Shown here: piece after piece, positions 1-64,000 of the stretch
How positions within the stretch are numbered: position 1 is the stretch's first letter
Layout: the number at the start of each line of letters is the position of its first letter
NCBI GenBank assembly: GCA_964384035.1
Contig: CAYLIB010000003.1
Span: forward strand, 36,393-100,392
From: an uncultured Candidatus Saccharibacteria bacterium
GTDB taxonomy: Bacteria; Patescibacteriota; Doudnabacteria; UBA920
Length of the DNA stretch: 64,000 bases
Direction: 5' to 3'
Notes under the pieces: model-generated
The model's database searches: none
What the model was told of the DNA's origin: nothing
The model's input: the letters and a program-made list of their open reading frames with translations, nothing else
Translations under genes and position numbers: made by a program

Positions 1-33
1 TAACCTAACTTTATGCTTTGTATTTTTTTCCAT

Positions 34-468
34 TTAGTGTTTTTCAAAATATTCTTTAATGACTTGATGACAACCCATACACATTTTCGGGGCTTCTAAT
101 TCTTCTGGTATGGCATATATAATTGCTTCGCCTTCGTGAAGTATTAATTTCTCTGGATTAATACCGGTTAATATAAAAACGAATTCTGGCCTCGGATATT
201 CGGGATGAATGATACCTTCGTAAGTCTTAAATAATTTAATATCTCCTCTGGTAACCTGAAGTTCTAGTTCTTCAAAAAGTTCTCTTTGTATGGCGCCAAA
301 TGGAGTTTCTCCCTGGTCTCCAGTACCACCGAATAAACCAATTAATCCTGCCCTATAAACACCCAACTTACTGTCTCTTTTTTGAAGAATTAAACGACCT
401 TGGGTATCAAACAATAAAGCGGTCGCCCCAAAATCTCGATCTATTATTTTATCTATATCGTCGTTCAT
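34..468 (-). CDS. NUDIX hydrolase
   Basis: 144 aa. Nudix box GGTGDQGETPFGAIQRELFEELEL (Gx5Ex7REUxEExGU). Overlaps the upstream Ham1 gene by 4 nt, so likely an operon. Confidence 0.8.
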   Translation of the reverse strand: MNDDIDKIIDRDFGATALLFDTQGRLILQKRDSKLGVYRAGLIGLFGGTGDQGETPFGAIQRELFEELELQVTRGDIKLFKTYEGIIHPEYPRPEFVFILTGINPEKLILHEGEAIIYAIPEELEAPKMCMGCHQVIKEYFEKH

Positions 469-1010
469 TTATTTAAATAGTAATTTTTAAATTGTTCAAG
501 CGCTTTGCCATAATGGCTGAAAGAAGCTTTTTCTACTTTGTCCATTTCGCCAAAAGTTTTAGTGCTTCCGTTTGGTAAGAATATTGGACCCCAGCCGTAA
601 TCAAGTTCCCCCCTTGGCCCAACTATTTGCCCTTCGACTTCTCCCAGAAAGTAGTGGAGCTCTCCCCTTCCGTCTGAATAACCTACCCAAGCCCTCGCTG
701 TGGCTTTCTTTGAATTAGAGCTTTTGGTGAAATTGTATATTCCCTCTACCCCAACGGTCTCTAGAAACCATTTTACTAGGGTTCCAGGTAAACCCCCTAA
801 ACCCTCTATAGATAGAGACCTATCGTCGATTATGAACTCACCAACTGGGTTTTTTCCTAGAGCTTGTCTGAGTTTATGCTCTATAACCAACTTGCCATCC
901 AGGGACTGTATTTCGTCTAGCTCCATTTCAGTATGAATAACTTCTATTGGAGATAGCGCGGCCTGTAAGTCTAAAAATTTATTCTTGCTACCTGTTACAA
1001 TATTTAGCAT
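465..1010 (-). CDS. non-canonical purine NTP pyrophosphatase (Ham1/RdgB/ITPase family)
   Basis: 181 aa. Ham1-like length and a DYGWGPIF motif resembling the GFGYDPIF signature. Confidence 0.75.
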   Translation of the reverse strand: MLNIVTGSKNKFLDLQAALSPIEVIHTEMELDEIQSLDGKLVIEHKLRQALGKNPVGEFIIDDRSLSIEGLGGLPGTLVKWFLETVGVEGIYNFTKSSNSKKATARAWVGYSDGRGELHYFLGEVEGQIVGPRGELDYGWGPIFLPNGSTKTFGEMDKVEKASFSHYGKALEQFKNYYLNK

Positions 1011-1034
1011 AAATTAATATTAGACTGTGGAATT

Positions 1035-1062
1035 AAAAAAAGCGAGGGTTACTCGCTTTTTT
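1035..1062. terminator. bidirectional rho-independent terminator hairpin
   Basis: A-run, stem gcgag/ctcgc with a 5-nt loop, then T-run. The stop codon of the 1049..1333 gene lies inside the loop. Confidence 0.6.
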
Positions 1063-1333
1063 GTTCTGACTCTGGTTCTGGGGCTTTGGCGCGTTTTGCT
1101 GATTCTAGTTTTTCGATTTCAGCGTTTATGGCTTGGCCATATTCTTTAATTTTGTCGTTGCTGTTTACCAAGATATCGGCAATCTTTTCTGGTTTTATGT
1201 CTAGAAGCATTCCCAGGGCTACCATATGAGCTGAATTGGAAATAAGGCTTCGGTCTAGGTGCTGGAGGTGCATTGCCATCTCATACAAAGCTCTTTCGCT
1301 ACGGGTTGGTTCTTTTTTTATGTAGTCTTTCAT
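1049..1333 (-). CDS. hypothetical small helical protein
   Basis: 94-aa ORF, charged and helical with a Lys/Glu-rich C-terminus. No recognisable domain. Confidence 0.45.
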   Translation of the reverse strand: MKDYIKKEPTRSERALYEMAMHLQHLDRSLISNSAHMVALGMLLDIKPEKIADILVNSNDKIKEYGQAINAEIEKLESAKRAKAPEPESEQKSE

Positions 1334-1419
1334 TTGTTATTTCAGTTTAATTCGTTTGAATATCTTACACTCGATTGCTGAAAAACTCAAGTAATTATGG
1401 GAATGATTCGACAAATGAC

Positions 1420-1448
1420 TTGACAATACTGATTTTTTATTATATACT
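1420..1448 (+). promoter_or_regulatory. sigma70-like promoter TTGACA-17-TATACT
   Basis: Consensus -35 and near-consensus -10 with a 17-nt spacer, ~45 nt upstream of the 1496 ORF. A GAGGAG RBS precedes the ATG. Confidence 0.55.
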
Positions 1449-1495
1449 ACTGAATTATTTCTACAATCTACATGAATATATGAGGAGAAATAGTT

Positions 1496-1705
1496 ATGTC
1501 AGAAAATACGACTGAAAATGAAAAGAGGTTAATGGTTGAAATTATAGCTAGCCATAGCTATGTATCGGTTCAAATCAATTTCAACAACTGGGTAAGAGAA
1601 AATCCCAATGTTGAACTTTACAATGCTCCGATTTACCAAATGACTTCCTCTGGCGGAGGCAATGTACATTTTTCAATTACGATTTTCTATTTCAGAACTG
1701 TCTAA
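1496..1705 (+). CDS. hypothetical small protein
   Basis: 69-aa ORF with a good RBS (gaggagaaatagttATG) and its own promoter. No recognisable domain. Confidence 0.45.
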   Translation: MSENTTENEKRLMVEIIASHSYVSVQINFNNWVRENPNVELYNAPIYQMTSSGGGNVHFSITIFYFRTV

Positions 1706-1777
1706 CTAACCTACATCAAGTGGGTTCTTTTTTTATATATGTTTTATGTTTTGGTACTACTTTGAAAAGCATACATA

Positions 1778-4528
1778 CTATTTATTGACTAATAGTCTCT
1801 GGTGCTCTTGGGTATTTAACAATCCACACTTTTTATATTTTTTTCCAGAACCACAAGGACATGGGTCGTTTCTACCGGGTTCTTTTTCTGAATTGTGGGG
1901 CGTGGAATTTTGGCTACCGTCAGATAAGTTAGTAACTAGGTTAGATTGTTGAATTGTTGGTTGTTCTTGCTGTTTTTCTGCTTGAACAGTGACTTTTAGT
2001 ACTGAATAAACCACCTGCTTGTTTACTTCGGCAATCATTTTTTCGAACATCTTGAAACCCTCCCTCTTGTATTCAACAAGCGGGTCTCTTTGGCCGTAAC
2101 CACGTAGGCGCACTGAGTCTCTTAGGTGGTCCATAGTGTCTAGATGTTCCATCCAGAGAGTGTCTATGGCCTGCAAGATAACGTACCGACATATACGAAG
2201 GTATAATTCTTCGCCAATTTCTTTTTCCTTCTGCTCGAAAATATCTGTTGCAGCTTTTGTTAACTCATCAGTAATTGCAAACTCTCTGTCTGCGGCGTTT
2301 TGTGAAGCTTGCTCAATTCTTTGTTTTACTGCTTCAGTGACTGGCAAAAGTGTGGAGGTCTTTTGAAAAATTTCATTTAGGAACTCCTCGGTTTTTTCAA
2401 AACTAGCACCGCTAAAGGTAACGATTTCGGAAATTTCCTTGTTAATTAACTCTAGTATTTCATTTTTTATTTCTGCCGAAGAATCTAGTTCTGCCTGTGC
2501 GTTTTCTTGGTCTTCCCCTACTGCATCACTAAGGTATTTTCGTCTTCGTTTGTAGATAATATTTCTTTGGCGATTAAGCACGTCGTCGAATTCTAGTACG
2601 TGCTTTCTGGTGTCGAAATTCAGACCTTCTATTTTTTTCTGGGCTTGTTCAATAGACCTACTTACTAAACTTGCTTCTATAGGTTCGTCGTCCTTTATAC
2701 CTAAGGTATTCATCATACCTTTCATTCGTTCACCACCAAAGAGCCTTAGAAGGTCGTCTTCCATACTTACGAAGAACTGCGAACTCCCAGGATCTCCTTG
2801 TCTACCTGCTCTACCTCTAAGTTGATTATCTATACGTCTTGATTCGTGTCTCTCGGTGCCTAAAACATGCAATCCACCTGCTGCTCTTACCTCTTCGGCT
2901 TCTTTAGGGTCTATAGGGTTTCCGCCGAGTAAAATATCCACACCTCTACCAGCGATGTTAGTAGCAAGAGTTACAGCGCCAAGTCGGCCTGCTTGGGAAA
3001 TTATCTGTGCTTCTCTTTCATGGTTTTTAGCATTGAGTATTTCAAAAGGCACACCTTCTTGCCTTAAATATTCAGTTAGTTTTTCGTTCTTAGCAATGCT
3101 AACAGTACCTATTAGCACGGGTTGTCCGGTTTTATGCCTTTCTTTTATCTCTTTAGCTATAGCTTTAAATTTTGCGTCCTCGGTTTTGTATATAATATCT
3201 GATTGATCATTTCTTACCATTGGCTTATTGGTAGGTATAGGAACAACTCCGAGCTGATAGATTTTAAAAAATTCTTCTTCTTCTGTTTTAGCAGTTCCAG
3301 TCATTCCAGCGAGTCTGCTATATAACCTGAAAAGATTTTGGAAGGTAATGGTTGCAAGGGTCTTACTCTCCTGTTGAATTTTTACCCCTTCTTTAGCCTC
3401 TATTGCCTGATGAAGACCCTCGGAATACCTTCTTCCAAACATTAATCTACCTGTAAATTCATCAACTATTACCACTTCCCCGTCTCTAATAACGTAGTCT
3501 CTGTCTATTTTGTAGAGAGTCTTTGCTCTTAGAGCTTGTTCGATGTGGTGCAAGGTAGTGACACCTTTAGAAGTGTCGTAAATATTCGGAACGTTAAGAA
3601 TCCCCTCGATTTTTGTGACTCCGTCGTCTGTTAGCGTTGCGGCTTTATGCTTTTCGTCTATGTTATAGTCCACCTCTTCTTGAAGCTTCTCGACAATTCT
3701 TGCAAATTCTACATATTTACTAGTTGGCTCTGTGTCGGGTGCAGAAATGATAAGCGGGGTTCTAGCTTCATCTATTAAAATAGAGTCAACTTCGTCAACA
3801 ATAGCAAAAAACAAGTCTCTTTGTACGAGCTGTTGTTTTGTCTGGACCATGTTGTCTCTAAGGTAGTCGAAACCGAACTCATTGTTAGTACCGTAGGTTA
3901 TGTCTGAAGCGTAAGCTTGGCGTCTGGTTATGGGACGCATATGCTTTACATCTATCACTAGACCCTGGGTTTCACTTTCCAATTTTTCTATTTCTTCTGC
4001 TTCTGGTTGGTAAGTAGGGTCGTATAAAAATGACTGTTCATGCTGAATAGAGGCTACGCTTAAACCTAGGAAATTAAATATTGGGCCCATAAGGCTTGCT
4101 TGCCAACGAGCGAGATAGTCATTCACGGTGACCAAATGCGCACCCTTACCTGCCAATGCGAAAAGGACTAATGGCAGTGTTGCTGTAAGTGTCTTTCCTT
4201 CACCCGTTTTCATTTCGGCTATAGCCCCGGTAGTTAGAGTAATGCCTCCACCTAACTGGACATCGTAATGAAACTGACCGATAGTTCTCTTAGAAGCTTC
4301 TCTTGTTAAAGCAAAAACCCTTGGTCTGATTTCTGCTAATTTTTTAAAAACTTCTTGTGTTTCAGTAATTTCAGATAATTCTTTTTTAAAATCTAGAATT
4401 TCTGACTTAATTTGTTCATCTGAGAGTGCTTCAATTTCTTCTTTAAAACCATTTATTTTTCTTAACTCTGAAGCATGAGTAACTAAAGGGTTTTTTTCAA
4501 ATGAAAATATACGAGATAAAAAAGACAT
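1778..4528 (-). CDS. secA: preprotein translocase ATPase SecA
   Basis: 916 aa. DEAD-like motor motifs (GEGKT, DEVDSILIDEARTPLIIS) and a C-terminal zinc finger CPCGSGKKYKKC. Confidence 0.97.
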   Translation of the reverse strand: MSFLSRIFSFEKNPLVTHASELRKINGFKEEIEALSDEQIKSEILDFKKELSEITETQEVFKKLAEIRPRVFALTREASKRTIGQFHYDVQLGGGITLTTGAIAEMKTGEGKTLTATLPLVLFALAGKGAHLVTVNDYLARWQASLMGPIFNFLGLSVASIQHEQSFLYDPTYQPEAEEIEKLESETQGLVIDVKHMRPITRRQAYASDITYGTNNEFGFDYLRDNMVQTKQQLVQRDLFFAIVDEVDSILIDEARTPLIISAPDTEPTSKYVEFARIVEKLQEEVDYNIDEKHKAATLTDDGVTKIEGILNVPNIYDTSKGVTTLHHIEQALRAKTLYKIDRDYVIRDGEVVIVDEFTGRLMFGRRYSEGLHQAIEAKEGVKIQQESKTLATITFQNLFRLYSRLAGMTGTAKTEEEEFFKIYQLGVVPIPTNKPMVRNDQSDIIYKTEDAKFKAIAKEIKERHKTGQPVLIGTVSIAKNEKLTEYLRQEGVPFEILNAKNHEREAQIISQAGRLGAVTLATNIAGRGVDILLGGNPIDPKEAEEVRAAGGLHVLGTERHESRRIDNQLRGRAGRQGDPGSSQFFVSMEDDLLRLFGGERMKGMMNTLGIKDDEPIEASLVSRSIEQAQKKIEGLNFDTRKHVLEFDDVLNRQRNIIYKRRRKYLSDAVGEDQENAQAELDSSAEIKNEILELINKEISEIVTFSGASFEKTEEFLNEIFQKTSTLLPVTEAVKQRIEQASQNAADREFAITDELTKAATDIFEQKEKEIGEELYLRICRYVILQAIDTLWMEHLDTMDHLRDSVRLRGYGQRDPLVEYKREGFKMFEKMIAEVNKQVVYSVLKVTVQAEKQQEQPTIQQSNLVTNLSDGSQNSTPHNSEKEPGRNDPCPCGSGKKYKKCGLLNTQEHQRLLVNK

Positions 4529-4584
4529 ACTATCCTTTCTCTAGAATTTGTAAGTTATAACAGTATAACAAAAGGTAGTAAGTA

Positions 4585-4607
4585 TATACAGATTGACAAT
4601 CTGTATA
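4585..4607. promoter_or_regulatory. operator-like palindrome tatacagatt-gac-aatctgtata
   Basis: Perfect 10-bp inverted repeat with a 3-bp centre. It overlaps the -35 hexamers of the divergent secA promoter and the 4664 gene promoter. Confidence 0.45.
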
Positions 4608-4620
4608 TTTTATACCATAA
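4593..4620 (+). promoter_or_regulatory. sigma70-like promoter TTGACA-16-CATAAT
   Basis: Sits upstream of the TIR-like gene. An AAGGAGAG RBS precedes the ATG at 4664. Confidence 0.45.
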
Positions 4621-4663
4621 TGTGTTTTACTTTTAGAACAAACTAAAAAGGAGAGGACTAGCA

Positions 4664-5059
4664 ATGTTTATATCAGTATACGGATCCAAGGAATCTGCAA
4701 AGCAAATAGAGGAATTATTTGCCGAGTTCTGGATTGAGTTAATGCAAAGCGGAGTCCAAATATGGAAAAGCTGGGACCCTTGTTTGCCAGGAGAATTAAT
4801 AGCAAAGGCTTATAAAAGAGCCGAGGAAGCAGATTTATTTCTGGTTTTGCTAGATAATGAATTCCTGAGCAGTCAGTTTGTAGCGGGTAAGTTTTATCGC
4901 ATTCTTAATACCAAGCCTAATACTCCGAAGCTTGTTCTAGCTTTAAAACAATTAAATACTCCTAGACTGGATAAGTTTCTATGGAGAAACAACCCTTTGG
5001 ACGAGCTAATACTGATTGATTTGAAAGTGGAGATCTTAAAAATATTAAACCTACAATAA
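4664..5059 (+). CDS. TIR-like domain protein (stand-alone, DUF1863/TIR-like fold)
   Basis: 131 aa. N-terminal MFISVYGSKE resembles the TIR FISYSHKD start. WKSWDPCLPGEL and ADLFLVLLDNEFLSSQF follow the TIR alphaB/betaC pattern. The usual catalytic Glu position (SxWCxxEL) appears to be Lys. Confidence 0.4.
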   Translation: MFISVYGSKESAKQIEELFAEFWIELMQSGVQIWKSWDPCLPGELIAKAYKRAEEADLFLVLLDNEFLSSQFVAGKFYRILNTKPNTPKLVLALKQLNTPRLDKFLWRNNPLDELILIDLKVEILKILNLQ

Positions 5060-5081
5060 ATTACTTATTGTAGGTTTTTTA
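5050..5081. terminator. bidirectional terminator between the TIR-like gene and hpf
   Basis: Stem cctacaata/tattgtagg (9 bp) followed by a T-run. The + strand stop codon lies inside the stem. A-rich on the other side. Confidence 0.65.
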
Positions 5082-5083
5082 TT

Positions 5084-5419
5084 TTAGATAACCCCTCGCT
5101 TTACTTTGTTACCAAGCTTTCTTCTTAATGAGATTTTTTTATCTTTTTCCTTTGCGAGTTGTTCTTTTATCTTGGGTACTAAAAGATCGAGCGCTTCATA
5201 GGCGTCCATACCTGTTGCTTCAGCATAAAAACCATCGGGTTTTACGGTGCATTCAACCCTAAAAATTTGACCGCTTTTATGTTTTTTATCGACTTGAACT
5301 TCTACGTGTAATTTATGCTGGCTTTTAAGAAAAGTTTCGAGGGTTGCCAGTTTTTCTGTAATTACGTTCTTTATAGACTCTGTTAGGGTTGTGTGCGTTG
5401 CCTTTATTGTGAGGTTCAT
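5084..5419 (-). CDS. hpf: ribosome hibernation promoting factor / RaiA (sigma-54 modulation protein family)
   Basis: 111 aa with a typical HPF/YfiA fold pattern (MNLTIKATHTTLTESIKNVITEKL ... HVEVQV). Confidence 0.85.
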   Translation of the reverse strand: MNLTIKATHTTLTESIKNVITEKLATLETFLKSQHKLHVEVQVDKKHKSGQIFRVECTVKPDGFYAEATGMDAYEALDLLVPKIKEQLAKEKDKKISLRRKLGNKVKRGVI

Positions 5420-5452
5420 ATATTTGTTGATTAATAATGAGACCTACCCTTA

Positions 5453-6541
5453 TTATACTACGCCTTCTAGTTCTTTGCTCTTAAATCCTATTAATTCAGG
5501 TTCGATTAGCAAGTTTATACCCGTTTTTGTAAATACTTCACTCTTAACTGTCCTGACAATCTGTAATACGTCACTTGCGGTGGCATGACCGGAACTGTTC
5601 ACGATGACCAATGGTTGATTTGGATTAATAATAGCCCCTCCGAAGCTTAAACCCTTAAGACCACATATATCTAATAGAAACGCTGCAGGTATTTTTACAC
5701 CTTCAGGTAATTTGAACCTATTCTCATATGATTGCAGTCTCTCTTGAGCCTCATGACCAAAAGTAGACATTATCCTATTTTTAAAAAGTTTTAATTCGGT
5801 GTTATTTAAAAAAATATTTTTGAACCATGAACCACTATTACCGGTTTCTGCGCTTATAGGAAATGGAAATTTTCTATTTCTGATCTGAATGATAGAGTCC
5901 CTTATATTCTTTAAATTCACCTCTTTTGCTTCCATAACTTGAGATAAATCTACATAACTTAAATTTGGTTTTCCATTTTTAAGTAACCTGATGCGAGTAA
6001 ACAAGATGATGTATCTTCCTCTTTTTGAGGTATTGAAAATACTTTTTCGATAGCCAAATCCACAAGTCTTATTATCTAAAGTAACCAATCTTTTTTCTAT
6101 AGTATCATAAGCATCGACTGATACAACTACATCTTTTGCTTCTTGGCCGTATGCACCGACATTCTGCACAGCAAAACCACCTACCCTACCAGGAATATGG
6201 GATAAATTTTCTATACCCCAAAGACCACATTCTACAGCAAAAGCAACAACCTGATCCCATATTTCACCACTACCTAGTTTTAAAACAACCTCTTCATTAT
6301 TTTCAATTATCTTTTCAACTCCCTTGATCCCCAGCTTTAAAACAAGCCCGTCGAAACCTTGATCTGATACAAGAACATTACTTCCTCCTGACAGAGCTAA
6401 GACCGGTAATTGCTTTTTTTCCGAAAATGCAAGGGCCTCTAATATATCATTAAGAGTGATCACTTCCACAAAATATTTTGCAGGTCCACCTATTCTGAAG
6501 GTCGTATGTTCGGAGAGTTTTATGTTCTCTAAAAATTTCAT
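5453..6541 (-). CDS. murB: UDP-N-acetylenolpyruvoylglucosamine reductase
   Basis: N-terminal FAD-binding signature LSEHTTFRIGGPAKYF plus a SGGSNVL motif. 362 aa, with a C-terminal extension relative to typical MurB. Confidence 0.85.
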   Translation of the reverse strand: MKFLENIKLSEHTTFRIGGPAKYFVEVITLNDILEALAFSEKKQLPVLALSGGSNVLVSDQGFDGLVLKLGIKGVEKIIENNEEVVLKLGSGEIWDQVVAFAVECGLWGIENLSHIPGRVGGFAVQNVGAYGQEAKDVVVSVDAYDTIEKRLVTLDNKTCGFGYRKSIFNTSKRGRYIILFTRIRLLKNGKPNLSYVDLSQVMEAKEVNLKNIRDSIIQIRNRKFPFPISAETGNSGSWFKNIFLNNTELKLFKNRIMSTFGHEAQERLQSYENRFKLPEGVKIPAAFLLDICGLKGLSFGGAIINPNQPLVIVNSSGHATASDVLQIVRTVKSEVFTKTGINLLIEPELIGFKSKELEGVV

Positions 6542-7968
6542 ATTTTATCTAGAATTTCACTACCCAGAAGATTAAAATCACCTACGGCCATCACTATAAT
6601 TACATCACTTTCTCTTGTTTCGTTTTTAATAATTTCTAAGGCTTCATGTTTAGAGTCTATTGCCCTAATTTTGTTTTTTATCCCCAAACTATCATTCCGG
6701 GAATTAATTTCATCTACAAGTTCATGATTCTGTTTTGAATTAGGTTTAGTATTGATCTCTCGAGCAGCATAAATAGGTGCAATTAGAGCAAAATCTGCGT
6801 CTTCGAATGCCCCTAGCATCTCTGTTTTTAGCGCCTCGGTTCTCGAGAATGTGTGTGGTTCAAAAATTGCCCAAATTCTATGACCAGGATATCTTACCCT
6901 CGCTGCTTTCAAGGTCTCCTTAACGGCTGTTGGGTGATGCGCATAGTCATCTATAACATCGATGCCAGATTTTTGTCCTAGTAATTCAAACCTTCTTTTA
7001 ATCCCGGGGAAGGTTGTTAAATATTTAGCAACTAGCTCAGAAGTAAAACCAAGCGACCTTAGTAATGTAATACATGCTAAAGTATTTAGAACATTCATTG
7101 CACCAAAAAGTTTTGTTTCGTATCTTTCTGATAGTTCTTTGTCGCTAAATTTTACAACTACATTCAAGCTAGTACCAGTTACTGAAGTCTCCGCTGAAAT
7201 AATTCTCACATTTACACCTGAAGATTGACCAAATGAGAAAGCATGCCTGTTTGCCTGAAAGATAAGTTTTTCAAGTTCTACATCGTCACCGTTGTAAACA
7301 ACAATCCCGTCCGGCGGTAAGTTTGCCAGAAGCAACTCATATTCTTCTTTAAGTTCGTCGAAACTTGAAAATAGATCTGGATGATCATACTCCAGATTCG
7401 TCAGTACTAATATATCTGCTTTATAAAAATGAAATTTAGGAGTTGGATCGTCTGGCAAATTCTTATATTCATCGCCTTCGAATACGAAATAATGACCGTC
7501 CCCTAAACGATAATTTCGGTTTGTACCTTGCAGAACACCACCTATTAAATACGACGAGTCGTCAATATCCGATAGAAGAGTGCCTATTAGGCCGCTTGTA
7601 GTTGTTTTTCCATGAGTCCCAGTCACGACTATACGTATGCTATCTTGCGCCAAAGCACCCATTAATTCTGCAAAAGAACAGTGACTGAGTTCGTTCTCTA
7701 TGATGAATTTATACTCCGGATTTTCTCTATCTATTCCAGCAGAAATAATAAATAAATCCGCTTGAGAATTTTTAATATTTTGAGAATCAAATTTTTCAAA
7801 GAATTCTATATTTGAATCTTTAAGAACAGATAAACTAGGTTCGTAGACCTTTTCATCACTTCCTGTTACATCGAAATTTTTTGACTTAGCTATACCTGCC
7901 GATGCTGACATGGCTATTCCACCTATACCCAGAAAATATATTTTTTGAATTCTACTAAGATCAAGCAT
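6538..7968 (-). CDS. murC: UDP-N-acetylmuramate--L-alanine ligase
   Basis: 476 aa. Mur ligase motifs: GIGGIAMSA N-terminus and the P-loop VTGTHGKTTTSGLIG. Confidence 0.85.
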   Translation of the reverse strand: MLDLSRIQKIYFLGIGGIAMSASAGIAKSKNFDVTGSDEKVYEPSLSVLKDSNIEFFEKFDSQNIKNSQADLFIISAGIDRENPEYKFIIENELSHCSFAELMGALAQDSIRIVVTGTHGKTTTSGLIGTLLSDIDDSSYLIGGVLQGTNRNYRLGDGHYFVFEGDEYKNLPDDPTPKFHFYKADILVLTNLEYDHPDLFSSFDELKEEYELLLANLPPDGIVVYNGDDVELEKLIFQANRHAFSFGQSSGVNVRIISAETSVTGTSLNVVVKFSDKELSERYETKLFGAMNVLNTLACITLLRSLGFTSELVAKYLTTFPGIKRRFELLGQKSGIDVIDDYAHHPTAVKETLKAARVRYPGHRIWAIFEPHTFSRTEALKTEMLGAFEDADFALIAPIYAAREINTKPNSKQNHELVDEINSRNDSLGIKNKIRAIDSKHEALEIIKNETRESDVIIVMAVGDFNLLGSEILDKI

Positions 7969-8959
7969 ATTGTTTATTCTTCTCCGATTGTTTGAGTTTT
8001 ATTAAATTTATAATTTTTTGTGCATTTTCGTTACCTACCGCTAATCCTTGATCGTATAGCTTACGACCTTCGTGAATTTTTACTCCAGCTGTTGCCGTAG
8101 CCACTCCTGTACTTATTAATAAATCACAACCATAGTTTGGTAAGTCACCTTTTTGACGCTGATTCGCTTCGACCGCGATATCCAGACATCTTCCCAAAAT
8201 TGAAAATGTCCCAATATTTCTCCGATCTTCATCTTCAAATGCTTTGAGTTCGTCCATGTACCCCAGAAGATCAACCCCATTGAATGCAACTTTTAATTTA
8301 TTTATCCAAGGCCCAAATTTATTTAGGAATGAGAATTTCTTTACCGTTTCATGCAGTGCGTCCATAACTTTTTCATTTCTTATGAAGAAATATTTATTAG
8401 ACCTTACCTGTACTCCTATTACTACGTCTGCCCCTGCGGATCTTACGAAATTCCCAGGTACATAACAACCCAATCCACCATCTACAAGTACCATGTTCCC
8501 CCACTTCATCGGCTCAAAAACACCGGGCATACTACAAGAAATTCGGACTGCCCTGGCTATATCCCCAAGAGACAATTCTACGGATCTTTTGCTTTCGAGA
8601 TCTGTAGCTAGAAAACTTAACCTAGGTTTGACTGCTTCCATCTTTAAACCTAATGAATATTTTTCTCTAAAATATTCTTCGAATGGTTCAAGTGAATACC
8701 AACCACCTCCTGTTTTTGATCTGGAAACTAAGGAGAATAATGTCTTACTATTTAATGCAAGGGCTTCATCTCGTAGTAAATGCAATTTACCAGTAGCATA
8801 CGCGGCCGAAACTATGGCCGCACCTGAATAGGAAGTAATGAAGTCTATTTCGATATTATGATTTTTTAATGCCTCTAAGAAGCCAATGTAAAAAACACTA
8901 CGAGCAGCTGCTCCACTCATAGCTAGACCTATGGTTATTTTTGAATTCTTTATGGACAT
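7961..8959 (-). CDS. patatin-like phospholipase family protein (degenerate GxSxG)
   Basis: 332 aa. Oxyanion region LAMSGAAARSVFYIGFLEAL and catalytic-Asp motif LVDGGLG are present. The nucleophile elbow reads SYSGA rather than GxSxG. Confidence 0.55.
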   Translation of the reverse strand: MSIKNSKITIGLAMSGAAARSVFYIGFLEALKNHNIEIDFITSYSGAAIVSAAYATGKLHLLRDEALALNSKTLFSLVSRSKTGGGWYSLEPFEEYFREKYSLGLKMEAVKPRLSFLATDLESKRSVELSLGDIARAVRISCSMPGVFEPMKWGNMVLVDGGLGCYVPGNFVRSAGADVVIGVQVRSNKYFFIRNEKVMDALHETVKKFSFLNKFGPWINKLKVAFNGVDLLGYMDELKAFEDEDRRNIGTFSILGRCLDIAVEANQRQKGDLPNYGCDLLISTGVATATAGVKIHEGRKLYDQGLAVGNENAQKIINLIKLKQSEKNKQYA

Positions 8960-10074
8960 TAGCTCTTTCTTATGGATTCCAATAATACCCTAGCTATTTT
9001 TTCAGAAGAATCTTTAGGCATCAATTTTGATATATTAGAAGATAGGGTATTTTGAAGCTTACCGGAAAAACATAGCTTTCTTATCAACATTATAAAATTT
9101 TCACTATCTAGAGCATCTTGTGAGACAACTAGAGCTGATTTTTGATAACTCATAATTTCTGCGTTTGCTTCCTGGTGAGTTTCAGGCATAGGAACAATTA
9201 TACTTACCTTTCCAGCATAAGACAACTCTGTAATTGTTGAGAGTCCGGCCCTAGAAACTACTATATCTGAAGCTGCATAAGCCGAGGGCATATCTGTTAT
9301 AAATTCATACCTATGGTAGTGGGGATATTCCTTATTAAACCCTCCGCCTTTATTACTTCCTGTTGCATGTAAAATTTGAACATATTTCGTTAACTCTGGT
9401 AGACTTTCTTCTACCAAACGATTTAAGAAAATTGCCCCGGTACCACCCCCAAATACAAGAACCACAGGCAAGTCTGACTCTAACCCCAAATTCTTTAAGG
9501 CATCTTTTCTCTGTGGAAAAGAATCGATATTACATGGATTACCCGTAAATACGGTTCTGGATTTAGAAGACAACCCTGAAAGAAATAAACTATCTGGAAA
9601 TCCTTTCTCTGATTCCTTAAAACTCAAAGTAATCCTCTTAGCTATAAATGAGCATAAGTAATTAGAGAGGCTTACCTCTACATCTTGTTGGTGTAAATAT
9701 ATTTTAGCTCCGAATAATTTACCGCAGTACATAAGAGGTACTTGCACAAAGCTACCTGCTCCAAAAATAATCTTTGGTCTGTATTTGAGAACCAAATAAA
9801 AACTTTTAATAATCGCTAAAATAAAAATTATCGGTAATAAAAAATTCAGAAGTGAAAAATACCTTCTTAATTTTGCCGCTGGTACAGTTTCGTAGTGCGC
9901 CACCAGCGAGTTGACCATCTGTCTTTCAGGACCATTTTTTGTACCTACAAACACAAAATTAAAATTTACGTCGGGCCTTAATTCTAATATGTGTTTTTTT
10001 ACTGCCAGGAGCGGAGATACAGGTCCCCCACTACCACCACCAGCCAATAAGATTGTGATTTTCTTTTTTTTCAT
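8959..10074 (-). CDS. murG: undecaprenyldiphospho-muramoylpentapeptide beta-N-acetylglucosaminyltransferase
   Basis: 371 aa. N-terminal ILLAGGGSGGPVSPLLAV resembles the MurG G-loop. GT28 architecture. Confidence 0.75.
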   Translation of the reverse strand: MKKKKITILLAGGGSGGPVSPLLAVKKHILELRPDVNFNFVFVGTKNGPERQMVNSLVAHYETVPAAKLRRYFSLLNFLLPIIFILAIIKSFYLVLKYRPKIIFGAGSFVQVPLMYCGKLFGAKIYLHQQDVEVSLSNYLCSFIAKRITLSFKESEKGFPDSLFLSGLSSKSRTVFTGNPCNIDSFPQRKDALKNLGLESDLPVVLVFGGGTGAIFLNRLVEESLPELTKYVQILHATGSNKGGGFNKEYPHYHRYEFITDMPSAYAASDIVVSRAGLSTITELSYAGKVSIIVPMPETHQEANAEIMSYQKSALVVSQDALDSENFIMLIRKLCFSGKLQNTLSSNISKLMPKDSSEKIARVLLESIRKS

Positions 10075-11195
10075 TAGTTGAGAGACTCCATATAAACTTT
10101 ATAAGTTGCTTTCGCTGTTTCTTGCCATGAAAAGAAGCTTGCTCTAGCCAAACTTTTCTTTTGCCTCACTTCGTAGAATTGCGGGTCCCTAGCTAGCAAA
10201 TGCATCTTAGAGGCTATATCTTCTATGTCGAGCGGATCACAAAATAATGCTCCATCATCATATATTTCGTTGAAAGTATCTGTATTCGAAGCGATAACTG
10301 GGACGCTTCGAGCCATAGCCTCAAGTCCTGGTAAACCAAAACCTTCATGAAGGCTCGTTGTAACGAAGGCATAGGCACCCTGATAGAGAGCAGAGAGCTC
10401 CTCGTTACTAACGAACCCAGTAAACACAATTCGATGGCGATTTTTAACCGACAAGGCGTTGCTTTTAATTTCAGGATAATGCGGATCTTCCTTACCTGCT
10501 ATCACCAGGTCTATATCTAAACCATATTTTTCTATGAAAAGATCGAAAGCTTCCGTTAATTTTTGAATGTTCTTCTTCCTTTCTAAAACTCCTACGAAAA
10601 GGAAATAAGGCCTACTCAAAAGCAAATTGGATCTAATTTTATCCACTTTATCCTGCGTCACCAGAGTACAATTAACACCCTCATAAGTAACTCTTATCTT
10701 ATCATCATCGATTGAAAAAATTTGCTGTATGTCTCTTTTTGAACTCTCTGATACAGTTATTATTTTTTTACTTTTCTTAACAGCTGTTTCGATTACGTAC
10801 TTATATCCATAAAAATAAAGTAGATTTTTTCTTTTATGCCCTGAAATTTTGTGATGCGTCATGTCATGTATGGTTACTACGTAGGGCTCTTTATATCTTA
10901 TAGGTACATTAAAATTGGGGAAATGCATTAAATGTATACCGTACTTTTTGATTAAACTAGGAAAATATAATTGCTCTTCTAAACTATAATGCCTAAAATT
11001 TGCTTCTATAATTATGGCGTTTTTGTAACCGGAGAGTTCTGAAATTTCTTCTTTCGATTGTGTTTTTGTATTAAGAAATATGTAAAAATTATCGCTCGTA
11101 GAATATGCGAGCAAATTTTTTAGTAACTCAAAAGAATATCGCCCGATACCCCCATGAGCTACGCCCCCCATTCTAAAATCAAATCCAATATTCAT
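10074..11195 (-). CDS. glycosyltransferase family 4
   Basis: 373 aa. C-terminal EGFGLPGLEAMARSVPVIAS (the GT4 E-x7-E region). Confidence 0.8.
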   Translation of the reverse strand: MNIGFDFRMGGVAHGGIGRYSFELLKNLLAYSTSDNFYIFLNTKTQSKEEISELSGYKNAIIIEANFRHYSLEEQLYFPSLIKKYGIHLMHFPNFNVPIRYKEPYVVTIHDMTHHKISGHKRKNLLYFYGYKYVIETAVKKSKKIITVSESSKRDIQQIFSIDDDKIRVTYEGVNCTLVTQDKVDKIRSNLLLSRPYFLFVGVLERKKNIQKLTEAFDLFIEKYGLDIDLVIAGKEDPHYPEIKSNALSVKNRHRIVFTGFVSNEELSALYQGAYAFVTTSLHEGFGLPGLEAMARSVPVIASNTDTFNEIYDDGALFCDPLDIEDIASKMHLLARDPQFYEVRQKKSLARASFFSWQETAKATYKVYMESLN

Positions 11196-11196
11196 A

Positions 11197-12318
11197 CTAA
11201 GATTTTAAAGATTCAAATACTCTAAGATGTTTTTCTGCCGCAATTTCCCAGTTATATTTCTTTACCACTAACTTTCCCAAACTTACAAGACTTTCTGATA
11301 ACTTATCGTCGGACAAAAGCTGCTCGATGGCACATGCCATAGACGAACTGTCATAAGGGTCAACTAGGAGAGCAGCATTACCTGTGGTTTCGGGTATACT
11401 TGTAATTTTTGATGCTAAGACAGGTATTCCCAAAGCAAAAGCCTCTAAAGGGACGAATCCAAAGCCTTCATAAAATGAAGGGTATACTAAGAGTTTCGCT
11501 AATTTCATGATGAATTTCTTATCATGCTCAGGCACATAACCTAAAAAATGGATAACGTTTCTTTTTCGACTATTTTTTATGGCTCTAAAGATCTCTTTAT
11601 ATTTCCATCCAATCTTGCCCACTAAAACAAGATGGGAATCCCCTTCTATCTTATCAAATGCTTCTATAAGCCCAGGTACATTTTTTCTTGGTTCCATGGT
11701 AGAGACAAAAAGAATAAAATTTATAGGTAAATTATAAGTATTTCGTATCTCTCTTAATTTGTCTGCTGAGAAGTTACCTAATTCCAAGCTAACACCCGGA
11801 TAAATTGTTTCTATCTTCCTTTCTTCTACTCCAAAGATCCTGGTTATGTCTTGTTTGGTGAAATTTGAAACTGAGATTATCTTTGATGCTTTAGATAACA
11901 ATTTGGGTACTCTTATGAGTTTATGCCAAAGCCTCCTTCTCCCGTCGAAGTAGTGGGGTTCCGAGAATACAGAAAGATCATGGACCGTGGCGACTAATTT
12001 GGATGGTAAATTTAGATCCAGATAGTTGAAATTTGGAAGAAATATAACATCCTGCTTTCCTAATAATTTATTAAAACTAGGAATTCCAAAAAATCTTGTT
12101 CCAAAATTTAACACTTTATTCGGTATTTTAAAATTAACTATCCTAGAATTAATAAAATGCAAATGATTAAACTGTACATCCTTAAGATTATTATAAAATA
12201 AGGTGTACTCATTTTTGCTATCTAATTTTAGTATATTCTCTACAATATGAGCCGTGTAATTTTCTACACCAGATACTAAACCACTCTGTAGACTTCTAAT
12301 ATCAATAGCAATTCTCAT
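11197..12318 (-). CDS. glycosyltransferase family 4
   Basis: 373 aa. EGFGFVPLEAFALGIPVLAS motif. Confidence 0.8.
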   Translation of the reverse strand: MRIAIDIRSLQSGLVSGVENYTAHIVENILKLDSKNEYTLFYNNLKDVQFNHLHFINSRIVNFKIPNKVLNFGTRFFGIPSFNKLLGKQDVIFLPNFNYLDLNLPSKLVATVHDLSVFSEPHYFDGRRRLWHKLIRVPKLLSKASKIISVSNFTKQDITRIFGVEERKIETIYPGVSLELGNFSADKLREIRNTYNLPINFILFVSTMEPRKNVPGLIEAFDKIEGDSHLVLVGKIGWKYKEIFRAIKNSRKRNVIHFLGYVPEHDKKFIMKLAKLLVYPSFYEGFGFVPLEAFALGIPVLASKITSIPETTGNAALLVDPYDSSSMACAIEQLLSDDKLSESLVSLGKLVVKKYNWEIAAEKHLRVFESLKS

Positions 12319-13424
12319 AATTTTACATCCTCCAAATTATCTATAAAATTGAGAATTCTTTGTTCGAAAATATCTTTGTCAAATTTCTTAGCATGAGATA
12401 CGAGAACATCGGAACTGTATTTACTACTGTCCCAGTGTATTAATTTTTCTTTAATTTGGATAGGATCATAACTATCAAAGAACTCACCGGTTTTACCTTC
12501 GACAACACTTTCGAGAGAACCAGCTTTTCTAATTGCCAGTGTTGCGGTACCGCAAGCAGCTGCTTCAAGTGGCATTATTCCGGCATCCTCCACAGGAGGA
12601 TAAATGAAACCCTTAGCTGCGCTGTACAGGTCCCTTAATTCTGCATCAGTTACTGTGCCTAAAAATTCTACATTGTCACCTGTTATATTGCCTGAAATTT
12701 CATTAAGGTTCCCTGCACCAATTAATTTTATTTTAATGTCGGTACCTTTGATGGCATCAAATATTTCTTGATATTTCTTATGTTTTCTAAGTCTCCCACC
12801 CATTAAGAAATAGTCTTCTTTTGGGAGAGTGGGTTTCCAGAAATTTGTATCTACAAAAGGAAAAATTACTTCGGATTCTCGACCATAGAAATCTTTGACC
12901 CTTTTCTGAACTTCCTTGGAATTAGAAATATATAAATCTACCCACGAAGAAACACTCTTATCCCATTTTCTTAAACGATTGAGATAAATATTTAGAAATG
13001 GTCTTAATAGTAAAGGAGCTTCTTCAGCGATATAACCTTTGTCGGTCCAGAGAAACCTAGGTGGAGTATGAATATACTGTATATGAAAAGAACCTTTCGG
13101 TTTTATTATTCCTTTTAGAAATAAAGAACTTGAGGAAAGAATAATAGAACCTTCTGGAAAAATAAACGACCCACATGCTGGAGGGATTAATGGGAGCAAA
13201 TATTTAAAAGGCACACCCAATGAATATAAGTTCTGAAGATAACTAGTGTTTATTGCCCGATCCCCAAGGAGCTTCTCTTTGATTTTAGTATCTGCAACTA
13301 GAGTATAAACTGGTGCATTCGGAAATAGTCCTAAGAGACAATTAAAGACTCTCTCTGCACCACCAAACTGAATGAGAGAATCGTGAACTAAAACAATTTT
13401 ATTTATTTGTTCATTGGTGAGCAT
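12315..13424 (-). CDS. glycosyltransferase family 4
   Basis: 369 aa. GT4-like VHDSLIQFGGAERV N-terminus and IMPLEAAACGTATLA motif. Confidence 0.7.
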   Translation of the reverse strand: MLTNEQINKIVLVHDSLIQFGGAERVFNCLLGLFPNAPVYTLVADTKIKEKLLGDRAINTSYLQNLYSLGVPFKYLLPLIPPACGSFIFPEGSIILSSSSLFLKGIIKPKGSFHIQYIHTPPRFLWTDKGYIAEEAPLLLRPFLNIYLNRLRKWDKSVSSWVDLYISNSKEVQKRVKDFYGRESEVIFPFVDTNFWKPTLPKEDYFLMGGRLRKHKKYQEIFDAIKGTDIKIKLIGAGNLNEISGNITGDNVEFLGTVTDAELRDLYSAAKGFIYPPVEDAGIMPLEAAACGTATLAIRKAGSLESVVEGKTGEFFDSYDPIQIKEKLIHWDSSKYSSDVLVSHAKKFDKDIFEQRILNFIDNLEDVKL

Positions 13425-13426
13425 TT

Positions 13427-14899
13427 TTAGTAATCCTCTCTTGGTTTTTTCCCAAATAAAAGAAGATATGTGCTCTTGATGAGTATCTTAATATCTAACC
13501 CCACTGACCAATTCTCTATGTAATATGTGTTTAATTTAATTTCTTCTGCAAATGGTAAATCGGGAAAATTTACCTGAGCAACTTGAGACATACCAAAAAT
13601 TCCTGGCTTTATACTAAACATTCTCTTGTATGCATCCCTATATCTCTCAACTTCATCGAGTACGTGTGCTCTGGGACCGACTAGACTCATATCTCCTTTA
13701 AGTACATTCCAAAATTGAGGTATCTCATCTAATTTAGTTTTTCTAATAATCCTACCTACTCTTGTTACCCTTGGATCGTTTTTTATTTTTAAAAAGGGAC
13801 CGTCCTTACCACCCCTATCGTTTTTTTCCCAAAGCTCTGCTCGGAGTTTTTCTGCAGTTTCTCCACCAAGACCGGGGCTCATATGCGAATACATACTTCT
13901 GAACTTGTAGAACGAGAAGTCTTTACCTTTACCGCCTCTTAAAGCTGAATAAATTGCAGGACCTTTGCTGTCGAGTTTAACTGCAATGTAAATTATTAGG
14001 AAAATAGGTGAAAGTATAAGTATCGCAGTTAGACTACCGAATATGTCGATGAGTCTTTTTACCACCTTACCCCAACCTTCGAGAGGAGTATTTTTTATAA
14101 GTACAACAGGTACGCCGGCATAGCTTTCCACTTCAACCATATTTCTTTGCATATCAAAAATATTTGGAACAAAACTAAATTCCAATCCTCGGGATCTGGC
14201 GTACTCTAAAACTTTACTATTTAGATCGTCTGAGAGTGTTGAGTTTGTTTGAAAAATTTCATCTACAGGTAAATTTGGGTCTAGATTATTTAACTCATTC
14301 ATTAAAGCATCCCCTGCTTCAATTTCCTTTACAACTTCATACCCTAACTTTCTATTTTTAAAAAGTGCTTCTAAGTTTTTTGCTTGGCCGGTACCGTTAA
14401 TAACAATAAGACGGTGCAAACCCAAGCCTTTACTGTATAGATATCTCTGTATTGTTCTTAGTAATAATCGACCCGTAAATACAAATAAAATAGCCAATAC
14501 CGCAGTAGCTAAAATAATAAACCTAGACGGGAAAACAGTACGGTCGAAGAAAAACAATACGACTACTATACCTACTCCCACAGTTACTGAGTAAAAGATC
14601 TTTAGGAATTCAGCCGTTAGTTTACTGGGACTCCTAAGATTATAGAGTCCGGAGATAGCAAAAATAATAGACATTACAGGAATAATTTTCACTGCGATCC
14701 AGATAAACCCCCAGATTTGAAGATCGAATAATACTGGACCAATAAATTCCCTGAACTGTAGTCGGGAGTAAAAAGCCAATATACCAGCCAGAAAAAGCAT
14801 ACCTGCGTCTAGCGGTATTGAGGCTAAGTTAAAACCAATTTCGGATCTTTTCATAGTTCTTTCATTATACCACCGAAAAGCATCAAAAATACTTGACAA
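13427..14899 (-). CDS. polyprenyl-phosphate sugar phosphotransferase (WbaP/bacterial sugar transferase family)
   Basis: 490 aa. N-terminal TM helices. C-terminal bacterial sugar transferase domain (KFRSMYSHM ... DEIPQFWNVLKGDMSLVGPRA). Confidence 0.85.
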   Translation of the reverse strand: MSSIFDAFRWYNERTMKRSEIGFNLASIPLDAGMLFLAGILAFYSRLQFREFIGPVLFDLQIWGFIWIAVKIIPVMSIIFAISGLYNLRSPSKLTAEFLKIFYSVTVGVGIVVVLFFFDRTVFPSRFIILATAVLAILFVFTGRLLLRTIQRYLYSKGLGLHRLIVINGTGQAKNLEALFKNRKLGYEVVKEIEAGDALMNELNNLDPNLPVDEIFQTNSTLSDDLNSKVLEYARSRGLEFSFVPNIFDMQRNMVEVESYAGVPVVLIKNTPLEGWGKVVKRLIDIFGSLTAILILSPIFLIIYIAVKLDSKGPAIYSALRGGKGKDFSFYKFRSMYSHMSPGLGGETAEKLRAELWEKNDRGGKDGPFLKIKNDPRVTRVGRIIRKTKLDEIPQFWNVLKGDMSLVGPRAHVLDEVERYRDAYKRMFSIKPGIFGMSQVAQVNFPDLPFAEEIKLNTYYIENWSVGLDIKILIKSTYLLLFGKKPREDY

Positions 14900-14922
14900 A
14901 AAATTAGATTTGTCCTCTAGTT

Positions 14923-14962
14923 AAACTAAAACACCGCATTTTTCAATGCGGTGTTTTAGTTT
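14923..14962. repeat. perfect 18-bp inverted repeat with 4-nt loop (aaactaaaacaccgcatt / aatgcggtgttttagttt)
   Basis: Read directly from the sequence. It lies in the divergent spacer just upstream of the WbaP-like gene, at the left edge of a GC-rich island, and is not followed by a clear T-run. Confidence 0.5.
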
Positions 14963-15416
14963 TGCAAACTCGTAAGCCGAATTCTGTTTCTAAATGATCA
15001 TCTCTCTTATCTTGATATTGCTATCAAGCTCTAGCTGCCTACCAAATTTGGCATTGCACTCTGGTAAGAATTTAGCCGTTTCAACCCTAGTGTTACCACT
15101 AAAGCTTACCCCGTGAAGGGTACTCTAGTCTTTCGACATTGAGCGTCTCTGTTCGCATCTCGTGGATTACTCCAGACGGGCGTTACCCGCTACCATTTTT
15201 CGAAATTGCTTCCAAAATAAGTGTTCGGACTTTCCTCTGCTATGTATCGGCATTGGATTGTGTCCAATAGCCCTAATTTTACAAACTGGCAAAGCCAGAT
15301 TTGTGAAATGGAACATCACAGCGATCATTCGATTTGCTTGTTTATTATACCAGAAATAAACTAAAAGTCAAAATTATGCCATTTATCCCTTATTTGAGAG
15401 ATAAAATATAGTATTT

Positions 15417-15445
15417 ATTGACAAAAATGTTATTTTATGCTATAT
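15417..15445 (+). promoter_or_regulatory. sigma70-like promoter TTGACA-17-TATATT
   Basis: Consensus -35 and a good -10, ~55 nt upstream of the ATG at 15505. An AAAGGAGA RBS precedes the start. Confidence 0.6.
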
Positions 15446-15504
15446 TATAGAAAGCATATTTTTGTGCCCCAAACTTTACTTTCCAAAACTAAAAAGGAGA
15501 CACA

Positions 15505-16251
15505 ATGAAAAAGCAGAACCACAACAATAAACCCGCTCGCTTGACCGATGCCCAGTTCGAGGATGCGATCAGAGGCATCCTCAAAATTTGGTCGCTTATG
15601 CTGGGCAACTTCTGCCCCAACCCAGCGGAACCCGAAAGGAAACTCGCGATCGCGGGTTTCCTACTAAAGGAGAATCATCCGATCGCGGAGAAGGTGAAGC
15701 ATTTCTTCGCTGACGTGAAGTCGGAACAGAACCAAGAGGCTGCTCGAAGGGATGCCCTGGCTGTCAAACAGGCACTGTTGGGCTTGCTGAGGGCATTCTT
15801 GCGCAACCACGTGCGCTTCTTCGACAATGAGCTGGCCGCCGCTTTTGCGGGCGTGAACAACTTTTTGGAGAAGGAGTACGCCAGCGGGTCGGACAAGCTG
15901 TTCGACCTGATCAAGGTGACGAAGTGGGATCCGGCGCTGGCGAAAAGAATCGAGAAACGCCGCGCGGAACTCCAGGAAGGCACGACCAAACTTCAGGACT
16001 TCACAGATGCTGAAGAGTTCTTGACCTTCATCGCCTTGCAAAACCAAACGCTGACCTTTATTCGGAGCGTTTGCAACGAGATGAAACAGATTGCAGGCAA
16101 AAAAGCCGGCAAACTCATCTCGGAGAAGGCCGCACAGAACCGAATGAACCCAGCAACGGTCGGCAAAGAACCGGCGAAGAAAGTGGCGCCTGCCCCGAAG
16201 GCCCCGGCCTTCAATCCTGCACTCGCTGAACTCCTTTCTAGTGTCGTCTAA
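15505..16251 (+). CDS. hypothetical protein (GC-rich island gene, all-alpha, no signal peptide)
   Basis: 248-aa ORF, ~55% GC against a ~35% background. Own promoter, RBS and terminator. The many antisense ORFs in the ORF track here are a GC artefact. Confidence 0.6.
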   Translation: MKKQNHNNKPARLTDAQFEDAIRGILKIWSLMLGNFCPNPAEPERKLAIAGFLLKENHPIAEKVKHFFADVKSEQNQEAARRDALAVKQALLGLLRAFLRNHVRFFDNELAAAFAGVNNFLEKEYASGSDKLFDLIKVTKWDPALAKRIEKRRAELQEGTTKLQDFTDAEEFLTFIALQNQTLTFIRSVCNEMKQIAGKKAGKLISEKAAQNRMNPATVGKEPAKKVAPAPKAPAFNPALAELLSSVV

Positions 16252-16281
16252 TTTTCAATGTTGTGGCTCTGCCACCCAAAC

Positions 16282-16330
16282 AAACAGCCTTTGGAATCTC
16301 TTCCTGAGATTCCAAAGGCTGTTTTCTCTT
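16282..16330. terminator. strong terminator: 19-bp perfect stem, 5-nt loop, T-rich tail
   Basis: aaacagcctttggaatctc-ttcct-gagattccaaaggctgttt followed by tctcttttc. Also abuts the stop of the convergent SIMPL gene. Confidence 0.75.
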
Positions 16331-16339
16331 TTCTAAATT

Positions 16340-17131
16340 CTATTTCACCTCAAAGGTTACGGACATAGATGCAGTTATTTCTTGTTGACCGGGTTCTATG
16401 TTTGGGGAGACGGACTTTTCTAGAGCTGGAGCTGCGCCACCAAACCCGTCTGCTGCGTATGGAATTGGGTAACCACCCAATGAAGATTCTGATACGTTTA
16501 CGACTTTACCTAGAGAAAGACCAGATGCCTTAGCAAGTTCTTTTGCTTTTTCTTTTGCTTTTTCTATAGCTTGCTCCCTTGCTTTCTGACGTAGACCATC
16601 TGGATCTTCAAACGAAAGGGTAACTCCGTTTACTTGATTAGCCCCGTTTGCTGTTACACCGGAAAGAATTTTTCCTAAGTTCTCTTTGTTTTTTCCATTT
16701 ATCTGTTTTACTTCAACAGTTATGGATTGACTTACCTGGTAGCCTGTTACAGTATTTTTACCACCGGAGTTGTCGTAGTTTGGATACATATTGTAGGAGG
16801 ATGTAGAGATGTCCCCTGCTGGTATACCTTGGGATTTTACGAAATCTATTATCTTGTTTGTCTTTTGACTATTTTCATTCTGGGCTAATTCCGTAGTAGC
16901 TGCTTGGGTTAAAACACCAACATTTACAGTAGCTGTGTCGGGTTCGGACTTTACCTTACCCTCTGCTGATACAGTCATTACATTCTTAGGATTTTTATTT
17001 GCCCAGACTTCCTGTACATCGTGAAATTTTTGCGCGATTCCTAAGACAAGGAAAATCGCGAGAAGTATCCCGACGATATTTACAATACCCTTAAAACTAT
17101 CTAAGTTGCTTTTTTGTATTTCTGGTGGCAT
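16340..17131 (-). CDS. SIMPL domain protein (DUF541 / BP26-like)
   Basis: 263 aa. N-terminal TM anchor. Typical SIMPL pattern (VSAEGKV ... ATV ... SSYNMYP ... TGYQVSQSITVEV ... SMSVTFEV). Confidence 0.7.
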   Translation of the reverse strand: MPPEIQKSNLDSFKGIVNIVGILLAIFLVLGIAQKFHDVQEVWANKNPKNVMTVSAEGKVKSEPDTATVNVGVLTQAATTELAQNENSQKTNKIIDFVKSQGIPAGDISTSSYNMYPNYDNSGGKNTVTGYQVSQSITVEVKQINGKNKENLGKILSGVTANGANQVNGVTLSFEDPDGLRQKAREQAIEKAKEKAKELAKASGLSLGKVVNVSESSLGGYPIPYAADGFGGAAPALEKSVSPNIEPGQQEITASMSVTFEVK

Positions 17132-17188
17132 AAATTTTATAATTACTTAATCTCCATTTATCATAACACTATCTTGATTATCATTATC

Positions 17189-17214
17189 AAAAACCACCCA
17201 ATAGGGTGGTTTTT
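17189..17214. terminator. bidirectional terminator hairpin (accaccc/gggtggt)
   Basis: An A-run, a 7-bp GC stem and a T-run, directly downstream of the rpsI stop. Confidence 0.6.
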
Positions 17215-17229
17215 AAAATTTTAAAATGA

Positions 17230-17802
17230 TTACCTCTTCGCCCACTGTGGACTTCTACGTGCTCTCTTCAAACCTGGTTTCTTTCTTTCTTTTCTGCGGT
17301 CGTCTCGGGTTAGGAGGCCGTTTTTCTTCATTAGTTTTCTTACTTCTTCGTTAGCTTTACCTAGAGCTTGGGCTATACCGTGTCTTACTGCTTCTGATTG
17401 GGCGTTTATACCACCGCCACTAATGTTTGCATAGACTTTGAATTCTGATGCTTGACCAATTAGCTTGAAAGGTGAAAGTGCTTTCTCGACTAAATCTTTT
17501 GGAAAATATACTGAAAGTGGTTTCTTGTTTGCTGTATGTTCACCTTTTTCTGCAAAAACCCTTACATTGGCAACTGCTCTCTTTCTTCTACCAGTAGCAT
17601 AAATATATTTACCGGAGGGAATTTCCACAGCCATGAAGACCATATCTGGTTTATCTTCTTCTTGCTTCATAAGCACTGTGTCTTCTACAGTAGTTTCCTC
17701 GACTTTTTTAACAACTCGTGGTTTCTTTGCTGCAGACTTTGGTTCTGGACCAGTTTCTTTTTTTGGCTTTGCAGTTCGCGGTTTTATAGTCTTCTCAGTC
17801 AT
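17230..17802 (-). CDS. rpsI: 30S ribosomal protein S9 with a ~60-aa Lys-rich N-terminal extension
   Basis: 190 aa. Core YIYATGRRKRAVANVRVF ... GGGINAQSEAVRHGIAQAL ... KPGLKRARRSPQWAKR. Confidence 0.93.
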   Translation of the reverse strand: MTEKTIKPRTAKPKKETGPEPKSAAKKPRVVKKVEETTVEDTVLMKQEEDKPDMVFMAVEIPSGKYIYATGRRKRAVANVRVFAEKGEHTANKKPLSVYFPKDLVEKALSPFKLIGQASEFKVYANISGGGINAQSEAVRHGIAQALGKANEEVRKLMKKNGLLTRDDRRKERKKPGLKRARRSPQWAKR

Positions 17803-17805
17803 ATA

Positions 17806-18222
17806 TTATTTATTAATAGGATAGTTACTTACTTCTTGGCCGCGGACTATTTTAAGCCTTGCCATCATAGCTTTTCTGAATTTTACATCGTCAAGCATTT
17901 GCATAACTGCTCTTTTTAATACCTGTTCTGGTCTTGCTTGCATTTCGTCTTTCATACTCTTAACTCTAAGACCACCTAAGTATCCAGAGTGGGTGTAGTA
18001 CTTTTTCTGCTCAAGCTTTCTGCCAGTAACTTTAAGTTTTTCTACATTTGTAGCAACTACAAAGTCACCACCGTCCATATGAGGAGTGAAATCTCTTTTG
18101 TGCTTGCCTCTTAATAAAGTGGCAATTTTAGTAGCTACTCTGCCAAGAGAGTCACTACTAGCATCTATTTGATGCCAGGATCTGCTTACACTTTTTGCAA
18201 TTGTGGTTTTCTGTGACTTCAT
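17806..18222 (-). CDS. rplM: 50S ribosomal protein L13
   Basis: 138 aa. WHQIDASSDSLGRVATKIATLLRGKHK and FVVATNVEKLKVTG motifs. Confidence 0.93.
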   Translation of the reverse strand: MKSQKTTIAKSVSRSWHQIDASSDSLGRVATKIATLLRGKHKRDFTPHMDGGDFVVATNVEKLKVTGRKLEQKKYYTHSGYLGGLRVKSMKDEMQARPEQVLKRAVMQMLDDVKFRKAMMARLKIVRGQEVSNYPINK

Positions 18223-18224
18223 AG

Positions 18225-18569
18225 TTAATCTATTAACTCAACGAGTACTTTAGAATTTCCTGCACTCGGTTTATTCAGCTTAGTAAGGCGCAAGTAGCCG
18301 CCTTTTCTTTCTTTAAATTTAGGACCAAGAACTTCAATAGTTTTAAGAGCAGCGTTTCTAGTGAGCTTTGACAGTAATTCTCTTCGGTTATGAAGGGTAT
18401 CTGTTTTTGCTCTAGTAATTAGCTTCTCTACATAGGGTCTAACAGCTCTAGCATTTGCATAGCTGGTAGTAACCTTTTCGTACAACACAACAGAGGATGC
18501 GAGTGTGCGAAGAAGTTTTCTACGGTGATCCGTACCCTTGCCTATTTTTTTCTTTTTTAAGTGTCTCAT
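18225..18569 (-). CDS. rplQ: 50S ribosomal protein L17
   Basis: 114 aa. MRHLKKKKIGKGTDHRRKLLRTLASSVVLYEKV. Confidence 0.92.
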   Translation of the reverse strand: MRHLKKKKIGKGTDHRRKLLRTLASSVVLYEKVTTSYANARAVRPYVEKLITRAKTDTLHNRRELLSKLTRNAALKTIEVLGPKFKERKGGYLRLTKLNKPSAGNSKVLVELID

Positions 18570-18573
18570 ATAA

Positions 18574-18652
18574 TGAATGGTGAATGACGAATGACGAATG
18601 ACGAATGTTTCTAAAATCTTTATTCGTTATTCTCTATTCTTTATTCGTAATA
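18574..18652. repeat. intergenic element: (GAATGAC)3-4 heptamer array facing an inverted (TTATTCG/T)4 array
   Basis: gaatgacgaatgacgaatgacgaatg ... ttattcgttattctctattctttattcg, between the rpoA stop and the rplQ start. A second copy lies at 60005-60090. Confidence 0.55.
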
Positions 18653-19648
18653 TTACTCTCTTCCGAGAACTGTTAAAATTTCTGTAATTGTCTTTTTACC
18701 TAAGCCTGGAATGTTATTTATATCATCATTTGTAAGAGCTCTTAAAGCTTCTACTGTGTTGATATTATTTTTCATAAGAGCATTTCTTGCTCTTGTAGAA
18801 AGCTGAAGAGTATCAAGATCGCTTTCTACTCCTTCTATTGGTTCAAATGCTACTGCTTCTTCGTTTTCGTCTTCGTCCATATCTGGTGCCACTGGCTGAA
18901 AACTTATTGGTTCTTCAGAACCAGCGCTGAACATCATAGAGAAATGGTCCACTAAAATGTGGGATGAGATGTCCATTGCTTGTTCGCCGGTAATAGTACC
19001 ATTTGTTTCGAGAACTATTTCTAGTTTGTCGAAGTTGGTGATTTGACCTACACGAACATGGCTCACATCGAAGAATACGGACTTAACTGGTGTATAGACA
19101 GCGTCTATAGCTAGTAAACCAGATTCAAGCTTCTCTTCTTCTCTGGCTTCTACTGGAACATACCCTCTACCTTGTTGGACAATAATTTCTGCTTCGAATT
19201 CTGCTGTCTTACTGTCTAATGTGGCTAGAACAAGGTCCGGATTAAGTATTTCTACTTGATCCGACTTTTGTATGTCTGCACCAATAACTTCTCTTTCACC
19301 CTTAGCCTTGATGCTTAATCTTACCGGCTCGCTACTATGACTTTTTACTCTGAGCTGTTTAAGATTAAGAATTATCTGAATTACATCTTCCTTAACGTGA
19401 GGGATCGACGAAAACTCGTGGTCGGCAAATTTTATTTTAACTGCAGTAACCGCAGCGCCTGGCATAGAAGAAAGCAATACTCTTCTAAACGCGTTGCCAA
19501 TAGTTACGCCGTAGCCAGGATAAAGTGGCTCCAGAGTTACTTTGTATTTGTTGTTGCCCAAGGATTCAACTTGAGCTCTGTTTGGTAATGGAATCGCTTC
19601 CATAGTGTTATACCCCCTCACGTCTCCCGCGTGAAGCAGGAAGAACAT
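18653..19648 (-). CDS. rpoA: DNA-directed RNA polymerase subunit alpha
   Basis: 331 aa. N-terminal domain GYGVTIGNAFRRVLLSSMPGAAVTAVKI and a C-terminal HhH domain. Confidence 0.95.
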   Translation of the reverse strand: MFFLLHAGDVRGYNTMEAIPLPNRAQVESLGNNKYKVTLEPLYPGYGVTIGNAFRRVLLSSMPGAAVTAVKIKFADHEFSSIPHVKEDVIQIILNLKQLRVKSHSSEPVRLSIKAKGEREVIGADIQKSDQVEILNPDLVLATLDSKTAEFEAEIIVQQGRGYVPVEAREEEKLESGLLAIDAVYTPVKSVFFDVSHVRVGQITNFDKLEIVLETNGTITGEQAMDISSHILVDHFSMMFSAGSEEPISFQPVAPDMDEDENEEAVAFEPIEGVESDLDTLQLSTRARNALMKNNINTVEALRALTNDDINNIPGLGKKTITEILTVLGRE

Positions 19649-19666
19649 GAACTAAAAATAATTAAA

Positions 19667-20275
19667 TTAAATTCTTGAATAATGCTCAACTATGAGCTGG
19701 AGATTAATCTGGTTAGTAACCATTTCTGGTGTAGGTTCTGTTAGCAGTTTTCCTGAAAGTTTCTGATAGTCTACATCTACTAAGTCTAGAGGACGTTTAC
19801 CTTTGAACTTTTCTTTTGCAAGTGTAATAAATTTACTTTTCTGCTTATTAGACTTAACTGCGATTACATCACCTACTTTAACTGGGTAGGAGGCAATATC
19901 AACTGGCTTTCCGTTTACTGTAAAGAAACCATGATTCACTAACTGCCTTGCTTGGGCACGTGTATCTGCATAACCCATTCTGTAAACAATATTATCTAAA
20001 CGCTTTTCTAGCATTTTGATCAGATTGTCACCTGTAACCCCAGGTTGATTCTGAGCTTTGTGGAAATAGTTGAAAAACTGTTTTTCAGTTACTCCATAAA
20101 GTATTTTGCACTTTTGCTTTTCTCTAAGTTGAAGTGCGTACTCTGATAATCTTCCTCTGCTCTGACCGTGTTGTCCTGGAGCGAATCCTCTCTTTGGAAG
20201 GATTTTAGAGTCTTTCTCAGTGAATGCGAATGCAAAACGTCTTGCCTTTTTAACTTTTGGTCCTGTGTATCTCAT
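19667..20275 (-). CDS. rpsD: 30S ribosomal protein S4
   Basis: 202 aa. MRYTGPKVKKARRF start and an S4 domain. Confidence 0.95.
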   Translation of the reverse strand: MRYTGPKVKKARRFAFAFTEKDSKILPKRGFAPGQHGQSRGRLSEYALQLREKQKCKILYGVTEKQFFNYFHKAQNQPGVTGDNLIKMLEKRLDNIVYRMGYADTRAQARQLVNHGFFTVNGKPVDIASYPVKVGDVIAVKSNKQKSKFITLAKEKFKGKRPLDLVDVDYQKLSGKLLTEPTPEMVTNQINLQLIVEHYSRI

Positions 20276-20278
20276 ACT

Positions 20279-20716
20279 TTATACCCTTCTCGCTTTCTTA
20301 GGCCTTACACCACCGTGCGGTGTTGAAGTTTTGTCTTTTATTGTTAATACATTTAGTCCTGAGCCTTGAAGTGCTCTAATAGCTGATTCACGTCCAGAGC
20401 CGATTCCTTTTATAACAACATCGACTTCTACTAATCCTCTGTCTTTAATTCTCATTAAGACATCTTCCATAGTTTTCTGACCAGCGTAAGGAGTTGATTT
20501 CTTTGAGCCTTTAAAACCAGTTTTTCCTGCGCTGCCCCAAATCATTACGTTACCGCTTACGTCAGTTATGGAAATAATGGTGTTGTTGTAAGTAGAGTTA
20601 ATATAAACTTTACCTTTTGTGACTTTCTGCTTCGACTTCTTTTTGCTCGATTTTATTGCAACCGTAGCTTTTTCAGCAGTCTCAGTTGATTCAGTTGTAG
20701 TTATTTCTTCGTCCAT
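20279..20716 (-). CDS. rpsK: 30S ribosomal protein S11
   Basis: 145 aa. YINSTYNNTIISITDVSGNVMIWGSAG ... PHGGVRPKKARRV. Confidence 0.95.
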   Translation of the reverse strand: MDEEITTTESTETAEKATVAIKSSKKKSKQKVTKGKVYINSTYNNTIISITDVSGNVMIWGSAGKTGFKGSKKSTPYAGQKTMEDVLMRIKDRGLVEVDVVIKGIGSGRESAIRALQGSGLNVLTIKDKTSTPHGGVRPKKARRV

Positions 20717-20730
20717 ATTTTTTCTACTTA

Positions 20731-21120
20731 TTATGTCTTCTCAGCTGACTTAGCTCTACCTGAACCAGCAGTCTTTCTCACGTTACCTCTTCTGGTTCTG
20801 GAGTTGGTCTTTGTTCTTTGGCCTCTGACCGGTAAGCCTCTCATATGTCTCACGCCTCTAAAAGAAGTGATTTCTTTGAGACGCTTGATGTTGAGAAGAA
20901 CTTGTTGTCTTAAGTTACCTTCTACTTTGTAGCTCTTATCTATGAAGTCTCTGAGTTTATTTAACTCTTCTTCAGTAAGATCCTTAGCTCTTTTATTCGG
21001 ATCTATATTGGTAGCTTCGAGTATTTTCTTTGCCAGTGGTAAGCCGACACCGTATATATATGGAAGCGAAGCTTCTATTCTTTTGTCTGCGGGGATGTTG
21101 ATTCCTGCAATTCTAGGCAT
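20731..21120 (-). CDS. rpsM: 30S ribosomal protein S13
   Basis: 129 aa. [26 protein letters not shown]. Confidence 0.95.
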
Positions 21121-21147
21121 ATGTGGTGAAATAAGTATTTAATAGTA

Positions 21148-21261
21148 TTAGCCTTGGCGTTGTTTATGCTTTGGGGTCTCACAGATTACATAGACTCTAC
21201 CAAAACGTTTTACAATCTTACACTTTTTACAAATTGGTTTTACACTGCTTCTTACTTTCAT
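21148..21261 (-). CDS. rpmJ: 50S ribosomal protein L36
   Basis: Not in the ORF track (37 aa). Hand translation of the reverse complement gives [37 protein letters not shown], a canonical L36 with a C-x2-C...C-x-H zinc ribbon. Confidence 0.9.
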
Positions 21262-21306
21262 AAATTAGTAGTTTAGTATTAAGGAATACGGGACTTTAGT
21301 AGATGG

Positions 21307-21537
21307 TTAGCGAAGTCTTCTTGTAATTCGACCTTTCTGTAGGTCATAAGGAGTCATTTCTAGTATGACTCGATCTCCGGTTAATACACGGATCATGTTT
21401 ACGCGCATTTTGCCTGACAAATGCCCCAAAACGACTTGTCCGGAATCTAATTGAACGCGAAAAACAGCATTGGGTAAACTCTCTATGACTTTACCCTCGA
21501 GTTCGATTACTTGTTTACTTGTATCGTTACTTCCCAA
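21307..21537 (-). CDS. infA: translation initiation factor IF-1
   Basis: 76 aa. S1-like IF-1 core [31 protein letters not shown]. As called, the ORF starts on TTG. Confidence 0.9.
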
Positions 21538-21588
21538 ATGCGTGTTTAACTTGGCTTATTTTAAAGAAAAATTTGATCTGTCCACAGC

Positions 21589-21616
21589 ATTTTAGCATAC
21601 TCATAAGTTTTGTCAA
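21589..21616 (-). promoter_or_regulatory. sigma70-like promoter TTGACA-16-TAAAAT for the infA-rpmJ-rpsM... operon
   Basis: On the minus strand, between the 558-aa gene stop and the infA start. Confidence 0.5.
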
Positions 21617-21625
21617 CTTCGAGTA

Positions 21626-23302
21626 TTATCTAGCTATTTCTACCTTGACTTTTGTGGCAAATTTCGGCATAGTTTTTTGCCAATATGGGCTTAAAGTTAC
21701 TTCTATTTTTTCTATGTCTGGTCTTGAAAGTAGTATATCACTAACTTGCTGTTTACTTTTACCAAGTAAATCTTTCTGTACTCCACTTAGATCAATTTGG
21801 GTACTGCTCTTTGCCTCAACATGCACACTTAATACCATTAATCCAGTATCAAAATTTAGATCCTTAGCTTTTACAGTTAGGCTCCCGTCTAAGCTATTAA
21901 TGAGTTTTTGGGTTTCTGGAAGACTTTTGATAATTCTTTCCTCGACTATGCTTGCTATTTGATTTTTACTCACGAGCAATCCTTTTATGGTCGCCTTTAC
22001 TGTAGCTTGAAAACTTGGAGATTCAGTCCCAGAAATTTTATCGCTTTGGAACTCAACTATTTCTGCTGTATATGCTCCATCGACTAACTGCTTCCCTTCG
22101 GATTGAAAGTCTAACCGAAGTTGGTCTACCATTTTTTGCACCAATTGTGTTTGTGCGTTTTTAAAATCCTCATCGGTTATAACTGAGAGGTATCTAGAAG
22201 TGCCACCTAGTATAGCGGTTTGGGTTTTTGCATATAGCACTTGAGGCTGACTACCGAAGACCTGGTTGGTAATTTCGAGTCTAGTACCGGCTGGGATGTT
22301 AAAGTCTTCGCCACCTGAAACTGCAGTCACATCTACATCTGATTTAGAAGAATTTCCTGATTGAATAGATGAAGGTGAGATTGCCTTTATATTATTCTGA
22401 TCTTCTGTAAACTGGTAACTTTTATTTCCTAGTTTAAGGACAGTGGTGCCTGCCCTCAGATTGATCGGCTTGCCAGTGAGGTTATAAATTAAGATCTTTC
22501 CTGTAGATTTAGTACCTACTTCCTTTTTACCAGCACTCTGAAAGTTATCTTGAAGACTAAGGGTTTTGATTATTTTTGTGGCTGGGATGACCATTTTGGA
22601 GGAATCTATCTCAGCAACACCACTACCACTTGTGATTTCTAGGTCTCTTACTACTGTATCGGTCTTTGGGTATACAACCACTTTACCCTCTGGAAGCACA
22701 AAAATACCTATTAGAGCCCCGATAAGTAAAATCGGGAGAAAGAATCCAAGGGTAATTTTCCATGGGCTTTTTTTCTTGAATTCTGAATTATTTATGTGAT
22801 TAGCTTTTGAATTTTTTGCAACAGAACTGGCTCCGGAGTATTTTGTTTCTTTGATCATGACATGAGGCTGTGCAGGGGCTATTTTTGACTGCCTCCTAAT
22901 AGCTACAGTTTCTGTCCTCTGTCTTATTGGCATTCTAATCTCCGGTACTTTCGTTTCTTCTTCTTTTTTCTCATAAACTTCTTTATATGGGTTTGTTCTT
23001 GCGCCTATATCTGAGAGCCCTCTTCTTGTACCTGCTTGTGCGATTGTTTTTAGTGCAAATCCGGCTTCTTTTGCATATACCTGGCCGACTTCATCCATGG
23101 TAAGTATAAAAACAGACTTACCTAAATAATCAGTCTGTTTTTTTAGTAATCTTAAGTTTATTGCATCAGAAAAAAGAAAGCTTCGTTTTGGAAAAACCAA
23201 TACAACCTCTGTTGAATCTGTTCTTGCGATTTTCTGGGTGACAGTTTGAATGTCGTCTTCGATGTTTAGATATATCGTTTTTACCATAGAGTAGTTTTTC
23301 AA
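21626..23302 (-). CDS. hypothetical single-pass membrane protein
   Basis: 558 aa. Cytoplasmic N-domain, a TM helix around residues 185-205 (ITLGFFLPILLIGALIGIFVL), and a large extracytoplasmic domain. No recognisable family. Occupies the position where secY-adk-map usually sit. Confidence 0.6.
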   Translation of the reverse strand: MKNYSMVKTIYLNIEDDIQTVTQKIARTDSTEVVLVFPKRSFLFSDAINLRLLKKQTDYLGKSVFILTMDEVGQVYAKEAGFALKTIAQAGTRRGLSDIGARTNPYKEVYEKKEEETKVPEIRMPIRQRTETVAIRRQSKIAPAQPHVMIKETKYSGASSVAKNSKANHINNSEFKKKSPWKITLGFFLPILLIGALIGIFVLPEGKVVVYPKTDTVVRDLEITSGSGVAEIDSSKMVIPATKIIKTLSLQDNFQSAGKKEVGTKSTGKILIYNLTGKPINLRAGTTVLKLGNKSYQFTEDQNNIKAISPSSIQSGNSSKSDVDVTAVSGGEDFNIPAGTRLEITNQVFGSQPQVLYAKTQTAILGGTSRYLSVITDEDFKNAQTQLVQKMVDQLRLDFQSEGKQLVDGAYTAEIVEFQSDKISGTESPSFQATVKATIKGLLVSKNQIASIVEERIIKSLPETQKLINSLDGSLTVKAKDLNFDTGLMVLSVHVEAKSSTQIDLSGVQKDLLGKSKQQVSDILLSRPDIEKIEVTLSPYWQKTMPKFATKVKVEIAR

Positions 23303-23413
23303 CCTTCATCCAATTCTAAGGTAAATTAGAGTCTTTGCGCAACCGGCAAAATTATGGTGAAAAGACGATATAAGATAGCCGGATTAGAGTCTCCCCCTCT
23401 CGCCGCTTTGCGG

Positions 23414-24580
23414 TTATTTGGAATGATAACTTAATCTCTTTTGGAAACTTAGGATTTTACTTGCTTCTACCTGTGGCTGGTCGAAGGGATCGACGTTTCT
23501 TAAGAGGGAGGAATAGACGGCGTAGAGTTGCCAGAATGCTAGGAATTTACCTAAGTTTTTCGGGCTTCTTTCTGGGATTTCCATTTTAATAACTGGGATT
23601 TGCTGTGAGACAGCATCTTCCATGGTACCTTCTAGTTCATATTTCATGCTTTCGCTTAAGGGAATTCCGTCTAATGCTCCCAAATTAGCAGACTTAAACG
23701 AAATTGGTTTTATATTCTGCGGAACAGAAGTTATTAAGTTATTGGAGAACTTATTTATACCTACAAAAATTCCAAGCATATTTTTAATACCACCAAAAAA
23801 CCTCTGATTTGAATGGTGCTGGGATTCCGGAGCTTCGAAAGCTAAATAGGTCCCACCTGTGCCATTTTTTCCAAAACTTTCATGACATAGTTGAACAATT
23901 ACCAAATTCCAGGCGAAGAGATAATGGCTATAAAAAGGCATAAATATATCCACAAAACCTTTTTGTTCAAGTTGCCACACAACACTTGCTAATTTCCAAG
24001 CGTCATTCTCTACAGTGAATTGGCTGTGAATTTCCCTACCACCGTCAAAAAATTCTTTAATAGGTAGTCCACAAAGAATAGCTGGGAGCATTAAGACCTC
24101 TGAAAAGCCTGTATATCTTCCACCTATTGCTGGGTGTATAAACAAATCCGCATTTAGTGCCGGATGAATAGAATCTACGGTATTTCCCTTCTGTGTTACC
24201 AAAAGCATTTTGTAACCAATAAACTGCAAACAAGCCTCTAACTGAGTACTGTTCTCACCAGATTTTGACACTGCTATAACTAAAGTATTCTCTGGATGCA
24301 ATTTTGATTTAAGCTCGCTTATGTAATCCGGATCAATAGACTGTAAAAAATAAGCATTCTTTTTTGCAATATCTTTCAGAGACTCGTAAATACCTATAAA
24401 CCCAGTGATGCTCCCGCCATGCCCTATGACTAAAATATTCTCGTACTTGTCATAATCTACCCGAGCCTTTTCTAGCTTTTCGAAATCAGGATTGTAACTT
24501 AAAAAGAGAGGGAGGTCTTTTGGTAATAACTCTGTCTTGAGCTGCTCAGGACTTGGGGTATTAAAATATTCGAGTTTCAT
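23414..24580 (-). CDS. pgi: glucose-6-phosphate isomerase (short SIS-domain PGI)
   Basis: 388 aa. IGHGGSITG and VIAVSKSGENSTQLEA SIS/PGI motifs. Confidence 0.65.
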   Translation of the reverse strand: MKLEYFNTPSPEQLKTELLPKDLPLFLSYNPDFEKLEKARVDYDKYENILVIGHGGSITGFIGIYESLKDIAKKNAYFLQSIDPDYISELKSKLHPENTLVIAVSKSGENSTQLEACLQFIGYKMLLVTQKGNTVDSIHPALNADLFIHPAIGGRYTGFSEVLMLPAILCGLPIKEFFDGGREIHSQFTVENDAWKLASVVWQLEQKGFVDIFMPFYSHYLFAWNLVIVQLCHESFGKNGTGGTYLAFEAPESQHHSNQRFFGGIKNMLGIFVGINKFSNNLITSVPQNIKPISFKSANLGALDGIPLSESMKYELEGTMEDAVSQQIPVIKMEIPERSPKNLGKFLAFWQLYAVYSSLLRNVDPFDQPQVEASKILSFQKRLSYHSK

Positions 24581-24593
24581 AGATGTCTATTTT

Positions 24594-26486
24594 CTAAACA
24601 ATTATAGCTTTAATTCTTCTTATACCTGCACTAATAGCTTCTTCTTTGGAAATTTTAACTTTTCCTCCAACGAGCGAAGTATGCTCTACGTGAGGACCGC
24701 CACAAAATTCAACAGAAATTGGTTTGTCAGTATCTCTTTCATACATCGTATAGACTTTAACTATATCGTCGTACTTCTCACCAAAAAGGCCTATGGCGTT
24801 TCTATTTCTTGCTTCCTCTAGGGGAATCATTTCCCACTTAACCATTAAATCTTTTTCTATCCAGTTATTTATTTTGTTTTCTACCTCTTTAATTTCTTCA
24901 GGGGTCACTTTTCTTTCAAAATTAAAGTCGAACCTAGTTCTTTCCTCAGTTATATTACTTCCTCTTTGGAAAACATGCTGTCCTAGCACCTCTCTTAGTG
25001 CTTGGTGAAGAAGATGTGTAACTGTATGAAGCTTTACAGTTTGCTCATTGTGGTTTGCAAGCCCGCCTTTAAATTCACCACTGCTTGCTGTTCGTGAAAG
25101 ATCTTGATGTTTTTTAAATTCGCTTCTAAATTCTTCTTCAGAGGGATTCTGTCCTGAGCCGATTGCTAGATCTCTAGTGAGCTCCCAGGGGAAACCGTAG
25201 GTTTGATAGAGGTCGAATGCCATATTCCCCGATACTTCTGTACCTTTCTGGATAAATTTTTCGAATTCTTTCAGACCCTTTTCTAGAGTTACTAAAAATT
25301 TTCTTTGCTCTGCTTCTATTACACCAAAAATTCTTTCGCTATTTTCTAATAATTTAGGGTAGCTTTCAGTATAAATTGTTACAACTTTACCAATGAGCGC
25401 CTTTAACCATTCCCCTTCTAGATTCAAAAGTTTTCCGTAAACCATTGAGCGTCTGAGAAGTCTTCTTAACACGTAACCACGGTCTTTGTTGCTTGGTTCT
25501 ACTCCATCGGAGACCATAAAAACGGAAGCTTTAATGTGGTCGGTAATAATGCGCGCACGCCTAAGCTCTTCCCCACTCAGCATTTGATCTGTTGTTCTTA
25601 AAGCCTCATAAAGACAATCGAACATAGGCTTAAAAAGGTCTGTATCGAAAACAGACTGCTGACCTACAGATGCAGCAAGAATTCTTTCTAAGCCACCGCC
25701 AAAGTCAACATTTTTTTGTGGTAAAGGCTCGAAGCCGGTTTCTGTTTTTACATATTCCATAAAAACGTTGTTTCCAATTTCGACAAACCTTCCACAATCA
25801 CAGTTAACATGACATGGTCTGCTTGACCAAAAGGAATTCTCATGGAGACTCAACTCTTGTCCATAGTCGAAAAACATCTCGGAATCTGGACCACCAGGTT
25901 CTCCGACAGGCATTTGCGAAGTTGTACCACTACGTGACCACCAATTTTTTTTCTCGTCGTAGTAGAATATTCTTCCATTTTGCATACCATCTCTTTCTGG
26001 AAAATCTACGATTTTAGCTTCTATTCCCTCAGCCTCAAAAAGCGACTTCCATATTTGAGCCGACTCTTCGTCTTTAGGAATACCTATATCTTCTTTACCG
26101 CGAAAACATGTTATGAAAAGTTTATTCGGATTTAATCCAACTTCTTTTGTTAGAAACTCAAACATCCAAGGAATTTGTTCCTGCTTGAAATAATCCCCTA
26201 GAGACCAATTCCCTAGCATCTCGAAAAAAGTTGTATGGCGATTATCACCAACTTCTTCAATATCCTGAGATCTAAATGCTTTCTGTGAATCTACAATTCT
26301 TTTACCCTTGGGATGAGGTTGTCCGAGCAAGTACGGAAGCATGGGCTGCATGCCTGACCCTGTAAACAAAGTTGTAGGGTCATTTTCTGGTAATAAGGAA
26401 GCAGAAGGGACTATTTCGTGTCCCCTAGCTTTAAAAAATTCTAAATATTTAGTTCTGAGTTCCTGTGAAGTCATGATAGTTTGCAA
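24594..26486 (-). CDS. alaS: alanine--tRNA ligase, C-terminally truncated form (no C-Ala domain)
   Basis: 630 aa against ~870 typical. Class II catalytic N-terminus (FFKARGHEIVPSASLLPENDPTTLFTGSGM) and an editing-domain HxxxH (HTVTHLLHQALREVLG). The ORF stops cleanly before a C-Ala domain would begin. Confidence 0.85.
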   Translation of the reverse strand: MQTIMTSQELRTKYLEFFKARGHEIVPSASLLPENDPTTLFTGSGMQPMLPYLLGQPHPKGKRIVDSQKAFRSQDIEEVGDNRHTTFFEMLGNWSLGDYFKQEQIPWMFEFLTKEVGLNPNKLFITCFRGKEDIGIPKDEESAQIWKSLFEAEGIEAKIVDFPERDGMQNGRIFYYDEKKNWWSRSGTTSQMPVGEPGGPDSEMFFDYGQELSLHENSFWSSRPCHVNCDCGRFVEIGNNVFMEYVKTETGFEPLPQKNVDFGGGLERILAASVGQQSVFDTDLFKPMFDCLYEALRTTDQMLSGEELRRARIITDHIKASVFMVSDGVEPSNKDRGYVLRRLLRRSMVYGKLLNLEGEWLKALIGKVVTIYTESYPKLLENSERIFGVIEAEQRKFLVTLEKGLKEFEKFIQKGTEVSGNMAFDLYQTYGFPWELTRDLAIGSGQNPSEEEFRSEFKKHQDLSRTASSGEFKGGLANHNEQTVKLHTVTHLLHQALREVLGQHVFQRGSNITEERTRFDFNFERKVTPEEIKEVENKINNWIEKDLMVKWEMIPLEEARNRNAIGLFGEKYDDIVKVYTMYERDTDKPISVEFCGGPHVEHTSLVGGKVKISKEEAISAGIRRIKAIIV

Positions 26487-26536
26487 GTTTATAAAGTTCT
26501 TAAAGTTTATAAAGTAACCTACACTTCGAGAGCTTT

Positions 26537-27793
26537 CTATTTAATAATTTCTTCAAGCGCTTTATCCATTTGAGGATCTTTATTATCGGTGAAGTCTTTT
26601 TCGGTTCTTTTAACTTCTATGTCTGGTACTAGACCATCTTTATTTAGATGTTTACCTTTTGGCGTGATCCATTTTGCTACTGTAACTTTTACAGCGGATT
26701 TACCTGGTAAATCTATGAGTTCTTGGACACTCCCTTTACCAAAACTTTTTTCACCAATTAGTTTACCAAAACCGTAATCCTGGAGCGCGCCAGCTAAGAT
26801 TTCTGAGGCTGAAGCTGACCCACCATTTATAAGAACCACTGTTTTGAATCCTTCAAATTCTTTGTATCCTTCTGAGTTGAATGGAATAGAGTCCTTTTCA
26901 CTATGCTGTTCTGTAACAATTAACTTACCCTTAGGTACCCAATAAGAAGCAAGGTCCACGGCGGCATCTAAGTACCCACCAGGGTCATTTCTCAAATCTA
27001 GAATGAGCCCATCCGCTTTCTTATTTTTCACCTCTGTGACTGCGTTGGCAAATGCTTCTCTTGTGTCGTCTCCGAACCTTGAAACTGTAATTACTGCTAT
27101 ATTTTTCCCTGAATTTTCTTTGAAGGAGAGCTTAACACTTTTTACATTTATTTCAGCTCTTTTAATTTTTACCTCAAAAGTATCTGTTTTGCCTTCACGA
27201 TAAATAGTAAGCACAACTTCAGTACCTTTAGGACCCCTTATAGCTTGGACCGCTTGTTCTACTGTCCATTCATTTGTGGGCTTGCCGTCTACTTTAACAA
27301 TATAATCTTTAGGTAACAGACCAGCTTTCTCTGCCGGGGAACCTTCGAGAGGTGAAACTATTACAATGCTATCATTCTTCTTACCAACTTCAGCACCAAT
27401 ACCATCGAAACTGCCCTTAAGTTCGGTTTTGAAAGACTCTAAGTCCTCTGGCGAGAAGAATTCTGTGTACTGGTCACCACTAGCTGAGACAGCACCCTTA
27501 ACTGCACCATAGAGAGTTTTTTTTGCATCTACGGGTTTATCTATGTATTTCTGATTTATCACGTCTATTGCTTTCCAAAGTAGACTGTAATCTACAGTAC
27601 CGGGTTGATCCTTTTGATTTACGATTTTGTATTCATTGGGGACGAATACTAAACCTTTCGATCCAAAATAATATCCACTTCTAAAGCTTAAGGCTATAAA
27701 AGATAATATTAAAATTGTCCAAATAATTTTATTTTTATCTCTGGGCTTAGACTGTACTTCTGTAGTTAATTGTGGTGGATTTTCTATTTCCAT
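26537..27793 (-). CDS. ctpA: carboxyl-terminal processing protease (S41 family)
   Basis: 418 aa. N-terminal TM, a PDZ domain (SPLEGSPAEKAGLLPKDYIVKVDG) and catalytic LINGGSASASEILAGAL. Confidence 0.85.
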   Translation of the reverse strand: MEIENPPQLTTEVQSKPRDKNKIIWTILILSFIALSFRSGYYFGSKGLVFVPNEYKIVNQKDQPGTVDYSLLWKAIDVINQKYIDKPVDAKKTLYGAVKGAVSASGDQYTEFFSPEDLESFKTELKGSFDGIGAEVGKKNDSIVIVSPLEGSPAEKAGLLPKDYIVKVDGKPTNEWTVEQAVQAIRGPKGTEVVLTIYREGKTDTFEVKIKRAEINVKSVKLSFKENSGKNIAVITVSRFGDDTREAFANAVTEVKNKKADGLILDLRNDPGGYLDAAVDLASYWVPKGKLIVTEQHSEKDSIPFNSEGYKEFEGFKTVVLINGGSASASEILAGALQDYGFGKLIGEKSFGKGSVQELIDLPGKSAVKVTVAKWITPKGKHLNKDGLVPDIEVKRTEKDFTDNKDPQMDKALEEIIK

Positions 27794-27797
27794 AATG

Positions 27798-28694
27798 TTA
27801 ACGACTTACAAGATTGGTTCCTTTAAATTGATTAATAAGTAATTTTACCCCAAACCTAGACCAAATACCAAAAAAGACTAATGGATCAAGGACATAATAA
27901 TATTTTCTTCTGTAATATTTATCATAAAAAAGCCACATAGCGTTATGAAAAGCAAAGAGTGCATACTTAGATTGCTTAGATGATTGCCCTTTGTAATGTA
28001 TAGTCTGTGTTTTTGGGTAATACCAAACTTTAAACCCATTCAGGTGCGCTTTCATGCAAAGATCTAAGTCCTCACCATACATATAAAAACGTTCATCGAA
28101 ACCTTCTATTTGTTCAAGACACTTAGGACTAATAAACATAAAAGCACCAGAACAAGCATCGACTTCCGTTTCCTGGTCTATAGGTAGGTATGCGAGATTG
28201 TATGCAGAAATACGTTTATTTTTTTTGAAAACAAAGGATAGTCCGCTGAGTCTGAAAAATGCAGTCAATGGTTTGGGAAAGCTTCTCCTGCATGCGAGAT
28301 CTAAATTACCGTCTGGTCTAATAATTTTACAAGTGGAAATACCAATATCCGGATGACTCTTCATGAAATCCATCATAACTTGAAGAGTATCTGGACTCAC
28401 CTCTGTGTCTGGGTTAAGGAGTAATACAAACTCCCCTCTTTTCATTTTAAGTCCCCTATTGTTAGCTTTTGGGAATCCCTCGTTGGTATTTTCATAAAGC
28501 TGAATCCTATCCTTTAGATCCGCTACTTTCATCAGCTCTTTTACCATTTCGACGGTTCCGTCTTTTGACTCGTTGTCTATAATAATGACTTCAAAATTGA
28601 AATCTGTTTTTGAGGCAAATAATGCTTTGAGTGCTTTTTCAAAAACTGGTTTGCACTTATATGGAACCATAATTACTGAGAGTTCAAAGTTCAT
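27798..28694 (-). CDS. glycosyltransferase family 2
   Basis: 298 aa. GT2 signature near the N-terminus (VIIIDNESKDGT) and a DxD-like region. Confidence 0.7.
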   Translation of the reverse strand: MNFELSVIMVPYKCKPVFEKALKALFASKTDFNFEVIIIDNESKDGTVEMVKELMKVADLKDRIQLYENTNEGFPKANNRGLKMKRGEFVLLLNPDTEVSPDTLQVMMDFMKSHPDIGISTCKIIRPDGNLDLACRRSFPKPLTAFFRLSGLSFVFKKNKRISAYNLAYLPIDQETEVDACSGAFMFISPKCLEQIEGFDERFYMYGEDLDLCMKAHLNGFKVWYYPKTQTIHYKGQSSKQSKYALFAFHNAMWLFYDKYYRRKYYYVLDPLVFFGIWSRFGVKLLINQFKGTNLVSR

Positions 28695-29683
28695 ACTAGC
28701 TCCTTTTCGTCGTGCGTGAAATATTTGGCAAAATCCTCTTGGGAGATTTTACTAGTGTTTAAAACGGTTTTTCGTTTATTTAACATTTTGGGGAGTTGCC
28801 TGAAAAATAAAGGTAAGACAGCGAGCGTTCTGGTTTCTAATAGACAAACATAGCCGAACATTAATATTTCTCTTTTGAAGAATGAAAAAGAAATTTTTGG
28901 AAAATTTTTGATGACAAGAAAAATATGGTTTTTGAAATTCCACTTGCGAACATTTTGGCCGACACTTTGCCTGTGCTTAAAAAATGAACCAAATTTTTTT
29001 ACACCTTGCTCACTAGAACCAGTTGCCCTTCCGTGATAACCCACAGCGTGAGGGTTGAAGTAATTGAGATAGCCTTTATGCAAAAGTCTTAGGCCAAGAT
29101 CAACGTCTTCCCAATACATAAAAAAGTCTTCGTCGAAGAGACCAGCTTCTTCTATTGCTGTCTTTCTATACATTGGAGACGCGCCTGAGACCGCAACAAC
29201 AATATTCTGGCTATCGTATTGCCCTTTATCTACTTCGTGTTGTCCCCTGTCTCTGGCCCTTCCGTTTTCGTAGAGAATGATACCGGTAGTATCTAGTGTT
29301 TGTTTTTTTTGGTGACTTTGAAAGTGGTAGCCGAAAAGTTTACCTGTGGCACTGCCGACTTTTGGATTCTCGAAAACTTTAACCATTTTACCCAAATAAT
29401 CTGGTTCTAAAATAAGGTCATTGCCTATGAGTTGAATTAGCTCTCCTTTGGCTTCAGCGAAAGCAAGATTGTGACCTCCGGCAAAACCTAAGTTTTTACC
29501 TGGGTCTAAAATTTTTATATCGGGATAATTTTGCTCTAGGTATCCCTTGGGGTCATTTTCATTACCGCAAATTACTACAATTATTTCATGATCTTTAAAA
29601 TCTTGCGCGTTAACAGAATCTAAAACCGCTTTTAAATTTTCTTTGCTATTGTAGACAACGAGTTGAATTGTAACTTTAGGCAT
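28691..29683 (-). CDS. glycosyltransferase family 2
   Basis: 330 aa. VTIQLVVYNSKENLKAVLDSVNAQDF ... IIVVICGNEND. Confidence 0.7.
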   Translation of the reverse strand: MPKVTIQLVVYNSKENLKAVLDSVNAQDFKDHEIIVVICGNENDPKGYLEQNYPDIKILDPGKNLGFAGGHNLAFAEAKGELIQLIGNDLILEPDYLGKMVKVFENPKVGSATGKLFGYHFQSHQKKQTLDTTGIILYENGRARDRGQHEVDKGQYDSQNIVVAVSGASPMYRKTAIEEAGLFDEDFFMYWEDVDLGLRLLHKGYLNYFNPHAVGYHGRATGSSEQGVKKFGSFFKHRQSVGQNVRKWNFKNHIFLVIKNFPKISFSFFKREILMFGYVCLLETRTLAVLPLFFRQLPKMLNKRKTVLNTSKISQEDFAKYFTHDEKELV

Positions 29684-31256
29684 AAGCTTTTATTTTACGA
29701 ATTGTAAGACTGGTAACTGCGAGGCAGAGCAATGTAAAGATTAATATTTTGTCATTAAGAATAGTAACATCGAAGACCGAGAAAGCTATTAACCAAAGAA
29801 ACAGCATACCCATAGCTGATAGCATTCCGGCTTCGTTTACTTTTGACAACTTCACAGACAGAATGAAACTGGAATAAATATTTTTCAGATAAAAGAAAAT
29901 AAATGCACCAAAAGAAATGAGCCCAAGGAAACCCAACTCAACTAGAATTTGTAGGTACAGACTGTGAGCGGTTATATATTTTTCGGGCAAGTTATAACGA
30001 AGATTTATTTTCTCTTCATTATTTTTTTGCTTTCCGATTCGAGCGTCGGTAAAATTGCCAAGACCTACACCAAGTGGATATTTAACAGATAGCACTAGGC
30101 TTTCTTTCCAAATAGCGAGCCTTCCTGCATTTGAGGTTTCATTTGTGTCGTATATAGACCTTACCCTTCCTATGTAGTCGCCACTTATTCCGCTGTAGGC
30201 ATAGTGCATACCGAGCCTTATTAAGGGAGAGCTGGCAAAGGCAAGAATAACCATACCTATTGCTATTAACTGGGGTTTTAAGAAACTTCTAAGACTCTTC
30301 TTCCACAGGTACAGAGAAACGAAAATAATTGCTGGACTAAGCATACTTGCCCAAACCCCTCTTGTGCCAGAAAAAACCAAGCCGACTGAAAACAAGTACA
30401 TAAGTAGTAGATTTGTTTTCTTACCAATGAACCAATTTTTGTTTAATAGATAAGAGAGGGTAACTAAGCCGAATACGCAGATAAGACCGAAGGAATGCGA
30501 GTCTGGCATTACGCTAAACATACGCAAAACTAAATTTCCATTATTAACAGTAAACCAAGAATTGGAATACCAGAGAACAGAAGCAATTTCTGAACCGAGA
30601 ATATTCCTTGCTACCACCTCGGCCCAATATTGCCAGAAATAATATATTGGCATTAGGCTAGCGAAAACAAACTGGAAATAGCCGAGGAATAAAATAATTG
30701 AACTGGATACAAATAGTGCCTTAAGAGTCTTCTCTAAGTCGGAGAAATTTTTTGCCCAGAGGAGTAAAAGAACTGCAAAAATACTTGCGTTAAATATAAA
30801 GATTAATCGAGATACCCCACTTTCATACCCAAGCCCAAACACCAAACCAAGCAGAGTGATTACCGAAATAATAAGTAGTGGAAATTTCCACACTGGAAGA
30901 CTTTGCCATATGACTATGATCTTTTGTTTAAGATCCTTTGGCGATAGCTTATAAAACCATCTTCTGTTTTTATACAGAAGATATGCACTAAGCAGTAAGG
31001 ATAATACCGAGGTAACTCTCCAAACTTGCAGGGTGTCCGAATAGGGCCTCAACGCGGGAAAGCTTAAAGAAAGAGCTATTATAAAAAATGAGAGAGCAAT
31101 AACAGGTTCAAATAGAAACCAGATACCTACCGAAACTAAGGGAATAAATTTTATAAATATACTCCCTCCGTTGCCAATCGCAGTGAGGAAGAAGGCACAG
31201 AAATTAGCTACTAATAAAAAAACATAAATGTGTTTATTGTTTAGTTTCATTTCCAA
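29676..31256 (-). CDS. O-antigen ligase/polymerase-like polytopic membrane protein (Wzy/WaaL family)
   Basis: 526 aa, at least 10 predicted TM helices, embedded in a GT locus. Family assignment rests on topology and context. Confidence 0.5.
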   Translation of the reverse strand: MEMKLNNKHIYVFLLVANFCAFFLTAIGNGGSIFIKFIPLVSVGIWFLFEPVIALSFFIIALSLSFPALRPYSDTLQVWRVTSVLSLLLSAYLLYKNRRWFYKLSPKDLKQKIIVIWQSLPVWKFPLLIISVITLLGLVFGLGYESGVSRLIFIFNASIFAVLLLLWAKNFSDLEKTLKALFVSSSIILFLGYFQFVFASLMPIYYFWQYWAEVVARNILGSEIASVLWYSNSWFTVNNGNLVLRMFSVMPDSHSFGLICVFGLVTLSYLLNKNWFIGKKTNLLLMYLFSVGLVFSGTRGVWASMLSPAIIFVSLYLWKKSLRSFLKPQLIAIGMVILAFASSPLIRLGMHYAYSGISGDYIGRVRSIYDTNETSNAGRLAIWKESLVLSVKYPLGVGLGNFTDARIGKQKNNEEKINLRYNLPEKYITAHSLYLQILVELGFLGLISFGAFIFFYLKNIYSSFILSVKLSKVNEAGMLSAMGMLFLWLIAFSVFDVTILNDKILIFTLLCLAVTSLTIRKIKAYA

Positions 31257-32325
31257 GTATTACTTCTAAGGTTTGTTTTGCGGTTTTCTCCCATGAAAAA
31301 AGTTTTAATCTTTCCGTACCTTTATTTACTAGCAGGGTCCTTAAATTTTCGTCTAGTAGGACACTCTCTATGCTACCTAACATTGAGTCTTCGTTTTCTG
31401 GGTCGAAGTATACTGCACCCTCCCCTGCTACTTCGGGCATACTTGAGACGTTTGAAACTGCTACTGGAATACGAGCATTGAAAGCTTCTAGTATCCACAT
31501 ACCAAAACCTTCATAGAGGCTGGGCATTACGAGTGCTTGGGCTTTTTTATAAATAATATTTCTGTCTGAATCACTAACGTGACCTAAGTAAACTACAATA
31601 TTTTTATTCTTCTCTATAGCTTCCATAATTGGTTCGTACTTCCAACCCTTCTTACCAACAACAACAAGCTTATAGTTTTTTTCTGGGTGTTTGTCTGTGA
31701 ATTTCCTGAAAGCGTCAATTAATCTAATTAAGTTTTTTCTGGGTTGGAGCGTGGATAGGAATAGTGCGTATTTTTCTGGAAGCTTGAGTTTCGTGCTTAA
31801 ATCCGAAACAAAATTTTCCTGTTCGTAGCCATGATGAACAACAAAAATTTTATTAGGGTTAGTACCATAAAATTTTATAAGATCTTTCTTGGTAGACTCG
31901 GAGATACAAATGACTCGCCAAGATAGTAGCGATATCATCTTATATGAATAGTGTAAAAACTTTCGCATAAAGCTAGTGTCAGCTTCTGGGTAATGAATGA
32001 AAGCAGTATCGTGAATTGTGCAGATGGATTTCCTTGGATGAAAGAGCGGGAGCGCTGAAGCAGGTATAAATAATCGGTCTACTGGGTGAAGGAGAAGCTC
32101 TATACTAAGACGGATTTGCGTCCAGAATTTTGGGAAAGGCATAACCTTAATTTCGAAATTTTTTGGTAACTCTAAAAACCATGGCTCAGGGGTGGTTCTT
32201 AGGTAAAGCCTGTATTTATTTTCTTTATCTATTTTTGCGAAATGCAGAATGAGTTGTTTGGCGTAATGCTCTACGCCAGTTTTCTGTGACTCATTTGCTC
32301 TCTCTGCTTCTATAGCTATCAACAT
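31234..32325 (-). CDS. glycosyltransferase family 4
   Basis: 363 aa. EGFGMWILEAFNARIPVAVS motif. Confidence 0.8.
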   Translation of the reverse strand: MLIAIEAERANESQKTGVEHYAKQLILHFAKIDKENKYRLYLRTTPEPWFLELPKNFEIKVMPFPKFWTQIRLSIELLLHPVDRLFIPASALPLFHPRKSICTIHDTAFIHYPEADTSFMRKFLHYSYKMISLLSWRVICISESTKKDLIKFYGTNPNKIFVVHHGYEQENFVSDLSTKLKLPEKYALFLSTLQPRKNLIRLIDAFRKFTDKHPEKNYKLVVVGKKGWKYEPIMEAIEKNKNIVVYLGHVSDSDRNIIYKKAQALVMPSLYEGFGMWILEAFNARIPVAVSNVSSMPEVAGEGAVYFDPENEDSMLGSIESVLLDENLRTLLVNKGTERLKLFSWEKTAKQTLEVILGNETKQ

Positions 32326-32599
32326 AAATTTGTAAATCTCTATTATCTGCTAAAAGTGCTCCTGATTTGGCTTCAAGTTGTCTTCTTTCGTGGTACAACT
32401 CTTGTAGTTCCAATTCGTAGCTGTTTGCATTGCCTCTTGTTTCTAGATCATCTATCTCATCCAGCCTAATGGTAATTTCATTTAGCCTTCGCTCATAACC
32501 ACGCCATCTGGCAATGTCTGGATTTAGTCTTTGGATTTCCTGGTCTATTTCCTCTTCGCTTCTTTCTGGTCTTAACCTATCTACTCCTTCACCTTTCAT
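32291..32599 (-). CDS. hypothetical small coiled-coil protein
   Basis: The ORF track gives 32291..32644. An internal Met (MKGEG...) preceded by aggaaagga is the more plausible start. Charged heptad-like sequence. Overlaps both neighbours by ~10-35 nt. Confidence 0.35.
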   Translation of the reverse strand: MKGEGVDRLRPERSEEEIDQEIQRLNPDIARWRGYERRLNEITIRLDEIDDLETRGNANSYELELQELYHERRQLEAKSGALLADNRDLQIYVDSYRSRESK

Positions 32600-33029
32600 A
32601 GTTTTGTTTCCTTTCCTGTTTTTTGAATGAAGTTTTATGAACACTCTTCTTATACGGTTTAAGTCGAACGACTTTTATCTGACTCCCTTGTACCTTGAGT
32701 CTTTTTTTTAATTCCTCGACGTAAGCTTTTTGATCGTAACCAAGAGCTATGATGCTCGGATTTATTTCCAGAATTTTTTTAAAAAAATTGTCTTTGGCAC
32801 CCAATACTACTTGGTCTACGAGCTTACAGCTCTCGACAAGACTTAGTCTGTCTTTTTCTGTGTTTTCGGCTTTTTGACCTTTTATTTTGGTAACGTTTTT
32901 ATCTCTTGCTATAGAGACTATTAGGTAAGGATTTTTTGCTAGTTTTCTTGCTTGTTTGAAGAGCGCGATGTGACCGGGGTGCAAATAGTCGAATGTACCG
33001 AACAGCATAATTTTAGTTGAGGTGTTCAT
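32589..33029 (-). CDS. cytidylyltransferase-family nucleotidyltransferase (HxGH; glycerol-3-phosphate cytidylyltransferase-like)
   Basis: 146 aa. LFGTFDYLHPGHIALFKQARKLA matches the (H/T)xGH motif of TagD/CTP-transferase-like enzymes. Confidence 0.65.
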   Translation of the reverse strand: MNTSTKIMLFGTFDYLHPGHIALFKQARKLAKNPYLIVSIARDKNVTKIKGQKAENTEKDRLSLVESCKLVDQVVLGAKDNFFKKILEINPSIIALGYDQKAYVEELKKRLKVQGSQIKVVRLKPYKKSVHKTSFKKQERKQNYER

Positions 33030-34468
33030 ACTACACCTCCCCTACCGAAAATACCTTTTACAAAATGTATGTCGGATTTATTTAAAAACCCGGTTAAACC
33101 TAAAATTAGAAGATAGCTAATTCCACCAAGTGCGCTACTCAAGATAATATTTTGTTCTTTGACATAGAATAATAAAATGCCCATACCCAGACTTGCTACT
33201 AGTGGCTGCCAGAGAAAATTTACGACGGAGAATTTAACAATTTTTTTATAGACAAAGTAGAAATAGAAAATACCTTGCACGGTTTCGGAGATTATTGTCA
33301 TTATGGCTGCGCCTTTTATACCGATTCTTGGAAGCAGGATTAGGTTGCCAATTAAATTAATAAAGATATTGGTAAATGTTATACCTACGGCGAACTTTGT
33401 GAGCTGGGAAATAACGATTGAGTTAGCGATTATGTAAATGAACAACATAACCGAAGCCCAGACGAGAATGGAAAGAACTTGAGCAGATTCAGCGAATGCG
33501 GAACCAGCTAGGACCTGCATAATTTTGGGAGCAAGTAAACTACCTGCTACACCCATTGGAAGAGCGATAGCAAACATAAATCTGAAATATTTTTCGAAGA
33601 GTGTTTTCGCGTTAAGCGAATCGCCTTTTGCTATTAGGCCCGTAAACACTGGATAGAGTGCGTGGGAAACTACTGCGGGGAAGAAACTAACTAGGTCGAA
33701 AAACTTATACGCGGCGGTATATAGTCCGGTTTCTGTGAACCCTAAAAGTCTGGTTATTAAAATTACATCGAGACGATTATAAATAGTACTGAAGCCTACG
33801 AGGAGTGCGAAAGGTAGCGCCGCTTTCATTATTTTTTTTACTAGGTCGTAGTCGAGCGAACGTATTGCTTTGAATAAATCTGGTTTTGGGACATGAGCTT
33901 TGACATAGTTGTAATAAAGAAAAATTGAAATGACCGCAAAGACTACTTGGTTTGTTACTAGAAAAACTATTCCACGGTGAAAAAATACAGTCGAGAAAAT
34001 GAATAGAGCATTGGTAACAGAGCTTAGAAAATTTACTAAGGCAACTTTCTTTAGGTTCTGGAATGCTGACATGGTGGATAAGAATGGGTATGTGAGACCA
34101 TTTAGAGCCGTACCAAAACCAGCCATTGCTATTGCTCCGAATACAGCACCTGAGTAACCTGCTAATTTAGCGGTTCCAATGATTGCAAAGAAAACAAAAA
34201 TACAAAGTAGAAATTCTACCGCGAAAAAGTTTTGGAAATATTTTTTTGCGTTCTCGGGATCTTCGCTAATTTTCTTTGTGATGTATTGCTGGATGCCTAG
34301 GTCTATAACTACACCAAAAACTGTTACGAAAGAAAGTACGAATTGATGTTGCCCGGAGACGGTAGGACCTAAGTATCGGAACAGCAGAGTGTACGCGAAA
34401 AAGAGCATGACTAACGCAGAAATACGAGAGGCGGTTAGCCAGAAGATATTTTTTGAGGCGGTTACCAT
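33026..34468 (-). CDS. polysaccharide biosynthesis protein / Wzx-type flippase (MOP superfamily)
   Basis: 480 aa, ~12-14 TM helices, typical Wzx-like organisation at the end of a GT locus. Confidence 0.65.
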   Translation of the reverse strand: MVTASKNIFWLTASRISALVMLFFAYTLLFRYLGPTVSGQHQFVLSFVTVFGVVIDLGIQQYITKKISEDPENAKKYFQNFFAVEFLLCIFVFFAIIGTAKLAGYSGAVFGAIAMAGFGTALNGLTYPFLSTMSAFQNLKKVALVNFLSSVTNALFIFSTVFFHRGIVFLVTNQVVFAVISIFLYYNYVKAHVPKPDLFKAIRSLDYDLVKKIMKAALPFALLVGFSTIYNRLDVILITRLLGFTETGLYTAAYKFFDLVSFFPAVVSHALYPVFTGLIAKGDSLNAKTLFEKYFRFMFAIALPMGVAGSLLAPKIMQVLAGSAFAESAQVLSILVWASVMLFIYIIANSIVISQLTKFAVGITFTNIFINLIGNLILLPRIGIKGAAIMTIISETVQGIFYFYFVYKKIVKFSVVNFLWQPLVASLGMGILLFYVKEQNIILSSALGGISYLLILGLTGFLNKSDIHFVKGIFGRGGVV

Positions 34469-34544
34469 ATAGCTTAATTTTAACAGATAAACTTGGGTTG
34501 GCTAATTGGTTATAAATATGAGGGAAATTGAGTATATTTATGTT

Positions 34545-34573
34545 TTGACTTTTTATTAAAATTGTGCTATAAT
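34545..34573 (+). promoter_or_regulatory. sigma70-like promoter TTGACT-17-TATAAT
   Basis: Consensus spacing. A ~95-nt leader contains the hairpin gaattaccagc...ccggtaattc. An AGGAGG RBS precedes the ATG at 34670. Confidence 0.6.
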
Positions 34574-34669
34574 ATATTTTATTTGAATTACCAGCTATAT
34601 CCCCTATTTTTTACGGGTTATTGCCGGTAATTCACAATCCCTTTCAACAAAGTCTGTAGGAGGACGATC

Positions 34670-35722
34670 ATGATTAGTAATCTTAAAGGTGTCGTTTTAC
34701 CGGAGAAACCGGTCATTGATAAACTCATTGCTGCCGCGATCGTGATCTGGTGGCACACGAAAAAATTCACGGTTCCCGAAGATTTTCAATTCTTCTTTTG
34801 GAACACTAACGAAGAACCTGGCGAAGAAAATCGAGCACAATGGCTTGCGGAAGGAATTTTTCCGATTGATATTGGAAAAGATAAATACCACTTACGCAAG
34901 ACAGGAAGTGCTTGCGAAACGGTCTGTAAGGATCTGGGAATCGAACCCAATAAATATCCTGAGATCGAGTGGCTTGTCCGTGCTGCAAATCGGAACAACA
35001 AAGATGGCTGGATGAAAGGTGCGGCGGATGGATGGAATATTGCCTTCATCATCCGGGAGCTTTACAAAGCTGGCGAGGAAGTTACCCCCATCGCTGAGGA
35101 GGTAATTCAATTCGCACTCAAGTACATCCAGTACGGGAGTCAGAAGGTTTCTAAAGTGGATTATTTCACAGAACCCTTTTTCGACGGATTGACCAAGAAA
35201 GACCAGTTTGTTCCTTTTACGATTCGCCACCTGTGTTACACCCTGTTCGAAATTCCTGACTCTGATTATGAGGCTATCGCAGATATTATCAGCGCTTGGA
35301 AGGACTTTCGGAAGGAAGCCCAAAGACACGAGGCAAAGGTCGCAAGACAGGCTCGTCTGATTGAAAAAACTCTCTTTCAGATCAATCATGTGAACTGCTT
35401 TGTGGTTCACACAGATGATGTGAATATTCCGAGAGCGATTCTTTACCAGACCAAAGATTTGGGAATTCTCATATGCCGAGAAAGCGGTGGTAAGGTTGCG
35501 ATTCTTACACACCGGGACCGGATCAACGCAAAAGGATACAGACCGGCCTTCGGCAATTTCTTTGAGGCCCTCACCAAGGCTGAGGGCAATGACTCACAAT
35601 GGTTTCATGACACAAGGATTTGTGCAGCGCTTAATGGCTCCAAATCCCTGAACGCGGTTGAGCCGACAAAGCTTACCGATCAGGAAATCATCGAAATCGC
35701 TCAACAACACTTGCGCTTCTAA
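34670..35722 (+). CDS. hypothetical cytoplasmic protein (GC-rich island gene)
   Basis: 350-aa ORF, ~47% GC by eye. Own promoter, RBS and terminator. No recognisable domain. Confidence 0.6.
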   Translation: MISNLKGVVLPEKPVIDKLIAAAIVIWWHTKKFTVPEDFQFFFWNTNEEPGEENRAQWLAEGIFPIDIGKDKYHLRKTGSACETVCKDLGIEPNKYPEIEWLVRAANRNNKDGWMKGAADGWNIAFIIRELYKAGEEVTPIAEEVIQFALKYIQYGSQKVSKVDYFTEPFFDGLTKKDQFVPFTIRHLCYTLFEIPDSDYEAIADIISAWKDFRKEAQRHEAKVARQARLIEKTLFQINHVNCFVVHTDDVNIPRAILYQTKDLGILICRESGGKVAILTHRDRINAKGYRPAFGNFFEALTKAEGNDSQWFHDTRICAALNGSKSLNAVEPTKLTDQEIIEIAQQHLRF

Positions 35723-35748
35723 CAAGCGCTAAGATTACTTCTTCCATT

Positions 35749-35784
35749 CACCTCCGGGATATTCTCGGAGGTGTTTGTTTTTTT
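35749..35784 (+). terminator. rho-independent terminator (cacctccggga / tctcggaggtg + T-run)
   Basis: 10-bp stem with one mismatch, followed by tttgttttttt. Confidence 0.7.
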
Positions 35785-35840
35785 GGAGAATTTGTGGTAT
35801 GAATATCTCTTATTTCTAGATAGCTAAAAGGGGTGGAACT

Positions 35841-36884
35841 ATGAATAGAGTTATTAAATTAACTGTATTAATTGGCTTTTTTTTATCGCCTTGGTGGTTA
35901 AATACCACCCAGGCGCAGAAAGCCCTACCAAAGAAAACAACTAGCCCTGCGCCGTTATGCATTCCGCCGGATATGGCGGAAAGGGCTAATGTGCGGTATG
36001 AGGAGTCGAAGAATAAACCACAAGCGCCCTCTGTTCCGGCTAAACCAAAGATAACGCCTACACCGGCACCGTTGACTCCTTGCAACCTTACCGAACAACA
36101 GATTTCCCAGTGGGTGGATGAGAGACTCCAAAAGAAATATGAGCGCATAAAGAGCGACCCTACTGCTATGAAGATGTATTCCCGTGAACACGCTTCTAAA
36201 CTACCTGAAGTAATGAAAGTTCTTCGGGCTATTGAGGACGAGAAGGGTCTTGAACCTGGAACACTTATTTACCTAGCCTGGGCTGAGGGTTCGTTTGATA
36301 AATTGGCAGCCTCTGGGCTTAGCACTGCAAGGTCTTGGTTTCAGATTCTTTGGGATACAGGAATTCGGATGGAGCTTATTCGACCTACTGGGCAAGTTGT
36401 AAACGGTTACGTTTGCGACATTCGAAACAGCAAAGGGAATTGTCTTCACTATGGCAAGGGGTCATGCAATAAAATTAATGACCTTCGTTATGACCTTGCT
36501 TCAAGCGGAAGGGCGATTGGGAAAGAGTTAGCACCGATACAAAAAAAGTATGGGAAGACATACTTGTATTGGTGGCACCATTACCCAAAAGCTGTTACGG
36601 AGCTACCGAAGATAGTTGCCGCGCAATTGAATGGTGGGAAATATATTGCACCTGAAGAAGTGCAGGGGTTTTTGAAGAGTAAGGGTATAAACAACGCGCT
36701 GAGACTAACCGCTGCCGCGGTGCTCTGCAAAGGACTTGCTTCGCAAAAAGTGAGCCAGTACCCAGATGGTAGTGCTACGTATGTTTACACAATCGTGGCA
36801 ACTGCAAAGATTCTTAGGGAATTCCAACCACAAGCTTGCGCGGAAATAGACAAAGCACGGACTGTTTGGAACTCTAGACATTAA
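35841..36884 (+). CDS. hypothetical secreted protein (signal peptide, Pro-rich linker, Cys-containing C-domain)
   Basis: 347 aa. N-terminal signal peptide (MNRVIKLTVLIGFFLSPWW...TQA-QKA), then a Pro/Thr-rich segment. ~47% GC. RBS aaaagggg. Confidence 0.6.
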   Translation: MNRVIKLTVLIGFFLSPWWLNTTQAQKALPKKTTSPAPLCIPPDMAERANVRYEESKNKPQAPSVPAKPKITPTPAPLTPCNLTEQQISQWVDERLQKKYERIKSDPTAMKMYSREHASKLPEVMKVLRAIEDEKGLEPGTLIYLAWAEGSFDKLAASGLSTARSWFQILWDTGIRMELIRPTGQVVNGYVCDIRNSKGNCLHYGKGSCNKINDLRYDLASSGRAIGKELAPIQKKYGKTYLYWWHHYPKAVTELPKIVAAQLNGGKYIAPEEVQGFLKSKGINNALRLTAAAVLCKGLASQKVSQYPDGSATYVYTIVATAKILREFQPQACAEIDKARTVWNSRH

Positions 36885-36885
36885 A

Positions 36886-36912
36886 AAGGACCTGTTACCA
36901 GGTCCATTTTTT
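36886..36912. terminator. bidirectional terminator (ggacctg-ttac-caggtcc, A-run / T-run)
   Basis: Serves the convergent genes ending at 36884 (+) and 36912 (-). Confidence 0.65.
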
Positions 36913-38771
36913 TATTTAGTTAGCGTATCCCCTTTTGCGTAGTTGTCTACCTCGTCTTGTGGGAGGACTTTTATGTTCTTAGCCGATATCTTTCTAGCTT
37001 TATACGCTGCTGCGGTAAGTGGGCGTAGTTGTGACTTTTGAACTATATACACTGCTTGTGATTTGTCGCCTTTTACGATTGTGTTGTCTGAAGGTGGTAT
37101 AGGGACACCGTCACTCCATTCCTGTGCTTCTGCTTCAGCGACTTGGAAGTCCGCGGTAATTTTCCTTTGCTTAGAAACGAAAGATGAAACGTAATGTTTT
37201 TGACCGTCTTTAAATAAGTATAAAGTTCCATTGCCTGCTTTGAAAACACTTCTTTCTTTAGGAGTGGTATACGCGCCAATTGGTAAACCGGAAACTTCTT
37301 CGTCGGAAAGCGTTACAACCTGAGAGTTTTTGAATCCACGATTTTTAAAAACTACTCCGGAGATTGGTTTTTTAAGTCCGCCTTCTATGAAATAAACAGT
37401 ATTAGCTTTACTTGCTTTAACTATAGTACCGTCGAGCGGAGATACGAAACCAAACTTAGGATATGAGTTTATTTCTGAGTCTGGAATTACTTGAACTGCT
37501 TTGGAAATTTTTCTCTGTGTAAATGTATACGAACTAAAGAGTTTTAAATTTCCATTTTCAACTAAATATATTTCTGGTTTTTTCTCGCCACGAATAACTG
37601 AACCATCTTTAGGTGTAAGAACCTGGCCTTGCTCGAACAGTTGAGACTCGGAAGCGCTCATTGAAAGGGCATTAACGTCTGTTAGCCCTCTCTGGGTCAA
37701 AACGAAAGAGGAGACCGGTCTTTTAACATTGCTTATAAAAACGTAAGTTTGTGGATCTCCATCTACCTTAACTACAGTGTTGTCGTCTGGACCCAATATT
37801 TTACCTTGTGGGTATGAGCTTATTTCGTTTGAGGAGACTGTTATAGTTTTATTAATATCAAGCTTTCTTGCTTGAGCAACAAAATTTGGGAGCAACATTC
37901 TATAACCGTTTTGGATTATATAAGTATTTACGTCGCCACCCAATTTAATAAGTGTCCCATTTGGATATCTAAACCATTCATTAAAATATTTCCAGAAATT
38001 ATAGTTTCCATTAAATACATGAGGGGTATAACGATATAAAGCTGCGGTAGCCTTATTGGCTAACTGAATACTTTGCTGACCCATAATTCCATCGTAACCA
38101 CCTAGGGTGTTATCTAGCGTTATTACGTCCCCCACCCTGGCAACAGTACCATTTACACTCGGACCACGACCACCTTCCGTGTTGAAGGATTTCATAAGAC
38201 TTTTAGCTGCACCGACATATCTATTTCCACCAGTATCTAAATTACCGAATAGCTGAAAATAAAAACCAGGAAAAAGACTATCTTTACAACCAGTAGAATC
38301 TGGACAACCAAACCCCAATGAAAAATCCAGAGCTTTCTGTAGCTTTTCAGGAGTATCATTTTGATGATTGGTAATAAGACCCTGTTCTTTTTGAAGTTTT
38401 ACTATAATTACTTGAGGGTTTAAGCCTGACGCCTGCGATGCATCCCAGATGAGCTCTGCTGCTGTTCTAAGCCTGCCCAGGTTTGGACGAGGATCATCTA
38501 GTGCTTGTTTTAAAATTACAATTGTTGGTTCTTTAAGTTTTTGCAAAAAATCTGTTGAGGTGTTTGCTAATATACTATTCTTACTTTCTAAGAACTTCTG
38601 AATGCCTGTAGCATCACCAAAAGTCTGTATATCTGTAAATACAGAGTCGTCGATAATTTTATTAGGGTTAAAGGCAGGATCAACTGTGAGTCCCTGAGCA
38701 GAAACGGATGCTGGCACTAAAAAAAGCAGAAGTGCAGCTAAAATTTTTCGAATCTTTATTTTATTGTTCAT
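36912..38771 (-). CDS. secreted protein with six ~55-aa tandem C-terminal repeats (putative cell-surface/cell-wall binding module)
   Basis: 619 aa. Signal peptide (LLLFLVPASVSAQG), an N-terminal ~250-aa domain of unknown function, then six repeats of the pattern D-G-T-[IV]-[IV]-[KR]-x4-T-V-Y-x-[IV]-x-x-G-x-[KR]-x-P-I-S-S-x-x-V-F-x14-V-x-x-E-[IV]-x-x-[YL]-P-x-G. Confidence 0.65.
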   Translation of the reverse strand: MNNKIKIRKILAALLLFLVPASVSAQGLTVDPAFNPNKIIDDSVFTDIQTFGDATGIQKFLESKNSILANTSTDFLQKLKEPTIVILKQALDDPRPNLGRLRTAAELIWDASQASGLNPQVIIVKLQKEQGLITNHQNDTPEKLQKALDFSLGFGCPDSTGCKDSLFPGFYFQLFGNLDTGGNRYVGAAKSLMKSFNTEGGRGPSVNGTVARVGDVITLDNTLGGYDGIMGQQSIQLANKATAALYRYTPHVFNGNYNFWKYFNEWFRYPNGTLIKLGGDVNTYIIQNGYRMLLPNFVAQARKLDINKTITVSSNEISSYPQGKILGPDDNTVVKVDGDPQTYVFISNVKRPVSSFVLTQRGLTDVNALSMSASESQLFEQGQVLTPKDGSVIRGEKKPEIYLVENGNLKLFSSYTFTQRKISKAVQVIPDSEINSYPKFGFVSPLDGTIVKASKANTVYFIEGGLKKPISGVVFKNRGFKNSQVVTLSDEEVSGLPIGAYTTPKERSVFKAGNGTLYLFKDGQKHYVSSFVSKQRKITADFQVAEAEAQEWSDGVPIPPSDNTIVKGDKSQAVYIVQKSQLRPLTAAAYKARKISAKNIKVLPQDEVDNYAKGDTLTK

Positions 38772-38830
38772 AATTTTGGAGATTCTATTTAATATTTAGC
38801 CCTTGATAAAGAACAAGGATTGTTTGTTTA

Positions 38831-40675
38831 TTATAGCACGTAAGGTGTAGATATTTGGAACGAGGAGATATCTTGGTCTGGGATTAAGACTATAGGAAAA
38901 ACATTTAGTCCTCTATTCTGATAAAAATTAAAATTTATGGGATGAAGCTCACCTGATACCACCCAGTAGACCGTAAGACCTCTGTACCCTCTAATTAGAG
39001 TACCATCTTTAGGTGCAAGAAATTTTTCTGTGAACCATGAATTTAATTCTTCTTCTGGTACGGTTCTAATTTCAGAATAGCTTAAGTTGTTACTTTCGAA
39101 TACTAATTTTGTGATTGGAGATTTCCCACTTTTAGTAATGTAATAGACAGTTGGTTCATTTGCTTTTTTAACCAAAATTCCAACTGAGGGAGTAGTCTGG
39201 GGTCCTATGGGTATTGATATAAGTTCTGACGCCCTTACTCTTCTCAGAACAGTGGAAGGAAATCTTTGCTTTCTAACGAATTCCGAAACTGGTTGACGCT
39301 TTCCACCATTTATAAAAAATATGCGTCCTGATTCTTCTTCTAGGACTAAATCTTGATCTAGTACTGAAGAAGTTACAATCGGAGTATTTACTGCTTTGGA
39401 TACATCTATTTTTCCAGATCCTATCAACCCTGCGCAATTCAAGCCTCCGCAAAGAAAAGTATTCTGTGAGTCAATATTCGTAACAGATTTTAAAATAACT
39501 TCACGAACCTGTTGGATTGTTGCTTTTGGATGAATGGCTCTTATAAGTGCTGCCTCTGCGCTAACAAGAGGTACAGCCATAGAAGTTCCAGAAGCATACG
39601 CGTAACTATTGGGTGAACTTCTACCACTTACTGGGTCTCTATTTATAGTGGAGAGTATTCTCTTCCCCGGCGCTGAGACATCGATACAATGAGAACCATA
39701 ATTAGCAAATGGAGGTTTTTGGTCTTTGTAATCGATTGCAGTAACTCCGATAACCATATTGCTTCCGTTATCCTGACAAACTGGATAGCCTGGTGTAACG
39801 TCTAAGTTTAGACCATTTGCAGAGCTATCGTTTCCTGCTGCGGCGATAATAATAACCCCTTTGGAATATGCGTAGCTAATTGCGTCAGCCATTAGGCTGT
39901 CTGGCTCTGCACCAGCACCTCCTAAGCTTAGGTTAATAACATGCGCCCCGTGATCTGTTGCCCAAATAATACCTTGCGATACGGACGAAGATACTCCGTT
40001 ACCTGCAGAGTCTAAGGCTTTAATAGGTATAATACTTACTTGCCAGTTTGCACCTACAATACCGGTGGAATTGTTTGGCACCGCACCGATTACACCGGTA
40101 ACTAACGTACCATGTCCATTATCATCGCTATTTTGGTCTACTGGTATAGGTTGATTAGTAAGGAAATTATACCCAGGTAAAAAATTTATGCTTTGGAGAT
40201 CGACGTGTGTTACATCTATACCTGTATCTATGACTGCTATTATAGTTTCCTGAGTGCCAGTAGTTTTTTCCCATGCATTTAAAAAACCCGCACTAACAAG
40301 CGCCCACTGTTTATCTATATCTGTTTTATTTGTTGTGAATCCTGGATCTGAAAGATATAAAGACTCTGTTTTAATAACTGATTCCTGTTGAATATATTGA
40401 AATAAATTTTTATTAGATATAAGCTTGTTTACATAATTTGAGTTAAACTTATAAACTACACCCTCTTCATTGAATTTTTCTGTAGCAGTCAGTTGTGTAC
40501 CTAAAGATTTTAATCCTCGTGGCAAACTTTTCCCAGGCTTTAATCTAACAATATAATTTTGGGTATTAGGCTTTGCTTGTGATGCATTCGAGAAATTTAA
40601 ATTAGTAAAAAAGAGCGCTAATATAGCGCCAATAAAAATAACTTTTGAAAATTTTACAAGATTTATAAATTTCAC
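38831..40675 (-). CDS. subtilisin-like serine protease (peptidase S8) with three C-terminal copies of the same ~55-aa repeat
   Basis: 614 aa. Signal peptide. Catalytic triad motifs AVIDTGIDVTHVDL (Asp), HGTLVTGVIGA (His) and GTSMAVPLVSAEAALI (Ser). The C-terminal repeats are homologous to those of the 36912..38771 protein. Confidence 0.85.
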   Translation of the reverse strand: MKFINLVKFSKVIFIGAILALFFTNLNFSNASQAKPNTQNYIVRLKPGKSLPRGLKSLGTQLTATEKFNEEGVVYKFNSNYVNKLISNKNLFQYIQQESVIKTESLYLSDPGFTTNKTDIDKQWALVSAGFLNAWEKTTGTQETIIAVIDTGIDVTHVDLQSINFLPGYNFLTNQPIPVDQNSDDNGHGTLVTGVIGAVPNNSTGIVGANWQVSIIPIKALDSAGNGVSSSVSQGIIWATDHGAHVINLSLGGAGAEPDSLMADAISYAYSKGVIIIAAAGNDSSANGLNLDVTPGYPVCQDNGSNMVIGVTAIDYKDQKPPFANYGSHCIDVSAPGKRILSTINRDPVSGRSSPNSYAYASGTSMAVPLVSAEAALIRAIHPKATIQQVREVILKSVTNIDSQNTFLCGGLNCAGLIGSGKIDVSKAVNTPIVTSSVLDQDLVLEEESGRIFFINGGKRQPVSEFVRKQRFPSTVLRRVRASELISIPIGPQTTPSVGILVKKANEPTVYYITKSGKSPITKLVFESNNLSYSEIRTVPEEELNSWFTEKFLAPKDGTLIRGYRGLTVYWVVSGELHPINFNFYQNRGLNVFPIVLIPDQDISSFQISTPYVL

Positions 40676-41403
40676 GAAAGTTCTTTTTTATAAATACCAG
40701 AAATTTGTTTACTCTTGATGTGAAGTAGATCTATAAAAGATTGAATATATGCTTTGAGAGGTACATGGCTTCCACCGTGCTCTGTCCAAGATACTCCCAC
40801 TTCTTTTATTTTGTATCCCCTGTCCCTTGCGATAGTTAGGACTTCCATGTCGAATCCCCAACCTAAAACAGTGACACGTGAAAAGATGTCCTTAGCTGAC
40901 TTTGAGGTAAATGCCTTAAAACCTAACTGGGTGTCTTTAATACCAGGTACAGCCAACAATTGGATAAGGACATTACTCATTCTAGAAAGAATAACTCGAT
41001 AGAGCGGTTGTTTGTGTTTTACTAAATCGGGATTTGTATAACGCGAACCAATGACCACATCGTAACCTTCGTTGAAAAATGGGATGAATTTTTCGATTTC
41101 AGAAATAGGCGTCGCATTGTCAGCGTCCATAAACATAACGATATCTCCGCTGGCCTTCTCTAAAATACCACGCTTAACTGCATTACCTTTTCCACCTTCA
41201 GGAAGGTTCATTGCGGTCGCTTTCTGAACTGTGGTCGCTTCTAATTGTTTAACTATATCGTAAGTTTTGTCGTGGCTATTGTTTACCACAACAATAATTT
41301 CGTAATCGAAACTTTGTTTCTCTAGGAAAGAATCGACGTTTTTTAGTGTTTCAGTAATTCTTGCTTCTTCATTGTAAGCAGGAATAATTACAGATAATTT
41401 CAT
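40672..41403 (-). CDS. glycosyltransferase family 2 (dolichyl/polyprenyl-phosphate sugar synthase-like)
   Basis: 243 aa. MKLSVIIPAYNEEARITETL and the DxD motif FMDADNATP. Confidence 0.75.
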   Translation of the reverse strand: MKLSVIIPAYNEEARITETLKNVDSFLEKQSFDYEIIVVVNNSHDKTYDIVKQLEATTVQKATAMNLPEGGKGNAVKRGILEKASGDIVMFMDADNATPISEIEKFIPFFNEGYDVVIGSRYTNPDLVKHKQPLYRVILSRMSNVLIQLLAVPGIKDTQLGFKAFTSKSAKDIFSRVTVLGWGFDMEVLTIARDRGYKIKEVGVSWTEHGGSHVPLKAYIQSFIDLLHIKSKQISGIYKKELS

Positions 41404-41450
41404 AATAAATTCAAAATTTAAAATTCAAAAATCAAAGTTAAAATTTAAAA

Positions 41451-41819
41451 CTATTTATTCTTTAACTTCAGGCCACTACTACCTAGCATTTTTAATATTT
41501 CTATTGCTTCTGATGTTAGGGGTTTAATTATTTCTATTTTACCAAGTTTGGAGTGATTTAGTAAATCTAACCAATATATGATTTCGTTTGCGCTCTTTAG
41601 AGATATTTCGTAATACCTTTTAAACTCAAACCTTGAACTAGAAGCTCGACCTTCGGTAAGATTTGCCCCTACCGAACGCGCAGACCTCAGTAACTGATCC
41701 ATAATTATCCAAGCTGCTCGTTTATTTGGAAGAGTATCAGCTAACTTAATTATTTCTAGACTGAATTTGAAACATCTACTTGGTAGATCAGTTTTGAATT
41801 TAGAATTTAAATTTTGCAT
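41451..41819 (-). CDS. four-helix-bundle protein (TIGR02436-type, often encoded in 23S rRNA intervening sequences)
   Basis: 122 aa. LLRSARSVGANLTEGRASSSRFEF ... SLKSANEIIYWLDLL matches the family pattern. Confidence 0.65.
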   Translation of the reverse strand: MQNLNSKFKTDLPSRCFKFSLEIIKLADTLPNKRAAWIIMDQLLRSARSVGANLTEGRASSSRFEFKRYYEISLKSANEIIYWLDLLNHSKLGKIEIIKPLTSEAIEILKMLGSSGLKLKNK

Positions 41820-41820
41820 T

Positions 41821-42984
41821 CTAACTTCTAAATTTTGAGTTTTCTTGTGACATTTGCCAGCTGGTGGCGATTATATTTTCTAGGGTGGAGTGTTCTGGGC
41901 GGAATTTTAACTCTTTTTGGATTCGGCTAGTGTCGGCTACAGTTATAGGTGCGTCCCCTGGTCTTCTTGGGCCAACCTCTGTTGGAATCATCCGACCGGT
42001 TATTTCTGCGGCGGACTGAATAACTTCCTCTACGCTGAAACCTTTGCTTGTACCTATGTTGTAAACCCGGAAACCACTCTCCCCTGTCTCAAGACTCACA
42101 ACATGGGCTTTGGCTACGTCGAGTACGTGAATGAAGTCTCTTATGCAGGAGCCGTCAAATGTTGGATAATCTTTTCCGAAAACAGTTAGGACCGGGGTTT
42201 TCCCGAGAGCTACATCTAGAACGATTGGTATAAGGTGAGAGTTTTTGTGTGTGTCAGTTACGTTATATTTTGGCTCACACCCGGCTACGTTGAAGTACCT
42301 TAGAATGGTTACGTCGAAACCAAAATTTTTCGCAAAGTACTGAAGCATTTTTTCGGCGATCATTTTGCTTTCACCGTAAGGGTTGTTTGGTACAAGCGGT
42401 GTATCTTCTGAAATAGGTACTATTTGCTGTTCTCCGTAGACTGCGGCGGTAGATGAAAAAATAATTTTCTTTATACCGGCTGTTTCCATAGCTTGAAGTA
42501 AGACATAGGTAGCATGGGCATTGTTTTCTAGATACTCTAGCGGTTTTCTAACAGACTCTTCGACTTCGAGGAGAGCTGCTAAATGAATAACTGCGTCTAT
42601 TTGGTTTTCGGCGAGAAGCTGAGTTAGCAGTTCAAGATTGCTTACATTTCCGGTGACCAATTTTACACCATCCGGAATGTGTTCTTTTCTACCGGTCCTG
42701 AAGTCGTCGAGCACTATTGGGGTGTAGCCTTTTTCTACTAACAAATGTACGAGGTGTCCCCCTATGTAACCGGCACCGCCTGTTACCAAAATATTTTTTA
42801 TATTATTTTCTTTACTCATTGTATTTGTAGTCAAAATTTTCATATTCTTTCCTGCAAGTTCATTATACCTGTCCAGACTTAAAACTACTGCTTCGGGTTG
42901 GCCATCTAGCGAAAGCACGAGCCCACCACTTCTTTTCTTTATTTCTTTTAATAACTCCAAAAGATACTGATCGTTTTGCGGCAT
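41821..42984 (-). CDS. NAD-dependent sugar epimerase (UDP-glucose 4-epimerase GalE-like) with a ~45-aa Phd/YefM-like N-terminal extension
   Basis: 387 aa. Rossmann motif ILVTGGAGYIGGHLV and the YxxxK region. The N-terminal segment LVLSLDGQPEAVVLSLDRYNEL resembles Phd/YefM antitoxins and is in the same frame with no stop. Confidence 0.7.
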   Translation of the reverse strand: MPQNDQYLLELLKEIKKRSGGLVLSLDGQPEAVVLSLDRYNELAGKNMKILTTNTMSKENNIKNILVTGGAGYIGGHLVHLLVEKGYTPIVLDDFRTGRKEHIPDGVKLVTGNVSNLELLTQLLAENQIDAVIHLAALLEVEESVRKPLEYLENNAHATYVLLQAMETAGIKKIIFSSTAAVYGEQQIVPISEDTPLVPNNPYGESKMIAEKMLQYFAKNFGFDVTILRYFNVAGCEPKYNVTDTHKNSHLIPIVLDVALGKTPVLTVFGKDYPTFDGSCIRDFIHVLDVAKAHVVSLETGESGFRVYNIGTSKGFSVEEVIQSAAEITGRMIPTEVGPRRPGDAPITVADTSRIQKELKFRPEHSTLENIIATSWQMSQENSKFRS

Positions 42985-43081
42985 ATTTTGAAAATTAAAA
43001 ACAACAGCTCTAAAAAAGTTATTGTGCTGTTGTTTTGTGTTGGTATTTTTATTCTTAATTTGATAGTAGCAGGAAATAAAA

Positions 43082-43119
43082 AGACTAGCAAAACGCGTAC
43101 GTACGCGATTTACTAGTCT
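43082..43119. repeat. near-palindromic 38-mer agactagcaaaacgcgtacgtacgcgatttactagtct
   Basis: Outer arms agactag/ctagtct. The core acgcgtacgtacgcg is built of MluI-like (ACGCGT) and BsiWI-like (CGTACG) hexamers, and an SpeI-like ACTAGT hexamer is also present. It overlaps the stop codon of the 43113..44162 gene. Confidence 0.5.
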
Positions 43120-44162
43120 GGATTGACCAAGTGGATACCAAGCACCCGATTATCGTCCGAAACCTTCACAAGCGTGAGCTTTGTAGCGCCTTTTCGCTTA
43201 TAACTCATGAATTTCCCGCGACGAAATTCTCTGATCCGCTGCCACCTATTTCCGACTACCATCCCAAAGACGGCTTCGGGTACTCTAATTTCAAGCGTCT
43301 TACCCTTCAGCTTAGGGACGAGGTAAATCCAGGTACTTGATTGAGTCCCAGGAAAAACACCATGGAATTCATAGTCGTTTGGAAGAACGTCATTCGGTAG
43401 GCCATCCTTACCTATATGAACTACCACGTCCGTGTCCTTGAGCCACAGGTCAACATTGGCTTTTAGTTCCTGTTTGGCTTGAAACGCAGCAACTTCAGCT
43501 TGCTTAATCTCTTCTTCGGCCAAGACTTTCTTACACCCAGCTTCAGTAATCTGAAAGTCAGGGCAAATGCGAACTTCGACTGTAGAGAGATAGGTGTATT
43601 TGGGTGTATAACCCGTATACCGATCCACATCCCCCTCAACCTGGTAAGCATTCACGTACTCGAAGAAGAGCTGAAGTTCGATCTTTCCATCTGGGGCTTC
43701 CTCCCACTCGTCTATTATCCGTGTCTCTGCGAGTCGTTCGGCAGCCGCCCTGTGAACATCGTCATCAGGCCACAAAATCTCAGCCTGATTGGGAACAACC
43801 CTCATGCCAGGCAATGCCTCCAATTTCGGTTGAGTCGCAAACCAAACGGTTCCAACTCCTTTACTTCCAAGCCAAACATATTCCCCTGCATACATGTACG
43901 CAAGATGAGTAAGCTTGAAAGTGTTTCCGGTCTCCGGCAAAATCTGAACCATTTCTGGCTCAATCTGCCAGATTGCGGCGAGGAGCTGGACAGCTTCGAG
44001 GCCATTTTTGACCTCCCGCCAGACTTCCTTAAATCCAGCAAAGGGCAAGTCTTCTTGCCAACGGTTAAGTTTTGTGCCCTGAGGAACCTTCATGGAAAGC
44101 CGAAACTTTCCGGAAGAAACCTCAAACAAGGCGCTTCTGTTACTGCTGCTAAATTTCAGCAT
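43113..44162 (-). CDS. hypothetical cytoplasmic protein (GC-rich island gene)
   Basis: 349-aa ORF, ~50% GC. RBS agaggg. No recognisable domain. Confidence 0.55.
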   Translation of the reverse strand: MLKFSSSNRSALFEVSSGKFRLSMKVPQGTKLNRWQEDLPFAGFKEVWREVKNGLEAVQLLAAIWQIEPEMVQILPETGNTFKLTHLAYMYAGEYVWLGSKGVGTVWFATQPKLEALPGMRVVPNQAEILWPDDDVHRAAAERLAETRIIDEWEEAPDGKIELQLFFEYVNAYQVEGDVDRYTGYTPKYTYLSTVEVRICPDFQITEAGCKKVLAEEEIKQAEVAAFQAKQELKANVDLWLKDTDVVVHIGKDGLPNDVLPNDYEFHGVFPGTQSSTWIYLVPKLKGKTLEIRVPEAVFGMVVGNRWQRIREFRRGKFMSYKRKGATKLTLVKVSDDNRVLGIHLVNPD

Positions 44163-44294
44163 GATTTTCCCTCTTTCGTAGTTTTATTTGAAGTGCTAAT
44201 AAGGTTATTTACCCGGCATCAGGACTCCAAATCCTCTGACTAAAGATGCCCAGAACCCGTAAGGGCCTGGGCATCTTTTCTACTAAACTTTTTT

Positions 44295-47066
44295 CTAGGC
44301 GAAGATAAGTTTGAAGATTGCTTTTCTCTTTAAGTACATGGCGAAGCCAAGAGTACTTATTCCGCCGAATGCGATTGCATTGGTTTCACCACCTGTTTTT
44401 GGTATTACTACTGGAGGAACAGGAGCGGGGGTCTGAATTTGGACAGTTACTGTGTTTCCGTAGGTGTTTACCATTGTGAAGTTTAGGTTAGCTGCAAGGG
44501 AGTATTTTACTCTGACCTTGAAGCTCTTTGTGACTGAACCATTTGCTGGCACGTTTACACTTGGGAAAGTTATAACGTTGTTAGAAATTGTTCCACCACC
44601 GTTATCTACCATATCAGCGAATGTTAGAACACTTGATAGATCGTCGGTAATAACGAAGTTATTAGCTACCTGAGAACCAGTGTTATTTACAGTAAGTGTA
44701 TAGGTTATAAAGTCTTCTCTGGATGCTGGGGTTGTAGTAGCGTCTACATTCTTAGTGTCGTTCCAAGCTTTTTTACTTAGTACTAAGTTAGACTGACCAA
44801 CTAGAGTAGAGTTTACAGTTGCGGTGTCATGTACCTGAGATACAGAATCACCTGTTACAACAGCGGTGTTGGTTAAGTTATAACTACCAGTTCCGCTAAT
44901 GCTTACAGTACCGTCTATATAGACTTTCTTTTGCTGGCCGGTTGCCAAGGTACCCATAGAGATTTGGAATCCGTTGGTTGCACTTGCGGTGAAGTCGCCG
45001 TTTACAGAGATTGGGCTGAAGCCTAGGGCTCCACTCCAGTTATCGGTGAGTCTGACGTTAGATACTTCTCTTGAACCTGGGTTAGAAACAGTTATTTCGA
45101 ACTGAACTCTGTCGCCGTTGTTGGCTGAGACACTCTTTTGGAAAGAAGTTCCTTGAGTTACGTTCTTTACATTCTTTATAACTGCTAACTGAGGAGTACC
45201 AACTACTTGGTTAACTATTACAGTAGCAGTATCTTGTACGTCTGTTACGTTGTCGCCTTTTGCAACTGCTGTGTTTACAAGTTGAGTTTGAGCAACATTT
45301 GCAGGAGCAACAGCTTTTGCTTGGAAAGTTACAGTTTTGCTTTGACCGTTGTTTAGGTTACCTATAGATATAGTGCTTACGTTATCACCAGAGTTTGTAC
45401 CGTCTATTTTTAGAGTACCTGTTTGGTACTGAATTCCAGAAGGAAGTGAATCGGTAAGGGTGATGTTCTTAATGTTACCAGAGTTTACACCAACAACGAT
45501 TTTATATTCTACGATTTCGTTGTTTTGTACCGAAACACTGTCTTGGAAAGAACCAGATAAGGTTCTTACTTGTTTAGTTATTGTTAGATTGCCTTTAGAA
45601 GGAACAGCGACGTTAACTACTGCTTGAGACTGAACAGTTGACGCATTGCTGGATGTTGCTACAGCAGTGTTGGTAACTGTTATGGAATCTTTTGCTACGT
45701 TTGCTGTGTAAGTTATTACAACAGAAGAATTGGTATTAATATCACCTAGGCCCAAACCGTTCGCTAGGGAGCCAGTGTAAGAGCGGTCTACATTTATAGT
45801 ACCGGTAGGATTTATACCAGTGTTGCTTAGGGAGTCAGTTACGAATACGCTCTTAGCAGTTGTGGAACCAGTATTAGCTACAGTTATTCTGTACTGCATT
45901 TGGTCACCGTTTTCAGCGTCTGCAGATTTAGCGAAGGAAGTATTTTTAGTTACGTTTCTGACTTCTTTGTTTATGGTAATAGTAGTGTTCTGTTGCTGAG
46001 GGGTGTTTACAGTTACGTTTGCAGAATCTTGAACTTGGTTTGCACCGTCACCTTTTGCAGTTGCTGTATTTGTAACTGTAGAACCTGCGCTTGCTGTAAC
46101 TTTTGCCTGGTATTTAATTTCTACACCAGATTGGTTAACAGCTCCGAGGTTTACGCCACTAGAAAGAGTACCGGTTTTTGCTTGACCGTTAACCATAAGA
46201 CTGTTGTTTACATAAGATAACTGAGAGTTTAGAGCGTCTGTAATTACTACATTATTTACTGGAGTTGCATCGGTAGCAGCAATTTTAACTCTATATTCAA
46301 CAGTGTCGTTTTGGTAAGAAGTTTCGTTGTTTACGAAAGCAGTTCTGTTTGCAGTTACGTTTCTGACTTCTTTAGTAATACTTAGTTGACCTTGAGCAAC
46401 TGGAGTTGCTGGGACTACCTTAACTCTGAAGCGGTAAAAACGGCTGTATTGGAAACATGCGTTAAGGTCGCCGATAGATAGGATATTGTTACCCATATTG
46501 AAACCGGCTTCTTGGATGTTACCGTTGTTATCATATCTTTCACCACTGTTTGGAACTACTTCGAGTTTTTCGTTTGCACCAGTTGTAATTTTGTAGAACT
46601 GGTTAACACCTGGGGTGTTAGGAGAAGTAGCACGAACTTCTATTTGGTGAGTTGTACCTACGTTGGTGTCTACTATGGTAGTAATGTGCACGTCTTTTGC
46701 AACAGTTTGAGACTGTGGCAAGTTTTGCGCAGCACCATTGTGAATGTAGACAGTTCCGAAGATTTCGTCCCCTGCAGTAGCAGTTACACCAGCTTGCATT
46801 TCTTGCAAGTTGGTTGGGTAGCTACCACCGTTAACTTTTCTCATTTGAATAAGAGGAAAGTCTTTACATTCGATGGTAGAAGCATCGAAGGTAAGTGGGT
46901 AGATATTGAACTGAGCTGTAGTTGGTGCGTTTGCACAATTTTCAGCTTTAGCCACGTCTATTGAGCGTGGAGCTATTATACCAACCAAAGAAGCAGCGGT
47001 TACCATAAGGGCAACTGCGCCGTAACCTAGTTTGGTGGCAAATGTTCTTTGCATTAATTGCAACAT
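44295..47066 (-). CDS. cell-wall-anchored surface protein with DUF11 repeat domains and an IPKTG sortase sorting signal
   Basis: 923 aa. Signal peptide. Many conserved-repeat-domain (DUF11/TIGR01451-like) segments (ITKEVRNVT ... VTDSL ...). C-terminus IPKTG, then a hydrophobic stretch (AIAFGGISTLGFAMYL), then KRKA. Confidence 0.8.
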   Translation of the reverse strand: MLQLMQRTFATKLGYGAVALMVTAASLVGIIAPRSIDVAKAENCANAPTTAQFNIYPLTFDASTIECKDFPLIQMRKVNGGSYPTNLQEMQAGVTATAGDEIFGTVYIHNGAAQNLPQSQTVAKDVHITTIVDTNVGTTHQIEVRATSPNTPGVNQFYKITTGANEKLEVVPNSGERYDNNGNIQEAGFNMGNNILSIGDLNACFQYSRFYRFRVKVVPATPVAQGQLSITKEVRNVTANRTAFVNNETSYQNDTVEYRVKIAATDATPVNNVVITDALNSQLSYVNNSLMVNGQAKTGTLSSGVNLGAVNQSGVEIKYQAKVTASAGSTVTNTATAKGDGANQVQDSANVTVNTPQQQNTTITINKEVRNVTKNTSFAKSADAENGDQMQYRITVANTGSTTAKSVFVTDSLSNTGINPTGTINVDRSYTGSLANGLGLGDINTNSSVVITYTANVAKDSITVTNTAVATSSNASTVQSQAVVNVAVPSKGNLTITKQVRTLSGSFQDSVSVQNNEIVEYKIVVGVNSGNIKNITLTDSLPSGIQYQTGTLKIDGTNSGDNVSTISIGNLNNGQSKTVTFQAKAVAPANVAQTQLVNTAVAKGDNVTDVQDTATVIVNQVVGTPQLAVIKNVKNVTQGTSFQKSVSANNGDRVQFEITVSNPGSREVSNVRLTDNWSGALGFSPISVNGDFTASATNGFQISMGTLATGQQKKVYIDGTVSISGTGSYNLTNTAVVTGDSVSQVHDTATVNSTLVGQSNLVLSKKAWNDTKNVDATTTPASREDFITYTLTVNNTGSQVANNFVITDDLSSVLTFADMVDNGGGTISNNVITFPSVNVPANGSVTKSFKVRVKYSLAANLNFTMVNTYGNTVTVQIQTPAPVPPVVIPKTGGETNAIAFGGISTLGFAMYLKRKAIFKLIFA

Positions 47067-47141
47067 TGTTTGTTCCTTTGCGAAATGTCTTATTTAAGGA
47101 CATTTCAGTTAATCTATAAAATAACCAACAAAATACCCATA

Positions 47142-47170
47142 ATTATACATGAAAACGACCCAAAAGTCAA
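47142..47170 (-). promoter_or_regulatory. sigma70-like promoter TTGACT-17-TATAAT for the DUF11 surface-protein gene
   Basis: Consensus hexamers on the minus strand, ~75 nt upstream of the ATG at 47066. RBS aaaggaac. Confidence 0.6.
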
Positions 47171-47393
47171 GACTAAAACCCGCTTAAATTGAAAATATTA
47201 AATGGCTTGTTTAAGAGATAAAAATCACATGATCTGAAACATTGAAGATTTTGTTTCAGTTTGGATGATTTTTTGTATTTTTTTATGGAGCCGTACGTAG
47301 CAGGGTACGGTGGAGTAAAAAAATGCAAAAAATCGCACAAAATGGAGCAAAATATGCAATGCCGTGATGAGAAAAATAAAACTAAAGAAACAA

Positions 47394-47436
47394 GCGCAGT
47401 CAGAGTGGGATATTGAGTCCCACGGCTGAGCTGCGC
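47394..47436 (-). terminator. terminator of the GC-rich two-gene operon (nested hairpin, T-rich tail on minus strand)
   Basis: Outer stem gcgcagtcag/ctga(g)ctgcgc and inner stem gtggga/tcccac. In minus sense it is followed by ttgtttctttagttttattttt. Confidence 0.55.
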
Positions 47437-47460
47437 TTGAAATGCTGACATGAAGCGAAT

Positions 47461-48687
47461 TTAGGGCCGGCGAACCGGGACGGTTGTCGTGCTGCCACCG
47501 GTTGTCGGGTTAATGGGCGGAGTACCGCCGATGGTTCGACCGATTGGCAGATCGCCGTTTGTCGTACCGCTACCGAGTGGTGACTCGATAGTTCGTATGC
47601 CATCGCGTGGTGCGATTGGCCCACGAACAGGATCGCCGTTGGGAACGGTACGGACACCACCGGATGTGGAGTCTTTCATAGGGACTTGCGGTTTGTCGGG
47701 TCGGCTTGGGATGCCGTACCGACCGATGACTGTTCCGACAGGAACGCCAACCGCGAAGCCGACCCAGAATTCCTTCCAGTGCCAGCCATCCCAGACGATC
47801 TCGACACGGATGTCTTTGCCGGGTTCACAGAACGAGTCCTCGACGTGAGTGAAAGTGACTTTAGACTCCAACATCTTTTGGAAGTTTTTTTCGTCATCCT
47901 TGCTTTTGACGAACCTCTTCTGGATGTCTTCGTCTTTTTTCATTTCCTCCCAGATTGCCCGAATGTAACTTTCAGGCAAACGGTCACTCGCCACCAACAC
48001 TTCGCCCAACTTGAAGGATTTGGATTTCCCGCTTCTTGTTGGCCCAACTAGGTCATTGCGACCCCCTTCGCAAATCGTCTTCGTTGCAGTCTTATGGATT
48101 TCCACTCGACCGCAACCGAAGTCCTTGGTCACGATTTTGTTACCATCTCTGTCAGTGGCTTCTGTGACTTTGGGTTCGTCAAACGGTTTGCATGGAGGAG
48201 GTGTTGGGCATGGTGTCGCGGAGGGAGTCGGAGCGGGTTTTTCGTCCCACTTGATGGCCTCCATGTGGAAGAACCGATTTGCGCAACGCACGATCCGCAC
48301 GATCTTCATAGTGGCCATGTGCATGATCACCAGAGTCGCCGGCTGTTCCGGGCCTTCGGGGGTCAACTTGACCATATCCACGAGAGGCAACTTACCGTAG
48401 ACCCAGTTACCTCGTTTATCTTCGGAGTAACCAAGTACGGTGGGTTTGGTGATTGCGACACAGGCGAAGCCTGCGGGAAGCTCTTTCGAGCCGTCGCAAT
48501 AACCGTAAATTCCGCCTTCGATTGTCGGGAACGATCCGACGGGAATGAACCCGCCGTTCAAGTCCCGGAACGATTTCGGAGCTTTGTCGAGTGGTGTGAA
48601 GTCAACATTTGAGGTCTGCGCCAAAGCGCCGACGACCGAGAGAGTGACCAGAAGGGTTGCGACATAGAGAATTCGATTGAGTTTCAT
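47461..48687 (-). CDS. hypothetical secreted protein, Cys- and Pro/Gly/Thr-rich (GC-rich island gene)
   Basis: 408 aa, ~58-60% GC. Signal peptide (LLVTLSVVGALAQT). RBS aaaggag. C-terminal PTPSATPCPTPPPC and GT-rich low-complexity tail. No sorting signal. Confidence 0.6.
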   Translation of the reverse strand: MKLNRILYVATLLVTLSVVGALAQTSNVDFTPLDKAPKSFRDLNGGFIPVGSFPTIEGGIYGYCDGSKELPAGFACVAITKPTVLGYSEDKRGNWVYGKLPLVDMVKLTPEGPEQPATLVIMHMATMKIVRIVRCANRFFHMEAIKWDEKPAPTPSATPCPTPPPCKPFDEPKVTEATDRDGNKIVTKDFGCGRVEIHKTATKTICEGGRNDLVGPTRSGKSKSFKLGEVLVASDRLPESYIRAIWEEMKKDEDIQKRFVKSKDDEKNFQKMLESKVTFTHVEDSFCEPGKDIRVEIVWDGWHWKEFWVGFAVGVPVGTVIGRYGIPSRPDKPQVPMKDSTSGGVRTVPNGDPVRGPIAPRDGIRTIESPLGSGTTNGDLPIGRTIGGTPPINPTTGGSTTTVPVRRP

Positions 48688-48705
48688 TCGGTGTAATCTC
48701 CTTTG

Positions 48706-49407
48706 CTAGTTGGAATTCGGTGTTTTGATGAGATTGATGGCGCTTTGGACGGCGCCGAGTCTCATCATTTTGTCGTAGTTCAGGACTGGGAGCCATTTCC
48801 CAGCCGACTCGTCGTAAATGTAGGACGAATTGTCGGCAAGGTAGGTCATACCCATGAACTCGACATAATACCCCTGCAAGCCCTTTCCCGGGACCAAGAC
48901 TGTGACTTTCGCCACCACTCGGCTAATCCGGTACCACTTGCTGTTTAGAAAACGGAAAGCGGCAGCTTCGCCGTTGAGAAGTATGTCAGTCGTGCGGTCT
49001 TCCACACGACGACCGAGTATGACTCCACCAACTGCGCCACCGTAACGACCAATGCGCCCAAGTCGGCCAAGCTCGATAATCATCGCATCGATTGCGATAT
49101 TGCCGAGGCCTTGGTTTTCGTAGGCGCGAGACTGGGTTTTACGGCGTATGCGCTCTGCTTCAATCATGTCTTCTTGTGTCGGCTGATTGATTTTCAGCAC
49201 GACCGATTCCCATTCGATCTGCAAGCACTTGGGTGTGAACCCAAGCTTGTTAGTCGGATTGTTGAAGAGGTTTTTGGCCTCTTGAATATCCGACTGCTCC
49301 AAAATTGAGGTGGGTTCGCTACAGGATAGGCCTTTGCTTGCTTCCTGTCCGAAAGAAGTGATTGAGAGAGCTAAGATGATGGCAACGATTATATAAATTC
49401 GCTTCAT
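48706..49407 (-). CDS. hypothetical secreted protein (GC-rich island gene)
   Basis: The ORF track starts at 49461. The internal ATG at 49407 (MKRIYIIVAIILALS...), preceded by ggagga, is the more plausible start and gives a signal peptide. ~52% GC. It sits 18 nt upstream of the next gene, so likely an operon. Confidence 0.55.
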   Translation of the reverse strand: MKRIYIIVAIILALSITSFGQEASKGLSCSEPTSILEQSDIQEAKNLFNNPTNKLGFTPKCLQIEWESVVLKINQPTQEDMIEAERIRRKTQSRAYENQGLGNIAIDAMIIELGRLGRIGRYGGAVGGVILGRRVEDRTTDILLNGEAAAFRFLNSKWYRISRVVAKVTVLVPGKGLQGYYVEFMGMTYLADNSSYIYDESAGKWLPVLNYDKMMRLGAVQSAINLIKTPNSN

Positions 49408-49569
49408 TGAATTGTTCCTCCGTATTGAGTTTTGTAGGTGCGATGCTTTTGCCTGGCACACTTCTATGCGCGTTGCATAGAAGTTTTAGGCTTACGCTTG
49501 GGTGCCAAGCGAATTGCTCCACAAACTGCTAGATAACCAACATTCCGTAGAGCAAACCGCTTATCACTT

Positions 49570-49600
49570 TCTCGGGAGCCGGCTTGACCAGCTCCCGAGA
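49570..49600. terminator. GC-rich hairpin (tctcgggagc-11 nt-gctcccgaga) downstream of the sortase gene
   Basis: 10-bp perfect stem directly after the sortase stop. The T-tail is weak. Confidence 0.45.
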
Positions 49601-49609
49601 TATTTAGTT

Positions 49610-50968
49610 TTATTGATAGTCTATTTTGTCTAATGTTCCGAATATAACTTTTCTCTTTGCGGTACCGCCTATTGGCCAACAGGTTCCTAGAGCTACAACT
49701 GAGTCTGCGGTGTTCTTGAATTGTTCTGGATCTTGGGGTGTGTACTCTCCCCTTCTGTTAACTATGTAAGTTAGCTTAACGAGTTTTCCTTGTTTGGTGG
49801 TTACATAAACGTAGAAGGAAGCTTTGTCTGGTACGTCGTTTAAACGGGAAAAGATGGTTTTAAATTTACTGTCGTCCCAAGCGTAACCACTGCTGTGTCC
49901 GGAAATGTAGGAAGTACCTAAGGAGCCGGGTTCTGCTGTGCCAGGGACTCGCATTACTCCAAGTTTTAACGCATTGTCGTTTTCGGCGCTGGTCTTTGGC
50001 CACTGGATTGGTGCGGTAACATTTATAGAAGGGATTTCGATTTTACCTGGAATGTTAAAGTCTATGTCGAGATAGTTCTGTGTGGCTGGGATGTTTAACT
50101 TGTTGTACTTCGGTGTTGCGGATTGGTTTGGGTAAGTTCCAGTTAAGTTTGGTTTAACTTCAGGTTTAATAAAAACTATGTTTGGCTTTACGTAGGAGAT
50201 TCCTGAGTTATCTGTTGGAGTTGCAATAGTATTCACAACATCTACCGGTTCTACTGGGTACCCTTCGCCTCGCAAGTAGTAAGGGTTAGTTATAACTATC
50301 TGTTCTTCTACCGGATAAGATTTTTTCTTGTTTACTGCAACATCTACTTCTATGAACTGTTCGATAAGTTTTTTCTGGTCTTCGGTAAGATTGTTACCGT
50401 TGAGCGGGTTAATACCATCCTGAATATATTCACTATCTGCCTTACCGAGTTTTAGAGTGTCGTAGACTTTTGGATTTAAACCAAGAATATATTTTTGAAA
50501 GCTTGTTAAACCGTTACCAGAAAGGTCCGTGTTCGGATCTAGCACACTTTTGTCGCTTATATCGAAGTAGTACCCGCGCATCCATGTCTCAAACCTTATT
50601 TTTTCGGTCTTATAGAGTGTGTCTAAGTTTGCTTGTTTGCTTACGCTTGCTACTTTAGGCTGAGATTTGAAGATGTTGCTGAATGAAAAACTGGAGAAGT
50701 AAAAGAAGTAAACAAATATACCGATAAAGAATACAGCTACGAAAGGAGCCACGTATTTAACTATTCTTCCGATACTGGATGACTGACTTTGGTTATATGA
50801 ACTAATCTCTTCTTCGATTTGTTCTTCTGTTTCTATGCTTTCTGCAGAATCTTCTGAATGTGTAGCATGGGATGTACTTTCGTGTGCATTTTTTGAAAAT
50901 ACATTCAAAATTTCCGGGCTACCCGGTACAATTTCTGGCTTTGTTATTTTGTCGTCTAATTCGTTCAT
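49610..50968 (-). CDS. sortase-family transpeptidase (N-terminal acidic cytoplasmic tail, one TM, extracytoplasmic catalytic domain)
   Basis: 452 aa. His in YISGHSSG. TLxTC-type Cys in VVALGTCWPIGGTAKR, followed by the conserved Arg. Confidence 0.75.
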   Translation of the reverse strand: MNELDDKITKPEIVPGSPEILNVFSKNAHESTSHATHSEDSAESIETEEQIEEEISSYNQSQSSSIGRIVKYVAPFVAVFFIGIFVYFFYFSSFSFSNIFKSQPKVASVSKQANLDTLYKTEKIRFETWMRGYYFDISDKSVLDPNTDLSGNGLTSFQKYILGLNPKVYDTLKLGKADSEYIQDGINPLNGNNLTEDQKKLIEQFIEVDVAVNKKKSYPVEEQIVITNPYYLRGEGYPVEPVDVVNTIATPTDNSGISYVKPNIVFIKPEVKPNLTGTYPNQSATPKYNKLNIPATQNYLDIDFNIPGKIEIPSINVTAPIQWPKTSAENDNALKLGVMRVPGTAEPGSLGTSYISGHSSGYAWDDSKFKTIFSRLNDVPDKASFYVYVTTKQGKLVKLTYIVNRRGEYTPQDPEQFKNTADSVVALGTCWPIGGTAKRKVIFGTLDKIDYQ

Positions 50969-51011
50969 AAATATAGTAAATACCTATATATTCATTAATA
51001 TTTTATCCTTA

Positions 51012-51040
51012 ATATTAGCATATTTTAGGTGTTTTGTCAA
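51012..51040 (-). promoter_or_regulatory. sigma70-like promoter TTGACA-17-TAATAT for the sortase gene
   Basis: Minus strand, ~40 nt upstream of the sortase ATG. Confidence 0.5.
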
Positions 51041-51163
51041 CAATCAGCTAAACCGTTTAACGTTAAATATTACTCCTAAATATGAAAAAATAAAGACCTC
51101 CCACTTTAATAATTAAAAAGAGCTTATTTAAGGATAAAGTAATAAATATGAGCTTAATTATGC

Positions 51164-51192
51164 TTGACTTTATGTGTCTCTTATATTATAAT
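51164..51192 (+). promoter_or_regulatory. sigma70-like promoter TTGACT-17-TATAAT
   Basis: Consensus. An ~80-nt leader with the hairpin ccaggt...acctgg. RBS tggagg before the ATG at 51274. Confidence 0.6.
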
Positions 51193-51273
51193 TAGCTCTT
51201 ATTTTCCCAATCTCAATAAACCAGGTTAACGTAAGTTACCTACCTGGCTAAATTCAACTATGGAGGAATTGAA

Positions 51274-52062
51274 ATGAGTTACAAACGATATAAGGGCTTG
51301 TCGTACAATGATTTGTTCGCTGTCATAATGATGAGAGCGTACTTATCTGATGGACTACTCTCGGATGTCTTGCTCACTGGAATCAAGAGATTCGCTAAGG
51401 AATTTGCGGTTGATCAAGTTGGCCTTCCTCTCAATTTCAATGAAATTGTCAAAAAAGACCTCTTTGACAACCGCCTGGTTGCCACACAGACTGCTCTGGC
51501 GCTTATGAATCGGGAGGAAAGCATAGACTTCGAATCTGCCTGTGCTGGTAAATTCGAGGAGCTGATTCAGGAGGCTCTAAGAAAAGTACCTGCAGACGAG
51601 CTAGCAGAGATGGAACCAGCCTTGCGAGCCAGTTTCGATAAGGTCCGTGAGTTGTTGAATATGACGGAAACCGAAATGAAGGCGCTCGGAGTTGATCCGC
51701 TGGATGAAGCCGAGCGTTGGGTAACGACAGTAAAAGGTATTGCCTCGGAAAACGAACAACACCCAGCGTCTGTTGCGTTCAACGACGGCGCACTCAAGGC
51801 TATTGTGACTAAGGCCTACACCAAGGAACAGTTGAGAGATTTGCTAACTGCAATGGTCAAAGTGACCTGTAGCGCAAAATATCTGGTTCAGCTTTGCGTT
51901 ATGCCGACCCTTACTCTGCTCGCAAAAGCCAAAGATAAAACTGACGAAGAAATTGCAAGATACCAAGGAGCTTTCGTTGAGAAAGCTGCGGATCTCAGTC
52001 AGGAAATTCTGGTAACCGCCTTGGGTCAAACCTCACTCATCGTGGATAAGATTTTTGAATAA
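51274..52062 (+). CDS. hypothetical cytoplasmic all-alpha protein (GC-rich island gene)
   Basis: 262-aa ORF, ~47-50% GC. Own promoter and terminator. No recognisable domain. Confidence 0.6.
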   Translation: MSYKRYKGLSYNDLFAVIMMRAYLSDGLLSDVLLTGIKRFAKEFAVDQVGLPLNFNEIVKKDLFDNRLVATQTALALMNREESIDFESACAGKFEELIQEALRKVPADELAEMEPALRASFDKVRELLNMTETEMKALGVDPLDEAERWVTTVKGIASENEQHPASVAFNDGALKAIVTKAYTKEQLRDLLTAMVKVTCSAKYLVQLCVMPTLTLLAKAKDKTDEEIARYQGAFVEKAADLSQEILVTALGQTSLIVDKIFE

Positions 52063-52100
52063 AACGCAAAATTTGCGTTTATTTTTTTTGTTTTTTTCTA
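52061..52100. terminator. bidirectional terminator (acgcaaa/tttgcgt + long T-run)
   Basis: Overlaps the stop codons of both the 51274..52062 gene and the convergent rmlA-like gene. Confidence 0.65.
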
Positions 52101-52801
52101 GCTAATTCAGTGGCGGCAAATAGGGATTCGAAGGTGCCGGCATCTATCCATTCCCCGGTAATTTTAGAGGCGGAAAGTTCTCCTTTTTCCAGATACCATC
52201 TGTTTAAGTCTGTAACTTCAAGTTCACCCCTTGCGGATGGTTTTTGGCCTTTAACAGCTTCTATTACTTTGCTGTCGTAAATGTACAAACCTGTTTGAGC
52301 AAGATTCGATTTGGGGTTAGTAGGTTTTTCTTCTACGCTAAGAACTTTTCCGTTTTCATCTATTTCAACTATACCCAACCTTGTTCTGTCCTCTTCTGGC
52401 ACTTCTCTGACAAATATTTTAGCTCCTGTTGTGAAGTTTTGAATTTCTTCCGAAAGATCATCTTCGAAAATGTTGTCTCCTAGTATTAGGGTTACGTTGT
52501 CGCCGTCGTCCAGAAAATCTTCTCCGATTAAAAAGGCTTGGGCGATACCTTCGGGTTTGTCTTGAATTTCGTAGGTGAATTTTGCTCCGAATTCTTTACC
52601 ACTCCCAAGTAGGCGTAAAAAATCTCCAGCTCTTTCTGGAGCTACTATTATTAAGATATCTTTAATACCAGCTTTTAGCAGAACTTCAAGCGGGTAGAAG
52701 ATCATTGGTTTGTTGTATACAGGTAGAAGTTGTTTGCTTGTTACGTGGGTAAGAGGCTTAAGCCTAGTCCCGCTTCCCCCCGCTAAAATAATTCCTTTCA
52801 T
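52079..52801 (-). CDS. rmlA: sugar-phosphate nucleotidyltransferase (glucose-1-phosphate thymidylyltransferase RmlA-like, short form)
   Basis: 240 aa. MKGIILAGGSGTRLKPLT G-loop. Last gene of the rmlBCD-A cluster. Confidence 0.75.
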   Translation of the reverse strand: MKGIILAGGSGTRLKPLTHVTSKQLLPVYNKPMIFYPLEVLLKAGIKDILIIVAPERAGDFLRLLGSGKEFGAKFTYEIQDKPEGIAQAFLIGEDFLDDGDNVTLILGDNIFEDDLSEEIQNFTTGAKIFVREVPEEDRTRLGIVEIDENGKVLSVEEKPTNPKSNLAQTGLYIYDSKVIEAVKGQKPSARGELEVTDLNRWYLEKGELSASKITGEWIDAGTFESLFAATELARKKQKK

Positions 52802-53640
52802 ATAAGATCTAGGTATTCTGCTAGAGCAACTTTCCAGTGCCTTAGCTTAGGTAGTTTATTGTTTGTTAATATTGCTCTCGAAGGTCTTTTTGCTAATCTC
52901 TTGAATTCTGCAGATTTGGCTGGATTAACTTTTAAACTAGTATTACCCGTCAGTTTTAAAATTTCCCGAGCGAACTCTAACCATGAAGCTTGCCCTTCGT
53001 TTATAACATGGTATATGCCGTAGGGCAAATTGTTCTCTAAAATGTGAATTATGGATTTTGCTAAATCTGGAGCATAAGTAATGCTATTTATTTCGTCGTC
53101 TACAAAACTACACTCGTTTCCTTTTTCTGCCAAACCCAAAACTATATCTACAAAACTTTTCTTCGAGAGTTCGCTTTCACCTTTTGGACCGAAAACAACA
53201 TTTGTTCTTATTACATAAAATCTCCCCCCCTGTTCGATAACCTGATTTTCTCCTGCTAGCTTGCTTTTACCGTAAATTGAAAGTGGATTTGGTACGGAGT
53301 CTTCATTATAAGAATCGGCTAAACCGTCGAATACGTAACCTGTACTTATATGAACGAGTGGTACCCTGCAAGCATTACTAAGCAATGCGAGTTGTTTTGG
53401 TACGTCTCTATTTAACAGGTATGCTTTTTCTTCATTTGTTTCAGCTCCGTCTACATCGTTAAAGGCGACACAGTTTATGACTGCGGAAATTTTACCATTT
53501 AACTCGCCGAATTTAGCATGGATGTTCGGGAAGTTGGTTACGTCTAAGTCTTCCCTGTCCCAATGAAGATCCTGAGGCCTGAGTTTTCTTAGAGCACCCC
53601 CAACTAGACCTTTTGCTCCGATAACTAGAAATTTATTCAT
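52798..53640 (-). CDS. rmlD: dTDP-4-dehydrorhamnose reductase
   Basis: 280 aa. N-terminal Rossmann MNKFLVIGAKGLVGGAL and RmlD-like length and context. Confidence 0.8.
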   Translation of the reverse strand: MNKFLVIGAKGLVGGALRKLRPQDLHWDREDLDVTNFPNIHAKFGELNGKISAVINCVAFNDVDGAETNEEKAYLLNRDVPKQLALLSNACRVPLVHISTGYVFDGLADSYNEDSVPNPLSIYGKSKLAGENQVIEQGGRFYVIRTNVVFGPKGESELSKKSFVDIVLGLAEKGNECSFVDDEINSITYAPDLAKSIIHILENNLPYGIYHVINEGQASWLEFAREILKLTGNTSLKVNPAKSAEFKRLAKRPSRAILTNNKLPKLRHWKVALAEYLDLI

Positions 53641-54179
53641 TATTTAAAAGCTTCAATTTCATTTAAGTTTGGTAGGGCGGAATCTTTTTCAGAAAGTACA
53701 ACTTTGGCTTTGTCTATTGGCCAAGAAATATTTAATGAAGGATCGTAAGGGTTTACACCAATATATTTTTGATCTTTTTTCCAGTGTCCATTTACAGCGT
53801 ATACATAATACGTGTCGGGTAAGGTTGTTTGATAACTATTGCCAATACCTTGAGGAATAAAAACTGAAATCCCAGGTTTTAAATCTATTGTTTCAAAGTG
53901 ACCAAAAGTATTACCCTCACGCAAATCCAGATACACTCCGACTGCATTACCAGTTATAACGCTAACGTACTTATCCCAAGGTTCAGCATGAATACCTCTT
54001 AGTACTCCAGCTTTTGTGTTTTTTACAAAGTTAATCTGTTTTGGAAGGAAAGCTTCGCTAAAACTAAGACTAACTAACTTCTCTTGCTGAAACATTTCCC
54101 AAAACTCCCCTCTTTCATCTGGGTATGTGTCGCTTTCTATTATTAACAATCCGGGTATTTTGGTTTCGGTTAATTTCAT
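53640..54179 (-). CDS. rmlC: dTDP-4-dehydrorhamnose 3,5-epimerase
   Basis: 179-aa cupin. RGEFWEMF ... GLHAEPWDKYVSVITG pattern. Confidence 0.8.
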   Translation of the reverse strand: MKLTETKIPGLLIIESDTYPDERGEFWEMFQQEKLVSLSFSEAFLPKQINFVKNTKAGVLRGIHAEPWDKYVSVITGNAVGVYLDLREGNTFGHFETIDLKPGISVFIPQGIGNSYQTTLPDTYYVYAVNGHWKKDQKYIGVNPYDPSLNISWPIDKAKVVLSEKDSALPNLNEIEAFK

Positions 54180-55180
54180 TACTTTACCAGTCGTTTTGAA
54201 TTATAAAATTCTTCTATTTCCTGAAACTGAGATTCCCACCAAGCAGTATTATTTTTAAACCAATCTACCATTTCGACTAGAGTTGTTTTAAGGTTTCGTT
54301 TTGGGGTCCAGCCTAGTTCGTTTGTTATTTTACTATGGTCGAGTGCATATTTTAAGTCGTGCCCTGGTCGATCTGGAACTAACTCTATTCTATCTAAAGA
54401 CAAATTCATTACTTCTAGCAGCATCTTTACCACGGCTAAATTAGATAACTCTTCGTTATCTGGTGCTATAAAATAGGTCTCACCTATCTTACCTTTGCTA
54501 ATAATTAGGTCGATAGCTTCGCAGTGATCTAACACATGCAGCCATTCTCTTACTTGGTTACCGGGAGTATATACTGGTACATTTTGACCAGATAACAACC
54601 TGCAGATAGCCCTTGGTATTAACCTTTCTGGAGCCATGTAAGGCCCAATATTATTTGCGCAGTTACTAATAGTGACTGGTAAGTTGAAACTATGATAATA
54701 AGCCCTTACCAGGTGATCGCTTGCGGCTTTGGTTGCTGAGTAAGGACTTCTCGGGTCGTAGGGAGATTTCTCGTTCCATTTTTCTTTAGATTCCAGGGGT
54801 AGGTGTCCCAGAACTTCGTCTGTTGAGACATGATGGAAGCGGGTATTATTTTTTCTCGCAGCTTCAAGTAAATTAAATGTTCCAACGACATTTGAAAAAA
54901 CGAAATCTGAGGGGTTAGAAAGAGATCTATCTACCATTGCCTCTGCAGCAAAATGGACAATTAAATCCTGACCTTCCACGGCTTGTTCAGCATATTCTTT
55001 TACTGCGATATCTTTCTGTAGAAAAGTAACTTTAGAGTCTACACCCGCTAGATTATCTTTTCTTCCGGTACTAGTAAGTTTGTCTATAATTGTAATTTCG
55101 TCTTCTGGATGGGTACTTAACCAGTATCTTACAAAATTACTGCCAATAAAACCGGCTCCGCCGGTAACTAATATCTTCAT
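54179..55180 (-). CDS. rmlB: dTDP-glucose 4,6-dehydratase
   Basis: 333 aa. MKILVTGGAGFIGSNFVRYWL and the YSATKAASD catalytic YxxxK. Confidence 0.88.
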   Translation of the reverse strand: MKILVTGGAGFIGSNFVRYWLSTHPEDEITIIDKLTSTGRKDNLAGVDSKVTFLQKDIAVKEYAEQAVEGQDLIVHFAAEAMVDRSLSNPSDFVFSNVVGTFNLLEAARKNNTRFHHVSTDEVLGHLPLESKEKWNEKSPYDPRSPYSATKAASDHLVRAYYHSFNLPVTISNCANNIGPYMAPERLIPRAICRLLSGQNVPVYTPGNQVREWLHVLDHCEAIDLIISKGKIGETYFIAPDNEELSNLAVVKMLLEVMNLSLDRIELVPDRPGHDLKYALDHSKITNELGWTPKRNLKTTLVEMVDWFKNNTAWWESQFQEIEEFYNSKRLVK

Positions 55181-55269
55181 AATTGAATTTTATCAGGGTT
55201 ATTGCTCAAAGTCCAAAGGAATATTAGTATGGACTAACAGCAATTTCTGTAAACATAGGAGGAAGAATT

Positions 55270-56256
55270 ATGCCGATTAAGAAGTATTATGCTGGTAACC
55301 CTTACTATAGTTTGTTTAACCAAGTCCCTATACTCTGTATGAACTGGGGCAGAGACTACCTGTTTGCCGGTTTTTCTAGAGGTCTTGATTGTATTAACAA
55401 ACGTGGACAAGAAAAAGGATCCGCTTATTGGAAAATTCCTAATCTTACCGGAGAAACCACGAGCATGCTTGTAAACAATAATATTGACCACTTATGGATT
55501 GCTACTCACGGGGATCAGATCCACAAGTTTGGCCTACTAAGCAAGCGAGCTGCTGGTACCTACTTTGCCAAATTCAGAGGAAGCAGAATTGAAAATTTAC
55601 ACGAGGCAAATGATTTTGGGCTAATCGGAGCTTCCGGTGGGTGTTGCTTTCAAATATTTGATAGCAAGGCTAACGTGGTCGAGGTGTATGAACCAAAAGA
55701 TAGCAATAAGCAACCAGAAGATGTATTTAATGGCGGGATTTTAAGTGACACACACTACTTTGTGATTCTTTACGACCGCATAGAGATACGAGCATTCGGA
55801 CAAAAAACAGCGGATGTAACTCTGAATTTACAAATTAGCACCAACAACCGACTTGCACAGGAAAAACTTAGGCTTACTACAGTAAGCAAACCCAAGCACC
55901 CTAAAAAACCATGGCATATTGGGCTTACTACTGTTACAACATTTAAAGATAGTTTTTCGACAAAACTTATGTTGTACAGCATAGAGAATAGAATTCAACA
56001 AGTAGCTTCACGTGTGCTCCCTTTTTCTGTCCAGGCAATTTCTGTTACACCAGACGGCAAAACTATATTTGGGAGTGGCGATGTGCATGGGACTCAACTA
56101 ACTTTTGCTTTGAACCCAAGTGGAATGTATCTTGAGGAGACAGAACAATTCAAAGGAATCCCTGGCGCTACATCGGCACTTTTTTCACCAGATAATAGGC
56201 TCTTTGTTGCTACAAACTTTGGTGAGATATTTGAATTCGACAGAACTACCTACTGA
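55270..56256 (+). CDS. hypothetical protein (possible beta-propeller-like fold)
   Basis: 328-aa ORF. RBS aggagg. No recognisable domain. Slightly elevated GC (~42%). Confidence 0.55.
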   Translation: MPIKKYYAGNPYYSLFNQVPILCMNWGRDYLFAGFSRGLDCINKRGQEKGSAYWKIPNLTGETTSMLVNNNIDHLWIATHGDQIHKFGLLSKRAAGTYFAKFRGSRIENLHEANDFGLIGASGGCCFQIFDSKANVVEVYEPKDSNKQPEDVFNGGILSDTHYFVILYDRIEIRAFGQKTADVTLNLQISTNNRLAQEKLRLTTVSKPKHPKKPWHIGLTTVTTFKDSFSTKLMLYSIENRIQQVASRVLPFSVQAISVTPDGKTIFGSGDVHGTQLTFALNPSGMYLEETEQFKGIPGATSALFSPDNRLFVATNFGEIFEFDRTTY

Positions 56257-56572
56257 AGGTAGGCTTTTTTATTTTTAATGAATCCTGAAATACTGCCTGA
56301 TTTTTTATTGACTCACCGGCTTTAGTTTCTGCTATGTGTGCTGTTCCTGCAACAATTTTTGAAACTCTCCATGGATAGAGGTTTTCTTCAATTGATAGTA
56401 TATTAAAATTTTTGTCCAAAAATATTACATCAATTGGAAAACGCATGAAAAAAGTATGAACTCTTTTACAGTTTGGAATTAAGAAGATTTCTGATTCAGA
56501 AATATTAGCTTTAATTGTTAATCCGAAAAGTCTAGTAAAAAAACTATACGCTATTGTAATTTTGGGTGTCAT
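56246..56572 (-). CDS. DUF192 (COG1430) family protein
   Basis: 108 aa. FMRFPIDVIFLDKNFNIL matches the DUF192 core. Convergent 11-nt overlap with the previous gene. Confidence 0.6.
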   Translation of the reverse strand: MTPKITIAYSFFTRLFGLTIKANISESEIFLIPNCKRVHTFFMRFPIDVIFLDKNFNILSIEENLYPWRVSKIVAGTAHIAETKAGESIKNQAVFQDSLKIKKPTFSR

Positions 56573-56614
56573 AGTATGTTATAATAAACTTAACTTATTT
56601 AATGGCTTTAAGCT

Positions 56615-57034
56615 ATGGCTGACCAAAAACAAAGAAAAATTTTAATTGTGGAAGACGATATGGCTATGAGAGATATCGTTATTCACAAACTTCTAGCACA
56701 CGGTTTTGAAGTTAAAGAAGCAGAAGACGGAAGAAGAGGGATAGATTTAGCTATTCAAGAAAAACCAGATTTAATTTTGCTGGACCTTATGCTTCCAGAA
56801 GTAGATGGTTTTAAAGTTTTGGAGACTGTTCGTGGGTCTGATGATAAGTCTGTTAGCAATACTCCGGTAATTATATTGTCGAACCTTTGGAGCAATAAAG
56901 ATATACTTAGGACGAAGGACTTAAAAGTGCAGGCGTATATGGTTAAAGCGTATTTTACCACTGAAGAGATACTTAGCAAGATAAATGAGATACTGGCTGA
57001 AGGGAAGAAGCAGACAGAAGAAAAACCTGCATAG
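56615..57034 (+). CDS. stand-alone response-regulator receiver domain protein (CheY-like)
   Basis: 139 aa. KILIVEDDMAMRDIV ... PDLILLDLMLPEVDG ... conserved Asp/Thr/Lys pattern. No output domain. Confidence 0.8.
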   Translation: MADQKQRKILIVEDDMAMRDIVIHKLLAHGFEVKEAEDGRRGIDLAIQEKPDLILLDLMLPEVDGFKVLETVRGSDDKSVSNTPVIILSNLWSNKDILRTKDLKVQAYMVKAYFTTEEILSKINEILAEGKKQTEEKPA

Positions 57035-57105
57035 CGTTATAGATTTCCAAAAAACACCATTTTCTATGGTGTTTTTTTAATTGAACGCTAATCTATTTAC
57101 CTATC

Positions 57106-57134
57106 TTGACTATTCTAACATAATATGTTATAAA
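57106..57134 (+). promoter_or_regulatory. sigma70-like promoter TTGACT-17-TATAAA
   Basis: A terminator hairpin (aaaaaacaccattttctatggtgttttttt, 57046-57080) precedes it. A ~90-nt structured leader runs to the ATG at 57224. Confidence 0.55.
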
Positions 57135-57223
57135 AATAGGCTCAATAAGTATTTTTTTGGGTTAGAGCTAACCCGACTTGTTGTGCCTGTTAACACAGAA
57201 AACCGACATTCTGGAGGAATGAC

Positions 57224-58189
57224 ATGAAATCTCGTTTTCAGATCGTTTTTTCGGTCGCCTTTTTGGCGATCTTTGCATTCAATTCCCTGGCACTGGCCCA
57301 GCGCAAGGCACCAGCGCCTTCAGCGGCTCCGCCCAAACCGGTCGAAGCACGCAAGCCGACGGTTATCAACTTGCCACCTCCGCCACCACAGAAACCCGCA
57401 CCGACGCCGGCGCCAGTGGTTCAAGAACGCAAGCCGACGGTTATCAACTTGCCACAGGCTACGCCGGCGCCAGTTGTGAAAGCGACTGCGACCCCTCCGC
57501 CTGTGCAATATGGTAACCAGGCAGTGAAAGCGACCCCAACTCCCGCGGCTCCCGTGGCCACACCAAGTGTGCAGTACGGAAACCAAGCGGCGAAACCTTC
57601 GCCAACTATGCAAGCCACTCAGCAAAATGCGACTGGCGTGCAGTACGGTAACAAGCAAGCGACGGTAATTCCTTTGGCGAAGCTGAGTCCGACTGAACTG
57701 GCGAAGCGTGAAGCGCAGGCCAAACAGTCTGGCAAGTACTTTGCAGACCGGAACTCGGCCATCGCGGCGATAAAGGCAAAAGAACCGATTCAGACGACTT
57801 TTGCCACGGAACCCGCCGAGCGACCTTACTGGGCGCCGGAGCAAGATGACCGTGGACGGCAGGTAGTGTTCAGCAACGGACGATATCGTTCTTACGATGG
57901 AAGTCGTTATTACGATTATGATCCGTATGCTGATAGCTATGGCCAATCACGAATCTTCAACCACGGTGGTTACTATGCTCCGGGGGTCGTGTACTATAAT
58001 GACCCGACACCTGGTTACAACTATGCGAATCAACCCGCTGTGGCTTATCCGCAACAGCCGACACAACCGGGGCAGCGGATGGGATTCTTTGGCGCATTCG
58101 CAACGGTCGCAGTGTTCGCAATGATCCTGGCAGCCGCCTGCTTCATTGCTTACTTGTATTTCCGAAGCAAACGTCGTACCAATCCATAA
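57224..58189 (+). CDS. type-I membrane protein with Pro-rich tandem repeats and a Tyr/Gly-rich region (GC-rich island gene)
   Basis: 321 aa, ~58% GC. Signal peptide, then RKPTVINLP and VQYGN(Q/K) repeat units, then YYDYDPYADSYGQ, then a C-terminal TM (FFGAFATVAVFAMILAAACFIAYLYF) with an RSKRR tail. Confidence 0.6.
   Translation: MKSRFQIVFSVAFLAIFAFNSLALAQRKAPAPSAAPPKPVEARKPTVINLPPPPPQKPAPTPAPVVQERKPTVINLPQATPAPVVKATATPPPVQYGNQAVKATPTPAAPVATPSVQYGNQAAKPSPTMQATQQNATGVQYGNKQATVIPLAKLSPTELAKREAQAKQSGKYFADRNSAIAAIKAKEPIQTTFATEPAERPYWAPEQDDRGRQVVFSNGRYRSYDGSRYYDYDPYADSYGQSRIFNHGGYYAPGVVYYNDPTPGYNYANQPAVAYPQQPTQPGQRMGFFGAFATVAVFAMILAAACFIAYLYFRSKRRTNP
57346..57455 (+). repeat. in-frame tandem repeat (~78-bp period) inside the 57224 gene
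   Basis: cgcaagccgacggttatcaacttgccac occurs at ~57350 and ~57428. Confidence 0.6.
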
Positions 58190-58202
58190 CAAGGAGAAAA
58201 CC

Positions 58203-58958
58203 GTGGACGAAAAGCTGACAGTGCAGTTTTGGAAGAGCCTCAAGGCAGGTGAATTGCTCGTCATTTCTGACGAGCGGTCCATTTACCGCGAGTCGGACTT
58301 TGACAAGGCAGAGAAGGCAGCGGGCAGACTGGTTACGGACCGGATTGACGGGAAGATTCCCTTCAAGGTGAAGCAAGTGTTTCATTTGAATGGAAGCGAG
58401 ATCGGAGTTGATTTCGCACTTTTCGTTGAGCTGGAACCGACATCGGAAAGCCAAGCCAAAGCCCTCACTCGCACGTTTCTGTACGTGGAGGGTGTTGGCG
58501 AAAACTTCGATGTAACCTGCTACACGCAGGTGGACACGAACGCCGTACCTTCTGGGTCGCGGAGATTCCTGGCTGAAAACGGACACCCATGGATATTCGA
58601 AGGGTTAGAAGCAAACCCCGGTCAAGACCTTTTGAGCTACCCCTTTGTGAAGAGTGTCCCGATGTCGGCGAACGGTATGCCGATTCCGATGCTCAAAACC
58701 ACGGAAGCGGATAGCAACGCGACTTGCGTTTCCGCCGACCCACCCGTCGAAGGAACTTTTCTGTTCACCTTCGCCATTTACAAGGTTGATCCTGCTGTGA
58801 TGGCGGTGGCGAGAACCGATAGCCCAGAAGGGGCTTTGCTCAACTACAGAGCGTTCTTCGAGTTTGGTGACGCGAACAACGCCGAAGGAGGACTCGTACT
58901 CTTCCTTGAAGGCTCGAACGTGGACGTGAACAGCGTGGCCATGGGCGACGTGTTCTAG
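58203..58958 (+). CDS. hypothetical protein (GC-rich island gene, likely co-transcribed with 57224)
   Basis: The ORF track starts at 58146, inside the upstream gene. A GTG at 58203 preceded by aaggagaaaacc is the more plausible start. ~55% GC. No recognisable domain. Confidence 0.5.
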   Translation: MDEKLTVQFWKSLKAGELLVISDERSIYRESDFDKAEKAAGRLVTDRIDGKIPFKVKQVFHLNGSEIGVDFALFVELEPTSESQAKALTRTFLYVEGVGENFDVTCYTQVDTNAVPSGSRRFLAENGHPWIFEGLEANPGQDLLSYPFVKSVPMSANGMPIPMLKTTEADSNATCVSADPPVEGTFLFTFAIYKVDPAVMAVARTDSPEGALLNYRAFFEFGDANNAEGGLVLFLEGSNVDVNSVAMGDVF

Positions 58959-58961
58959 CTT

Positions 58962-58996
58962 AAAAGCACATAGTATGACTATGTGCTCTTTTTTTA
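58962..58996. terminator. bidirectional terminator (agcacatag-tatga-ctatgtgct + T-run)
   Basis: 9-bp stem. Overlaps the mreB stop on the other strand. Confidence 0.7.
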
Positions 58997-60001
58997 TCTT
59001 GCGCTGAGTATGCTTCGTTTGTAGCTTTCTAGATTGTCGAGCGCCACTCCGGTGCCTTTGGCTACACAGAGTAGGCTATCTTCTGCGACATAACAAGGGA
59101 CACCTATACTCATACCTATATACTGGTCTAGATTTCTTAGCTGTGCGGTTCCACCGGTCATTACCATACCTTTGTCTATTACGTCGCTTGCTAGTTCGGG
59201 TGGGGTTTCTTGGAGGACTATTTTAACGGCTTTTACTATTTCAGCGAGTTGTTCAGAGATAGCGTCTACTACTTGGTTTGTACTCAGGCTTATAGTTTTT
59301 GGCAGACCTGAAAAGATATCTCTTCCTTTTATTTCCATAACTTCTTCTTCGCGCATATGAACTGCACTACCTATAGTTATTTTAATTTCTTCTGCTGTTC
59401 TATCCCCTATTGCTAAACTATGCTTTTGCTTAACGTAAGAGATAATGCTCGCATCTAGCTTATTGCCCGCGACTCGGACTGAGGTAGAGTTCACTATACC
59501 ACCAAGAGAGAGAACGGCTACATCTGTAGTTCCCCCACCAATATCGATGACCAAATTTCCTGAAGCGGACGCAATTGGAATACCGGCACCAATAGCTGCT
59601 GCAACTGTTTCTTTTATTACGTATGCATTTTTAGCACCGGCGGCTAGTGCAGCGTCTGTAACTGCCCTTCTTTCTGTAGAGGTGATACCGCCTGGGACGC
59701 TTATCATGACTTCGGGTCTAAAAAACCTAACACTACCCAGTGCTTTGTTTATGAAATACCGGAGCATAGCTTCGGTTACACGGTAGTCAGCGATTACTCC
59801 GTCTCGCATTGGCCTGGCTGCAATTATTGTTTCTGGAGTACGGCCTAACATTTCTTTTGCTTCCTGACCCACCGCTAAAACCTTATTGTCGTCCATAGAA
59901 ATGGCGACAACAGTTGGTTCGTTTATTATGATTCCTTTTTTTGGAACATAAACTAAGGTATTAGCTGTACCCAAGTCTATACCGATTTTCGTTTGGAACA
60001 T
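58994..60001 (-). CDS. mreB: rod shape-determining protein MreB
   Basis: 335 aa. IGIDLGTANTLVYV and actin-fold motifs. Confidence 0.93.
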   Translation of the reverse strand: MFQTKIGIDLGTANTLVYVPKKGIIINEPTVVAISMDDNKVLAVGQEAKEMLGRTPETIIAARPMRDGVIADYRVTEAMLRYFINKALGSVRFFRPEVMISVPGGITSTERRAVTDAALAAGAKNAYVIKETVAAAIGAGIPIASASGNLVIDIGGGTTDVAVLSLGGIVNSTSVRVAGNKLDASIISYVKQKHSLAIGDRTAEEIKITIGSAVHMREEEVMEIKGRDIFSGLPKTISLSTNQVVDAISEQLAEIVKAVKIVLQETPPELASDVIDKGMVMTGGTAQLRNLDQYIGMSIGVPCYVAEDSLLCVAKGTGVALDNLESYKRSILSAR

Positions 60002-60004
60002 ATT

Positions 60005-60090
60005 TTTTGAATGACGAATGACGAATGAAGAATGTAGAATGATCTCAGGTTTATAAATCGTTATTCGTTATTCTCTATCCGCTATTCTTG
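60005..60090. repeat. second copy of the intergenic inverted-heptamer element: (GAATGAC)2-3 ... (TTATTCG)2-3
   Basis: tgaatgacgaatgacgaatgaagaatg ... cgttattcgttattctctat, between the murA stop and the mreB start. Same orientation and same operon-internal placement as the copy at 18574-18652. Confidence 0.55.
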
Positions 60091-61347
60091 TTAAATTCTT
60101 TCTATCTTAGCACCCAAACTTCTCAGTCTATCGTCAATTTTTTCGTAGCCTCTATCTATTTGGTAGATGTTATCTATTTCTGTCTCCCCTTTAGCTATTA
60201 GACCAGCAATTACAAGTGCAATTCCAGCTCTAATGTCTGGACTTGCGATTTTTTTACCTATTAGCGAGGTGGGACCTTCTACTAATACTCGGTGTGGGTC
60301 GCACATTAGAATATTTGCTCCCATGGAGTTTAAGGCATCTATGTAGAATAATCTCCCCTCGTAAATTGTTTCGAAGACGAGAGAACTACCTTTTGCTTGA
60401 GTCATTAAAACAGTTAAAGGTGGCTGTAGGTCAGTAGGAAGGCCTGGGTACTCATGAGTAACGATATCTTTGGTAATAGCTTTGAGGTCTGGACTATCTA
60501 ACACTTCAACAAAATTTTCTCCGATATTTAAATTGGCATTGGCCATTTGTAATAGTTCCCAGAAAACTTCTAAATGCGATGGATCGAAACCTGATACTTT
60601 TATTTTTGACTTAGTTGCCAAACCTAGTAATACAAATGTACCTGCTTCTATTCTATCTGGAAGCACCTGCCCTATTCCCCCACTTAATTTTTCTACACCC
60701 TCGATAGTTATAGTTGATGTTCCTGCTCCTGTTATTTTTGCTCCACAGGCATTTAGGAACTCTGCTAGTGCGGGAATTTCTGGTTCCTGGGCGGAATTGT
60801 AAAGCACAGATGTGCCCGGGATCCTGGATGCTAGCATCATCATGGTTTCTGTACCTGTAACCGTTACCCTAGGGAATACTAATTTTGCTGGTACTAATTT
60901 TTTTACTTTTAGGGAGTAGCCATCCTCTCTGTCTGTGACTTCTATACCAAACTTCTTAAAGCCATTTAGAAAGAAGTCGACCGGGCGCTTTCCTAGTACA
61001 CAACCTCCAGGGTATGGAAAATCAACTTCGCCTTTTTGGAGCAAAATAGGAACTGAGAGCAATATTGATGTCCTAACCTTTTGGTGTAGTTGGGGGTGAA
61101 GCTGTGTTTTTTTTATCTGAGTATTTGTAAAAGTATAAGTACTTCCTTCTGTTATAACCCCTACACCAAGATCTCTAATAATTTCAATTTTTCTGTGGAC
61201 ATCTTCGATATCTGGTACATTGGTTATTGTAGTCGGTCCTTCGGTTAGCAGTGCAGCTGGGAGTAATTTTAAAGCAGAGTTCTTTGCTCCTTTTACTTGA
61301 ATTTCACCACTAAGACGTGATTCACCGATAATTTTAAATTTTGGCAT
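60091..61347 (-). CDS. murA: UDP-N-acetylglucosamine 1-carboxyvinyltransferase
   Basis: 418-aa EPSP-synthase fold. MPKFKIIGESRLSGEIQVKGAKNSALKLLPAALL. Confidence 0.92.
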   Translation of the reverse strand: MPKFKIIGESRLSGEIQVKGAKNSALKLLPAALLTEGPTTITNVPDIEDVHRKIEIIRDLGVGVITEGSTYTFTNTQIKKTQLHPQLHQKVRTSILLSVPILLQKGEVDFPYPGGCVLGKRPVDFFLNGFKKFGIEVTDREDGYSLKVKKLVPAKLVFPRVTVTGTETMMMLASRIPGTSVLYNSAQEPEIPALAEFLNACGAKITGAGTSTITIEGVEKLSGGIGQVLPDRIEAGTFVLLGLATKSKIKVSGFDPSHLEVFWELLQMANANLNIGENFVEVLDSPDLKAITKDIVTHEYPGLPTDLQPPLTVLMTQAKGSSLVFETIYEGRLFYIDALNSMGANILMCDPHRVLVEGPTSLIGKKIASPDIRAGIALVIAGLIAKGETEIDNIYQIDRGYEKIDDRLRSLGAKIERI

Positions 61348-61445
61348 AAATATAATAAGTAATAAACCTAATGTATATATTATAACAATTTTAAGTAATC
61401 AAGAATATGGCTCGGCAACTAGTGAGAAATAGGTTAAAATAAGGC

Positions 61446-62726
61446 ATGGATTCAAAATTACGTTACATTTTAATCGCGATAGGTTTTGCGGTTTTTATCA
61501 TTCTTTCACCCCTAGCAGTCTTGTACGTAAGGGGCTTAAAACCAGACATTAACCAAGGAAAAACTAAAGAGACAGGAATCTTTACCTCCAAAACAGACCC
61601 AAGTGGAGCTGTGGTGTTTTTAAATTCGGATGAGAAAGGCAAAACCCCTCTTGATGTTAGATTTTTGGCATCGGGTGATATTCATGTAGATATTAAAAAA
61701 CAAGGTTACAGAACCTGGAGCAAACGTCTTGCAATTATCCCCGGTAGAGTAACTTGGGCGCAAAGCGGTGTAGATACATTGTTTCTGTTTAAGGAAGACA
61801 GTGGTTTTACCAAGATAGATGATGGAGTCGATGACTTTATTCAAACGACCGATTCTTATATATACACACAGACTGATAAATTAGTTGTAACTGACACAGG
61901 AGATATAAAAGATAAAAAATATTTTAATATCACTAAAGGTACACCATATTTAATAAAAGGATCGCCTAATAATAAAACGTTTTTAATTTATAATACCGAG
62001 AATGCTTACCTCTTTAGACCTAGCAATTCAAAACTGGAAGAGATTTCGAAAATTACCAAGAAGAGTAGCTTGCTAAAGTTTACAGACTCAGGATCTCTTT
62101 ATACTATTGAAGGTAACAAACTTGTTTTTAGAGAAAACTCATTTAGTTCCCCTGTAACACTGGCAACTAACTTAAGCACCTTTGAACTACTAGATGATGA
62201 TATCTATGGGATATCAGCGACTGATAATAAACTATATTTTTTTGGAAAAGCGGGTAACTTAACGAAACAGGAATTGGCTGAACTTCCTGAATTAGAGAAT
62301 CCAAACTTAATAATCACCCCTTCAAAAGCAATCTATATATTAGAAAATAAAAACTTTTACCATTTAGGTAATTCACTAGAGAAGATATCTAGTAATGTCG
62401 AACGAATAGTTCACCCATACGGGTCTGAGTTGATTACAATAATAATACCTGGGGAATTGGACACTTATCGGAGCGGTCAAAAACAACCGCAAACGATAAA
62501 TCGTAGCACAGACGGTTACGATGATGCGGTAGTAAGAGAAGATATAGGATATGCTTTTATTGTTTCAAACAAAACTTTGAAAGCTATAGAACTTGACCAG
62601 AGAGATAGTCCAAATATTTATGATTTTAAAGATCTAAATGAACCGATAAAAATCCATATTGATCAAGATACTGAGAACTTGACAGTACTCGATAACAAGG
62701 AATTAAAAGTGACGGTAATTCACTAA
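61446..62726 (+). CDS. PEGA-domain membrane protein
   Basis: 426 aa. N-terminal TM, then a PEGA-like beta domain (VVFLNSDEKGKTPLDVRFLASGDIHVDIKKQGYRTWSKRLAI), then a long extracytoplasmic region. Confidence 0.6.
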   Translation: MDSKLRYILIAIGFAVFIILSPLAVLYVRGLKPDINQGKTKETGIFTSKTDPSGAVVFLNSDEKGKTPLDVRFLASGDIHVDIKKQGYRTWSKRLAIIPGRVTWAQSGVDTLFLFKEDSGFTKIDDGVDDFIQTTDSYIYTQTDKLVVTDTGDIKDKKYFNITKGTPYLIKGSPNNKTFLIYNTENAYLFRPSNSKLEEISKITKKSSLLKFTDSGSLYTIEGNKLVFRENSFSSPVTLATNLSTFELLDDDIYGISATDNKLYFFGKAGNLTKQELAELPELENPNLIITPSKAIYILENKNFYHLGNSLEKISSNVERIVHPYGSELITIIIPGELDTYRSGQKQPQTINRSTDGYDDAVVREDIGYAFIVSNKTLKAIELDQRDSPNIYDFKDLNEPIKIHIDQDTENLTVLDNKELKVTVIH

Positions 62727-62783
62727 AAAATTTGTTTTGCCAATTCTAATAAATAATTCTTTCATTCTCTGAAAATAAAAAAG

Positions 62784-62807
62784 AACGCAGGGTTTAGATA
62801 CTGCGTT
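62784..62807. terminator. bidirectional terminator (aacgcag/ctgcgtt) with the stop codon in the loop
   Basis: A-run on the + side and a T-run in the minus sense. The stop of the 62794 gene lies inside the loop. Confidence 0.55.
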
Positions 62808-63954
62808 TAGTTATTTGTCGCTTACCGTAGCCAGCTTGCTCCACGATCTGCGCTACTGTTTCTTGATCTGGAGCATTAAGGACTTTTATTACCAGATCAA
62901 GCTGTTCCTTTGTTACAGGGAACTCGATATGGATACTACCCTTTCCACCTTCGAAATAGACATTCACAGGTTTTTCAGATGGCCTCAGATGTTCGAATGG
63001 TTGAACCAGACGATTGTAAATGAAGTCCTTTGCTTGAGCTGTAAGATGTTTACTTAAGTCCACAGCGTTTCGGTACATGTGTAGTGACAAGTACCGGCCA
63101 TCAGTATCTAACGGTGCTGTTGGGTAGCCTTGACGTTTAAGCGCGTCTTGCTTGGCCTTCTCGCGAGCTAATCCATTGATCGGGATTTTTCTACCGTGGT
63201 TTAGCGGTCTTACTTTTGCGGTTAAGACGTGGAGAAAATCGGCACCCAATGGTTGTACATAGTTTCTGGGTTTCGATACCCAATGACATACGGCAACCCA
63301 ACGAGTGATTTTACGTTTCTTTTTCCTAATCTTTACCGTAGTAGTTTTCTTTTTTAACTTGCAGGACTTCTCGGACATTACAGATCTGGAGAAAACCATA
63401 TTATCACCCGAAGCGAGTTTAACCGCTCCTGGTGTTTTTTTGATCATCTCGTAAGTTAGAATATAAGGCAATCCTGCGTTTTGTGCGCGCGAAGCAGCTT
63501 CTCTTAATTTGTCCATCCGGCCAAGATTGACCTCAGCATCACCTTCTTCCTCCTCGTCTTTCTCGGCTTCTTCGAGGATTTTTTTCTCCTCTTCGGCAGT
63601 GGGTTTTTTCTCCTGGACCTCTTCTATTGTTCCAGGAGTTTTAATAGCCCAAATTTCGAGTTCAGATTTTTTTTCGACGAACTTGGAAATTTCGGTTGGC
63701 TTATCATCTTTCTTTGGTAAAGCAACTGGTATAGGCTCAGGTTTAGGTTTGGTTTGTGGCTTTACCCTTGCCTTAACCTTGGTACTTTTAACTGACCTAT
63801 TAGATTTCTGAGCTTTTTTACTCTTTTTACTTTGCTTTTTAGTTTTCGTTGCCCCACGAGTAACACTGTGTTTTTTACCTTTTGAAGCTAGGGCTTCGTT
63901 TGAAACCCATAAAGTGAGCATGACAACGAACATGCAAGCAATGAGTTTTTTCAT
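62794..63954 (-). CDS. hypothetical secreted Lys-rich protein
   Basis: The ORF track starts at 63993. The ATG at 63954 (MKKLIACMFVVMLTLWV...), preceded by ggagg, is the more plausible start and gives a signal peptide. Highly basic Lys-rich N-region, acidic middle, conserved-looking C-domain. No recognisable family. Confidence 0.55.
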   Translation of the reverse strand: MKKLIACMFVVMLTLWVSNEALASKGKKHSVTRGATKTKKQSKKSKKAQKSNRSVKSTKVKARVKPQTKPKPEPIPVALPKKDDKPTEISKFVEKKSELEIWAIKTPGTIEEVQEKKPTAEEEKKILEEAEKDEEEEGDAEVNLGRMDKLREAASRAQNAGLPYILTYEMIKKTPGAVKLASGDNMVFSRSVMSEKSCKLKKKTTTVKIRKKKRKITRWVAVCHWVSKPRNYVQPLGADFLHVLTAKVRPLNHGRKIPINGLAREKAKQDALKRQGYPTAPLDTDGRYLSLHMYRNAVDLSKHLTAQAKDFIYNRLVQPFEHLRPSEKPVNVYFEGGKGSIHIEFPVTKEQLDLVIKVLNAPDQETVAQIVEQAGYGKRQITKRSI

Positions 63955-64000
63955 TATTAGACCTCCAATTGATGTTTTCGTTGTTACCCACAACAGGGCA

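Follow-up and report, generated by a model that had tools for sequence, protein, structure and literature searches.

Why does a low-GC genome carry short units of GC-rich coding sequence between intact housekeeping operons, and what does their composition say about their origin? The window considered here, that is, the whole 64,000-nt stretch of DNA that was analysed, has a computed GC content of 39.5% and holds nine such open reading frames (ORFs), or islands, in seven units. An earlier note read these units as recent, possibly recurrent captures from a high-GC donor, perhaps the host, or alternatively as a mobile cassette family. We conclude that the nine ORFs are real accessory genes that encode proteins, in the low-GC genome of a small symbiotic Saccharibacteria bacterium (CPR/Patescibacteria). 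We further consider it about an even chance that they are old, fast-evolving and sometimes swappable lineage-specific orphan genes in fixed slots whose GC excess is maintained, as opposed to fresh imports from a high-GC host.

Composition and coding status of the islands

Background coding sequences (CDS; n = 52) have a GC3 of 0.318 ± 0.041, none exceeding 0.411, whereas the island ORFs range from 0.43 to 0.70 (z = 2.7–9.2 against this background). The deviation reaches z = 9.2 in island 1 (15505–16251; GC 0.545, GC3 0.699), which is followed along the window by island 2 (34670–35722; GC 0.459, GC3 0.496), island 3 (35841–36884; 0.459 and 0.431), island 4 (43113–44162; 0.483 and 0.503), island 5 (47461–48687; 0.544 and 0.606), island 6 (48706–49407; 0.50 and 0.60), island 7 (51274–52062; 0.464 and 0.487), island 8 (57224–58189; 0.557 and 0.550), and island 9 (58203–58958; 0.53 and 0.65). 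The contrast of GC-rich units with a low-GC background was confirmed by computing GC, GC3, and codon usage, and the percentages that had been read by eye proved accurate. GC3 is high over the entire length of each island CDS and drops steeply at its borders. Codon usage is shifted globally: G-ending and C-ending codons are both more frequent, and NCG and CGG codons are 3- to 10-fold commoner than in the background CDS, where CGG makes up 2% of Arg codons. Six of the nine islands lie on the + strand, compared to four of 52 background genes (p = 3e-4). At the level of the window and its sister species, GC3 and protein divergence gave rho = -0.38 (p = 0.13). A low-GC indel gene was also observed at 41451–41819.

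Relative to the sister genome, the island ORFs show dN/dS values of 0.08–0.29, indicating purifying selection, and their proteins are also on record in NCBI, JGI, and Logan. Four of the proteins are secreted or membrane-anchored and five are cytoplasmic. None of the nine matched an entry in phage, plasmid, and viral collections, Pfam, PADLOC, or PDB, nor in PHROGs apart from a weak match of island 3, so that the earlier statement that no domain is recognizable was upheld by domain and profile searches. The sole lead is this weak lytic-transglycosylase match at 35841–36884 (+ strand), which encodes a 347-aa secreted protein with a predicted signal peptide and a 91% identical orthologue in the sister; the matches are to PHROG 4067 (E = 0.0012) and to phiKZ gp144/3bkh (E ~0.5), the latter alignment covering the E-S...WFQ motif, and the protein is possibly a lytic transglycosylase.

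Homologue searches among 5.8e9 or 1.84e9 proteins (word-indexed for islands 1 and 9, exhaustive HMMER for island 4) returned nothing for these three islands outside a narrow Saccharibacteria clade. Island 1 had one homologue (P0020, 64% identity), island 9 had none beyond its own cluster in the word-indexed search, and the island 4 family comprised three members among 1.84e9 representatives. The slot occupants thus appear to be clade-restricted orphan proteins, and they also seem to evolve far faster than their neighbors, their positional orthologues being 26–33% identical, compared to 55–87% for neighboring proteins. Beyond the sister species, islands 1, 2, 7, 8, and 9 yielded no orthologue.

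Fixed slots and their occupants

Synteny with relatives bore out the placement of the islands between intact housekeeping operons, and, with the exception of islands 2 and 4, each island is found in synteny, at ~90% identity, in the sister species, which was assembled from other runs. In distant relatives the insertion points gave a divided answer: the sites of islands 1 and 7 are empty, while islands 4, 5, and 6 have positional orthologues. The empty sites, together with unrelated sister genes at islands 2 and 4, support the earlier description of discrete cassettes insofar as the units are accessory and replaceable; self-mobility was not supported.

Island 1 (+ strand) encodes a 248-aa cytoplasmic orphan between rnpB (RNase P RNA, 14957–15285, - strand; a full-length RF00010 match of 83 bits, E = 1e-25, outside the islands) and a SIMPL gene, with which it is convergent. 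Its promoter (TTGACA-17-TATATT, 15418–15446, +) is ~95% conserved at the orthologous L008 locus, and a bidirectional terminator with an 18-bp stem (16284–16322), shared with SIMPL, lies in an 88-nt region that folds at -38.6 kcal/mol (z = -9.8). The orthologue has a GC3 of 0.698 and a dN/dS of 0.29, and the gene is mosaic: codons 1–222 show 52–78% nucleotide identity, and codons 223–248 carry 0/25 synonymous differences. L030, L031, and L032 have no gene at this site; L015 and L034 have GC-richer ORFs there that are unrelated to island 1.

The island 2 slot opens with a resident platform (34545–34633, +) consisting of a TTGACT-17-TATAAT promoter (34545–34573) and a 5'-UTR hairpin (34585–34633). 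The sister retains this platform, and its hairpin has undergone compensatory changes there, even though the CDS that follows is unrelated. The swappable unit (34649–35773, +) holds a ribosome-binding site (RBS), a 350-aa orphan CDS (34670–35722), and an 11-bp terminator (35749–35773); between the same flanks, the sister (L009) carries an unrelated 195-aa CDS (GC3 0.495) at 9235–9933. This comparison indicates that the exchanged unit is the RBS, CDS, and terminator, with the promoter and 5'-UTR hairpin staying resident; the promoter, earlier taken to be wrapped into the cassette, is the locus's own and is kept in the sister.

Island 4 (43113–44162, -) encodes a 349-aa orphan (GC3 0.50) in the CLIPPER-galE slot, which is empty in L094 and L096 and holds an unrelated 209-aa gene in the sister. 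Its positional orthologues in L012 and L013 (26–27% identity) have almost no GC excess (+0.02 and +0.04), and GC enrichment is therefore uneven across lineages and slots. At its 3' end lies a 36-nt palindromic terminator module (GACTAGTAAATCGCGTACGTACGCGTTTTGCTAGTC; 43083–43118, -), which recurs nearly unchanged at the island 2 locus of the sister, 3' of the unrelated cassette there. Where it accompanies island 4, this module belongs to the conserved flank, outside the swapped part, and its motif occurs once in the window.

Islands 6 and 5 form an operon-like pair after a sortase gene (47461–49407, -). Island 6 (48706–49407) encodes a 233-aa secreted protein, and island 5 (47461–48687) encodes 408 aa with a signal peptide, a Pro-rich linker, a TM segment, and a tail; the terminator of the latter is a long imperfect hairpin (47391–47439, -), contained in an 81-nt region that folds at -30.5 kcal/mol (z = -6.1). 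Positional orthologues in L012 are weak. GC3 in this slot exceeds the local background in 8/8 lineages examined, with excesses over the local median of +0.28/+0.28 in the window, +0.24/+0.29 in the sister, +0.21/+0.19 in L094, +0.28/+0.23 in L096, +0.09/+0.12 in L012, +0.06/+0.09 in L013, +0.08 in L097, and +0.135 in L098 (background GC3 0.594), one of the eight being a 51%-GC relative.

Island 7 is an autonomous unit (51164–52080, +) that has been inserted, in antisense orientation, into the gap separating rmlA from the sortase gene, and it comprises a TTGACT-17-TATAAT promoter (51164–51192), a 5' hairpin (51221–51247), a 262-aa orphan CDS (51274–52062; GC3 0.49), and a weak bidirectional terminator (52062–52080). 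Its site is empty in four of five distant relatives; the rmlA-sortase gap measures 135–175 bp in L012, L094, L095, and L096, and it holds a 73-aa ORF in L013. Islands 8 and 9 share one unit (57106–58987, +), in which a TTGACT-17-TATAAA promoter (57106–57134) and a 5' hairpin (57159–57174) precede a 321-aa protein with Pro-rich repeats, a signal peptide, and a C-terminal TM segment (57224–58189; GC3 0.55), a 251-aa orphan (58203–58958; GC3 0.65), and a 10-bp terminator (58965–58987). The sister carries the pair as well, and in five distant relatives HU adjoins the response regulator in its place.

Expression signals

Shine-Dalgarno sequences upstream of the islands are as previously described. 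A near-consensus TTGAC[AT]-17-TATAAT-type promoter, which had been ascribed to each unit, was found for four of the seven (islands 1, 2, 7, and 8), all on the + strand; the ordinary CLIPPER gene has a promoter of equal quality, and promoter-like sequences in total are no commoner than in shuffles. Strong, long terminators were likewise recovered for five of the seven units (islands 1, 2, 4, 5, and 9; z = -3.5 to -9.8), those of islands 3 and 7 being modest. Hairpins in the 5'-UTR occur at islands 2, 6/5, 7, and 8.

Origin of the GC excess

In the reading that we favor, the islands would fill a few fixed gaps between conserved operons, recognizable clade-wide, whose occupants are absent or swapped for unrelated genes in some lineages. 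Swaps would follow natural transformation and proceed by homologous recombination through the conserved flanks, and units antisense to the local operon direction would bring their own sigma-70-type promoter. The divergence between window and sister is mosaic with sharp breakpoints, which indicates homologous recombination. Natural transformation with homologous recombination has been shown experimentally in Saccharibacteria (PMC10633639), and most horizontal gene transfer (HGT) detected in Patescibacteria runs between Patescibacteria (PMC12455944). The GC excess would most likely be kept by a GC-favoring fixation bias that resembles biased gene conversion and is linked to the frequent recombination and turnover of these genes, and repeated exchange inside the phylum may contribute further; GC3 is higher in bacterial genes that recombine (PMC4450053). 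Housekeeping blocks recombine as well, without a gain in GC (38831–40675; GC3 0.255, 77–83% identical to the sister). The recombination-associated GC3 differences reported in bacteria are modest, and the excess of the islands reaches +0.38.

On this reading, the GC excess would not date a recent import from a high-GC host. In the post-sortase slot, the oldest, it lasts, relative to the background of each genome, across lineages with long-saturated synonymous sites, and it would therefore be a property that these genes maintain; the earlier note had itself reserved the reading of ancient lineage-specific genes for loci with compositionally similar orthologues in place, and such GC3-enriched positional counterparts of 47461–49407 exist in all eight lineages. 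That the genes were captured, recently or recurrently, from a high-GC donor of another phylum (e.g., an actinobacterial host) and then partly ameliorated, their host-style promoters being acquired or pre-existing, is in our judgment unlikely. Such a capture would explain the sharp borders, the empty sites of islands 1 and 7, and the global composition and codon shift, including the 3- to 10-fold rise of NCG and CGG, as foreign DNA would show. In a two-state model, neutral decay from ancestral GC3 values of ~0.86 (islands 1 and 6, at the point where window and sister separated), 0.69, 0.67, or 0.52 would be consistent with what the sister comparison shows; given this result and the lack of deeper orthologues, a partly ameliorated import is possible for islands 1, 2, 7, 8, and 9. 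However, among the 5.8e9 or 1.84e9 proteins searched for islands 1, 4, and 9, family members turned up only in the Saccharibacteria clade, 0/9 islands match phages or plasmids, islands 4, 5, and 6 have their positional orthologues across the clade, and the post-sortase enrichment survives saturated divergence and is seen even in the 51%-GC genome. Actinobacterial hosts typically have a GC content of 65–72%, and the 46–56% of the islands is far lower.

Selection on mRNA is similarly improbable: GC-rich CDS, 5' stem-loops, and long 3' hairpins would yield stable, nuclease-resistant transcripts for putative host-interaction proteins, and GC3 would be held high by selection, not by recombination bias. 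The even rise of GC3 along each CDS, ending at its borders, the 5'-UTR hairpins and strong terminators, the compensatory conservation of the island 2 hairpin, and the enrichment relative to background in every lineage are compatible with this, but genes presumed to be highly expressed, those for ribosomal proteins among them, remain at background GC3, the excess in the same slot is small in L012, L013, and L097, and rare codons such as CGG are costly.

A self-mobile, integron-like or site-specific cassette family, carrying its own terminator or attachment hairpin and inserting downstream of resident promoters, is very unlikely. The promoterless swap of RBS, CDS, and 3' hairpin behind the resident promoter of island 2 resembles such a system, as does the palindromic module common to two loci; yet no integrase, transposase, or recombinase was found in the 64-kb window, no direct repeats or shared border motif were found across the slots, the module is singular in the window and part of a conserved flank, the terminators of the other cassettes are unrelated, and intragenic mosaic breakpoints point to homologous, not site-specific, exchange. 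An assembly or binning artefact, in which foreign GC-rich fragments were spliced into a low-GC contig, has nothing beyond the compositional contrast itself in its favor and is effectively refuted, since the junctions are identical in two JGI assemblies and one Logan assembly and the separately assembled sister is syntenic; in addition, low-GC promoters, RBSs, and terminators adjoin each CDS, and the ORFs are under purifying selection.

Comparison with known systems

As in recombining bacterial genes whose elevated GC3 has been attributed to GC-biased gene conversion, GC3 is raised more than total GC, G- and C-ending codons both increase, intragenic recombination mosaics occur, and the effect is relative to background; unlike in those genes, the GC3 excess spans +0.06 to +0.38 and recombining housekeeping neighbors are not enriched (PMC4450053). 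One locus exchanges a promoterless ORF and a 3' palindromic element downstream of a resident promoter, as integron cassettes do, but IntI, attI/attC architecture, and a cassette array are all lacking here, and the 3' hairpins vary from cassette to cassette. Phage morons are autonomous promoter-gene-terminator units of deviant composition between conserved genes; islands 1 and 7 likewise each consist of one gene supplied with a near-consensus promoter and a terminator of its own, placed between conserved genes (often antisense) whose adjacency is intact in relatives, although prophage context and PHROG or phage-genome matches are lacking for these two. In the Lawrence-Ochman framework, compositionally atypical, horizontally acquired genes ameliorate. 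The islands share with such genes a deviant GC and GC3, a global codon shift, sharp borders, and absence from some relatives, but they lack donor homologues and mobility genes, and, contrary to what amelioration predicts, the post-sortase deviation is retained in all eight of the deeply diverged lineages, where it scales with genome background. Flexible (replacement or additive) genomic islands and islets are known at conserved loci in marine bacteria and archaea. Those span tens of kilobases, have glycosyltransferase-type annotations, and are usually AT-richer than or similar to the core, whereas the slots described here hold one or two genes and their orphan occupants are GC-richer. In common with flexible genomic islands, the slots keep a fixed position between core genes, hold non-homologous or highly divergent occupants according to strain or species, encode many envelope or surface proteins, and would be exchanged by homologous recombination through conserved flanks.

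Composition and coding status of the island genes

The nine GC-rich orphan ORFs of the window, numbered here as islands 1 to 9 along its length and falling into seven units, are best described as clade-restricted, fast-evolving genes that occupy fixed, flexible slots of one or two genes between conserved operons. Overall GC content is 39.5%, and background GC3 is 0.318 +/- 0.041 with a maximum of 0.411 (52 ordinary CDS). The nine ORFs deviate from this background with z = 2.7–9.2: GC3 reaches 0.70 in island 1 (15505–16251), 0.50 in island 2 (34670–35722), 0.43 in island 3 (35841–36884), 0.50 in island 4 (43113–44162), 0.61 in island 5 (47461–48687), 0.60 in island 6 (48706–49407), 0.49 in island 7 (51274–52062), 0.55 in island 8 (57224–58189), and 0.65 in island 9 (58203–58958). 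The GC values that had been estimated for them by eye were right to ~2 points of the computed ones. High GC3 spans the full length of each island CDS, and GC drops to 0.23–0.40 in the adjoining flanks. Codon usage is shifted globally relative to background, with TTA falling from 0.30 to 0.05 and AGA from 0.54 to 0.18, CGG rising from 0.02 to 0.21, and NCG codons increasing ~3-fold. G-ending and C-ending codons increase jointly, a pattern that amounts to a general GC shift and does not resemble selection on individual codons for translation. The compositional pattern is real and unusually clean; both composition and codon usage deviate from those of the recipient, as in a genomic island from a high-GC donor. 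Such deviation is routinely taken as a sign of recent horizontal transfer, and for CPR episymbionts the host is a tempting donor.

The islands are not an assembly artefact and are truly coding. Their borders were checked for assembly chimerism and proved sound, with junctions present in independent assemblies and synteny in a sister species: two assemblies from JGI and one from Logan contain the junction between island 1 and the SIMPL gene, all nine island proteins are recorded in NCBI and Logan and eight of the nine also in JGI, and the JGI record of island 9 is a variant (99.6% identical). The surrounding genes (ribosomal cluster, rpoA, mur, rml, sortase with a CLIPPER/DUF11 surface protein, mreB, and secA) fit Saccharibacteria. 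A scan of GTDB-genome contigs returned only the sister species, which is syntenic at ~90% DNA identity and was assembled from unrelated runs. All islands except 2 and 4 are present there; islands 3, 5, 6, 7, 8, and 9 match those of the window in position and GC3 (dN/dS 0.08–0.27), and the island 1 orthologue has a dN/dS of 0.29 and a GC3 of 0.698. Strain L006 seemed to carry a third island 6 allele, but the difference lay in the start-codon call alone, and L006 is identical to the sister contig L004.

Fixed slots in the sister species and in distant relatives

The sortase gene between islands 6 and 7 served as an anchor for comparison with seven distant relatives (L012, L013, and L094–L098; sortase identity 39–59% by BLASTP). 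Five of the seven (L012, L013, and L094–L096) retain the gene order HU–response regulator–DUF192–rmlBCDA–sortase in full, and L097 and L098 are rearranged upstream of the sortase. On its 3' side, as far as the contigs reach (L095 ends at the sortase), the relatives carry two orphan genes (one in L098), the CLIPPER gene, a slot, and galE, followed by GT2 and S8 protease genes in L012, L096, and L098. The same position between conserved core genes, which is a feature of flexible islets, thus holds in the sister and in the seven distant relatives.

Occupancy of the slots varies among lineages. The site of island 7, the rmlA–sortase gap, is a bare 135–175 bp in L012, L094, L095, and L096 and contains a 73-aa ORF in L013; because the gap is near-empty in these five relatives, island 7 is an insertion in the lineage of the window and its sister, where it lies antisense to the operon direction with its own promoter. 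The island 4 slot, between the CLIPPER gene and galE, has no occupant in L094 and L096; the sister has a 209-aa gene of unrelated sequence there, and L012, with two copies, and L013 carry island 4-family genes (26–27% identity; E 1e-27 and 4e-20). The two L012 copies (355 and 357 aa) stand in tandem at 16751–18962 of that contig, which also has an additional 338-aa orphan beside rmlB (5251–6267; GC3 0.44 vs 0.38) with no window counterpart. Islands 2 and 3 were compared at the level of the sister only. HU adjoins the response regulator in five distant relatives (L012, L013, L094, L095, and L096), and at 56615–60001 of the window island 8, island 9, and mreB replace it, so the island 8/9 pair sits at a synteny breakpoint. 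Imperfect inverted repeats, made up of GAATGAC heptamer arrays and the CGTTATT repeats that follow them, lie at 18570–18646 and 59997–60087; these are intergenic, in the rpoA/rplQ gap and upstream of mreB.

The island 1 slot, from SIMPL to rnpB/sugar transferase, was surveyed through an rpoA-anchored metagenome scan. It is empty in the contigs L030, L031, and L032, and unrelated convergent ORFs fill it in L015 and L034 (GC3 0.50 vs 0.315 and 0.59 vs about 0.45, respectively). The seemingly empty 605-bp gap upstream of island 1 is occupied by a bacterial class A RNase P RNA gene at 14957–15285 (−) (full-length match, 83 bits, E 1e-25), which the default scan missed because 83 bits falls below the Rfam gathering score of 100. 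This gene is the conserved spacer of the slot; in the corresponding gap the relatives have a spacer of ~480 bp, known by length alone. On the question of empty insertion points, the capture proposed in the earlier note fared unevenly: the sites of islands 1 and 7 are empty in distant relatives, and islands 4, 5, and 6 have positional orthologues.

Persistence of the GC excess in the post-sortase slot

The pair of islands 5 and 6 (47461–49407) occupies a slot that is never empty in the relatives reaching it. Both are weakly homologous to L012 genes (33%, E 1e-21, and 28%, E 5e-4, respectively), and L094 shares further homologous pairs with L013 and with L096. Genes beside this slot are 55–87% identical, whereas the post-sortase genes are barely alignable between lineages; non-homologous or extremely divergent content at the same position is likewise seen at the island 2 and 4 loci in the sister. 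In all eight lineages, GC3 of the post-sortase genes exceeds the median of their own locus. The excess is +0.28 and +0.28 for the two genes of the window, +0.24 and +0.29 in the sister, +0.21 and +0.19 in L094, +0.28 and +0.23 in L096, +0.09 and +0.12 in L012, +0.06 and +0.09 in L013, +0.08 in L097, and +0.135 in L098, where background GC3 is itself 0.594.

Since the sortases are merely 39–59% identical, synonymous sites are probably saturated, and a one-off foreign composition should therefore have decayed already. The 0.59 background of L098 would not be exceeded if the donor pool had a fixed composition. The GC excess is maintained without decay, at least in this oldest slot. Same-locus orthologues of like composition across the lineage are what the earlier note had named as incompatible with recent import, a reading that fails at 47461–49407.

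Exchange of slot contents and expression signals

Alignments with the sister species delimit what is exchanged. At the island 2 locus the alignment runs through the promoter and a 5'-UTR hairpin, is lost immediately 5' of the RBS, and picks up again past the terminator, with a 350-aa CDS between the breaks in the window and an unrelated 195-aa CDS (GC3 0.495) in the sister; from the positions of these breaks, the swapped unit comprises the RBS, CDS, and terminator, and the promoter is resident. At the island 4 locus the two breaks immediately precede the RBS and a palindromic terminator, respectively. Island 1 is a mosaic in which codons 1–222 show 52–78% nucleotide identity with heavy synonymous change, and identity is about 100% over codons 223–248 and on into the 3' flank. 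In islands 5 and 7, blocks of 65–87% identity alternate with blocks of 93–100%, and within the sortase gene (49610–50968, compared with L004) stretches of 100% and of about 86% identity follow one another on a 100-nt scale. Across the region, identity with the sister ranges from 77% to 99% in blocks, housekeeping genes being mosaic too. Short-tract recombination between the two lineages appears, from these alignments, to be pervasive. A window gene absent from the sister genome, which encodes a 122-aa 23S-rRNA-intervening-sequence family protein (41451–41819, −; PF05635, E 2e-22), has a low GC content (0.33), so not all indel genes here are GC-rich.

No gene for an integrase, transposase, or recombinase is present in the window, and neither flanking or slot-border repeats nor a tRNA was found at the islands, although island 1 does adjoin rnpB. 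Border repeats common to the slots were sought and rejected. The 36-nt palindromic terminator module GCGTACGTACGC is present once in the window, at the island 4 locus (43083–43118, −); a nearly identical module, with GACTAGTAAATyGCGTACGTACGCGwTTTrCTAGTC as the sequence common to both, occurs in the sister at the island 2 slot (L009, about 9897–9935), 3' of the cassette at that locus, and the sister's own island 4-locus copy differs in its loop. Natural competence is documented in Saccharibacteria, which incorporate the DNA they take up by homologous recombination (PMC10633639), and most transfers inferred in Patescibacteria run from one Patescibacteria member to another (PMC12455944). Given these reports, the mosaics, and the missing mobility genes and border repeats, remodelling of the slots by homologous recombination through conserved flanks is the best-supported route by which their contents may have changed.

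The expression signals are less uniform than had been proposed. A near-consensus TTGAC[AT]-17-TATAAT-type promoter precedes islands 1, 2, 7, and 8, and the claim does not hold for islands 3, 4, and 6/5. The ordinary CLIPPER/DUF11 gene has a promoter as good as those of the islands (47142–47170), and the total count of promoter-like sites in the window is not above that in shuffled sequence. Long, strong terminator hairpins follow islands 1 (18-bp stem), 2, 4, 5, and 9, and islands 3 and 7 have modest ones; the 3' hairpins are ordinary intrinsic terminators that differ in sequence. In the island 2 slot, the stem-loop in the 5' UTR (34585–34633, +) is kept in the sister with compensatory base changes, with unrelated CDSs 3' of it, and may be an mRNA stabiliser or regulatory element belonging to the slot. 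Between the island 5 terminator and the CLIPPER-gene promoter lies a 92-aa ORF (47173–47451, −) that is probably not a gene; it is uncalled in the sister and matches no family.

The island proteins

The absence of a recognisable domain in the island proteins is borne out: no relative with a meaningful E-value appeared in Pfam, PHROG, PADLOC, or PDB sequences, the last searched with seven of the nine proteins (islands 1–3, 5–7, and 9) and negative throughout, with island 3 matching only above E = 0.1. Paralogy among the nine was looked for, and none was found. N-terminal signal peptides are present in islands 3, 5, 6, and 8. The layout of island 5 (signal peptide, Pro-rich linker, TM segment, and tail) recurs in its distant positional counterparts, and island 8 has Pro-rich repeats and a C-terminal membrane anchor. 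Island 3, which has no Pfam match, resembles PHROG 4067 (E 0.0012) and, weakly, phiKZ gp144/3bkh (E about 0.5), with the catalytic Glu of the E-S motif aligned; it is a candidate phage-type lytic transglycosylase, a weak but consistent lead. AlphaFold2 models of island 4 (3-sequence alignment, pLDDT 47.6) and island 3 (single sequence, pLDDT 42.1) were too poor for fold searches. Elsewhere in the window, a 131-aa ORF (4664–5059, +) matches TIR_2 weakly and below the cutoff (E 4e-4), and a 558-aa unannotated protein beside the ribosomal cluster (21626–23302, −) has a weak Baseplate_J-like match (E 4e-4).

Possible origins of the GC excess

GC-biased fixation tied to recombination has been proposed for bacteria (PMC4450053), and a bias of this kind may raise GC3 in the islands and would hold it high. 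It fits because the excess is relative, persistent, and directed towards GC, because G- and C-ending codons rise together, and because recombination is visible. However, the effect in the islands is very large, neighbouring housekeeping blocks recombine too without gaining GC, and GC3 shows no significant relation to divergence in the sister comparison (rho = -0.38, p = 0.13). Alternatively, selection may favour mRNAs that are GC-rich and stable, together with the 5' and 3' hairpins. It is possible, if rather unlikely, that in this Saccharibacteria clade a gene-specific process acting through recombination-coupled GC-biased fixation at diversifying loci, or through selection of GC-rich mRNAs that resist nucleases, holds orphan host-interface and accessory genes 6–38 GC3 points above any background.

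The lineage-specific islands 1, 2, 7, 8, and 9 may instead be partly ameliorated imports. Under a two-state model, the comparison with the sister is compatible with neutral decay that began at an ancestral GC3 of about 0.86 in islands 1 and 6, 0.69 in island 5, 0.67 in island 8, and 0.52 in island 7. Third-position GC/AT differences are symmetric (37/37, 42/45, 48/48, and 16/16), although these counts are pairwise and unpolarised and compatible with either model; symmetry was rejected as proof of stationarity, as the two-state model produces this pattern at sister depth also when both lineages decay in parallel from an ancestor richer in GC. Saccharibacteria-like relatives in the rpoA-anchored scan range from 30 to 64% GC, so the phylum itself contains gene pools of higher GC.

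The recent capture from a high-GC donor, perhaps the host, that the earlier note proposed finds no support in the searches. The large protein collections were queried with islands 1, 4, and 9: a word-indexed search of 5.8 billion clusters gave one relative of island 1 (64% identity) and none of island 9, and an exhaustive HMMER search of 1.84 billion representatives gave three real members of the island 4 family. These searches gave clade members only, with no homologue in a plausible donor lineage; at this level of sequence comparison, no high-GC donor is visible. Actinobacterial hosts typically have 65–72% GC, above the 46–56% of the islands. Host capture lacks both donor homologues and mobility genes, and for the pair in the post-sortase slot it is contradicted. 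A phage or plasmid origin was rejected after tblastn of a nine-protein concatenate found no match in 50,697 phage and 72,556 plasmid records, and IMG/VR scans were negative for islands 2, 3, 7, and 8.

Implications and comparison with known systems

The strongest-looking islands include same-locus genes that are GC-enriched relative to every background across the whole clade, and composition alone would therefore mislead screens for horizontal transfer in these genomes. Accessory genes are usually AT-rich. If a gene-specific process does maintain the excess, that rule would be reversed, and GC-richness would be a heritable, maintained mark of flexible, fast-evolving genes rather than a trace of foreign origin. 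It would provide a simple compositional handle on host-interaction genes in uncultured CPR bacteria, flagging candidates among the orphan proteins that dominate CPR genomes, and would point to an unrecognised force on the GC content of reduced, naturally competent genomes.

Integron cassettes depend on the IntI tyrosine recombinase with adjacent attI and Pc and carry a conserved attC 3' of each cassette; the window, in contrast, has no recombinase, and the island 3' hairpins differ, with one module common to two loci. Like genes subject to GC-biased gene conversion, the islands show GC3 above background together with intragenic recombination. They share with flexible genomic islets a fixed locus between core genes and differing content, and their pattern is of a kind related to that of moron-like autonomous units, but their compositional deviation runs in the direction opposite to the usual one.

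Follow-up and report, generated by a model that had tools for sequence, protein, structure and literature searches.

SrtB of C. difficile cleaves its substrate motif SPKTG between T and G (PMC4155245), and IPKTG is already known from streptococcal pilins, in group B Streptococcus as a sorting motif (PMC6314413). CLIPPER (DUF11) is a CnaA-like isopeptide stalk domain found in fibrillar adhesins (PMC12617251). Horizontal gene transfer in Patescibacteria takes place mostly within the phylum (PMC12455944).

The locus described here lies in a 64-kb stretch of Patescibacteria DNA (the window, to which all coordinates refer). It belongs to a surface-protein module that is present throughout one group of these ultra-small bacteria and has the order sortase, RNA hairpin, a slot with one or two genes, terminator and DUF11/CLIPPER adhesin. 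We consider it probable that sortase, slot genes and adhesin form a vertically inherited cell-surface module of this lineage; the reading so rated includes slot genes that are old residents, a GC enrichment that is gene-specific and a role of the hairpin at the RNA level.

Locus organisation

Four open reading frames, the IPKTG signal, a terminator and a GC-rich hairpin had been reported by a first-pass annotation, and all were found again at the same positions. Slot genes followed the sortase gene in 47 of 62 loci and a DUF11 protein was linked in 37 of 62, so that the sortase is tied to slot genes no less often than to a DUF11 protein; in 15 of the 62 the sortase gene was directly followed by the DUF11 gene, the slot being empty, so that anchoring does not require the slot proteins. 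The products of the two slot genes of the window, g1 and g2, may be surface-exposed, rapidly diversifying partners that are functionally tied to the sortase. The module is embedded in a cell-envelope gene cluster (rmlBCDA, galE, glycosyltransferases and S8 proteases), and the peptidoglycan genes murB, a murC-like gene and murG are found within the same window.

The sortase and its substrate

The sortase-family transpeptidase (452 aa; 49610-50968, minus strand) was assigned to Pfam PF04203 with 58.9 bits (cut-off 26.6; E=5.5e-16). An acidic N-terminal tail (residues ~1-65) is followed by a membrane segment (~66-90), a module at residues 148-167, a variable linker and the catalytic domain (~300-450). 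The catalytic Cys, His and Arg had been taken to be present, and His358, Cys430 and Arg439 indeed align to the solved sortase 6ixz and were invariant in an alignment of 24 family members. The conserved module, D-x-SGNGLT-x-F-x-KY-x-L-x-LNPK, in which SGNGLT is invariant, matched no Pfam family at E<=10. N-terminal tails, ~65-130 residues long in the family, were acidic in 95% of 76 homologues (median net charge -7). More than 180 full-length homologues were found, every one in Patescibacteria, and the sortase scored below the cut-off of each NCBIfam class model, the nearest being class C (42 bits against a cut-off of 160). These results uphold the earlier proposal of a lineage-specific sortase class with an acidic-tail/TM N-terminus; the enzyme belongs to a lineage-specific family with acidic N-tail, membrane segment and invariant SGNGLT module.

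The linked substrate is a 923-aa fibrillar adhesin of DUF11 (CLIPPER) repeats (44295-47066, minus strand), which matched PF01345 with 113.5 bits over five repeats and also TIGR01451. A signal peptide and a ~225-aa N-terminal domain are followed by the five DUF11 repeats and a DUF7927-like domain, and the sorting signal lies at the C-terminus; the protein is 98% identical to its counterpart in the sister strain (dN/dS 0.067). Upstream of its gene a sigma-70-like promoter (TTGACT, 17-nt spacer, TATAAT; 47142-47170, minus strand) was assigned by consensus match only, with 11 of 12 matches. In the C-terminus, ...VVIPKTGGETNAIAFGGISTLGFAMYLKRKAIFKLIFA, the motif comes first, then a hydrophobic stretch and then a basic tail. 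On inspection IPKTG (residues 888-892) was found to be followed by 20 hydrophobic residues and KRKAIFKLIFA (44298-44405, minus strand), so that the hydrophobic-plus-basic anchor is present, and this is the sole such sorting signal within the window. With the PF04203 match, the catalytic triad and the IPKTG tail, a real sortase adjoins a real sorting-signal substrate, as had been supposed. The idea that the IPKTG variant defines the class did not hold: orthologues of the adhesin end in SPKTG, TPTTG or TPKTG, the family has APKTG as its consensus (25 of 35 cases), and IPKTG is rare and limited to one lineage.

It is unlikely that these genes encode a pilus system in which the sortase, as a class C-like pilin polymerase, would join CLIPPER proteins into a fibre and g1 and g2 would serve as its accessory or basal parts. 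The best solved-structure matches (7d6p, 6ixz, 8t28 and 2xwg) and the nearest NCBIfam model are both class C, IPKTG serves as a pilin sorting motif in group B Streptococcus (PMC6314413), and CLIPPER belongs to the CnaA-like isopeptide domains, a type employed in pilins and adhesins. The class C model, however, stays far below its cut-off, the DUF11 protein has no YPK-type pilin motif, the sortase has by inspection neither a DP(F/W/Y) lid motif nor a C-terminal membrane anchor, g1 and g2 carry no sorting signals, and the window holds a single sorting-signal protein. As an anchoring enzyme, the sortase would cut the adhesin between T and G of IPKTG and join it to peptidoglycan precursors, as we infer from the sequences of the two proteins.

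The slot proteins

The first slot gene, g1 (48706-49407, minus strand; GC3 0.60), starts with the ATG at 49407 behind GGAGG, as in the JGI gene call, and encodes a protein of 233 aa that has a signal peptide and is Gly-rich in its central segment. The second, g2 (47461-48687, minus strand; GC3 0.61), encodes a type I membrane protein of 408 aa. Its signal peptide is followed by an outer domain that contains Cys and by a Pro-rich linker; the membrane-proximal motif CEPG...W-x-GWHWKEF precedes a Gly-rich helix that crosses the membrane around residue 305, and the protein ends in a basic tail of ~90 residues rich in Pro and Gly. Both products had been described as secreted and as lacking a C-terminal sorting signal; the latter is correct for both, and both have signal-peptide-like N-termini, but g2 is membrane-anchored. 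The pair had also been put forward as possible secreted partners, adhesins or effectors.

Neither protein matched a family in Pfam, NCBIfam, PHROGs or PADLOC, and AlphaFold models of g1 and g2 reached a pLDDT of only 36.6 and 47.4, respectively. Homologues of g1 formed only two clusters among 5.8 billion proteins, with positional homologues in loci L002, L006, L007 and L008; of 1.84 billion representatives only five matched g2 at E<1e-3. All 18 proteins recruited by an iterated g2 profile sit in the slot after this sortase, and g2 similarity correlates with sortase similarity (rho = 0.46, p = 2e-7). The g2 protein is probably a membrane neighbour of the sortase, and its tail, basic and cytoplasmic, could conceivably face, and interact with, the acidic N-tail of that enzyme. 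Tails of slot proteins are mostly net positive; the positive-inside rule by itself predicts basic residues on the cytoplasmic side.

It was also considered whether g2-type slot proteins are non-canonical sorting substrates of this sortase or of another enzyme, with a new signal made up of a basic Trp-containing stretch, a Gly/Ala-rich helix and an R/K-GGG Pro-rich tail. A tripartite C-terminal anchor of this kind recurs in many otherwise unrelated slot proteins, the linkage to the sortase is tight (47 of 62 loci), and some slot proteins have collagen-like stalks resembling LPXTG-anchored Scl adhesins. Both the substrate role and the proposed signal are nevertheless judged quite improbable, since the region ahead of the helix has neither P-x-T-G nor another conserved motif that could be cleaved, the tails (18-120 aa) are far longer than known sorting signals, curated C-terminal sorting models gave zero matches, and a plain single-pass membrane anchor explains the architecture equally well.

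Origin and composition of the slot genes

The two slot genes have a GC content of 0.50-0.54 and a GC3 of 0.60-0.61, against a GC3 of 0.33-0.38 in the flanking genes and a window background of ~0.30. They had been interpreted as a GC-rich pair acquired into a pre-existing sortase-substrate pair, and such a recently acquired foreign operon would account for the atypical composition (GC3 0.60 against ~0.33 in the flanks), the terminator of its own and the missing family annotation; a true lineage-specific GC-rich insertion, x262 (51274-52062), adjoins and is missing from L006, L007 and L008. The slot is, however, filled by homologous genes in all relatives examined, down to 42% sortase identity. 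The two-gene cassette occupies the same position in L002, L006, L007, L008 and L091, with sortase identities from 95% down to 42%; relatives with 42-58% sortase identity have two secreted/membrane genes between sortase and DUF11 adhesin, and between the window and L006 g2 is homologous at E=6e-23 and g1 at E=7e-4. Outside the lineage there are almost no homologues of slot genes: none was found in phage or defence libraries, and none that is donor-like among 5.8 billion and 1.84 billion proteins. The window contains zero tRNA genes, the pair matches no phage or defence family, and the GC offset scales with the background of each genome. The foreign-operon reading was rejected on the shared position, the homologous occupants and the lack of donor-like homologues; its probability is very low. 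The slot genes are ancient residents that diverge much faster than their neighbours under purifying selection (dN/dS about 0.1; against the sister strain 0.085 for g1, with dS 2.4, and 0.11 for g2).

Slot genes are GC-enriched relative to their own flanks in L002, L006, L007, L008 and L091 alike, and the GC-rich state is common to the diverged species L076, L085 and L068; it persists across deep divergence. Among 84 Patescibacteria loci, the GC3 offset had a median of +0.10 in genes just after the sortase and of 0.00 in all others (p≈1e-28), and an offset above +0.10 was reached by 51% of slot genes, 4% of others and 0 of 709 well-conserved genes. The enrichment would stem from a gene-specific process and not from recent foreign origin, candidates being codon-usage selection and GC-biased gene conversion associated with recombination; recombination alone does not predict GC-richness, as galE has saturated dS and is not GC-enriched. 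Regression of slot GC3 on background GC3 gave a slope of 0.43, which points to a preferred slot GC3 of about 0.6 and is also compatible with exchange from a shared pool.

Cassette exchange, with the slot as a recombination hot spot whose occupants are repeatedly swapped from a shared Patescibacteria pool, is possible but doubtful. With a pool of differing and on average higher GC, such exchange would account for the fast turnover as well as for GC-rich slot genes in low-GC genomes. Values of dS across the locus are mosaic, from 0.14 up to saturation, with 2.4 for g1 against 0.2-0.5 in the neighbouring genes, and mosaic recombination between strains involves the slot genes. Between L047 and L069 the second slot gene is 94% identical, with 86% identity in the sortase and 51% in the first slot gene, and the sister strain has another gene in place of d1, which lies downstream of the adhesin. 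Similarities of g2 and sortase are discordant for L054 with L074, where that of g2 exceeds that of the sortase, and for L080 with L074, so that occupants are replaced or exchanged in some cases. The slope of 0.43 and the mainly intra-phylum transfer in Patescibacteria (PMC12455944) also favour exchange. Against it, slot genes hardly ever fall below their genome in GC, even where background GC3 is high (only 8 such cases), the GC-rich state is retained across related low-GC species, and g2 divergence overall follows sortase divergence.

RNA hairpins and transcription signals

Between the sortase gene and g1, on the sense strand, a conserved structured RNA with a 28-bp hairpin was identified (GUGAUAAGCGG...GGUUAUCUAGC...UUCGCUUGGCAC; 49502-49567, minus strand), which is present between sortase and variable genes in about 27 species. 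Its consensus fold contains 7 compensatory pairs. Model R1 gave 86-96 bits in sense and 33-48 bits in antisense orientation, with a single copy per locus, and 64.9 bits in the independent lineage L090. Across six lineages 97% of cells were paired and 9 of the 28 pairs change on both sides (slid controls, 35-46%). No Rfam family was matched, and the hairpin is an undescribed, conserved and covarying RNA element. It would act on the mRNA by processing, stability or attenuation, and would set expression of the slot genes relative to that of the sortase.

Directly after the sortase stop codon lies a perfect 14-bp GC-rich hairpin without a U-run (49570-49600, minus strand; -27.5 kcal/mol, z = -6.95), the upstream flanking hairpin of the first-pass annotation. 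It occurs in the window locus and in L002; L008 has a different hairpin and L007 has none. A small hairpin with a conserved CAACGCG loop (49460-49484, or 49451-49484 with the adjoining 9-mer, minus strand; -21.9 kcal/mol, z = -3.8) is followed by the 9-mer GUGCCAGGC (49451-49459), which is complementary to GCUUGGCAC (49502-49510) in the 3' strand of the 28-bp hairpin. The complement is also found in L002, L007, L008 and L091. Alternative pairing of the two is possible, and is treated as a lead only because the complement is not general across the type-B hairpin family.

The separate GC-rich terminator claimed for the slot genes is present after g2 as an intrinsic terminator (47375-47439, minus strand) with a branched GC-rich stem, CAAGCGCAG...CUGCGCUUG, and then UUUCUUUAGUUUUAUU; stem (47391-47439) and U-run together gave -30.5 kcal/mol (z = -5.07). 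A promoter for g1-g2 was sought at the locus and none was identified.

Comparison with described systems

The slot resembles horizontally acquired islands in its strongly atypical GC and GC3, in proteins without annotated family and in its own terminator. Unlike such islands it has a conserved position and homologous occupants, neither mobility nor tRNA genes were found, nor any donor homologue, and its deviation is towards higher GC and persists over time. As a long, covarying sense-strand hairpin between co-oriented genes, with possible alternative pairing, the 28-bp element is like leader, attenuator or RNase III-site hairpins; it differs from known operon hairpins in having no Rfam family and no U-tract behind it.

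With class C pilus loci the locus shares the best sequence and profile matches, the streptococcal-pilin motif IPKTG and the clustering of sortase and substrate genes, but it departs from them in its score (42 against 160 bits), in the lack of lid motif, C-terminal anchor and YPK motif, and in g1 and g2, which are free of sorting signals. As in the Gram-positive class A, B and E housekeeping systems and that of C. difficile SrtB, a Cys transpeptidase that has the His-Cys-Arg triad stands next to an adhesin; scores far below every class cut-off, an acidic N-tail of ~65-130 residues, the SGNGLT module and the Patescibacteria host set the present enzyme apart. The xPKTG motif is within known specificity, as SrtB cleaves SPKTG between T and G (PMC4155245); C. 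difficile SrtB substrates carry (S/P)PxTG, and the natural consensus in the present family is APKTG. The substrate is built like LPXTG-type adhesins, with signal peptide, Ig-like stalk repeats and a motif followed by hydrophobic stretch and basic tail. It shares with the CLIPPER (DUF11) fibrillar adhesins (PMC12617251) the tandem DUF11 stalk, the length of the surface protein, the signal peptide and the sorting domain, and is distinguished from those described by its Patescibacteria genome and its xPKTG signal.

Conservation of the gene slot between sortase and adhesin

In the ORF listing, the genes for the sortase (49610-50968, minus strand; 452 aa), for g1 (48706-49407, minus strand; 233 aa from ATG, an upstream GTG would give 251 aa) and g2 (47461-48687, minus strand; 408 aa), the two GC-rich genes whose position is called the slot here, and for a DUF11 (CLIPPER) adhesin (44295-47066, minus strand; 923 aa) follow one another as four co-oriented minus-strand genes. 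In the first-pass annotation g1 and g2 were read as a foreign operon inserted into a sortase-substrate pair. This claim is refuted: the slot is filled in the homologous sortase loci of relatives (L002, L006, L007, L008 and L091), no homologues of g1 or g2 were found outside the lineage among 5.8 billion indexed proteins and 1.84 billion representatives, neither protein had a match in Pfam, NCBIfam, PHROGs or PADLOC, and no tRNA gene was found in the window.

The same four-gene order was present in the sister strain (L002-L004 and L009; sortase 95% identical), in L006, L007 and L008 (sortase 56-58% identical) and in L091 (42%); in each of them it runs rmlBCDA, sortase, two unannotated genes, a CLIPPER protein of 790-930 aa and, usually, galE. 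The window g2 was 34% identical to its L006 counterpart over 228 aa (E=6e-23), g1 matched its L006 homologue with E=7e-4, and profiles from the middle genes recognised all middle genes of these relatives. Among the indexed proteins, g2 matched nothing but its sister allele and a single other protein (58% identical), and g1 matched only two clusters; an exhaustive HMMER pass over the representatives returned five g2 relatives. Between window and sister strain, dN/dS was 0.085 for g1 and 0.11 for g2, so both are real genes under purifying selection. An origin of the GC-rich ORFs as artefacts of stop-poor non-coding sequence is ruled out by these values of about 0.1.

An iterated g2 profile retrieved 18 proteins from 18 loci, every one of them a slot gene, and none elsewhere among 1,032 genes. 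Similarity between g2 proteins tracked similarity between the corresponding sortases (rho = 0.46, p = 2e-7), with some discordant pairs. Structure models were too poor for fold searches for both g2 (pLDDT 36.6, pTM 0.23; 7-sequence alignment) and g1 (pLDDT 47.4, pTM 0.50; three sequences). One protein of the g2 family (P0129, 569 aa) carries the same CxxxxW-x-GWHWKEY membrane-adjacent motif followed by a membrane helix, and has an inserted segment like a DUF11 repeat, which ties the g2 family to the adhesin domain type.

Slot genes across the sortase family

Linkage was counted in the 62 loci that extend 5 kb or more beyond the sortase on its downstream side. Of these, 47 had one or more slot genes, 37 had a DUF11 protein within four genes, and 23 had both. 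Two gene orders recurred: type A, with sortase, 0-2 slot genes, a large DUF11 protein, galE, a GT2 glycosyltransferase and S8; and type B, with sortase, two slot genes, GT2, S8, an S8-like protein and a 12-helix membrane protein. A signal-peptide-like N-terminus was found in 73/91 slot proteins. Many have a common C-terminal anchor, composed of a basic Trp-containing stretch, a Gly/Ala-rich helix, R/K-GGG and a Pro/Gly-rich net-positive tail, and curated C-terminal sorting models did not match the slot-protein anchors. Collagen-like Gly-X-Y stalks lie just before the membrane helix in some slot proteins (L007 10416-11531, L031 9387-10121 and L039 9596-10375); these collagen-like proteins weakly match the LPXTG-anchored collagen-like adhesins Scl and Lcl.

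Sortase domain and architecture

The proposed membership of the sortase family was borne out by a PF04203 match over residues 310-446 (58.9 bits; Pfam gathering cut-off 26.6) and by SGH358SS, LGTC430WP and AKR439, which align with the catalytic His, Cys and Arg residues of two solved sortases, 6ixz and 7d6p. His358, Cys430 and Arg439 are invariant among 24 homologues (alignment A5), and the Cys motif of the family is (A/L)(L/G)(S/T)TCWP, not TLxTC. All NCBIfam class models scored far under their cut-offs: the best, class C (NF033745), reached 42.1 bits against 160, class D (NF033746) 23.0 bits against 165 and class E (NF033747) 21.3 bits against 160. The closest solved structures are class C sortases (best profile E=1e-8). 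When the sequence and alignment A5 were inspected, neither a DP(F/W/Y) lid motif before the first strand nor a C-terminal membrane anchor was seen, the protein ending five residues past the catalytic domain.

More than 180 homologues were found, matching over the full length (about 430-530 aa); the named ones are annotated as Patescibacteria sortases. A scan of one genome per species yielded 80 sortase loci, labelled Doudnabacteria, "Saccharibacteria" or Patescibacteria group, and a metagenome scan with the clade alignment added one distant locus. The layout is common to all family members: an acidic N-terminal tail, one membrane segment, an SGNGLT module, a variable low-complexity linker and the catalytic domain. 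The N-terminal tails have a median length of 94 residues and a net charge of -7, and are negative in 95%. This shared layout, together with the sub-threshold class scores, upholds the earlier proposal of a lineage-specific sortase with an acidic tail and membrane segment.

The module D-x-SGNGLT-x-F-x-KY-x-L-x-LNPK (residues 148-167; 50470-50530, minus strand) lies past the membrane segment and is invariant in 24/24 aligned sortases; no Pfam family matched it, even at E<=10. It may loosely resemble a calcium-binding loop (dockerin or EF-hand), a likeness that is not claimed here. Some of the genomes also encode another sortase type, which is far shorter (about 281 aa; L086 1240-1734 and L087 1186-1695) and has a different gene context, with many small membrane proteins around it. 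The genome that carries L060, for instance, also has the short sortase of L086.

Adhesin and sorting signal

The adhesin was matched by PF01345 (113.5 bits, five repeat stretches) and TIGR01451 (89.6 bits), its N-terminus is signal-peptide-like, and a strong sigma-70-like site lies upstream of its gene. Recent work describes DUF11 as CLIPPER, a stalk domain of fibrillar adhesins that is CnaA-like and isopeptide-bonded, with the bond missing from some DUF11 domains (PMC12617251). The predicted anchor of IPKTG, hydrophobic stretch and basic tail is present at the C-terminal end, where IPKTG is followed by 20 hydrophobic residues and then KRK. The same layout was found in 35 family members, with I, S, T or A, not L, as the first motif residue. 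The adhesin is the sole protein in the 64-kb window with an LPXTG-type sorting signal; the curated LPXTG-anchor model gave no match to it at E<=0.01, and it contains no pilin YPK motif.

IPKTG stood as a sorting signal and fell as a class-defining motif. On the linked DUF11 proteins APKTG was counted 25 times, SPKTG, APTTG and APNTG twice each, and IPKTG, TPTTG, APQTG and APRTG once each; the L091 adhesin carries TPKTG. Judged by these counts, IPKTG is only a local variant of an xPKTG consensus. Motifs of the xPKTG type fall within known sortase specificity: IPKTG is carried by group B streptococcal pilins (PMC6314413), and SPKTG is cut between T and G by SrtB of C. difficile (PMC4155245).

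Base composition and divergence

The genes g1 and g2 have a GC content of 0.50-0.54 and a third-codon GC (GC3) of 0.60-0.61, compared with 0.33-0.38 for sortase and adhesin and a window background of about 0.30. The composition is atypical, as had been noted; its reading as foreign did not hold, since in every relative (L002, L006, L007, L008 and L091) the middle genes are richer in GC than the genes that flank them. The median GC3 offset was +0.10 in slot genes and 0.00 in the rest (Mann-Whitney p = 1.3e-28), and an offset above +0.10 was found for 51% of slot genes vs 4% of other genes. The offset was greatest in AT-rich genomes, up to +0.43, and regression of slot GC3 on background GC3 gave a slope of 0.43. 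Across 84 loci, enrichment above +0.10 was confined to poorly conserved genes: of 709 genes that had homologues in 11 or more loci, none exceeded this value, and 20-40% of lineage-restricted genes did. G is nearly absent from the third positions of core genes in the window (G3 0.06-0.10); the values for g1 and g2 are 0.23 for G3 and 0.37 for C3.

The GC-rich state of the slot genes persists through divergence. L076 and L085, whose sortases are 89% and whose slot proteins are 76% identical, both have a slot GC3 of about 0.7 in genomes at 0.28, and in L068 (sortase 54% identical) the slot gene is unrecognisably diverged and has a GC3 of 0.75. Divergence from L002 over the window interval 41821-55180 is mosaic, with dS of 0.14 for rmlC, 0.19 for the adhesin, 0.27 for the sortase, 0.52 for g2, 1.0 for S8 and 2.4 for g1, and saturation for galE; such a pattern between sister strains implies that the envelope cluster has often recombined along its length with diverged alleles. 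The GC enrichment may be caused by recombination-associated GC-biased gene conversion or by codon-level selection; it may also reflect repeated exchange of alleles from a GC-richer pool.

RNA structures around the slot genes

The GC-rich terminator ascribed to g1-g2 was confirmed after g2 as a GC-rich stem followed by a U-tract (-30.5 kcal/mol, z = -5.07; UUUCUUUAGUUUUAUU), and the GC-rich hairpin reported upstream of the pair was found past the sortase stop codon (14 bp, -27.5 kcal/mol, z = -6.9). The 202-nt gap between sortase and g1 holds three hairpins. The middle one (49502-49567, minus strand; 28 bp, RNAalifold prediction) is kept in sequence and structure in L002 (9110-9175), L006 (9491-9556), L007 (9394-9459), L008 (7508-7573) and L090 (7463-7545), where the flanking proteins are only 52-58% identical. 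Over the six lineages 97% of cells were paired, a figure somewhat inflated because the hairpin alignments were fitted to models, and 9/28 pairs were changed on both sides; in the controls, slid alignments had 35-46% of cells paired and 0/500 shuffles reached the observed covariation. An RNA on the mRNA strand is indicated by six G·U pairs and by the covariance model, which scores the sense strand about 50 bits above the antisense strand. Each locus carries a single copy, and the window has no other. Rfam gave no match in the window at gathering thresholds and only chance-level hits (E above 1) in the hairpin region.

Type-B loci have a related hairpin at this position, whose basal stem (GUG.UAG...CUGGCAC) and mid-stem (UGCUC/GAGC) are shared with the middle hairpin. 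With a second model it was located in 20 loci, of which 12 had not been part of the seed; in all of them it lies on the sense strand between sortase and first slot gene (for example, L077 9589-9667 and L034 9255-9333). In a 17-sequence sense-only alignment of the type-B hairpin 93.9% of cells were paired, with the same inflation from model fitting, and 14/24 pairs were compensatory; slid controls had about 40% of cells paired, and 0/500 shuffles reached the observed value. A metagenome scan for the hairpin core found none.

The element GUGCCAGGC (49451-49459, minus strand) is complementary to the 3' strand of the hairpin, GCUUGGCAC (49502-49510, minus strand). The complement is also present in L002, L007, L008 and L091, and is used by the minimum-energy fold of L008. 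This suggests that the sortase-g1 leader may adopt an alternative conformation through GCUUGGCAC/GUGCCAGGC pairing in the window's clade. In the type-B hairpin family a test for alternative pairing was not significant and was partly confounded by ORF start calls; the pairing is not general in type B and is therefore kept as a lead only.

Two other identities of the hairpin were rejected on inspection. Its TGGCAC might have been a sigma-54 -24 element, but no TTGC is found at -12 spacing in any lineage and the bases are stem-paired; an integron attC site does not fit, as the core departs from GTTRRRY and the G·U pairs indicate RNA.

Gene neighbourhood

The window is a cell-envelope region with murB, a Mur ligase, murG, many glycosyltransferases, a flippase, an O-antigen-ligase-like protein, rmlABCD, galE, and an S8 protease and its paralogue. 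The S8 subtilase (36912-38771, minus strand; 614 aa) and a secreted protein with no Pfam match (38831-40675, minus strand; 619 aa) have repeated C-terminal segments in common. The S8 pair and GT2 directly follow the slot genes in type-B loci and are thus a conserved part of a wider module.

Seven more GC-rich ORFs, mutually unrelated and mostly running opposite to their neighbours, were found in the window (GC3 0.43-0.70, background about 0.30). Five are on the plus strand at 15505-16251, 34670-35722, 35841-36884, 57224-58189 and 58146-58958; the others are d1 (43113-44162, minus strand; 349 aa, GC3 0.50), directly downstream of the adhesin, and x262 (51274-52062, plus strand; 262 aa), between rmlA and sortase. 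Pfam, NCBIfam and the phage and defence libraries (PHROGs, PADLOC) held no family for any of them except a weak transglycosylase hit for 35841-36884. The x262 gene is 86% identical in the sister strain and missing from L006, L007 and L008; in contrast to g1-g2, this gene is a true insertion specific to the lineage. Positional homologues of d1 in L006 and L007 are 26-27% identical and not GC-rich, and its place in the sister strain L002 is taken by an unrelated 209-aa gene.

Three further observations were made. An 83-aa PF05635 gene (23S rRNA intervening-sequence protein) lies between GT2 and galE (window about 41450-41750; L005 17403-17654); none was called at the same position in the sister strain L002. 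A 558-aa protein (21626-23302, minus strand) with housekeeping neighbours (pgi-like, alaS, ribosomal proteins) is weakly matched both by baseplate J-like proteins (Pfam E=3.8e-4, below cut-off) and by a PHROG baseplate wedge family (E=1.3e-3). A patatin-like phospholipase gene (7961-8959, minus strand) is located between Mur ligase and murG in the peptidoglycan gene cluster.

Discussion

To our knowledge, little has been established about how Patescibacteria recognise their hosts and attach to them, and type IV pili have drawn most of the attention. The lineage-specific sortase with an APKTG-type motif and the CLIPPER fibrillar adhesin with which it is paired make up a candidate apparatus for attachment. 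The sortase would cleave IPKTG between T and G, anchoring the adhesin to peptidoglycan. The g1 and g2 products are probably surface proteins functionally tied to the sortase, and g2 may be its partner in the membrane, with the basic g2 tail turned towards the acidic tail of the sortase. The hairpin would modulate slot-gene expression at the RNA level; we know of almost no cis-regulatory RNAs in the Patescibacteria phylum, for which this covarying, Rfam-absent structure is a candidate regulatory element.

Hairpin and slot genes could conceivably form an undescribed sortase-coupled cassette of variable surface proteins across a class of episymbiotic Patescibacteria, a reading that we put forward tentatively and consider rather doubtful as a whole. 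Its proteins would be host- or phage-facing and diversified by frequent recombination, the GC3 excess would stem from GC-biased gene conversion or a related gene-specific force, and the structured leader would set slot expression relative to that of the sortase.

The slot genes are positionally fixed and diverged beyond recognition between species, yet keep GC-rich codons in AT-rich genomes; orphan genes usually show the opposite pattern. They may provide a natural test case for GC-biased gene conversion vs selection in bacteria. In the Patescibacteria considered here, atypical composition is a poor sign of recent horizontal transfer.

As a sortase-adhesin pair, the locus is of a well-known kind. 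What is new is the position-keeping, fast-evolving, GC-rich slot, the lineage-specific sortase architecture and the RNA element absent from Rfam, none of which was described in the literature searched. With a recently acquired genomic island g1-g2 share the atypical composition (GC3 0.60-0.61, background about 0.30); they differ from such an island in having no donor homologues, mobile-element matches or tRNA gene, and in that the same position is occupied in related genomes.
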